Assembly (NCBI GenBank): GCA_030141605.1
Contig: JAQGDQ010000164.1
Coordinates: forward strand, 62,001 to 126,000
DNA: 64,000 nucleotides
From: Tubiluchus corallicola
Lineage: Eukaryota > Animalia > Priapulida
Reading direction: 5' to 3'
Shown here: positions 1 to 64,000 of the stretch, piece after piece
Layout of the letters: the number at the start of each line of letters is the position of its first letter
Position numbering within the stretch: position 1 is the stretch's first letter
Translations under genes and position numbers: made by a program
The notes under the pieces: model-generated
Databases searched by the model: none
Told to the model about the DNA's origin: nothing
The model's input: only the letters and a program-made list of their open reading frames with translations

Positions 1-1235
1 TAATTCCACTATCATCTACTCACGTAATTCCACTGTCATCTACTCACATAATTCCACTATCATCTATTCACATAATTCCACTATCATCTATTCACATAAT
101 TCCACTATCATCTATTCACATAATTCCACTATCATCTACTCACGTAATTCCACTATCATCTACTCACGTAATTCCACTATCATCTATTCACATAATTCCA
201 CTATCATCTATTCACATAATTCCACTATCATCTACTCACATAATTCCACTATCATCTATTCACATAATTCCACTATCATCTATTCACATAATTCCACTAT
301 CATCTATTCACATAATTCCACTATCATCTACTCACGTAATTCCACTATCATCTACTCACGTAATTCCACTATCATCTATTCACATAATTCCACTATCATC
401 TATTCACATAATTCCACTATCATCTACTCACATAATTCCACTATCATCTATTCACATAATTCCACTATCATCTATTCACATAATTCCACTATCATCTATT
501 CACATAATTCCACTATCATCTACTCACGTAATTCCACTATCATCTACTCACGTAATTCCACTATCATCTATTCACATAATTCCACTATCATCTATTCACA
601 TAATTCCACTATCATCTACTCACATAATTCCACTATCATCTATTCACATAATTCCACTATCATCTATTCACATAATTCCACTATCATCTACTCACATAAT
701 TCCACTATCATCTACTCACGTAATTCCACTATCATCTACTCACGTAATTCCACTATCATCTACTCACATAATTCCACTATCATCTACTCACATAATTCCA
801 CTATCATCTACTCACGTAATTCCACTATCATCTACTCACGTAATTCCACTATCATCTATTCACATAATTCCACTATCATCTATTCACATAATTCCACTAT
901 CATCTACTCACATAATTCCATTATCATCTACTCACATAATTCCACTATCATCTACTCACGTAATTCCACTATCATCTACTCACATAATTCCATCTACTCA
1001 CGTAATTCCACTATCATCTACTCACGTAATTCCACTATCATCTACTCACGTAATTCCACTATCATCTACTCACATAATTCCATTATCATCTACTCACATA
1101 ATTCCACTATCATCTACTCACGTAATTCCACTATCATCTACTCACACAGTTCCATCTACTCACGTAATTCCACTATCATCTACTCACGTAATTCCACTAT
1201 CATCTACTCACATAATTCCACTATCATCTACTCAC
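1..1235 (-). repeat. 24-bp minisatellite, about 51 copies visible, starting at an EEA1 splice donor
   Basis: Unit TAATTCCACTATCATCTA(C/T)TCAC(A/G); minus strand GTGA(G/A)TAGATGATAGTGGAATTA(T/C). The terminal copy's GTGAGT is the donor after exon 1405-1236. Truncated by the window edge. Confidence 0.97.
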
Positions 1236-4200
1236 CTATTTTGACTTACAAGAGTCTCTTCCTCTAGCTTTCCCTCTTTCTCTCTCATTGTTACTCTAAG
1301 TTCATCATTTACAACACACTGCTCTTTGTACTGCAGCTGCAATGTGGACAGTTCTCTTGTAAGATCGTCAATCTGGGAAACCTTCTGTTTCAATTCCATA
1401 TCACTCTAAATCCATATGTAATACTATATATGATATGATACATAAAATTACATGCATGACAATATTATTCAACTGATATTAGTAAACATGAATAATTCAA
1501 CATTTAATTAAAATAATATTATTTTTCATTATTACAACTTACACGTTTCTGATTTTTGTCTAAATATTTTCTGCTACATTACCTTTATGAAATCTACCTA
1601 TAGGAAGTGCAAATAATTGTCTAACCAGAGAAGTTACTAATAGATATCAGTTTTGGATTTACAAAATTTGGCAGGAAACCACTAGTGTGCAATCTGTAAA
1701 TCTGTAAAATTAAGGACCATTTTCAGATTTCAGATAGGTAAATAGTGATTTCCCATAGTTTATTACTAAAATATGGGATGACAATGTGCCCACTGGACAG
1801 GAAAGAAATAAAATGTGGTTTTAGACATGTGTCACCATTATTTTATTTTACTGTACTTGCTCTTAGTTCAAATTTAGAATTAGTTCAGATTCAACAATAA
1901 AATATACATAAATGAAAATGTAGAAAAAAACCCACCCACATCATGCACTGTGAGTAAATTTGTTCATCAAGACTAAATCTTTAGTGGATTATGAGGAGTA
2001 GTTTGGTTTCACTATAACAATCAAAAAGATAGTTGTGACAGTTACTGTATAAAGTACATGAGTTGTACAATGTGTGTGGATGCCTTTAGATCATTATTTA
2101 TGAAGCAAATTATTGATATTGCCTTAACACTTCCAAAAATTAACATTTACAGTTGATAAAAAATATGAGACGCTGATCAGACAGTGAAGAGGGAGAACCA
2201 TTTCAACCGCCCACAAAGTACAATTTAAATCAATTTCGGAATTAAACAAAATTTCAGCATACCTATCATCTTGGCAGCTAGGCAAATGCTGCAGTGAGCT
2301 ATTCATTAACTCTTGTAACTGATGACACATTGATATTCACACTTTGAAGAAGAGTTACTACAATTCACAGGAGACCTACAGCAAATTTGAAAGCGAAGCA
2401 CTGGAATGTTTAAGAAATCTGATTTACCTTAGTCAGACTATGCTGAAGTTCAGTAAGCTGCTGATCTTTCTTGTATGCTTCTGCCTGTGCTGAATCACGA
2501 GTGTGAGACAAATCATTCCTCAATGCTGCTTCTGCGTTCTTGGCATCACTCAACTTTTCCTCAAGCTACAAGCACAAATACTTTTAGGATCACACAAATC
2601 AGTAACAGAAATATATAATTATATACAAAAATTTGGTAAAAAAGTCAATATTTGTTCATCGTACATTTATATATATATATATATATATTTATACATTGCA
2701 TTTTCAAATACTTTTGACCTAACAAGAATCATATGTATCATTAACAGCCATACAAGTGTGATATAATATTATCATATAACAAGTACTGGATTTACAATGT
2801 AAAAATGTGTGTTGTCAATAAAGCAATGCTAAATTTTACTGGACTACATTAGAGCACAGCATTGTGTATATTACAGCATTCAGTATCGTGACACTCAAGA
2901 GGCCATAAAAATAACTACATGAAACATTTAACATGATCTTAACCAAAAGCAGAATGTCCAAATTAAACAATAGCTACTGATAGTACAAACGTCCAAATTA
3001 AACAATAGCTACTGATAGTACAAACGTCCAAATTAAACAATAGCTACTGATAGTACAAACGTCCAAATTAATACAATAGCCCATACTGATCCAGTACAAA
3101 CGTCCAAATTAAACGAATAGCTACTGATAGTACACAACGGTACCCAAATTAAACACATCAGCTACTGACCTATGTACATCAGCTTGTAGATTACCAACAT
3201 CCCCTTCGAGCCTCATACATTTGATTGCACTTTCGCTATGCTGCTTTTCCTCTGTCATCAATTTTTCTTGCACGACCGAGAATTCAGATTTTAATTTGTC
3301 CAGTTCCAAATCTTTCTCATTAAGGGCACTGCTGACTTTGACTGCTGCATCAGAATGACTCTGTAACTGACCTTTTAAAAGTTCAAGGTCATCTTGAGTT
3401 GGACGAGAAGATAATTGAGTGAGTAAATCTTGACACTGTACCTCTGATCTATATAAAATATCATACACAATAGTTTAGTAAATGAACTGTCTTATATCTA
3501 CACATAAAACACACAACAATTTCCAGGTTAATCCACAAACCATCAACAACTTTTACACCAACAGATTGGGAAATAGTCACAACCACCCACAGATTATCAA
3601 CTACTTTTACACCAACAGATTTTTAAACAGTCACAACCACCCACAGACTATCAACTACTTTTACACCAACAGATTGGGAAATAGTCACAACCACCCACAG
3701 ACTATCAACCACTTTTATACCAGCAGATTGGGAAACAGTCACAATCATCCACAGACTATTAACTACTTTTACACCAGCAGATTGGGAAACAGTCACAACC
3801 ACCCACAGACCATCAACTACTTTTACACCAGCAGATTGGGAAACAGTCACAACCACCCACAGACTATCAACTACTTTTACACCAGTAGATTGGGAAACAG
3901 TCACAATCATAGTTTCTGAGCATCCTGCTTCAAAGAAACATTTTTTCAAAATGACATCATATAAGTGTGTCTTGAATTATTCTGTGCAGCACAAAAAAAA
4001 TTATTTTAACTCTTATAACCAGGTATTCAGTCCTGATTAATTTGGTTTAGTCCAGAACAATTAAGTTTGTACAGATAAATATCAATAAAACCTGTTATGC
4101 AGACTAACTAATATCTGGTCTTACACACAACACACTAACAATTAACTTACTCAGTCAATTTCTCCTGAGTTTCTCTAATGCGAGCGTAAAGATTTGTGCT

Positions 4201-7200
4201 CTCTGTTTTTCGCTCATCTTTTTCTGCTTCGAGTCTTGATTGCAACTGCACCACCTCTTGTCTTAATGATACAACCTCCTCTGATCCCGGTCTGAAATGA
4301 CAACAATAAACAATCGATGTTTCATAAAAATTCAAAATTAAATTGAAGAGCTTTAAATAAAATTTAACACAAAAATAAAATTTTAGAAACAAACTTTGTA
4401 CTATTCAAAATAAAAAGATTTGAGCACAAGATATATATACAACTATTCATGTAGACATTTTATATCTTTACAAAGTTTAACAAAGTTTGAATGTCTTCTT
4501 CTAATGCAGAAAATTGCCAGGGCAGTATAGAGGTAGAAACGGCCCAGAAACAGTTTTGTGGTGGCTATCAATTATTCTTAATTCTGTTGCAAATATTATA
4601 TTAGAACCTGTCTTTTGGAATATACAGGGAACTACAAAAAACTTCACTGAAATTTTTGAGTTTTAAAACTTTTTTAGAATTTTTCTTTACAGTAGATCTC
4701 TTAATTCAATAACTAGGTAACTATGATGAACATATGCATACATGGAATGAATTCATGTGGACCTGATGTATTAAACAATTGTATAAATTTCTTAGTTTTT
4801 GTCATCTAGCTACTCTGTTATGGGAGTGTATAATAAATATCAAGGCTATTTGCTCTGCAAATAGATTCTAAAAGGAAAATTTAGGTGGAACAAAACAAAA
4901 TTTGTAAACAAGTTCATTTAATTAAATTACTGAATAATATTTAATGTACTGTTTGCCAATTCCTAGTTTAATTGCTGAAACTGTTTGTCCAGTTTTAATG
5001 CAAATACAGTAGATTACATTGTAATTCCAATATTGAGAAATTATTAGAGTAGCACTGTGTAAGGCTGTATGTAGTAAATAACTATAAGTAATTATTTTCA
5101 TCTGTCATGAAACAATGGACTGCTGATCACTGGCCAACATGTCTGAACGCAACTGAAAGAGTATCGCGGGTTCAGTATGTGAGTAGCAACGCGATTGGCT
5201 AGTAACTTTACGGATTGTCCAATAAGAGGCTATACCTCATTCTGCTATGAATAATGATAACATACTGAGATAAAAGACTGGGAAAATGACACAAAGAAAA
5301 CCTCATTATTTCAAAGAAAAATTACATTATATTTTTTAATTGTTTTGTTCATTTCCTAAGTCATTTATTAGTTACGGTTTTTGACTTATTTACTTTCCAA
5401 ACACTGAAATTTTACTCAAGTAACGACTGACTAAATATCACACTCTGCATTTTCGAGAATGAATAAGTGAGAGGCACAGTAAATGGCATTTATAAATTCA
5501 ATTAGCGAGTGTGATGGTGTTTCATGTCAATGTCTGACTTTAGAGGATGCACATTAAGTGAATAATGTTGACATAAAAGAGAAATTTGGAACAATGTAAA
5601 TGCAAAACCTCTGCTGTAACTGCTGCTCCAATGTGTCAGAGTAGCTTGTTTTTTCAGTCAACTGGGATTGCAGAACTTGTACTCTAGTCTCTAAGCTTGC
5701 ACTTCGACTAGATGCCTCGTCTAGCTTTGCCTAAAAGTAAGAAAATCAGTTTGTGCAGAAAATTTTGAAATAACTTGTCACATAAAATTAGTTAAAATAC
5801 TTAATTGGTTTTAAACACATTGAAGTATGCAACTTTTTACAAATGAACTGTTTGTGTGGCTTCAATACAAATATTGTTCAAAAGAAGCACTTTATATATT
5901 GCTGGTACAAATGTTTGATTTACAAATAAACAAAGAGTTTTCTAAATATTTAGGAAAATAAGTATTCATGACTACTGCTAAATAAATATGGGTTACTGTG
6001 ACTGTATTTACTGCTCTAGTATAAAATAATTAGAGCTGAATCACAATACATCAATATTTTAGTTTTTTTCTTCTAAATAGCAGGTATATTGAAATTATAA
6101 ACTTAATTCTTTAAAAATTTATTTTAATAACACCATTTTAAATAAGCCTTTCATACTAAAATACTAATGATTAAAATGGCAGTCCTGTAGGGATCAATGC
6201 AGCAAAAAACCGCTTAGTCGTATAAAATCAACATTGTAAATATTCATCTCAGAACGGTCATAATAGTCTATAATAATACAATACAAAGCATTTGTTTCAC
6301 AAAATTACCTTGATGTCAGCATTCACTGCTGCCATGGAAGCTGCTTTTTGACTGATAGACTCTTTTTCTGAACGCAAGCTGGCAGCACTGTCCATTAACT
6401 CAGCAAGCTGTTTCCGTAGCAACATGACTTCAGAAGATAAAAGTGCTTTTCCTTCTTCCAAAGCTTTGATCTGAGTTGCCATTAAATCTTCTTCTTCTCG
6501 GCTCTGTAAACGGTCATAATGTGTCATAACAATAATAAATAATCAAATAGGCGATCGTGCACTGTAATCTTGTTAGAAAAGATAGAAGAATGTCAGCATT
6601 TAGAAACAGGTACTAACAGTCTTAAAGTTAAGCTTAATCTTAAAGAAATATATATGTTTATTTATCATCATTGTAACTAAAAGGTTAAATTACATTACAG
6701 TATAAAATTACAAAATATAATTTTTTTAAAAGAATATATAGTGACAAGCACTATTTCACTGTTACAAGATACATGAACGAAGTAAATTAAAATGAGTCAA
6801 GACCTAAGTTAGGAAATAATAAATAAAGCATATGAAAAAAACAGTTCTTGAATCTCTCTGTTCTACATCTAGGTAACGGGTATTTCAAATGGTGACTAGT
6901 ACTATATTTATATGAGTATGGGCAACTGGCAATAGAGTGTAGATTTTATTATTAGGATTTTAAATTGATAAGAACAACTTTTTGCAAGAATTTTCACGAC
7001 GGTTAAATAAAGGTTGAAGATTAGCCAAAATTAGAGCATTTACATGGTTTCATTTGGAAAAGTTATTTTCAATGAACGCTTTTGAATAGTTTGTAACAAA
7101 TCAAAGAGAGATGAGTGCCATATCCGATGATTCAACAACTACTCTAATCACAGCCTTCTTCTCAACTTACATGATATGATGACATAGCAATGAACAATTT

Positions 7201-9999
7201 CAAATAACAAATCATACATGCACCAATATTAAACAAATACCAGAGTAACAATATAGTTGGTTTTTAATGCTTAAATAGAAGACGAATTAGATAGCAATTG
7301 ACTAAAAAAAGCTAAAAAATTATTTTACCATCTGTGCAAAGGTATAACTATGGCATCTACGACGCTTCATACCTTCATAGCTGGAGTTGTCAAATTTGTA
7401 TTACTATGCAAACTATCCACGTGTAAAGTGAGATCATCAGCTGAATGTAACATCATCTTGCATATTGGACAAATAAACCCTTCATTAGGGATATTGTGTA
7501 TCAGCTCATAGTGTTCTTGTAATGCTTCTGGTGAAGGCAAGGCAGACATGCAAGTCGGACAAAGAAACCCCTAAACAAATATAAAAAATAACAATAATTC
7601 TAACAGAAATTCCTATTTTAAATAAATAAAAACTGGCCAATAATTCAACTACACATTGGCTACTGTAAGTGGAGTATCTCGATGTAGTTGCACATCATGA
7701 TTATTGTCAATGTACTTTAAATTTTGTGAATGTTTTGTAGCACATGGGCACCCATGCCAGAAAGGGATCCCTCAGAATTTGGAGGCTTTCTACATTCTAG
7801 AACTGAAATGCTCATTAAATGCTTTACTAATTATTTTAACAACATTTAATTGTGCAAATCCACAGGTTGTGTGCCTAAGCAGTTTCTAAGTTTAACATTT
7901 GTGTTAACAAGTTTGTACATTTGTGTTACTGATAAAAATCACTTGATGCTCCTACACTGGCATGCACTGTACCAATTACAATTACACGATCTCATTTTAA
8001 TCATTCACTGAAAATGTCATATTTATGAAAAAATGCGTTTGGCACATTAAACTTCTTATATTATTTTCTGTACTATTAATAAGTGTTATACTTAATTCCA
8101 AAAAAATTAATTTATATTTGAGACAACGATATTTCTACAATTTACAAAACATGTAAACAAGTTACAATGATAGCCCAATTCTACTATTTCTAGCCCAATT
8201 CTACTATTTCTTTCTCAATCAATAAATTTACTAAATCAGTCTAAAAGAAAGCATTACCTCAACGTCCGTACCCTGAATGCCTGCGCCTCCACCTGAAGAT
8301 GAGGAAATTGTCTGTACTGGGGAGCTGGGCCCATCTTTCTCCTAAAAATTATACATTAGCTGTCTAACAAAAACACCTAAACTACTGGGTGACACTGTTC
8401 ATGAAATCATAACTTCAAAATTAACAAAATAAATGCAAAAATTGAAAACAAAAATTTAGAGTTCATATAAATCAGTTTATTAATGGTCACTAATGGTAAC
8501 ATAATGGTATCATAATATATAGTAAATTTAACTGCTACTTTTACAATTAGAACTATAATGCCTCCATGAACATATATATGCGATATCATAGTATATTAAT
8601 CTTAGACTTAATGACCTGCAAGTAAACAATCCAACAGTTATTACAACATATATGCAATAATGAATGACTATTGGCATACTGATCGAAATTCATTTTTCTC
8701 TCACTCATAGAACTTTGAGGTCATAAGAACTGTTTGTCTCGTCTGTTGGGACCACAGAAGAGCATTTCTTTGCTAATAGAGTTGTTCCTCATTGTAACAA
8801 GTTTGATGATAATGTTGTTAAGGTCAGACTAACGAACTTGTTAAAAGCAGCGTACTGAGATACGTGAATCACCTGCAATAGTGCTAGCACACCTAAACTG
8901 TTTGAAGGTAAATAACTTCTCCCTACCCTTTCTCTGCCTCTACACTACTAATACAAGAGCTTCCTCAAATGTATAATTGTTGTATTCATCCCCATGTTAC
9001 ATTTGAGAGGAGATTAAATAACCTATGTCCCAAAATCTTCCATTTTTCCAGATTCTGTAGTTAATTTGGATTACCGTGCTGAACTTACACACATGGTCTT
9101 ATGAGGACTAATTTTGCCTGATCCAATTTAAGCTTTATTTCAATGAAGGTTATAAAACCAAGCAAATCACCAATAAGCGGGTATTTAAAGTATATGTACT
9201 CAAGTGCTGCATATACTTTTCCAAAATGTGCAGAACACACGATCAACTTTGCAGATTGACTGACGACAACTTTCTATAATCTTTCATGATAATTTTGGCT
9301 TCTTAAAGCATGACTATCGTGAAGCCCTCAATCTCTCCTTAAAAAGGCTTAAACTTGGTGCACTAACCACTGTTTCTGGCAAACTATTCCACTTGTTTAC
9401 TACACAGTGTGAAAAAACGAACTTTTACAAGTAGTTCTTACATAAGGTTTATAATAATAATAATAATATTTTTATTTATCTTGGAACACATGCACAGTTA
9501 TAATACAATTAATTTGGGAACAAAAATGTGAAGAAAAGGCAGCGAAATACAGTTTCTTAGAATGCCCGCGAGTGGACAGCAGAGGTGCAGCCTGAAATAG
9601 TGTATCGCAAGTAATGCGGTCGCTCCATTTATGTACTTGAATACCTCATACAGGTCAGCTGTTTCTCTTCTCTGTTAGAGTGAACAAATCTCAGGACGCA
9701 AATCAGCATAACATAACATAATCGCAGGCACCTATCCTAAACTTTGTGCAATCTCTTGATGTCGAATTATAATGATGGTGACCATACTACACTAGAATAT
9801 TTAAATAATGGTCTACTAATTTCTGAAATCTGGCAAATCATTGGCGAAGAGTAGGAATAAAACGGGACCGGTATAGATCCTTGCGGAACTATACTATATT
9901 TAAACTTAAGTCCACTGAATAGCATACTAATAGAGACGGTAGATAATGTCATCATACCCGTTCGGTAGTTTTCAGTAAATTTTTTACTCCTTTAAACAT
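1236..9999 (-). CDS. EEA1: Early endosome antigen 1-like, 5' part (spliced; continues left of the window). Exons 9999-9958, 8341-8258, 7570-7373, 6503-6309, 5730-5609, 4291-4151, 3448-3170, 2565-2428, 1405-1236
   Basis: GT-AG exons give MFKGVKNLLKTTER...VEGFLCPTCMSALPSPEALQEHYELIH (EEA1-type N-terminal C2H2 finger), then long coiled coil including LQQRPGSEEVVSLRQE, resembling EEA1 LQRPGIEDV. Phases agree at all junctions except 3170/2565. The FYVE domain is not in the window. Confidence 0.85.
2956..3169 (-). repeat. 35-bp minisatellite, about 6 copies, abutting an EEA1 splice donor
   Basis: Unit GTCCAAATTAAACAATAGCTACTGATAGTACAAAC; copies at 3061-3169 carry many small insertions. Confidence 0.9.
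3533..3910. repeat. 54-bp minisatellite, about 7 copies, EEA1 intron
   Basis: Unit CCACAGACTATCAACTACTTTTACACCAGCAGATTGGGAAACAGTCACAACCAC. Confidence 0.95.
9330..9930 (-). mobile_element. Decayed CR1/L2-type LINE fragments in EEA1 intron 1
   Basis: Minus strand VVNKWNSLPETVVSAPSLSLFKERL (typical CR1 ORF2 C-terminus, about 9330-9405) and VPQGS RT motif near 9880; frames are broken. Confidence 0.7.
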
Positions 10000-10517
10000 C
10001 TTCAACAATGATTTTACACGTGAAAATAGAGAGATATCAAAGAGATGCGCCCATATGCGCCGCTGTCCGCTAGGTGGGTGTCAATTTGCCAGACACAACT
10101 AATCACGATCAAAAAACTTTTTAAATTTTCAACAAAATGCTGCAACTCAGCCGTAACATTTTTAACTAACTAGTTAATTTTCCATTGCCTTATGTATATG
10201 CTTATTTTTGAAATAAAAATTTACTGTTAGAACTCACAGTTTTAATATTAGTTTTGTAAAATGTGTTATCACGTTGTACGCCTGGTGTCCTTGCTGCGGG
10301 TACTGTTACTACTGTATGCCGTGAAAACAATCACACGTAAGTATTTTAGAGAACGGTCTCTATTTTAGAGAAAAAGTTTGGCTTTTTTGCATGACACAGT
10401 ATAACTTGAAATTTTATTGTTAACTTATTATTATTTTTTAGAATCAGTGGTTAGAAACAGATCCAATCCAGTGTAGATTACGCACTGTCTGTACAGCTAG
10501 CCACGGTCTAGGAAGAA
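10000..10517. promoter_or_regulatory. Probable bidirectional promoter between EEA1 and DLD
   Basis: Divergent ATGs only about 520 bp apart; local CpG enrichment (10045-10080, 10270-10340); probable DLD 5'UTR intron 10337-10441 (GTAAGT...TTTTAG). Confidence 0.7.
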
Positions 10518-23008
<12,491 letters not shown>

Positions 23009-23334
23009 GTGCATCCTGTACATATAGACTGAAACGCATGTAGCTCCTTGTCATCTGTACATAATGAACATTTTATTTAATGCTTAAATGTGCTGTGCAG
23101 AGATGCTGGAGTCCGCAGGTTGGTGGAGCTGCAGACCCCACAGTGGTTGCTGGACCTGATTGAATCGCGGATCTAACATATTTCTCAATCATTATTTTAT
23201 GTGCCCAAGTTTAAAACTGGAGTCTGACAGTGTAATAATAGCTTTTTTCTAATATTCAAGTCAAAAATGTTCCCTAGTCTGTCGCACACTAGTAACCCAC
23301 TCGTACCTTCATGCCCAAGCCGGTTAGCAATCCC

Positions 23335-24228
23335 TCACAGTCTCACAAGTCGCCGACAGTCTCACTAGTCGCTCAGTCTCACAAGCCACTCACTCTCTCA
23401 CTACTCGTTCACAGTCTCACTAGTCGCTCACACTCTCACAACTCGCCGACAGTCTCACTAATCGCTCAGTCTCACAAGCCACTCACTCTCTCACTACTCG
23501 TTCACAGACTCACTAGTCGCTCACAGTCTCACAAGTCGCTCAAGGTCTCACAAGCCACTCACTGTCTCACTACTCGTTCACAGACTCACTAGTCGCTCAC
23601 AATCTCACAAGTCGCCGACAGTCTCACTAGTCGCTCAGTCTCACAAGCCACTCACTCTCTCACTGCTCGTTCACAGACTCACTAGTCGCTCACAGTCTCA
23701 CAAGTCGCTGACAGTCTCAATAGTCGCTCAAAGTCTCACAAGCCACTCACTGTCTCACTACTCGTTCACAGACTCACTAGTCGCCCACAGTCTCACAAGT
23801 CGCCGACAGTCTCACTAGTCGCTCAGTCTCACAAGCCACTCACTCTCTCACTACTCATTCACAGACTCACTAGTCGCTCACAGTCTCACAAGTCGCTGAC
23901 AGTCTCACTAGTCGCTCAAAGTCTCAAGCCACTCACTGTCTCACTACTCGTTCACAGACTCACTAGTCGCTCACAGTCTCACAAGTCGCTGACAGTCTCA
24001 CTAGTCGCTCAAAGTCTCACAAGCCACTCACTGTCTCACTACTCGTTCACAGACTCACTAGTCGCTCACAGTCTCACAAGTCCCTCAGAGTCCCACTAGT
24101 CGCTCACAGTCTCACGTGTCACTCACAGTCTTACTAGTCACTCAGTCTCACAAGTTGCTCAGTCTCACAAGCCACTCACAGTCTCACAAGTCACTCACAG
24201 TTTTGCAAGTCACTCACAATCTCACAAG
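23335..24228. repeat. About 19-bp monomer satellite with about 5-mer higher-order structure, downstream of the DLD stop
   Basis: Monomer CAGTCTCAC(A/T)AGTCGCTCA; variant CTCGTTCACAG recurs every about 76-95 bp. Confidence 0.92.
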
Positions 24229-26205
24229 AGACCATATCAAGTTAAAAATCAGAGTTTAAACGTTAGAAAATAATGATTTTTTGTGGTGGGTCCATGGATC
24301 CAGCTAGTGTATAGACTTCATGACAAAAGCCCGCATTTCTAGTACTGTGTACTTTTGCAGCAGGTATAGTATTATTACCATGTTAGTGCCGTGTAGTGAG
24401 AGTTGTTGCTATTAAAATGTTAAACTGTTCAGGTTCTTAAACTCAATAAAATGCTAAAAATTAAGTGAATAAACTTTATTTATGGAATATTGTAGTAATA
24501 CATTCATGTTTTTTAGTGATAAACTTGGTCATAACAAACCATATCAACTTATATTTGCATATTATAGCCAAGCAGTACATATACAAGGATACAAGGAGTA
24601 ACTATAGTTTTGAACTTGAACGCTAGGCCTTAATAAAGTAAAATTATTTTTCCAGCTAGTAACATCGATGTTATACCATCACACGTTGTGCAATACATTT
24701 ACAATAAATGTGTCAATTTTTGACAACAATTTTAACAGCATAAATATAATTTTCCATTTAATGATAATCATTTAATTACACATTACATTGTCTATACTAA
24801 CATGCAAATGAAAAAATAGAATTTGTGGTAATACAGGATCACGTATCATAGCTACAGTAAATTAGATATAAAAATGTTACATATTTCATATTCTTATTGT
24901 AGTTCATACAGCAGGAACTACGCAACATGACATGAATACATTACATTTAAAATCGAGTTAAGACTAATACAAACATTACGTTTCATACTGACGTGACTAT
25001 CGTCTAATATACACAGTAACAGATGAATATAGCTGCAGTCAATTCATTTATTCTGCTGACTTCAGCACTTTTTAAGAAATAAAAGTTGAATGTGTTTGAT
25101 GAGCAACGAGTCAAAATGTGTGCGAACGTGATCCAGCTGGTACTTTCAAACAAACTGTTCTGTTACAAAAATATCCGGGAACTATGCTTTTCGGTTCTGT
25201 TTTAGATCACTTCCTTTTCAGAATTTATTGCTGTTTATTTCCGGTGTTTTCCAGACGGAAAACAAACGTGGCAGTCCTGGGGAAATTTACCTTAATTCCA
25301 AACACACTAAGATGTTAACGTAGAATTCGAGACTGGAAAATTAGCACCCCCAAAAAATCTTTTAGCTTCCAAACAGATACAGAATGGAACAGCTATTTTT
25401 TTTTAAATTTCTTAGGTTTCTTAGGTAGAAAAAGAAAATGAAAATCTTACAAAAATAGTGGAAAGTTCAGTACACAAAAATAGATTCTAATTAACATATA
25501 CTGTCACAGACTAAACATCCACATTTTCACCGGATATTATTCAAATATAAATGTTTGGCAACTCTCATTTTTTGAATCAGCACATTTAATATATCTGCAC
25601 AACAATAGATAACTTGCTGTTACAAAATGGCTCGATACATGGTATAAACAATGAAAATAATGATATGCAAGGAAATTAAATACAATATTATATAAATGAG
25701 TATATTTGAAGTATAAAATTAAACATTTTCTACAAATTGGCACAAATAACAAAATAAAAAATATATATTTAAATTAAAACTAGTACGCTAAGCACATCAC
25801 TAATTCGTAATGAAAACAAGGAGTAACTATAAAGGCATAAAATGATAATTATGATATTCAAACTTACGAATTGAAAACTTCAGCTAGCCCAGTTTTAACA
25901 ACAGTAATCTAAGCATATTCTAAACTTTGATCCAAAATACACTAAAGACACTGATTTGAGTCGTGAAACCAGTAACCAGTAACAGCAAAAATCCTGAAAG
26001 TTAATGTTGATGAAACATTTGTTTGACACATTATTCTGCAAGTTCAAGTGTTCCAAAGTTTAAAAATAAAGAAGTAACTTTGACAAAGACTAGTAGAGAT
26101 TGATTAAATAAATTCTCTGAAATTAATCTAATTCAAATGATAATTACTGTCCTTGTTGAACTTTTCATCTTTATCAAATATCGCTAACAGAAGCAATAAC
26201 ACAAG

Positions 26206-26698
26206 CAAGGGCCACAAGTATTAAGAGCTGAAACAAGGGCCACAAGTATTAAGAGCTGAAACACGGGCCACAAATATCAAGAGCTGAAACACGGGGCCAC
26301 AAGTATTAAGAGCGGAAACACGGGCCACAAGTATTAAGAGCTGAAACAAGGGCCACAAGTATTAAGAGCTGAAGCAAGGGCCACAAGTATTAAGAGCTGA
26401 AACAAGGGCCACAAGTATTAAGAGCTGAAACAAGGGCCACAAGTATTAAGAGCTGAAACAAGGGCCACAAGTATTAAGAGCTGAAACAAGGGCCACAAGT
26501 ATTAAGAGCTGAAACAAGGGCCACAAATATTAAGAGCTGAAACAAGGGCCACAAGTATTAAGAGCTGAAACAAGGGCCACAAGTATTAAGAGCTGAAACA
26601 CGGGCCACAAGTATTAAGAGCTGAAACAAGGGCCACAAGTATTAAGAGCTGAAACAAGGGCCACAAATATTAAGAGCTGAAACAAGGGCCACAAGTAT
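26206..26698. repeat. 28-bp minisatellite, about 18 copies, downstream of the BTB gene stop
   Basis: Unit CAAGGGCCACAAGTATTAAGAGCTGAAA. Confidence 0.96.
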
Positions 26699-26994
26699 TC
26701 CAAGTGCATCATTTTAAATTGTGTGATTCACAAAACGTACTAAGCGACTAAAATTCTGAAAACAAATAACAAGCCAAAATAAATAACGTGTTATAAATCT
26801 AAATAAAAAAGACTGTTATTATAAAAAACAAGATACATGTAAATCATACTAAACATTTTGAATCGTTTATATTTAAAATATAGTAAATGTGGAAATACTG
26901 ACTTGTTAGAACAAGTTTCATAACACTAGTTACCCAGCCAAACAGCCACTCCAAGAATCAGATAATCACAGACCCTGCAAGTTTCCAATAACTT

Positions 26995-28293
26995 CTAACT
27001 TCTAGGACGAGTCTTCAGATTAAGTCTGATCTTGCAGGCACCTTCAGTAACAAAACCAGATCTCACATCTAAAAGTGTGGAGTGCTGTACGATACCAAAC
27101 TCACTCCACCACACTGAATCTCTGTAACGTACCTTCCTAATAGTCTTATTCGGATCACAATTCACCAATTCCATCCAGCTATTACTGCAGATCCACACTG
27201 GACTAGCACCGGAATAGACATGAACAGTGACACAGCAGCCACTACATTCGTAATAACCAGTATTGCTACAGCGCACCGATCCACCTCCACAACGACACAA
27301 CCCTACTTTCCACTCAACATTCATGAGATCTGGACAGATCCACTCTATCATCCCAGGAGACAGCTTCTCCATGATACCAACCGGAACAGTAAACGTTGCA
27401 ACTTCTTCATTGGCTGAATTTTTCATTTGGAGATCTTCAGACAACTTGATTGTGCGTTCTTTCATAGGAAACAAACAGGGTGTTTTGTCGTAAGTGTTAA
27501 GACGATGTGAGATGATATTTCTCGTCTCTGTGTCACTCAGTAGTTCTACTGGGCAGTCAGCAAACTCTTCAGCATTCATTAAAGTGAATCTCACTTCATA
27601 CAATATGTCACCCAAAACCAGCCTCTTATTAGCAGCAGTTGGCTCTAACCTCTTTCTCATGCATTCTTCTTCTGCCCAACATAAAATCTTTTCAAACAGT
27701 TTACTTTCCTGGATATGCAGTTCATCACGTTTTACAATCACTAATAGTTTCTCATGCGATAAAGACAAAAACCCTTGAGAAGACATCACAGCTTCAGTGG
27801 ACGTGTCAATAAGCGACAAACACTTTTTCTCTATTTCCGGTTTCTCGTAAAAGGAACAGGCTTCAATAATACTGCACACATTTTCTACAGTCATGTTACA
27901 CTCCAGAAAAGCTATTGCCAAATTCTCAAGCCCATGAATTCTGTATTTTCTTGCAATGTACAAAGTGGCAAGAACGGTTTCACCAGTTACTTTGGCCTTG
28001 TCAGTATATATATACTGCACCAACAGTTGAAAGACTTCAGGTTCCACATCAGGTATTTTAATGATTTCATCTGGCTTATGTCGTAGTGGTCCCGTAAACA
28101 TGGCATTAAAAATGTCACTCCTACTACCAAGTACAAATCGAGTTGCTCGGATGAGTGTAGACTTTTGTCCCACACAGAATGTCACATCACAATAGTATTG
28201 ATTGTTGTACATGAACTCAAATCTTTTGTTCCAATTTTCCAACATGTCCAATATTTCTGCCGTCGTTTGCGGCAAATTCACGCATGTTGCCAT
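26995..28293 (-). CDS. BTB/POZ-BACK protein (BTBD1/2/3/6-like N-terminal part) with probable MATH/TRAF-like C-terminal domain, 432 aa, uninterrupted CDS
   Basis: CDVTFCVG...RFVLGSRSDIFNAMFTG...IPDVEPEVFQLLVQYIYTD (BTB); ESKLFEKILCWAEEEC...LGDILYEVRFTLMNAEEF (BACK). A splice acceptor (CTAG|GTCATG) lies 3 nt upstream of the ATG, implying a 5'UTR intron. Confidence 0.93.
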   Translation of the reverse strand: MATCVNLPQTTAEILDMLENWNKRFEFMYNNQYYCDVTFCVGQKSTLIRATRFVLGSRSDIFNAMFTGPLRHKPDEIIKIPDVEPEVFQLLVQYIYTDKAKVTGETVLATLYIARKYRIHGLENLAIAFLECNMTVENVCSIIEACSFYEKPEIEKKCLSLIDTSTEAVMSSQGFLSLSHEKLLVIVKRDELHIQESKLFEKILCWAEEECMRKRLEPTAANKRLVLGDILYEVRFTLMNAEEFADCPVELLSDTETRNIISHRLNTYDKTPCLFPMKERTIKLSEDLQMKNSANEEVATFTVPVGIMEKLSPGMIEWICPDLMNVEWKVGLCRCGGGSVRCSNTGYYECSGCCVTVHVYSGASPVWICSNSWMELVNCDPNKTIRKVRYRDSVWWSEFGIVQHSTLLDVRSGFVTEGACKIRLNLKTRPRS

Positions 28294-29349
28294 GACCTAG
28301 ATACAAGAAATATTTTATAAAAAGCTAAACATTTCAGTTTATTGATAACTATTAAATATTCTTAAAAATGAACTGCAGAAATTTAATTTTGCTAAGCACA
28401 GCCTATAACACGAGACACAGCAGCTATCCACTTACGACATAGTCAACTTCTAGCTGCTGTGCTACAGAAGGTTTTTCTTTAATCGAGGCAGCAATCTAAT
28501 AATAATTACTACAACAAAAAAATTAACTACAGCAATTGTAATTTGTAATTTATTATCCACTTCGCATATTTTACATTAAAATTTGCATTATCACATTATA
28601 ACTATTATGCATTAAAAATCAAATATAGTTACAGTAATTGTAACAAAATTATATTGATATGCGATTAGATAATATAGTTAAAAAAATGCAAATATAATTA
28701 CAATAATTGTAAAAGAACTATATTAATATAGTTACTGAACTACATAATAGTTTATCAACCAGAAATATATGCTGCATGGTGGTCAAGTTGTAAAGCTTGT
28801 GACATCACCATGAAAAGTGGAAAAAAATGCTTCTTAGCTACAAGAATTATAGAAAAACAGAGAATAGTAAAGATAAAGTAATAAAATAAGATAGAAAAAA
28901 GAAAGGAAATGCGATAGGAAAGAGTTCAGCAAAGACGTGATGCAAAAGTGTGAAAATATGAATAGTAAAGTAACCAGTCGCGAGATGTACTATGAACTTC
29001 GCACTTCACGGCAAAATCCAACAAATGCATTATGAGGATTTGAGTAGAGGAGATTTCAACTATCTTTTAAAGCCATACGATTTTCAATGTGTTATAATTT
29101 TGTTCCATAAACTTGGAGTGGTAAATTTTACAAAGCATTTACCAACATTGGTCCCGCAAAATGGAATATTACACTCATTAAAGCTGGTGAAGCGATATTG
29201 AGGAATACATACGATAGGACTTATGAAACATGGGGGTAATAAACTGTGGTGTGTCTTGTACAGATAGATAGCAATGTGGTAAGAAATTAAACCATGTAAA
29301 TTTAAAATTCCACAGTTATAAAAAAGTATAGGTTCAATTGTGATTTGTT

Positions 29350-31760
29350 TAGTTAAATTATAAGTGATACCACTGGTGTTTGGCTACGTAGCTTAAATTT
29401 GTTGGATATGTTTTCCCTATAGTGCACAACAATAAGTTAAATAGGATAATATTAGACAGTTATATAGCATTATTAAGGGAAATTTGTATAATTTATTTTT
29501 TAATAATTGAGATAATGCCAGCACTTTTTACAATTTTTGAACTGATATAATTAATATTTGGCTTCAATCTAGATTTTCATGAAGCATAATGCCTAAAATT
29601 TTTATAGTTTTAACTCTTTCAATAATTCTCCATAATTATATTGGTCACAATTATTAGACATTTTTTATTTCAGAAATGGAAAATAACACATTTTGTTTTT
29701 ATGGGGTTTAATGATAATCGTGAACTAATCAGCAATTAATTTTAAGAGTTCATTTAATTCTCCAACAGAGTGATAACACAAGTCAAAAAATAAAGTAGTG
29801 TCACAGCTAATTGAAATAAATTATTTCTATTTAGTAACTTGCTTAGATCATTAACGTAAATTAAAAATAATAACGGTCATAGCATAGGGCCTTGAGGCAC
29901 ACCGCATGTCATAGTTTGAGATTTAGAAAGACAGTTATTACATCTGACTATTTATATTCTATTAGACAGATAATTTTCAAACCAATTATAGGCCAAAGCT
30001 AGAACACCACAATGTTTATGAAGTTTTTGAGAGTTTATGAAGAAGAATTGAATGGTCCATGATGTCGAATGCTTTTGACAAATCACAAAATATACCTGCA
30101 GCTATCAAAATGTTTTATATCATGTTTGAAATTTGATCACATGCTTTAATTAGTGCTAACTCAGTGGGGAAACCTTTTCGAAAGCCCAATTGATTATCAC
30201 TAACAATATTATGATTGATTATTGTATTTGAATAACTGATTATGTACGCACCCCTCCAAAAGTTTAGAAAAAATGGCAGCAATAAAACAAGCTAGTAATT
30301 ATTTAAGCTAGTATTTTCTCCACTTTTATACAAGGTGTGTATTACCTTGTATAAGATTCCTTCATTTTATCAGGTACCTAACAAGGACTGAGAAATAAAT
30401 TAATAATGTGGCACATGGGAATTTCAGTATAAGGAATAATATCTGAAACAAACTTAGATGATAAAATGTCAATGCCTGAACTTTTATTGGGATTAAGTGT
30501 TTTGCAAAAGTATCAGAAGGCATTAAACTGTCAAGTGAATACTGGGTTTGATCATCAAATCATTCCAGCTACATTTGGCCCAACATTTACGAAGCGTTGG
30601 TTAAAAGTATCTCATATTAATTGATTATCATTTTTATGATTTTATTGCGAATTTTCAGTTTGATTATGTTCACAGTTTTGCCCTTATTCATTATCTCTTC
30701 CATTGAAGTTCATGTTTTTTTATATTATTTGTGTAACTTTCCAATTTATTTCTATAATAATTATTTTTAGCTGTTCTAATAAGATTATTTAAGAGTCCTG
30801 ATATTGTTTATGATTTGTAAATGTACGGTCATGGGTTTTCAATATACATTTACACATTTCTTTATACATTTTATTTTTATTTCTACAAGACTCCGAAGTT
30901 TTTTTAATTTCATTAGAATTAACAGTTATTTACTTTAATACGCGCACTGTAAATATTATTAAACTTCTTGTAAAACTGTTCAGTTGTTTGATAAACTTCA
31001 TTAATGCTAGTAGTATCAGCCCAATTAGTTATAGACAAATCTCGAATCAACGCATTTTTGGTATTATAAGAGGTCTTATTTTGAAGTCAGATGTTTTTTT
31101 GAATTGGCAAATTTAAGTCAGTAATCAGAAATACTGGTTGATTGCCAGTTTTATCAGTTATAGAATTACCCGCTTTATAATTATACTGGATTATGTTTGT
31201 AAAAATATTGTCAATTAATGTAGCTGTAATATTAGTTTTTCTGTCGAACGTGTAACGGTCAGAAAAACGTAGTTGGCTGTTTTTACATCAAGACAGTTTT
31301 TTATCATTATAAAGTTCATGGTTTCATAAATTGATGTTAAAATTGCCTGCTATGAATGAATGTTCTGACTGATTGTTTACGTTACTTATAATATCCAACA
31401 AATAGTCAGTAAATTGGAGTAAACACTCTCAGAAGGGCAATATACAGAGCCAACAACTATATCTTATCATTATTATAAGTAATTTCAATAAAAATGGATT
31501 CAATATCTTCCTCAGGGAGGGTTAAATCATTATGAAGTAGATAAGTTACATTGTTTTTAATAAGCAATGCCACTCCCCCACCGCCTTTATCACTTTTCCT
31601 ATTAATAAAAACAGCATTATAACCTGGAAATGGATTGTAAAATCTATATCATCACAAAGCCAGGTTTCAGTTTATGCTATTGTATTTAACAATGCGTTTG
31701 TATTGCTAAAAAAATAATATCGGAGTGAGCATTATGCAAGTTTTTATGTTGTTGCTAAGT
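29350..31760 (-). mobile_element. Decayed non-LTR retrotransposon (CR1/L2 clade) ORF2: APE endonuclease plus reverse transcriptase
   Basis: Minus strand motifs in the expected order: ETWL (about 31665), GGGVA (about 31575), TLIDNIFTN (about 31210), LSKAFD (about 30070), CGVPQG...PLLFLIYVNDL (about 29845-29905); many stops and frameshifts. Confidence 0.88.
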
Positions 31761-33644
31761 AATGATTCTGGACCATCAATTAAATCCAAAATGAGAGAAT
31801 TAATATCAATTATAGCACCAGCACTAATATATCGAGTACTTAAATAAAAATAAATAAAAAGAAATTGTCAACTGATTACGCTTTACCGGTCTAGAATACT
31901 GCTGAACCATTGAGAGACTGAGAAGAAAAGAAATAGCAAAAAAAGACAAAACAAAAAATGGCAGAAGAACTTTGCGACAAGGACAACAAAATGCGACAGA
32001 TTGCAGAGTCGGTTACAGCCCCATACCAAATATTATGATGGACAGTATTAAATTACACAATAGCTAGTAACAAATAGTTGCACTATTGAATTTTAATTAA
32101 ACTACAAGCCATGCACGACAGCAGCAGACAATGAATACCACTAGAAAACTTGGTTTTCTTATGAAACCTAATCAAACATGCCAACTTATAAAAATCGTCT
32201 CGTGCTAAACTGCTGAAGCAATACATAAGACTTCCGAGTGAATGTGCATTAATTTTGTGCAACCAGTACTTTGGGGCAGCCGTCATAGATAATAATATTA
32301 TTTACGTAACGAAGTAATATAGATATCTGTGGCAGCCGTAACCAAGAATTACCCAATGCAATAGGCGCACCGACAAAACCGATGTATTTGCACGCAGTTG
32401 AGCTGTGTGTACTGAACATGAATGAGACTTTGCTTTAAGTTCAAAATATTATCACTAGGAAACATTTTGAGTGAAAAAAAACGATCGCCGGTGCAGCTTT
32501 AAAGTCAAAGTAATTCAATAAGAAACATCTAGTACAGCTGCATGCTCACGCTCAACTCATTACAATTGTCTCGGGCAGACTTGCAAAAATAAGGAGGAAC
32601 TAATTTATATTGTACCCCAGACTGACAACATAGACGACAGTCGACGGGCCTTTGCTAATTTATGTTTGCAAGAAACAGAAGTATAGTGTGGTTCTATGTT
32701 ATGAGCATTATGACTTTGCATTATTGTTTTTGACTTTAGAAAATTGTTTTTCTGAAAATGTTGTCAAACGTTTATATCTGAAATAAAAAACTTGGCGACC
32801 ATTTTCATAAAAAAAGGCATAAACTGACATTTAAAATACTATTTTCTAATGTATCATACGATGGGAAAGACATAACCATCAAGTTGAGATTTTCAATGAA
32901 CTCGCTTGTAAGCTTACTACCTACAGGCAGTTGAGATGGACTGGTATGTCACTCGCAGCCAGAAGGTTGCTTTCCTTTAAACGTGTTGTACTTCTGACGA
33001 ATTAGTCCTAAGTAATGCTGATTACGGATTGGACACCATAGCCATGCATGTCAGGACTCAATTTTGATCTTAAAGCTCCGTGGACAGCGGTTGTGGGAAG
33101 TCACTTTAAATGAACTTGGAATATTGAAACATTATATTTCTGGTAGACCATATGCACTTTTATACAACTGGTAATAGATTATGCAGTCTAGAATGCTTAC
33201 TAGTTGAGTTATCTTGACCTCAAAGCTGCATCGATGGCTATTTTGAATGGCATTGACAGTGATTGACTTTAAATGAGCATGAAACTTAAATTTTCTGACA
33301 AATCACATTTGTATCGGCTGATAATACATTTATACAGTCTAAAACTTTACCTTTATCTACCCACCCCCTAATCTATGGTTAAAATGCTTAAAATTACGTA
33401 ATTATGATATTGCAACCAATCTATTATTAATTTTAAATGAACTCACATTCATCTCATAGCTATCTAAAATCCAATGACTAATATAATATAAAATCTAATA
33501 TCAAAAATAGCAAATGTATAAAAGTTTTATGTAACGTAATGTGTGTTCTTTGTTGTTAATCGCACTGGAGGCATTTGTCTTGAGCGGTGTTGTTATTTTA
33601 ACATAACGCTGAGGCTTACTCAGTTTTAATGTAAAGAAAGAAGC

Positions 33645-33645
<1 letters not shown>

Positions 33646-33736
<91 letters not shown>

Positions 33737-33777
33737 TGTTCTCTCTCTCTCTCTTTCTCTCTCTCTCTTTGTCTCTC

Positions 33778-33830
<53 letters not shown>

Positions 33831-33850
33831 CTCTCTTTTTCTCTCTCACA
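33646..33850. repeat. (CT)n/(GA)n microsatellite
   Basis: About 200 bp of imperfect CT repeat. Confidence 0.98.
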
Positions 33851-35837
33851 CACCCTCTTTTCCCTTCTAGTCACCGGGGAAGAAAAGGGAATTTTAAATT
33901 TTAAAGTATATTTCAAAGATCTTGCTGTATACAGTAACAGTACTTTGCGTTACGCTTTATTGTTTGAAATATTTATGTAATTGGAAAAGAAAGTTCTTAA
34001 TAATTTAAAATATTCACAGCACCTGGCAAAATGGCACTGCATCGCCATTGCAGTGTGCACCACTGGTTCACCAAAAACACAGTTATTATTGATTATTGAT
34101 TTTATTGACAATACGAAGTAATCTCAACTTTTGCTCATTTAGCGAAGAATCTGCTACAAATGTTTTGATTATTTTTTCAAACATTACGCAATTTGAGTTT
34201 TTTAAGCTTTATTTACGAACAATGTTTTCTTGTGCTTTTTACATGCATAAGATATATTACATTACATAACACTTTTTACATTTACTATTTTAGATATTAG
34301 ATTAACATTTTTCATAAAAATGCAGGTTTTCAAGAATCTCTAAAAAGCTCTTTCAAACATTTTTAGTAAAACCAAACGAAGAGAGTTTACAAAAAATACA
34401 ATTACATATATTTTCCCTGCGTACTTTAATTGAGAAATATCTGGATATCTTAAATATGCGTTTACTCACTTGCGATTGTGCAATATCACTACCTGAATTT
34501 AAAAATATGGGCAAATTGCAATTCCAGATACAGCATGTAGACACTTTTCAATAATACTGATTACTACAAATGATTGTTAAAGTGACTTTTTCATATTATT
34601 CTTTTAAAAAGATAAGTCATTAGTGTTATTTGGAGGCGGGCGACGGCTGGATAACTGAGTGACGATGTTGTGCTTAATCAAAGTTAAGCAACACAAAAAC
34701 TGGTCAATACATGGGTTACACTCACTCTGGACGCTTTTATTCGCCTTACTGTTTGCAATTTTATATATCACTGAGAGAACAAATATATATATATACTGTC
34801 TCGTTTTATAGGGTTAGCCTTGATTATGGGTTAAAACAGTCATTCTCTGCCAGGCCTCTCTAGGCCACGCCTGTGGGTACGTCCATTGCGGCCACATCTG
34901 TTGACTGAAAACGACACTAATCCACGATAATCTTAGTTTATTGGCTGGGTTTATTGAATCATTTAACTGGTATCAGTTACGATCTACATATCAGGCACTT
35001 ACATCTGTGGTAAATTGTCCAAGCGCTTGGGGACTTCTTGCCGCTCCAGCAGTGCCTACACCCTACAGCATTGTCTATTGTTATACACTGGGCTAATAAC
35101 GAATCTAATTAAAGCGATTTTTCGTTCTACATAATTAGTGCTATGCTTTTTGAGATTTTTTTCTTTACTCATATCCAAATCTGGTTTCCAATCCAGATAT
35201 TCATTCAAGTAGCACTGAGTAAATTATAAGATTATCGTTAGTGTGACATATGAACAGAAAATAAGATTAATGTAATTTTTGTTATAGACTAAACTATATG
35301 AGGAACTCTTATGGAGAGAAAAAAAGCCAAAGAAAGTACATCGCTATGAGTTAGGGGAAAAATGATTAATTCCTAATCATTATACACGTTATTTATTCCT
35401 ACAGTGAATTCACCTTTAGTATACCATGCTTTGCTACATTTCACCACCTCATTATAATGATATTTGTTTTATATAACAGCTTGCGTTACATCACAAAACA
35501 CTACAGTGCTAATTGTCTTAGAAAATAAAACTAAACATTGTATTTAATTATATGAAGCTTTCAGTTTCGCAACGTATCCACTGCACAGCATACAGCAACG
35601 TGTATAATCACCTTCAAGTAATAAAAAAACTTAATTATAGCTGGCCACAAAAATTAATAATAATTATGATTTTATGATTAATTAATGACCCGCAGAACTT
35701 TTAGGTTGAAAACTAATCAAAATAAAAAAGTAATCTAATTACTGGAGTGTAAGCGATCTAATATTCGAAAATAATGCCTGATTCGGTAGGCACACTACAA
35801 GGGTCGATGAACTTTGAACTGCCTATACCACTAATGA

Positions 35838-35910
35838 GTGCAATTTCCTAGTGGTCTAAGGCGTATGCAATGTAAGCAGAAGGTTCCTAGTTCAAATCTA
35901 GACTGAAGAA
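35838..35910 (+). mobile_element. Degenerate tRNA-like sequence (SINE head or tRNA pseudogene)
   Basis: A-box-like CCTAGTGGTCTAAGG and B-box-like AGTTCAAATCT at tRNA spacing; acceptor stem does not pair. Confidence 0.45.
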
Positions 35911-36019
35911 AATTTGTTCACGTTTTTTCTGTTTTCTGGTTCTCAAGTTCGATATCTACAAGTTTACAGGTTTAATTAATTGTGAGTTTATAAAATTGTT
36001 TACCGAACTATTTAGGTGT

Positions 36020-36960
36020 CTTTAAAACTTCAGCCAATTAAGATGAAACCAGTCAATCAATCTCGCCCAAAGAATGTTGGTACGATCAAGCAGAAGAGTG
36101 TTGCAAACCTGCAATAACTACTGCGCTTATAAGTTCGCTCTAACTTCAGACCCTTTATTGCGTCTGCTGTTATGGCACTCAAAGCTCCAATGCCGCCCAA
36201 TGAGCGTCACTGGAATAAGGTGTTCCAGGCTCAAGCCTCAAATCAATAATTTTTCCAGTAGTTGTGCGCAGTGTAATACCTCTCTTCTTTTATCAAATTT
36301 TGGAGAAAAGGTACGTCAATTAATTTTTTACTTCGCCTGAAATGTCGATTTATGTACAACATGTAAAATTGAGTGAAAACAAATACTTATTGCATCCAGA
36401 AAAACACGTTTTTACTGCAGCTTTAACGGCTCTTTGTTTTGTTCGCGCAATCGCAATGGCGGCCTTTGAATTTTTCGCGATAGCTCGGTCGTTTTATGTA
36501 CAAATGGCGTTAAATTTAAAATCATCTGAACTAAAATTCATTTCACTTTCAGTAGCTTAAAAGTTTGCCCAAAGAATCACGTAATTATTAGTATCAGAAT
36601 GGCAGCAGACGGGCCAATACTGTCTTGTTGCCAAGCCGACCTGAACTAAAGTTGGGCGCAACCGCGTACGCAGTCGCAGCTTTGTGACTCCAGAATTAAC
36701 AAATATTTTGGCCAACTGCGCACCACCCGGGCCAAATACTTGCTCAGATGAGTTTTTATAGTTCACCGACATGCGTATAGTGACAAGGATAATGGATTCC
36801 GTGTTCGGAGAGGACTAAAATAAAGCGAAGAAATTTGGCTTGTTCTCCATCGTTGCCATAATTGAGCATTGCAAATGGCAGCCATTAAAATAAAAAATGT
36901 ACAGCATGTCTCTGTGATAGTATAGATTGAGCGCGTTGATATATAAATAGAAACCTCAGT
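36020..36960 (+). promoter_or_regulatory. Probable NRF1 promoter / first non-coding exon region
   Basis: CpG-enriched versus flanks; CCAAT boxes at about 36034, 36187 and 36197; donor AAG|GTACGT at 36310/36311; the first coding exon has an acceptor at 38402. Confidence 0.5.
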
Positions 36961-38433
36961 TTCGTTCAATGTTAAACTTTTTTGTTGGCATGCTCTACTT
37001 TTTGCTTTAATTTTGTTATGCTTTGGACATGTTGATATACTATTATGGATTTATTTCCATATTTTTGTTATAAAAATTGTGTTTTTTGAAGAACTATTCT
37101 AGACATGTTGATGTCTAAGAGAATAATTAATACATGATGTCTAAATGCCTATACTATAGTTATCAGAAAAAGTTTATAATAAAAAAATAGATGGGAATAT
37201 ATATTTTAATTAACATTTTATAGGTACTTTAAATTTCTATAGCTTTTGTTCAAAGTAATTTTAGACAAAAGTTTTTTGAGAAAATCTAGTTTAACTTTTA
37301 ATTTTAATGATTTTAAGCTGATGTTTATTTAACAACAGTCACTTTAGCTGGTGGCTATTATATATTTATTGTTCATAGCTAAATAAATTAGACTTATGAA
37401 TGAAAATTTCTTTCAGCTGTGGCTGTTTCACCATTTAATTAACTCATGGCCCACCCACTGCATACTACAGCTTTCAACTTAACTTGTTGACCATTAGACA
37501 TGAGACACACAATATAGTGGGTGCATTTGTAGACTGTGCATATGCTAACAACATTCTTAATCAAGTGCTTTAAATTGCAAATTGATTTATTTATTTGTGA
37601 GGCATCAGAATACCTCACGATTCTTTAAAATTGTGCAGACTGTTTCAGATATGCTAATGATCTCACTCTTCTAGCTCCTTTTTGAAAGGGTTACAGTTAG
37701 TGGTTAAATGTGTGACTAAATTACGTGCTACATGGAGAAATGCTGTTTTAAATGATGTGTAGCTTATTTCCGAGAACACATCGTAATATCGTTGTTCTTC
37801 TTTCTGACTGCTTACTTTAGAAATGAGCTTTAAATTAGGATACTGCAAATTTGCAAACTGTGTTTTAAATCATCGTGTGCCAATAATTAGTCACATGGTT
37901 AACAATGATTGTAATGCTTTGTAACCTATTCTTATTATATTGTAACAATTTTACTGAAACTTTATGCTTTGAAATAAGAATTCTGGCTCATAAATTAGCA
38001 TTGCTGTATGCTGAAATTTTAAATATGTATCAAAAAACATTCCTGGTGATATAACAAGTAAAATTAGTGTTTTAAAGGAAATGATTGATATGCATGAAAT
38101 TATACTAAACTGTGATGTTGTCCGATCACCTGATGTCAACTGCATTATTAATGAAATATGCATCAATTAGTATATGATTTTACAGGCGTCTTTTCTAAAT
38201 GTGTTTTTTAGTTATTATAGGCTGTACGTGTTTTTATTGTAAATATTTTTTGTAGTGTTTTTGTGTTCCATGTCATTCTTTAAATCATGTGCAATAAAGA
38301 TATATAGTTTATGTATATTTATGGGTTATATGTGTGTTTACATAATCATCATAGTTAAGTCAGAAAGTGAAACAATAATTGCAACTCATTTCATTGTTAC
38401 AGCTCCGCTGTCTAACCCAGCAGGCTGGCGCCG

Positions 38434-41400
38434 ATGAATTCTGTAGACAGCTCAATCAACAACAGCATCATGTCGGACGAGATGAGCGACGACAGCTCAC
38501 CAGAGTCACCGTTCGACGACAACGACCTCTTGTCCGGTGATGTGGGGGATGAAGTCACTGCCCAGCTGGCTGCAGCTGGTATGCAGCTATAATCACTTAT
38601 CAGTTTTAAAATTTGTTTTTCTTGCCTGACGTCTCATGAAATTTATTTAAACGTCCTTTTTATGCTTGTGCTAAAGTTAAGTTCATCAAAAAATGAAAGG
38701 TTTGTTTGTTTTTGACATGGCAAAAATAGTTTCTGAGTGCCACAATAAAACTGAGCAATGTACTAGATTAACAACCCATGATCTGCAATCTGGCTTGTTG
38801 AAAATTCAATATCTTACCAAAGTTTTCACATAAGAATCTTCATTGCTAAGTTTGTAAGGTTACGATCACCACATCTAAGTAAATATTTTCGAAATACAAG
38901 GGAGAATTTTTTGCTAGGAATAAATGTCCCCATTACAATTGTATGCAGTAATGAGTTGGAGAAAGAAAGATGACCTTGAAAAATTGTAGACTAGTTGGGA
39001 TTTGAACTAGAGACTTGGGATTAGCAGTCCCATGCTGGGCCAGCTTAGGTACTAGTTCAACACGACAGAGCTGGCCCGAGATTTCCTCCTTGTAACACAC
39101 AATTCAACAACGCCACCTGTTCCTATATACCGCAATGGTTGATAAAACTTTGGCAACCACAGTCATAATCTAACTAATTAACGATATTGTTAGTTGTCAG
39201 CTAATTTGAGAAAAGTGTTCATACGATGGTGACTATTTTGACTATTTATACTTTTAATGTAACATAGGCTACCAGCTTATTTACATGTTATAAGATACTC
39301 ACAATGATAACAATCTTTTTGGAATGGCAGTTTATTCCAAAGACACAAACTAACTACAGTTCATGGAACTAATGTGTATTATGCCAGGCCACAAGCACCT
39401 ATTTTCCATTTTTTTCATGAATACCAACGTAAAAATTGATCAGTGCTATAGAATGTTGCAAAAAATCCTTTCGCATTATTAGGTTTCTCTCACAAGCCTA
39501 ACTCCATATTTTATTATATGTGATGTGTTCAACTTTGGTTTTTTAGGTCCAGTTGGTGTTGCTGCTGCTGCAGCAATTGCAGGTGCAAAAAAGCGAAAAC
39601 GCCCTCATTCATTCGAAACAAACCCGTCCATACGCAAGCGCCACCAAACCAGACTAATCAGGTAAAAATTTGAAGTGTTACCTATGTACCTGAATGAGAA
39701 TTCTCTTTGGAAACTGCTTTGCCTAATTAGTAAGGCCATTTCAGGCTGGGTTAGTACATTGCCTAGAAGTTTATTTGCCCTAGTTTGTAATTATCTGGCC
39801 TGTTCAGTAAAGTTTCATATGGTGTGGTTAGTAGACTCTAACAGTGTCTAATTAGTACAGTTTTAAATAGTTTACATAGAGATTATAAACAGAGTATTAA
39901 CATAATCCTTGATACTGCGGTTGGTTATTATACAGGGGTCTGAATACTGTTAGCAGTCTTTTATTACATAATTAGTGAAACTTTATACACCTGATTAGTA
40001 ACTGATATCATATGCAAGTTGGTTAATGGATTCTTTATTAGGTTGATAAGTAACTTATAGTATGTTATGTAAGTTAGTTCATAGAACCGTTACAGCAGAG
40101 CTAGCAGTATTTAAATGGGTTGGTCGATAAAGTAAAGTCCTATATGATCCGTAGTATAAACTTACACTAAAGCTTACTTATTGTTAATGACTACGGTGTT
40201 AAAGTAATGTTTGCTAAAAGTAGGCTTTGTGTAGTGCATAAACTAACTCTTTGCCAGTTTGCTCTGTTGGCTGCTTTATTTTAACTTGTCTGTTTTTAGA
40301 AAACTGAAGAGCACTATTGATGAGTATAGCACCAGAGTTGGTCAGCAGGCTGTAGTGATGGTGTGCAATCCAGGAAAACCAAATCCGGTATTCAAAGTGT
40401 TTGGAGCCAATCCACTGGAATCCGTCGTAAGTGTAGGTTTGCCATATGTACGTTTATTACGAAAGAAAGAACTAATTATATGAGCAATCCCCTGCTTAAC
40501 TTCTTTCAAATCCATTGTATTTTGGTTTGGTTGATTAGACACAATTCAGTTGTACGGTGGCCGTGTTATTTTTCAGAATTAAGACATTTGGGATAGATAG
40601 TACTGCAGTTTCAGATACCAATTTTAAGGGTTATACAATATTGGTTGCTTAAAAATTTAACAGTCAGAACATTAACACCATGTCAGTTACATTGTCATTA
40701 TGTAGTTAAACCTGCTACACCAATGTGCAGGTATCTCCTTATAAGTTTTCAAATTTTAGTATAATTAACTTTTTACTTCATTACGTAGAATTAATTTCTC
40801 ATCTTTTATTCGTTAAAAGTGAATTATAAATTATGGCACAGCTTTTAAAAAAACCGTAAGGATAAAAAATTGGCTGGCTTTTTGCTGGACTTTTACCAAG
40901 TTGCAGCTTTAATTTGTAGCTTTCTGCAAAACTAATATGAAACTGTAATGCCTTTAGATATATGAAGCTGTTGTAAAAGAGACAAATTTGCCCTTTCATG
41001 GCGTCAACCCAACCAAGTTATCATGTGTTTAAAAAGAAATTCATTTATGCTCCATCTACTTTAGTCTGCTGTAGTCTATTTTTAGTTGTGAATTTGTTTG
41101 TTATAATAATGTGAGGCTTGGTTTCTTTATATTCAAAAACATGTAAATTAACTTATTATTCATATTTGTACATCATCTAATAAAAATATACACAGAATAT
41201 AAGAAATATGCATAAGAAACAGAATCAGGTGACAAGTTACTTTTCACAAACAAAGACATGAACTACATAACAGCCTGCAGTATTTTACTAGGCTTGCAAC
41301 TAATTCATATTCATCTAGCATTAGAATTAGAATTTTCTTTGCACTATCTTTTCAAAAAGTCTCTGAATAACTGTTTTTGGCAGTGGTACAACTCGTAAGG

Positions 41401-44400
41401 GAAATGCCAGCGGGAATGTTCCTTCAACCCTTTTACCTGTGTAGAGTTTCATGATAGATTTCTCAATAGTTAATTTGTGGTGACTGTTATGGTTCTTAAT
41501 TAACTCCTTTTATTTGTTTACTGAATCATTGTTGTTTTTTGATAAAGGTACGTAACATAAGAAATGTAATTATACAAGAGCTGGAACATGCTTTGGCACA
41601 GCAAACACCCACGCCTATACAGGATGATCCCACCCTGCATGAGTTACCACCTTTAGTGATTGATGGAATACCTACACCTGTTGACAAGATGACACAGGTA
41701 TTATATATATGTTGTAATTAAAAAATATAAATGCCTATTTTAATTTTTACAAATAAGTGATCATGTAATGATAATGATCATTTAACTATATCAAGAATCA
41801 TGTGTATGATGTATCAAGTATCATTTCTTGATAATAACAACAGTAGTAGCATTATTTATCCAAACTACATCATAGGCTTTATTTTAGTTTATGTTTGGTT
41901 ATTGTGTCACTCAATGCAATTTTTTGTCGTTAAGCTCAACAGTAAATAAGATATTATACATTAAATAAATCTGCAGTACATGCTGTTAAAATTATGAAAA
42001 ATGTGCTATTAACTTGGGATTTAAAAACTAAATGTTTCCATTCACTTAGGCACAGTTACGTGCATTCATACCCATGATGCTGAAGTACTCAACAGGGCGA
42101 GGTAAACCCGGCTGGGGGAGACCCAATACGAGACCCATCTGGTGGCCTGATGATCTGCCCTGGGCCAATGTACGTAGTGATGTTAGAACAGAAGAAGAAA
42201 AACAAAGGGTAATAATTATTTTTACATTGTGTGTATAGTGAGTAAAACTTAATTCAGAGTTAATTAATAATAATTTTATATCGACGATCCTTGAGGTTAG
42301 GTGACATTGCTTAAAGTGAAAAGTTTCCTTGTTCAGATTATCCATTTTAAAATGAACTTTAGACAAAAAGTCAGAATATGTGTAGATCAGATTATCCGCA
42401 GAATTTAGTTCACTTTTGATGTAAATTTTCACTGACACAACACATTAACTACCTAGTAGTGTGACAAAAGTATTTGCTGCCGCAGCTACTGCTCTTGGTT
42501 CATAGGCTAAATTTTTAATGTTTTGTTTTATATGCAGTGGTCATATTATCCTAAAAGTATCATTGTTTGTGAAATTAGCACTTTGTATTGCGATAGGTGC
42601 CATGGACGCAGGCATTGCGAACAATTGTGAAGAACTGTTATAAGCATCACGGCCGGGAAGATTTACTTGTGGAGTTCAAGGATGATTCCGAGAAGATGGT
42701 AGAGCAAGTTCAAAATGCTGTAGCAGCTCATCAAGTGGTAAGTGAATTACTTAAATGCAGATTAGCATTGATAGTTCAGCCCATCAAAATCATTTTTGAC
42801 AGTCAGAACTGTGCAGCTCGTATAATAACATAACAAATGCTAGTAAATACACCTGTTAGTGATTAATAATGTGTTAACAACCCGCGTAGTGTCTTGTTCC
42901 TATAGAAAATAATGTTACAACGACAATGGGCTACCCTAGACATGTTTTCCGTCATTCCTTAGGCGAAATTGATGGCCTTTTTATTTTTTCCGTTAATATA
43001 AACCCTAAATAAGATGGCAAGATACAACACAAGTTTTTTCTATGGCGAGCAAAGAAAACTGAAAACAGCAAAAAGCAGTCACAGGGGCCCTGCATTTTTC
43101 ACAAACTTTGAACAGAGGTTTTATTACCTCTAATCAGACCAATTATATAATGTAAAACCTTTACTGCTTTACGTTCTGCAGTGTATGCTTCTATTTTTTA
43201 TTTTTTAGTACATTTATACCTGGTAAAGATGGTGAATTTGTCAAAATACTATGAAGTGTGAATAAACAACATTCTGCCATCTCAACAAGTGATTTTTATG
43301 CTGCATTGCAAAATCATGACTTTTATAAAAAAACTAACCTATAACGTTGATAATTTGATAACAAAGACAGTTTTTGAGCCCTTTGATGGCAGGAACTCGT
43401 GATAAGTCATTTTATAAATTAAAGCTTTTGATTTTGCTCAGTGAGCCTAAGAAATTGGGTGTAGTTGTTAAAGCATAGCTGCCTGATGAGTTTGAGAAAT
43501 TGGGTGTAGTAGCTGCTCAAAATTCAGAAGCAAATGTAGGCAGTTATACATCTTTACTGAATTAACAATTAGCACAGACAAAGTACCTGTATTTATTTTA
43601 GACAGTGCATATATTTCTGTTTTTCCTCAATAGGTGGCACACTATGTCCAACCGACAATGGTACAAACTATCAATAATCCTGACGGCACAGTGTCCATCA
43701 TTCAGGTAAAGGTAATGGTAACAATTTCTGACGCTAGGTGTCAGTGCGTGACTGTTACACTCTTATTGTGGTGTTGCATGCCTTCTATGAAAATTTTAAC
43801 TCACAATGCACGGCCAAACATTGTTCTCTTGGTGGGATGTTTGGCAGTTTTGCTGTTACACTGTAGCAATATACTCGATTGTAAGCAGAAACACAAGCTT
43901 TAGTTAGAACTTGTTTCTAGTCAGCAGAATTTGTTTTTTTCTATATCAGCTGTAATGCGCTTGACCTGCAGGCTTTACATTTGTAGTATACTATATTGCA
44001 TTTCCTGGTTGTTGCAAAGCAATAACATTGCACAGCCAGGTAGTGCAATTAATTAGCCATTTATTATAGATGGGTTCACATTTAATTGATGCACCAGCTG
44101 TTTTATACAGTCAAAAGTGCTAGTGAACTTAGTAGTCTAGGCATGCTGACCACACATTTAAGTAATTTTGTTTGTTGCAGTTTTCTAGAAACATTTCATA
44201 AGTGCTACTCATTATTATACAGTAGGTGCCACGTAATAGACTCACTTTGGGTTGGAATTAACTGACTGAATCTATTAGGTGATTGGTGTAGTATTTTACT
44301 TGTGTAGAAGTACGATTCATCACTCTTCAGCTTAGTACACAATGACTATGAGAGCCATTTAATGCAAATAATTATGTTTGTGCTTTGCTTTTCAAATTTA

Positions 44401-47400
44401 ACTTTATGTTCTAAGTTGCTGTATTAACTTTGATGCTCGTAAACTCATAAAGAATGCTGGCTGATTACTGTTGATGAATCAGTGACATAACAGCAACTGC
44501 TAACTGATTAAACATTTTGTGAAAAGCACCAAGCATTTCAAAAGAAAACCGCTAGGCACGTGATTAAAAGTTTAGCTTTTGTAAATTCTTGGGCAACAAG
44601 GTTAGTCACAACAGACGAGGCGGTGACAGATTGAAACAAAAACTCTATGCAGGCTTATTAGCAGGTGATTAACAATCATGCTTAAAAGCCGGACATGATT
44701 AGACATGACTCCTACCTATATTATAGCGCACAGAAGGGAAGTAAAGAGGACATAAAAGTAACAAAAGCTCTCTTATCACACCCAAATGTGTTGTTTTAAG
44801 TACACCAGGTAAAAAATATTGTGTCACTTATGTGGAATTATTTGAATCAATTGCTGACATTTTTTTGCACAGTAGTGACCCATAACATATGCTTTTGAGT
44901 CTAATAAACGGCACCAACTGTATAATATTAGCATGATTTTTAATGGTTATATTTTTTTATTGTTGAGTAAAAATAGTTTTTCTTTAAGACTAGGCACTAC
45001 TGACACTGATTACCTGCTTGTGTTTTTTTTATTTACTGTATCGACTTTTCATTTATTTACAGTGCTGTTGTCATAATAGTTCATCTGTGTTCTGAATTAT
45101 AAGCTGTCTTATTTTCTTTATTCTATTTCATTGTATATGTTGGGACATGCAAGTAACGATGATAATGTTTTTAGATTGAGTTCATTAAGTCCGTGAATAT
45201 CACCTTAGTTCTAGCTGTGAAGATTCTTTTAATTGTTAAATATATGTATTTAAACCCACATGCTTGGTTGAAACATTAGCAGCACACATCCGACATTGTC
45301 AGTCATTTGGTGTCGACCACTAAGATACAAAGCAAACACCATTGCATAAAGTTCCTTGTTATTCTTTGCCATCAACACAATTTAAACCCGATAGGTGTAA
45401 CTTTATATAACAAACTTAAATTTCTTGCCCTATAACTAAACAAGTACTGGTGACTGTTTTACAGCATAAAATTATGAAGCATGAATATCATTTATGGAAG
45501 TTTTTATGCGATAAATTCTTCAATATACGATCAATGTATTTTCATTGTTTTACATGCTTTTCATAGTTAATTTCGTTTCAAACAACATAAGCAGTGTAAG
45601 TGTTGTAATTACATTTACATGCATCAGTTGGAAGCTTTTTCACATTAACAGCATGTTTAATAAATCACTGCTTCTCTAGTGTTGTCCATAGCAGCACTTC
45701 TAACTTGCGACTAAAGCTTTTTTAGTTTGCCCTGTGTGGCATTTAAACCATTTATTTGCTTGTTTAGGTTGATCCTGGTAGTACTGTAGTTACGCTTCCC
45801 GATGGAACACAAGCGCAAGTACAAGCTGTAAGTTTTAACTTTTTTCATTTGCTAACTAGGCAACAGTTTACAATCAAAAACTACATTGTTAGTGGAATCT
45901 TACGGTTATTTTTTTATAAATTGCAGTTGTTTACCTTTGTTTTTACATATCTTTTAGTTCCATTTTATGATAAAAGCATGAGATTTGGTCATGTGAAAAC
46001 TTAATCAGTTTCTCAATGGATTTTGTTTTTCAATGTGATAATTAGATAAAAAAATTTAGTACCCTATAGTACAACTGAAAATCTGAAATGACTGCCGAAT
46101 AACTTGGTTAATATACTATGGAGAAAAATAGCAGTATCTGCTTTGATATTGAGAAAAACTGCAGCTGACCTGTAAACCAGACTTAAAGATCGAAGGTACT
46201 GCCATTAGTCACTGCTTTTGGTGTTTACAATTTCACCACGTTGTGACCCACTATTTACAACTTGAGCAAGAGCACTTGTTGCATATTGTGAAAAACTGAC
46301 TCTGAACTTCTCTACCAATATAATCATGTTATCAGAAAATGTTTTTTCTGGAAAAAGAAATGTATTGAAATAATAATATGTTTCTGGTTGTGTAACCTTT
46401 GCCTTAACACAGCCAAAATTTGCCAATTCTTACTATGACAACATATGTTGTCAAAATGTAGGCAAGTATATTAAGTGAGTTTGCTAAATCGTAGAGTGCT
46501 GTAATCAAGCCAGCAATCAACATGTAGTTTTAGTAATTCATAAACATAATAAAACCTATGCTTTATTAATATATCTTCGTTGCTTTAGAAATTAGAATAT
46601 TCCTTACTTAAAAAGTAGTCATGATCATTGCTGCTGAATTTTTTTATTTTGCAATAGGAATTGGTAGTTATGTTTTTTCCAATTAGTTACAATGACGTGA
46701 ATTAGGAAGTTAAATGTTTCAGAATCTTGGTCAGTATGTTATTTACCATAATAAGATTTATTTAAATTGCACAAATCAGCACATAACATAGGCTGAAAAT
46801 GTTGAAATAACAAACTAAATTAACACGATAAGAATTACTACTGACAGGATGCTCCTCAGATAAACCCATGCGGTTTGTTGAAGAACCAGCCTGTTTAGAT
46901 ATTGATGTGATTTGCTCGGGACTTATCTGTGAAAAGTGTTCATTTTATGTTTGGAATAATATTTATTTAGATCCAGGGAACACATTCTGAAGCCACTCAT
47001 GCTGTACAGACGCTGGCTGATGTTGCCGCGGCAACGCAGCAAGACACTGCCATGGGGGTGGCCGTCGACTTGAGTGGAGAGCATGGTGTTACTATAAACG
47101 AAAGTGGCCAATTGATTCTGTCGGGAGAACATTTGCACCATGATGCTCAGACAGGTAGTTTAACATTTGCACCATGATGCTCAGACAGGTAGTTTAACAT
47201 TTGCACCATGATGCTCAGACAGGTAGTTTAACATTTGCACCATGGTGCTCAGACAGGTAGTTTAACATTTGCACCATGATGCTCAGACAGGCAGTTTAAC
47301 ATTTGCACCATGATGCTCAGACAGGTAGTTTAACATTTGCACCATGATGCTCAGACAGGTAGTTTAACATTTGCACCATGATGCTCAGACAGGTAGTTTA

Positions 47401-50400
47401 ACATTTGCACCACGATGCTCAGACAGGTAGTTTAACATTTGCACCATCATGCTCAGACAGGTAGTTTAACATTTGCACCATGATGCTCAGACAGGTAGTT
47501 TAAAATTTGCACCATGATGCTGAGACAGGTAGTTTAACATTTTCACCACGATGCTCAGACAGGTAGTTTAACATTTGCACCACGATGCTCAGACAGGTAG
47601 TTTACCATTTGCACCACGATGCTCAGACAGGTAGTTTACCATTTGTCAACGAAATAACTCTCTTCATAAGAAAAATAAGTTCGTCAGTTATACGCTGAAT
47701 CATTTGACACCTTTTTTCACCTAACAACGTACATTTCACTTTAACGATGATTTTTTTTTCACTTTCAAGGCAATTTTTTATTTTATCAACAACTTTTTTA
47801 CCTAATTTGATACATTACATATTGCATTATTCTGTTCTAAAAATGCACTAGTAAATAGTGAACAGTGCAATTGTTATTTACGTTTTACTTCCCGACAAAA
47901 TACTAAGTACTAGCCATTTATATCAAGTGAAAACTTTTGCCAGCAACCTGTTGCTGCAGCCACGAGACTAAGAATACAGATAAAATTCCTAAGGTTGCCC
48001 ACTGCTTGTTCTTGACCCTGCAGTGTTTATTGTTTAACTGCTGCCTAGGCTTAAGTATTAGCGAAAGAGAAACCGCTATAGCTAGGTAATGGTAAGTAAG
48101 ATATATAGTTGAGATATATATATATGAAATTAGTCAGTAGAAATATGCATAAACTGTTTAAATTATATGATTTAACCAGTACTGCTTTCTATGGAAGTCT
48201 TGGCTTCATTTGACTACATTTCGCTTAATGTCGTGTTTTGCTGGAATGCAGTGGCATTGTCATTCGAAGACTTGCTGTATATAAAATTCACATTAATCTT
48301 TAGCAGGATCATATTCTTTTATTAACAGTAAATTAATGACAATTCTAAGCGTAAAATGGCTAAAAGCAGATTTTCTACAATATTTTCTACAATTTTTCTA
48401 CTCTTTTATTCATTTCTTTTTTATTCATTTATTATTCATTTTCTTCTTTTTCTTGCTCGGACATTTCTACTTAAAAGATTGTAATGGTTTAATTATTTAA
48501 TTGTGTTAGTTTTCCTATTAGTGTTATATTTTGGTTATCACATTACAGGTAGTCGTTGACTTACGACCTCGAACGGTTCTGACTGACTGGCTGTAAGACG
48601 AACTAGACGTAAGTCAGACAGACGAACTGGACATAAGTCAGGCAGACAAACTGGACAAACGTCAGACAGACAAACTGGGCATAAGTCAGACAGACGAACT
48701 GGACAAACGTCAGACAGACAAACTGGGCATAAGTCAGGCAGACAAACTGGACAAACGTCAGACAGACAAACTGGGCATAAGTCAGACAGACGAACTGGAC
48801 AAAAGTCAGACAGACGAACTGGGCATAAGTCAGACAGATGAACTGGACATAAGTCGGACAGATGAACTGGACAAACGTCAGACAGACAAACTGGACATAA
48901 GTCAGACAGACAAACTGGGCATAAGTCAGACAGACAAACTGGACATAAGTCAGACAGACGAACTGGACAAAAGTCAGACAGACGAACTGGACATAAGTCA
49001 GACAGACAAACTGGACAAAAGTCAGACAGACGAACTGGGCATAAGTCAGACAGACGAACTGGACAAAAGTCAGACAGACGAACTGGACAAACGTCAGACA
49101 GACAAACTGGACAAAAGTCAGACAGACGAACTGGGCATAAGTCAGGCAGACAAACTGGACATAAGTCAGACAGACAAACTGGACAAAAGTCAGACAGACG
49201 AACTGGGCATAAGTCAGACAGACGAACTGGACATAAGTCAGACAGACGAACTGGACAAAAGTCAGACAGACGAACTGGGCAAAAGTCAGACAGACGAACT
49301 GGGCATAAGTCAGACAGACGAACTGGACATAAGTCAGACAGACGAACTGGACATAAGTCGGACAGATGAACTGGACATAAGTCAGACAGACAAACTGGAC
49401 AAAAGTCAGACAGACGAACTGGGCATAAGTCAGACAGACGAACTGGACATAAGTCAGACAGACGAACTGGACAAAAGTCAGACAGACGAACTGGGCAAAA
49501 GTCAGACACACGAACTGGACATAAGTCAGACACACGAAATGGACATAAGTCAGACAGACGAACTGGACATAAGTCAGACAGACGAACTGGGCATAAGTCA
49601 GACAGACGAACTGGACATAAGTCAGACAGACGAACTGGACATAAGTCAGACAGACGAACTGGACAAAAGTCAGACAGACGAACTGGACAAAAGTCAGACA
49701 GACGAACTGGGCATAAGTCAGGCAGACGAACTGGACATAAGTCAGACAGACGAACTGGGCATAAGTCAGACAGACGAACTGGACATAAGTCAGACAGACG
49801 AACTGGACATAAGTCAGACAGACAAACTGGACAAAAGTCAGACACACGAACTGGACAAAAGTCAGACAGACGAACTGGGCATAAGTCAGGCAGACGAACT
49901 GGACAAAAGTCAGACAGACGAACTGGGCATAAGTCAGGCAGACGAACTGGACATAAGTCAGACAGACGAACTGGACATAAGTCAGACAGACGAACTGGAC
50001 ATAAGTCAGACAGACGAACTGGACATAAGTCAGACAGCCGAACTGGACATAAGTCAGACAGACGAACTGGACAAAAGTCAGACAGACGAACTGGACAAAA
50101 GTCAGACAGACGAACTGGGCATAAGTCAGGCAGACGAACTGGACAAAAGTCAGACAGATGAACTGGGCATAAGTCAGACCCATATATGCAAGTAGGTGCT
50201 CCCTATCTGTAAGACACGCACTAAATTTGGCGGCACCTACATATGATTTAATGAAACAGATAGAGATTTAAAGTTATTTGTATGAGTAATAGTAGGAAAT
50301 ATGAGTTTTGGTTACTTTTACATAATTAATTAGGTATATTAATGATTATATAATAATAAATAATATATTTATAATAAATTATATGTAAGTTATGCTTGGG

Positions 50401-51073
50401 TCGTAAAGTCAAACATTTGTAATTTGCGTAGGCCGTAAGACGACGACTACGTATATATTCAAAAGTTTCGTTGATTTTTTAATTTATTTTGTTATTTTGC
50501 ATTGTAATTTAATTACTTCATTAAGAAATTAACCCTGAAGTTTTTATTTACAGGTGTGGTAACAATACCTGTCTCTATGTACCAAACCGTCGTCACTAGT
50601 CTGAATCAGCTGGGTAGTGAACAAATGCAGGGTGTACAGGTGGTGACATCTGGGGCACAGATGGTGGGTATTTCTTTTAGAGTGGAACATTAACAAACCT
50701 AGATGTTTTGGCATTGGCATCATCCATTTTCATCATTATCTTCATCGTCTGAGCAAAATAACACATAGATGTCTAATTCACTATAAAAACTGATTGAATT
50801 CAGCTTAATAGTTTTAATATTTATATCACATATTATGCTAATTTGATAAAGTACTATATGATAAAAAAAGTCAATGATTTGCATTGTGTTTTTCAGATGA
50901 TGCCGTCAGCCGTAACCACGGCAGCCGTAACAGAGAGTGGTCAAGGTGACAGCACCATCACCAGCAATACTGTGGAAGTTATCGCCCAATCAACACCAGA
51001 ACAAGGGTCCATCGGTCCCACGTACAAGACGGAGACAAGTTCATACAAGGCAGAGAATTTCAAATCAGAATAA
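38434..51073 (+). CDS. NRF1: Nuclear respiratory factor 1 / erect wing / P3A2 transcription factor, complete. Exons 38434-38578, 39547-39661, 40300-40426, 41548-41697, 42050-42208, 42597-42737, 43634-43705, 45768-45827, 46971-47154, 50554-50663, 50897-51073
   Basis: DEVTAQLAAAGPVGVAAAAAIAGAKKRKRPHSFETNPSIRKRHQTRLIRKL; ELPPLVIDGIPTPVDKMTQAQLRAFIPMMLKYSTGRGKPGWG; WWPDDLPWANVRSDVRTEEEKQRVPWTQALRTIVKNCYKHHGREDLL; IPVSMYQTVVTSL. Phases are consistent and there is an in-frame stop upstream of ATG 38434. Confidence 0.97.
38945..39220 (-). mobile_element. tRNA-related interspersed repeat (SINE-like), copy 2
   Basis: Homologous to 12310-12575. Confidence 0.6.
47128..47645 (+). repeat. 34-bp minisatellite, about 15 copies, overlapping NRF1 exon 9 end and donor
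   Basis: Unit AACATTTGCACCATGATGCTCAGACAG|GTAGTTT; the first copy is the coding exon end (HLHHDAQT) plus the donor at 47155. Confidence 0.98.
48546..50451. mobile_element. Tc1/mariner (pogo/Tigger-like) MITE containing an expanded satellite
   Basis: Left end TA-CAGGTAGTCGTTGACTTACGACC; right end GGCCGTAAGACGACGACTACG-TA is an imperfect inverted copy; TA flanks. Confidence 0.7.
48597..50179. repeat. 24-bp minisatellite, about 66 copies, NRF1 intron 9
   Basis: Unit AAGTCAGACAGACGAACTGGACAT with recurring variants. Confidence 0.98.
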
Positions 51074-54000
51074 TGAGTGAAATACAGATTGTTTATTTAT
51101 TGTTTGCATCATGTTTACAATTTAGTGTCTTAGTTTTAGTCAAGATGTCATTCACCGATGCAGTCTAGTCGTCATTTTTGCTTTTATTATAACTTTGTAG
51201 TTGTCTTAAATTTACATTGAATTTATAAATTCTGATTACACCTTTCTGTGGACAATTTGAAGTAGGAGGCAGCATGTTGCTGTTTTGGCCCTGTTATGAC
51301 TTCTGTCAGTCATGCCAAACTGCGGCATTTTTCGACTATTCCTTACTGTGTGTTTAAAAAAACCTGCATTTTATATTAGGGATGTCAGAACCGGAGCTTT
51401 CTCAGCTTCAATTCGATTTGTTCTGCTGAGCTACTGTGTTACCTTAGATCTGATCCGATTCCATAGTGTAGTCTTTATTATTGCCGAATTACTGTCAAAC
51501 GCTCTGCTCGGGTTTTCTGTAATCTTCGTTAAATCACCGCTGTGTCTGACCAATCTGCCTTTATTTCGCTGAAAACTGCTTAGGTTCAAATAAGATTCGG
51601 TTGAAACAAGCATCTGAAAAATTGAGATTCGGATTCAAAAAATATTATAAAATGAAATTCGGTGTAGATTTGGATCTGGTAATTTCAGATTCGTAATTCC
51701 CCAACTTTACACTTAAATGTACCTTGTGAAAAGGCATGAAGTTTTTTTCGAATTTTACTTTAACATAATCAATATTATCATCAATTAGGTAAGAATATGC
51801 CAGTCCTCGGTTCAAGTCCCAGCTACAGCTGTTTAATATGAGCATAATATAATAATAAAATACTTTCAGTCTCAAGTTATTTTTACATCTTCAATGAGTA
51901 GATTTAGTAAACATCGTAAACAAACATGTTGCTAATGTTAACGATTCTATGACCGTAGCTTAGAGTTTGTCATTAGATTTAATGAACTTATTTCATATTT
52001 CATTACTTTTAAAAGTTGGTTATAAATGTAGTAGTGGCTATTTCAGCACTTTTACACAGTCACTTTCAGGCAAAGCAATATTGATAAAACTTAGTTGTAT
52101 TTTTTTAAAAAATAATATCCATTGTTCGAACAGGTTTATTTTAGGTTTAGCTGACTCATTATTACATGTATTAATCAAGCAACAGATTCTACTTGAGTCA
52201 TACTTTTTTACAAGTAGAGTTAAATTTTTTAAGTATTACTGATGAAAATGTGTACAGAAAGGAAAAGAAATGCTACTGATGTAATCACTATCGTGTTTTA
52301 TAATTTTGTGCGCGTAAACTATCATTGAGTTTAATACTTGTCTTTAGGTATGTGTGGTAGCAAAAACTTGCTACACATGATCTACTTACCTAGATGTTTT
52401 TATGTGTTGTGAGTGACGTAGTAATTACTGATTTATTGTAGTTTTCTTCTGGATTTAGTCCTTAATAAAAATACTTTTTTTCTTCTCCTATTTCTCTGCT
52501 AAATTAGCTCCTTGAATAAGTTGATTGCTACAATTTAAATTCATTTTTGAACTTTCAATTTATTCAGTTTATATTCTTGCCAAAATTTTAAATGTAAAGT
52601 GGAATTTAAGTAATAAAATGGGCAAACTTGAAAGCTTACCATGACTTATAAAAAGTTTAGTGTGATCAAAACTGAACAATTTGTCCTTGATACTGACTAG
52701 ATCATAGAATATTACATATGTTTAAAATGTTATGTAATGTAATTTTATTGTAATTATCATTCTTTTAATAAAGGAAACTTGAAAGTCTAAAGTAATTTTG
52801 TTGAAAAGAAATACTTAAATAAAGTGTGATAATATACAGTTTAATCTTGCATGTGTTCTCTAGTTGACTGTTTTTCACGTTTCCTCCCATCAACATACTG
52901 GTTTTTAACATAAAATCCTCTGCCTGCTTTGTTCTGTGCATTAAAATTCATGTAAGTACGTCTAAAACTATTGAATATAACGATTATATTGTACATAGTA
53001 ATAGAAATTTTATTGAAATATATACAAGGAGTGAAATATGAGTTTGGCATTTGACATTTTCTTTTACAAACATTCATATCTTCTTATATACAGACAAACA
53101 ATAGTATTTTCCGAAGACAACCTCTCAATAAACTTAGCATGCTATGAATAATTAAATGTACAAAATGATAAAATGCGACAGAGAAAGATTTTCTCTTCCA
53201 GTTTTGATGGATATAGTGAATGAGGGAGTAAGACTATGTTAAATGAAAAATTAAATTATTCTAAGTACAGTTTTGATTTATCACAAGAGTCTGAGAACAC
53301 TAACACAAATGTAAGTAATTCACTGCTGGCATCAACTGAATCAAAACTTCCCACAAAATGTTTTCTGTGAAATTAAGTACAAATGTCAACTATGTTTTGT
53401 AAGGTTCAGTCTGCATTTAATCATTATGACTATTTGAGCAAGACACTGCTTAGTGATGCAGAAAGTTTTTGTCCTTTGATTAAGAGCATTATGATCCAAA
53501 AATGTAACATAATTATAAAGCATTATGATCCAAAAATGTAACATAATTATAATGCATTTTGTTAGGAACATTACAATCTGCTACCTGTTCCCCTCTCAGA
53601 TTTTTCTAGTGTTCAGTGGCAAGCATGCATGTAAAATATCAGCACACATTATAAGCTACTGACTGGCATACCTGCAAATTGTCACCTTATCATTTTTTGA
53701 AAGCAGAGAGCTCTTATTGTTGACATAGACTTGTATCTATCATCAGTATAAAGGTACTATATCAATACACCCGTAATTAATTTACAATGAGTGTATAGAC
53801 TCATTACAGAATTGGCCAAAAATTGATTTATTGTCACTTTTGTTACCACGATTTTTTCTAATCTAAACAGAAAACTTTGTTTTAGACCACAAATTTCTCG
53901 CTGTATTATATACAACACATGTTATTACCAGCACTGTGATGTGGCCAGTTAACTTATTAGTAAACTAATGAAAACTACTGTACCTTTAACACAAATGAGT

Positions 54001-54382
54001 CACAGTAACGAGACATTTCACTGGTCATTGCATAGTGGTGAAAAAATAAAAATTAAAAGGCACTTATTTTATGGTTGTTCATCTCAGACCAAAAATTCTG
54101 ACAAAATCTGTTTAATACGTATTTACCTATCACTGCTACCAGCCTATGGTCAATTACTATCAACAATTATTTTATCATTAATTAATAATCGATTAAATGT
54201 CACTCATGCAAGAGTAGTCGAAATTTGTAGACTTGCTGAACACATTGTGATCACCATCACTGTTATATGGCTGCTAACACTGGCTTAGGTTCTTGCAAAA
54301 TGCTCATTAAATTTTAATTATTATAACAGTTTATAACAATATTGCCACATAACTTTATGCACCAGTTTTGAAAAGAGAGAAA

Positions 54383-57300
54383 TTATGCCGCATAGCTAGA
54401 GTATCGGGATTGTGGCCGTGACCGACCATTTTGACTATGTGCATAACCATTCATGGAATGCGGTCCTCCATTCATGTGAATGTGGTTGCCTGTGCTGCCC
54501 TCTGGTAGCGCGACAGGGTAATTGGTGAAAACGGGTGTGTTTTGCACTGAAAATGCTCTGTGCCAACTCTTGGATCCAAGAGAATGAGGAACAGAGTCAC
54601 GTGTAATATCAGACCGTGCATCATGATCATAACTCTCTCGTGAATCTGAATTATACTGAGGCACAAAGCGGAACGGTATGCTGCTGCCCCATTCTGTGGT
54701 GTCTTTTGTAGAAAAATATTCTGGAATGTCCTCCTTCTTTTCTTCCTCTTTTTTCTTTCCGCAGCAGCGGGAACTTTCACATGGCCAGATACACAGAAGC
54801 AGGATGATTGTAAAAAGCAGGAGAATTCCCAAAGCTATGCAGAGTCCAAGCAGCAAATCAAACCATTTACATCGTTTTGATTCAAGAATTGGCTGAGCAT
54901 CTGGAACAATAGAAAAATCTGATATTATCATCGCTCAGCGGTTCCCCTGTATGGTGTGTTTGACTATTTGCGTTCAGGGATGGATTAACCATTAGGCTAA
55001 TAAGGCTTTAGATATGAGCCCTAAATTTTGATAACCTTCAGTGTCCTGAGACTCATGAGCAACTAAAGCAGATATTGTTATTTTCTAAGGGATAACAAAT
55101 TTATCAAAACTATTATCTTAGCCCGTTATCGTAGAAAAACGTTTTTTCTGACACTTATCTGAGGTCTTGGGGACAGTGCTGGGACAGGTTAACCTTCTCA
55201 ATCACGGTTGACTCTAAAACGGACTCATAACATGATCTGTCACTGTCATGGCTGCCTTGTACAATCCAATCTATCATTGGTTAGGGTTTGTCTTATTGTA
55301 GAGACTTTTCATTCCTACGTGTGAAAGTGTTTTGCTTAGTTCAACAACACTTGGCATCCTTACAAACAGAGACTTTTCACTCTTATTTGAACATTTTGCA
55401 CTAAAGTTTCACTTGATATGTTTGCATTGTAAAATTTCTTGCTTATTTGGTTCTCCAATGATCTAGTCGGCAAATTTAAGAGGGCCCCCAGCGATAACGG
55501 TTAGCCGATAAAAAATTAACCGGTTAACCATTTAAGTGAAACCTTAACCAGCCACAGCCATGCTTGGAGAGAAATTTATAACTCTTTAGAAAGAGGAGGA
55601 CTCCGACTACACAAAGATGTGGAACTTCGTTTGTTGTTAGCCTTAGGCCGGTAAAACCCTTAATCCAGCCCAGCTCACATTTATGAACAAATTTAGCAAT
55701 TAGAGGTAGTACAGCAGGGCCAAAGTACTTGCAATGCTAACAGAAACTCACATTTTGTTTTCATTTAAGATCACGACAGTCTTACAAAAAAATTATAAAT
55801 GTGTTGAGGAAAAACTTCCTGTCTGTTTCAATCTGTATTCAAGTGTTATCCTAGTAGCTTTCCTACGAGAGTAACCTGGATCTGTATTCAAGTGTTATCC
55901 AGTAGCTCAGCAATGAGACTAACCTGGATCTGTATTCAAGTGTTATCCAGTAGCTTAGCAATGAAATTAACCTGGATCTGTATTCAAGTGTTATCCAGTA
56001 GCTTAGCAATGAGACTAAACTGGATCTGTATTCAAGTGTTATCCAGTAGCTTAGCTATGAGACTAACCTGGATCTGTATTCAAGTGCTATCCAGTAGCTT
56101 AGGTATGAGACTAACCTGGATCTGTATTCAAGTGTTATCCAGTAGCTCAGCAATGAAACTAACCTGGATCTGTATTCAAGTGTTATCCAGTAGCTTAGCT
56201 ACGAGACTAACCTAGATCTATATTCAAGTGTTATCCAGTAGCTTAGCAATGACACTAACCTGGATCTGTATTCAAATGTTATCCAGTAGCTTAGCTACGA
56301 GACTAATCTGGATCTGTATTCAAGTATTATCCAGTAGCTTAGCTATGAGACTAACCTGGATCTGTATTCAAATGTTATCCAGTAGCTTAGCTACGAGACT
56401 AATCTGGATCTGTATTCAAGTGTTATCCAGTAGCTTAGCTACGAGACTAACCTAGATCTATATTCAAGTGTTATCCAGTAGCTTAGCAATGAAACTAACC
56501 TGGATCTGTATTCAAATGTTATCCAGTAGCTTAGCTACGAGACTAATCTGGATCTGTATTCAAGTATTATCCAGTAGCTTAGCTATGAAACTAACCTGGA
56601 TCTGTATTCAAATGTTATCCAGTAGCTTAGCTACGAGACTAATCTGGATCTGTATTCAAGTGTTATCCAGTAGCTTAGCTATGAGACTAAGCTGGATCTG
56701 TATTCAAGTGTTATCCAGTAGGTTAGCAATGAAACTAACCTGGATCTGTATTCAAGTGTTATCCAGTAGCTTAGCTACGAGACTAACCTGGATCTATATT
56801 CAAGTGTTATCCAGTAGCTTAGCAATGAAACTAACCTGGATCTGTATTCAAATGTTATCCAGTAGCTTAGCTACGAGACTAATCTGGATCTGTATTCAAG
56901 TATTATCCAGTAGCTTAGCTAGGAGACTAACCTGGATCTGTATTCAAATGTTATCCAGTAGCTTAGCTACGAGACTAATCTGGATCTGTATTCAAGTGTT
57001 ATCCAGTAGCTTAGCTACGAGACTAACCTAAATCTATATTCAAGTGTTATCCAGTAGCTTAGCAATGAAACTAACCTGGATCTGTATTCAAATGTTATCC
57101 AGTAGCTTAGCTACGAGACTAATCTGGATCTGTATTCAAGTATTATCCAGTAGCTTAGCTATGAAACTAACCTGGATCTGTATTCAAATGTTATCCAGTA
57201 GCTTAGCTACGAGACTAATCTGGATCTGTATTCAAGTATTATCCAGTAGCTTAGCTATGAGACTAACCTGGATCTGTATTCAAGTGTTATCCAGTAGCTT

Positions 57301-60300
57301 AGCTATGAGACTAACCTGGATCTGTATTCAAGTGTTATCCAGTAGCTTAGCTATGAGACTAACCTGGATCTGTATTCAAGTGTTATCCAGTAGCTTAGCT
57401 ATGAGACTAACCTGGATCTGTATTCAAGTGTTATCCAGTAGCTTAGCTACGAGACTAACCTGGATCTGTATTCAAGTGTTATCCAGTAGCTTAGCTACGA
57501 GACAAACCTGGATCTGTATTCAAGTGTTATCCAGTAGTTTAGCTGGAAGACTAACCTGGATCTGTATTCAAATGTTATCCAGTAGTTTAGCTAGAAGACT
57601 AACCTGGATCTGTATTCAAATGCTATCCTGTAACTTAGCTACTAGACTAACCTGGATCTCTATCTCCGGGTTCTAAGATGTATAAGCTTTGCGCTGTCAG
57701 TACTTCCCGTATGCTGTCTCCTGGAAGATAACTGGGAGAACCAGGATTACTACAATTGATCTGAAAATAAAAATCAATTGCTTTTATGAGTTTTATTAAA
57801 TTTTTGGGGCAATTTTTGAAGATCTGAACAATATTTAAATTTAATAATGTTTAATGGTTTACACAAAATATGGAATTGAGCTTTCTCAGGCTTATAACGA
57901 AGTCTTGCCACTTTTGGCTTACTAACACTTCAGTAAATATAAAATAGGCCTACAATATTAATGCAAATATCCATAGCGACTGAAGTGCAAAGTGTACGAT
58001 GGATCATTAAGGCTAAGATTTGAGAGAACCTCACCTGGCTAGCTGGTGCTTAAATTGCCCACTTAATGGCTTATGAATTTTTGTTTATGTACTCACCCCA
58101 GGGCACGAGCCTTGACAAATGACCACAATGCAGGTGATATGGATCCTCTGGCGATCATCAATGCGGAATGGTAAGAACGCAGCTCGGTACAGTTGTTTGT
58201 CTCCCATACGTTCAAAATCAAACTCTGTCATCAATGCGTGATCCACTGAACAACTTTAAAATACACATAAACATGTGCTTAAGTTGAATACGTTTAATAA
58301 GTATTGCAGTTTATAATTGTTTGAAATGAAAATTAATTATTTTTTACCAGAACTCTGTACATTATACAGCGTCATACATCTGTCTCTTACACTACATTAA
58401 CCAAGAGCCTGAAAAAAAGCTACATAAACTTGGATCTGACTGCAGGATAGTTGTGTGCCCAATTTGGTGCCTTGTATGGCTGTCTGTTTAAGAAATAGAT
58501 AAGAGAGGGAAATCTCTGAATTCAAGCCACCCTGGTGCCTTGCAGGGCATCTCTTTTACTAGAGAAATCTAGGTCAAGCACCAATATCAATGATTGGTGT
58601 CAGCAAGGGGATGAAAGCATCATCATACAGCCACAATGATGCCTCCAAATGACTAAAGCTAAAGACCGATTGTGATCTAGCTCCTGGCAGAAAGTGCTAC
58701 ATGCAACAAACATTAAGTGCAAAAAATGAACAGTGCTCAGTAGTGCCACACTGGAAGAGGAGGAAAATTGAGAAGATGCACAGCAGTGCCACATTGGAAG
58801 AGGAGATTTGAGAAGATGCACAGTCATGAAGTTATGACTGTTTGGAGAATGGTTGAAGACAGCAGATGTAGGCAAAGAGGATGATTATTGTTTTCTACAT
58901 GCAGAAGATAAGGAAGTTGGTTGCAAAGTTTGTGGATCAGAGGAGGTACAGTATAAGTTTTGGTGGTCAGAGGAGAGAAAAGGGACATTGAGAGTTAGGG
59001 GGATTGATGAGAAAGGAGATGGTTGAGGATGTAGTACATCTACAGTGAATAAATTCCGAAATACAATGAATGACTTGGTCAGTTAGTGTGAGGACGGGGC
59101 CAAGCAATGTGTTGGGAGAGCTGGTGAGCGTTGAAGCAGAAGGGTGTAGGCTAGTAAGCAGGCCAAAGAAGTCATGGAAGAGTTGTGCAAGATGGACTTG
59201 AAGAAAGAATGACACAGGAAGATGGAGACTGTGGCAAAAAGTCATAAGTACGTATATATTCGTTACCCTGGTTCTGCTATAAGCATAACTCGTTTATCAC
59301 TGCGATCTGCTGTTGCCTCACAAGATTTTACCCAATAATGAAAAGACTGCAAATCTGGAAAATTATATCATCTTTTAATAGAATTAGCTACTACAAATAT
59401 ATTTAATGCAAATACTTTCTTGACAATATAGACTAATGTAAACTGAATATGCATTTAGAGACACTCTGTAAGCACCTTCTACATTGCTAATGAGAAAAGT
59501 TTTATATTTTAACCTGTTCAATTTCATTTCATATCATCACCATTAAACTAGGATGCATCTGTTACATGGTCAGTCAAGTTTTTTCCACAATAGGGATAAA
59601 AATTAACCCCTCTGCAATCAGCATTATGGAAGTTGCTGTTTCCATTCTAACGCACAACTTGGGAGATGATGAGATGCGATAACTCTGCATTAAACATGAC
59701 CTTTATATTCAAAAACTTAAATTTAACCTATTTAGTAATAAGGTTTAATAAGGCTATCTTTTTATATAATTTGGAATACAGGCATCCACCATTCAATGTC
59801 AGGTCCTACTGAAATTTAATGGCTTTGGCGGGACTGGAACTTTACTCCTTATCAGGTTCTAAGATGCATCACTGAACCCATAAAGCCACGTTCAGAACGA
59901 ATCCCCGTTCAAGAAGAAAAACAGCCAGAATCAATGTTAGGAATGATCTCACCCAGAATCAATGTGAGGAATGGTCTCACCCAGAATCAATGTGAGGATT
60001 GATCTCACCCAGAATCAATGTGAGGAATGATCTCACCCAGAATCAATGTGAGGATTGATCTCACCCACAGCGAGTATTGAATTGGTTTACCCATCAGTTG
60101 ACTGAGAAGGTTTGGCATCAGCACCATTCTTAACTTTGGTCGACGAGCAAGACACTGTGACCACTCGTCCTATTATTATTTGGCAAGTCATTCAATTAAT
60201 AATATTAACTTAAACATTATTAGATTGGTTAAGTGCAGTTAACTAGTGATGCAAATAGTTACAGCATACCTCTGTGTATAGTGATTTGCGCTACATATGT

Positions 60301-63300
60301 TCTGTCTATATATGCTGAAGTTACAGGCACTTGTGGGAGAATTCCCTCTTTTTGCTTGTCAAATATTTCCATTTTAATCCCACTCACTGGAGTTCTGCAA
60401 AAATTTTAAAGTGGAGTTGAAGTAAATTTAGACTGGAACAACAGTAAGTATTTCAAGCAATACCACATGCGGGTTGAAAATTCTTGAAGAAAAATAAGAG
60501 GAGTGACTGTGACACTAATTGATGACCTACTGCATGAACTACAGACAGAATAAGCAACTACAACTCTTTCAATAATTCAGTCATTTTGGTCATGTAACAA
60601 TATTCATGTAGCTATAAATTTACTCATTACGTTTGTGCTTACCGTTGAAACCTCCAGTTTCAATAACCATACAGAACTTTCCATTTCCGACAGAAATATA
60701 CAAGTTTTGTTTGTATAAACAATTCACGCTCTCGACAGCGAAGATTTCAGATTAATAAAAATTATACGACAATAATTCGAACATCGATCAATATTCAAGA
60801 CCGTTAATCTAAACTCACTGCTAAAAATTTTGTATGAATCTAGAATGTTCAAAAGGATGATGCAAATAGAAATTGTGAGAATCTCAAAAAACGCCACACT
60901 CCTCGATGGAATTGACTAACCTATATCATCAGCTCTGTTTTGCTCTTAATGCAGTAACTGTGGTAGTGACTGTCACCTACCTATTCGATCCTATCTTGTT
61001 TAGCAAAATATTTTTAGGTACAGAGATTTTCTTTTAATGTTGTTGACATGAAATGTTCGCTTGTCGAAAATCCCACATTATCGTTTTGAAAATCTCGAAT
61101 GCCTTAAATAATTTTTAGTTAGTGATTTATGAAGCCGATACCGTTGCTCACACGAAGTGTTGCACTTGGTTTATACATGGTTTCCAAAGCGGGAAAGACG
61201 TTTTAACATTCAGCGCTTAAACCTTTCATTCGATACACTAAAACTTCTAATGAATGTGCTCTAGGACTTACTCTATTCTGCGCAAATGAATAAAATAAAC
61301 GTTAGTTAAATGTTCGCGCGAAAACAAGTAGCAACGTTTTAAATACGGCTAATAAAACGCCCGACCAACGAACCTAAACCTCGAGTGAACTTCTTTTATG
61401 TCAAGATAAGAAAATGAACGACATGAAAGACGGCATTAGTTTTTCATTAAAAAATGGCTAGTAAACGAATTAATTATTAATTTGGCAGTTGCTTAAATGC
61501 AAGCAAGAGTTGCTTTAGACGTCAGAGGGCGCTCTGACGTCTAATATATATATAAATATAATTACTATATTTGTATGGACAGGACCATTACGATGCAGTA
61601 GAGAGGCTGATGAAAATAACTGGCTTTTCACCTACCGTACAATACCGTGCAAAATTAATGTAATTTCTGTTTTTATTTTTCATACATTTTATCATAACAA
61701 AACAAATTAATTGAATTAAAAACACTTACACTGTATTGTTTGTGGAACCTGGCGTGCACTGAACGTTGAATGATTGATCTTGTGCTAGAACTACTAAATG
61801 ATGGAACCGAATAGCCACTTTATTTCTGTACAGTCTCCTGGGCTAAATTTGAACAAAACATATTCAAGTAAATATTTTTCCAAATGGAATTTTATTTTGC
61901 GACATGTTATTATTAGGTCTTTATTGTGGATTTCAAATTCTCATACTTTGAGTTCCAACAGGGCATTAAACGAAAATCACCTCATGCTTCTTGCTTGAAG
62001 GACGACATAGGATGTTTGACATAGGCAATAGGCATATCAGTTATAACGAAGCAAGCAGTTTTGACAAAAAATATTTGAAATGACTGGAAGAGGGCAAATG
62101 TAAGAAACGTAAAGATGGATACAGCGTAGATGAAACACGGCTTCGAGACACTTACACCAACGTAACTCGTTCCGCACTCGTTTAATCCGAATCGCAGCGC
62201 AGTCGTATGAAGCCCAGTTCCTATCGTCCGACACATTTCCTCGTGTCTGTGATCTATGACGTGAAGCATGCCAGAGTACGGTTCATCTGTGTATACTGTT
62301 ACTGTCATGGAGGAATTTGTGCAAAGTACTTGAACTGAAAAAAATCAATAACTCAGTAGACTCACAATAGAAATAGAATTAATACTTCCGCGAGAGTAGT
62401 CCCTTTAGCAGAACTCGTGATGGGCTACATAGTTTTTAAAACCACAACTATCTTTTTGTTCTGTTTTCCTAAAGTCATTTATGCGCTCATTTGCTCATTC
62501 CATCAATTCTTGTAAGTCTGTACACCGCCGGCCTAAATCATTATTAGGCCTAATCTTCAACTGTTTGCACACAACAGTTTTTACTTTCGAGAAACAGGTA
62601 TCCATTGTTAGTAATTATTTTGCTTACCTACTTAAGAAATTGATTCATTAGGTCCAGCTCCTTCTGACTATTATTAATGCTTTGAACAATCATCATTGGA
62701 TCACTTATCTTAGAAATAAGCGTTACCAAGACAATTTATTTCTATTTTCGTTTAAATGAAAAGTGTTGTGTACTACATTGTTTATGAAATGAGATACATG
62801 ACAAAATATAATAAGTACAAGCAAAAAAGTGCAAGACTTTAGAGAACCTCTAAACTTTATAAGGTTGAGACTTTAGAGGATCATCCTTCCGATCATTCTT
62901 TTCAGGTTTTCCAGATTATACGAACCGTCACTGACTACTAACACTGACTACTGAAATCTGTCCTCCATCGTATCTTATAAGTCACCAAATTTCGCTTACA
63001 TATCTCCTTACGGTTTCTGAGTTGAACCTAATCCTCAGCCTTAAAACACTCAAACAAGGTTACTAACTGCCCTAATTCAATATTTTCCATGGTACCCTAC
63101 TTTGGTCGCCCATCCACTTACTGCAGTTTTAAGTCTATGGCTCACGGTTTTGTGTTAATTTGAACAAATGAATGAATGAATCAATGAATGAATAAATAAG
63201 TGAATGAACGACAGATTCATTTAATGAGGGTAGACCTCTAGGTGTGCGTATAAACGCAATACTTCTTTTCTCATCGAAAGAATAATCTGCTATTTTATAT

Positions 63301-63892
63301 TAACTTAAGCAATAATTCTTGTGTGCTACATTGCATCGAGTCGTCTAACATTGTCCAAATATCCAGCTCTTAACTATGAGTAAAAGGATGTAAAACGACT
63401 TGGTAAAATAACAGTTAACACTTTATTACACAAGTTACAAGAAAAATCGCTTCTCGCAAATAACACAACTAATCCAAATCCTCATAAAGAAAAGCGTGGT
63501 GGACATCTGATTATGTTAAAACCTCTTTTCTGGCTTCTATCACAAACGATTTACAGAGCAACAAACAAACAGGTTGCGCATAGACGTGAGGCGTGAAGAA
63601 AACGAAGATTAAGACGGTGTTTTCAGCATCAAACAGAAGTGACAAAAACACCGTCATCAGCTATAGAAGCCATTTTAGAGCTAAAAGTCAACAATGTTCT
63701 GAGACCACTTTACAAATCCATGACACTAACGATGTTAAGTGAAACAAAAGAACATCATTATACTTATTAGGCCTAATTACTTATTTACGAAAAACATGTG
63801 AAACAAGCAAGTTACTGAGAAACTAATAGCCACAACTTACCTCGAGGATTAAATTGTACGTTGGATAAATCATTTTCTGTCTGTGCTAAAAC
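54383..63892 (-). CDS. Zona pellucida (ZP)-domain single-pass membrane protein (cuticlin/dusky-like); start codon right of window. Exons 63892-63841, 62334-62156, 61842-61730, 60394-60270, 59354-59267, 58253-58097, 57760-57652, 54900-54383
   Basis: VQVLCTNSSMTVTVYTDEPYSGMLHV...C...FGLNECGT...YRNKVAIRFH...FNVQC (ZP-N); VKSCEA...GCSVD...FLPFRI...IHITCIVVICQGSCPGINC (ZP-C); hydrophobic TM LLLGLCIALGILLLFTIILLLCIW followed by a lysine cluster; all phases consistent. Confidence 0.88.
54975..55673. mobile_element. Possible hAT-like MITE
   Basis: Imperfect terminal inverted repeats CAGGGATGGATTAA ... TTAATCCAGCCCAG; no clear 8-bp TSD. Confidence 0.45.
55831..57659 (-). repeat. 48-bp minisatellite, about 38 copies, overlapping ZP-gene exon end and donor
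   Basis: Minus-strand unit AGATCCAG|GTTAGTCTCATAGCTAAGCTACTGGATAACACTTGAATAC; the first copy is the true donor after exon 57760-57652. Confidence 0.98.
59925..60066 (-). repeat. 28-bp tandem repeat, about 5 copies, ZP-gene intron
   Basis: CTCACCC recurs at 59948, 59976, 60004, 60032 and 60060; minus strand GG|GTGAGA. Confidence 0.92.
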
Positions 63893-64000
63893 CTGAAACA
63901 AAAAAAAACTCTGAATATTACAATTTAGATTTCATTATTAAATACAGAGTTTGAATGCCCATCCTATTAAACCGACTCATATACTAAGTGGTATCCTTAG

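Follow-up and report, generated by a model that had tools for sequence, protein, structure and literature searches.

Why do unrelated minisatellites in several genes of a priapulid, Tubiluchus corallicola, begin at 5' splice sites within one short stretch of DNA? The stretch analysed, called the window below, is 64 kb long, and its composition is that of AT-rich animal DNA. An earlier note had listed five tandem arrays with one end at an exon-intron junction and had considered whether they are seeded by a process coupled to the donor, are selectively tolerated, or serve as decoy donors.

Tandem arrays and gene models in the window

TRF, run over the 64-kb window, recovered all five noted arrays: a 24-bp unit at 1-1235 (52 copies), a 35-bp unit at 2956-3168 (5.7 copies), a 44-bp unit at 21808-22070 (6.0 copies), a 34-bp unit at 47128-47645 (15.2 copies), and a 48-bp unit at 55831-57663 (38.2 copies). 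The gene models, whose exons were snapped to AG/GT, are stop-free in all four genes concerned. They comprise 9 exons for an EEA1-like gene, which runs off the window, 13 for DLD, 11 for NRF1, and 8 for a ZP-domain gene; together, they provide 38 donors and 37 acceptors. Arrays with a period of at least 19 bp and at least three copies number 13 in the window, 11 of them being intronic.

In each of the four genes, a model donor lies inside an array or abuts it. The arrays in question (24, 44, 34, and 48 bp) consist of 6 to 52+ head-to-tail copies with 91-96% matches according to TRF, and their units are copies of the neighbouring exon end and intron start. All four extend from the donor downstream into the intron, in the direction of transcription, as had been noted. 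Donor-headed arrays at four genes within 64 kb are real for four of the five noted cases; the fifth, the 35-bp array at 3170, did not hold.

DLD, NRF1 and the ZP-domain gene

The identity of DLD is supported by Pfam, human structures, and spliced contigs. Its penultimate exon (21730..21819, forward strand) ends in the motif HAHP, belongs to Pfam family PF02852, and matches residues 424-453 of human DLD (1zmc); in the gene model, the last coding exon lies at 22943..23008 on the same strand. The last intron carries six copies of the 44-bp unit (21808..22070, forward strand), which is composed of 12 exonic and 32 intronic bases. The donor is located at 21819|21820, and GT is present in 5/5 decoys, i.e. 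in the copies of the donor further downstream. X6 is a run that was guessed to be RNA and was assigned by its species label; its contigs skip introns. One of them joins 20347, 21340-21477, 21729-21819, and 22943-23006. Because this contig connects 21819 to 22943, the exon boundary is the first donor. Note that X6 differs from the window by about 5%, so that the DLD array may be absent from the genome behind it; first-donor use with the array present is thus only suggested. Two short-read DNA contigs of another sample, X1 (21136-21918 and 22021-22481), enter the array from either side and break inside it.

In NRF1, the last 27 bases of the exon at 46971..47154 (forward strand) lie within the repeat unit, which consists of these 27 exonic plus 7 intronic bases. 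The donor is 47154|47155, the array occupies 47128..47645 on the forward strand with 15.2 copies, and GT is found in 13/14 decoys. The next exon (50554..50663, forward strand, phase 1) contains VVTIPVSMYQ. Both exons follow from the model and from tblastn; the NRF1 model is backed by 7 homologues, out of 120 in the list, which were aligned with tblastn. Among the matches listed, the best identity of an NRF1 exon is 96% (Priapulus caudatus), and the other listed matches range from 75 to 87%.

The array of the ZP-domain gene lies in the last intron (55831..57663, reverse strand, 38.2 copies of 48 bp). It is headed by the donor 57652|57651 of the penultimate exon (57652..57760, reverse strand), and the unit includes 8 exact exonic bases (11/12 if a mismatch is accepted). 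In the open gene model, the last exon (54383..54900, reverse strand) encodes a hydrophobic segment plus tail and is in frame with the first donor. ZP-N and ZP-C matches on the upstream exons score under the Pfam cut-offs. The noted reiteration of a GT donor together with 8-27 exonic bases is found in all three of these genes (DLD 12, NRF1 27, ZP 8). A 28-bp array at 59925-60067 was considered as a sixth case near a donor and rejected: the stop-free ZP model skips the putative exon, which leaves the array intronic by 202 bp.

The two arrays of the EEA1-like gene

The gene at the beginning of the window encodes a product with an N-terminal C2H2 finger and a coiled coil. It had been named EEA1, a name that agrees with these two features and with the human protein but is backed by no database match; we call the gene EEA1-like. 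Two homologue searches found 0 EEA1 orthologues. A HMMER search with the EEA1-like protein gave three matches, and the two examined are unrelated repetitive proteins; tblastn with these three against the window returned the query exon only, from one of the three.

The coding exon at 1236..1405 (reverse strand, open gene model) ends in a phase 2 donor, 1236|1235, and heads the 24-bp array (1..1235, reverse strand, 52+ copies). Here, the array begins at intron position +1, and the unit contains 0 exonic bases. The decoys keep GT in 51/51 cases and are without the G at -1. The array is cut by the window edge; its far end and the acceptor of its intron lie outside. An X1 contig (1207-2657) reaches 29 bases into the array, a contig of a second sample, X3, contains further 24-bp units, and a low-depth contig from the more diverged sample X5 aligned 20 bases into the first unit. 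The summed contig depth is 12,364 on the array versus 164 in the flanks. X6 contributed no contigs on the EEA1-like stretch.

The 35-bp array lies in intron 7 of the same gene, on the reverse strand. Its three distal copies (2956..3060) are clean and identical, and contigs from both X1 and X3, which cover 2700-2985 and 2962-3024, show that this array exists. The three copies on the exon side (3061..3168) are rich in insertions and are likely a consensus in which the true end of the exon is mixed with letters of the repeat. A donor at 3170 heading the array is not confirmed: its phase is 2, whereas the exon that follows (2565) begins in phase 0, and an open model requires a weak donor at 3166. 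In addition, an X1 contig parts from the window at 3168. This contig has single-copy depth and follows the window over 3168-3571 with 1 difference before it diverges. An inspection by hand of its 28 loose letters revealed that 19 match the window ungapped, and that the other 9 are positions at which the window has letters of the repeat unit. Moreover, the loose letters keep the coiled-coil frame, giving LEGEVEKL, an echo of LEGDVGNL 14 residues earlier. Since one X1 contig accounts for all depth of the bin 3114-3221, nothing else aligned on 3114-3167. We conclude that 3061-3168 is likely a garbled consensus of exon and repeat; the 35-bp array is at most ~110 bp away from the true donor. This example is a practical warning: of five cases, one was created by what is likely an error of the consensus next to an array.

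Could the entire pattern be an assembly artefact? The garbled stretch was the source of one case, and the NRF1 and ZP arrays are known from the assembly alone. On the other hand, the presence of arrays in read contigs was verified for two genes: the DLD array is entered from both sides, and the 24-bp array of the EEA1-like gene occurs in two samples, X1 and X3. In addition, unit variants repeat in a patterned order within the long arrays. We therefore regard an artefact as highly improbable.

Frequency of arrays at donors and acceptors

In order to assess the local excess, each intronic array was reduced to one unit and placed at random; the 35-bp array was left out of the counts unless stated. 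Under this uniform null, 4/10 arrays span a donor versus 0.43 expected, with p=5.8e-4 for this one window. This and the other p values of this paragraph overstate the case by an unspecified amount, because the window had been singled out by eye in the course of a very large scan. If the 35-bp array is counted, the figure is 5/11 (p=5e-5). The GC content of the 13 arrays is 40%, compared to 32% for introns and 38% for donor-spanning windows. A GC weight, roughly estimated from the 8 unanchored arrays, about doubles the expectation (0.83, p=0.006); with a threefold weight, p=0.023 resulted. Without two arrays that reside within interspersed elements, the count is 4/8, with p=2e-4 for the uniform and 0.003 for the weighted null. 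Thus, of the proposed 5 of about 12 minisatellites at donors, a local excess remains for 4/10, and the fifth case is lost.

As had been stated, no array spans an acceptor: this holds for 0/37 acceptors in the window, the nearest array being 84 bp away. The contrast of 4/38 donors versus 0/37 acceptors is not significant (p=0.06). Duplications scoring at least 20 were found at 4/38 donors, 0/37 acceptors, and 0/669 random intron sites outside arrays. When the 33 other assessable donors and all acceptors were scanned sensitively for small duplications, none scored above 9; the best score at the 33 donors was 8, and the garbled site at 3166 reached 9. A donor-like 9-mer on the sense strand occurs in 2/9 unanchored array units (p 0.03-0.04 each, uncorrected).

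These counts bear on the idea that 5' splice sites are favoured birthplaces of arrays, be it through pausing of the polymerase, exposure by U1 or R-loops, or repair templated by nascent RNA. All steps of this route are conjectural, and ordinary expansion is assumed to follow a short duplication. The excess of 4/10 over 0.43, the confinement of high-scoring duplications to donors, the start of the EEA1-like array exactly at +1, and the donor-like 9-mers in two unanchored arrays speak for this idea. However, the data stem from a single hand-picked window, and the unit starts are spread from -27 to +1 without a fixed register. The 33 other donors are free of partial or two-copy duplications. A specificity for donors, which had been proposed, is unsupported because of the p value of 0.06 and because the array of lancelet BflGb6 is on the acceptor side, according to the accessible part of PMC3087553. 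We consider donor-coupled birth a possible but rather unlikely alternative. Slightly more doubtful still is the broader claim that about one donor in ten heads an array through seeding coupled to transcription or splicing, with the lancelet repeats described below being the footprint of a splice-site hotspot in many marine animals. If true, a several-fold donor bias would tie splice-site recognition to DNA mutation, and the hotspot would be measurable in any long-read genome.

Strength of the repeated donors and their possible use

The repeated donors were scored with a matrix derived from the 33 other donors of the window, which range from 4.3 to 12.8. Decoys identical to the 9-mer of the real donor are frequent in NRF1 (13/14) and ZP (21/37). 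DLD decoys score 1.8-4.0 versus 5.0 for the real DLD donor. The EEA1-like decoys score only 0-2.9, which is below the minimum of all 33 other donors. In the ZP array, GT is present in 27/37 decoys; the other 10/37 have lost it, by three different substitutions. The number of variable columns is 9/36 in the donor and 31/114 in the rest of the unit (p=1.0), a weak test, as homogenised copies are not independent. On read-through, a stop is reached 4-23 nt into each array-bearing intron, and every unit has an early in-frame stop. The reading of these stops as a designed NMD trap was dismissed, as they are ordinary here: in 25/37 introns, the first 10 codons already include a stop.

It had been suggested that the arrays act as decoy donors or load U1, in which case they would be kept for protection against premature polyadenylation or for an output tuned by NMD. 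The decoys identical to the real 9-mer in NRF1 and ZP and the stop shortly after each donor are compatible with such a function. It is made less likely by the weak EEA1-like decoys, by the loss of GT in the ZP copies, by donor columns that are conserved no better than the background, and by the abundance of early stops in the introns of the window. Moreover, the three introns that the window contains from end to end are short, at 1.1-3.4 kb, and the use of a DLD decoy, which lies in the last intron, would remove the final 21 residues. A decoy function is unlikely, in our estimate very much so.

A further option is that the arrays represent a stage on the way to new introns, which would be gained through tandem duplication of AG|GT. 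According to the available text of PMC2812944, introns may form from repeats located at exon-intron boundaries, the corresponding model has been proposed for lancelet repeats (PMC3087553, accessible part), and the units of NRF1 and ZP do contain AG|GT. Yet no new intron bounded by a duplicated AG|GT exists in the four models: in each of them, the first donor is spliced to the usual acceptor that follows, and the frame stays open. The acceptors used are pre-existing and lie 872-2908 bp past the arrays, the DLD intron is spliced out in the transcript of the relative too, and each unit would introduce an early stop if it were read through. We deem this route extremely improbable.

Comparison with known repeats at splice sites

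The novelty that had been suggested for donor-anchored arrays is unsupported, because comparable arrangements have been described in lancelets and in man. In the accessible parts of PMC3087553 and PMC3902484, lancelet "mirage" minisatellites are tandem units which lie across exon-intron boundaries, on either side, and leave splicing undisturbed. The genes concerned are Adh3, troponin C, the globins BflGb6 and BflGb9, and PGBD5; the origin of the repeats is called unclear (PMC3087553). Mirages share with the priapulid arrays the boundary-spanning units, the repeated splice signals, and the occurrence in a number of unrelated genes within a single marine invertebrate (PMC3087553). Unit lengths are 10-72 bp in Adh3 and 24-48 bp in the priapulid. 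In the lancelet, edge copies escape homogenisation (PMC3087553), and in the priapulid, the most diverged copies are those at the edges of the DLD (0.86, 0.86) and ZP (0.875, 0.92) arrays. The PGBD5 repeats abut the boundary (PMC3902484, accessible part), as does the EEA1-like array with its 0 exonic bases. In contrast, both boundaries are affected in the lancelet, whereas 4/4 priapulid arrays are on the donor side; the lancelet globin and PGBD5 repeats have 2-7 copies compared to up to 38 and 52+; and the host is a chordate rather than a priapulid. Thus, mirage-type repeats are extended to a priapulid.

For human genes, the available text of PMC1557585 lists VNTRs spanning a donor in F7 IVS7 (37 bp, 5-9 copies), 6-16, CBS IVS13, LMNB2 (100 bp), and PDGF intron 4 (81 bp). 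As in the priapulid, the first monomer takes in the end of the exon together with the beginning of the intron, the donor is repeated downstream, and unit sizes and copy numbers overlap. The human cases are scattered single genes, whereas the priapulid has four within 64 kb. First-donor use is reported for F7, LMNB2, and PDGF (PMC1557585); in F7, splicing is confined to the most upstream donor, and the decoys function once this donor is mutated. The choice of the first donor is therefore proven by mutagenesis in F7 and only suggested in the priapulid. The portions available of PMC10078293, PMC11686069, PMC2812944, and PMC8096271 contain no relevant test, and the word "splice" is absent from that of PMC8096271. 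Our literature search, which covered mostly freely accessible main texts, found neither a genome-wide count of arrays at donors and acceptors nor a repeat survey of priapulids.

Origin and persistence of the arrays

We propose that the four unrelated minisatellites are probably tolerated slippage products. At birth, ordinary slippage would have duplicated a local stretch which happened to hold the real donor. According to a model (Taylor and Breden 2000; Haber and Louis 1998) that is summarised in the accessible part of PMC3389668, minisatellites arise at short direct repeats. The NRF1 array terminates in an 8-base partial copy that is 7/8 identical to the array start, and the partial copy at the terminus of the ZP array is likewise 7/8 identical; such endings should be left behind when an array is born between two short direct repeats. 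An unanchored 53-bp array (17654-17968) has a terminal redundancy as well, with a 9-base match. The model is silent on splice sites, and the DLD array (5.98 copies) is without clear terminal microhomology, which speaks against slippage in this case. Later, the arrays may have grown and been homogenised by unequal exchange or conversion.

A duplication crossing a donor would spare the exon and the first donor and push the copies into the intron. The arrays could then persist because splicing would keep the first donor, so that all extra copies would stay intronic. That the first donor is used is suggested by the likeness to human F7 and, here, by the DLD transcript of the relative only. Arrays wholly within exons would presumably be purged by selection. 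Of the options named in the earlier note, selective tolerance is the likely one, in line with the DLD contig spliced at the first donor and with donor columns that show no extra conservation.

First-donor tolerance explains the survival and the direction of the arrays, but not why donors should be richer in them than the middle of introns; 4/10 is improbable even under the GC nulls (p=5.8e-4 for the uniform, 0.006 and 0.023 for the weighted ones, all overstated for the reason given). This local excess may reflect a preference for GC-rich sequence (about twofold), the choice of the window for its pattern, and perhaps also a minor bias that is unexplained. A GC preference does not explain the EEA1-like array, because it starts exactly at +1 and its GC content is only 33%.

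In a genome this rich in donor-headed arrays, the question of how mirages form would be cheap to test. With up to 21 identical decoys, the arrays are also natural substrates for tests of first-donor choice. The human genes 6-16 and CBS are also spliced at the decoys nearest to the real donor (PMC1557585, available text), an observation that runs against the strict first-donor use assumed for tolerated slippage products.

Arrays and repeats within introns

Among nine arrays tested that are not anchored at a splice donor, a donor-like 9-mer was found on the sense strand of two, both mid-intron; in comparison with shuffled sequences, uncorrected p-values were 0.04 for the array at 17654-17968 and 0.03 for that at 21044-21172. 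The former has six copies of a 53-bp unit, all identical, and is therefore likely to be very young.

A further array, with a 24-bp unit, occupies positions 48596-50179 of NRF1 intron 9. Because it is bracketed by inverted arms of 26 nt, which are 81% complementary and carry TA at their ends, its home is likely a MITE-like element spanning 48544-50455. For the same gene, inspection by eye showed that the C-terminal part of the public Priapulus NRF1 protein model P0003 is similar to other reading frames of the last NRF1 exons in the window, which suggests that the public model is frameshifted.

Intron 4 of the ZP gene contains an exon-like stretch of 79 bp with AG and GT ends (60091-60169, minus strand), which precedes a 28-bp array by 23 bp. 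As its inclusion would shift the frame of the ZP model, this stretch may be a pseudo-exon or a poison exon.

Surroundings of DLD and other genes

Two interspersed repeats were noted in the DLD region. The one at 20690-21172 contains a 38-bp array; here, the summed depth of the short-read contigs is 860-1090 versus about 160, and contigs of samples X1 and X3 skip 100 bp of it. The other, a very high-copy element in DLD intron 9 (19250-19950), reaches a summed contig depth of up to 27,460. Directly downstream of the DLD stop codon lies a higher-order repeat with periods of 9, 19, 93, and 188 bp (23334-24225). DLD and the EEA1-like gene are arranged head-to-head, with about 520 bp between their start codons (9999-10518).

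On the minus strand, a BTB-BACK reading frame (26998-28296) is contained in a single exon and runs to about 430 codons, with a 28-bp array downstream of it (26206-26699). Broken reading frames with endonuclease/reverse transcriptase-like words occur at 30100-31300 on the same strand; they resemble a decayed LINE.
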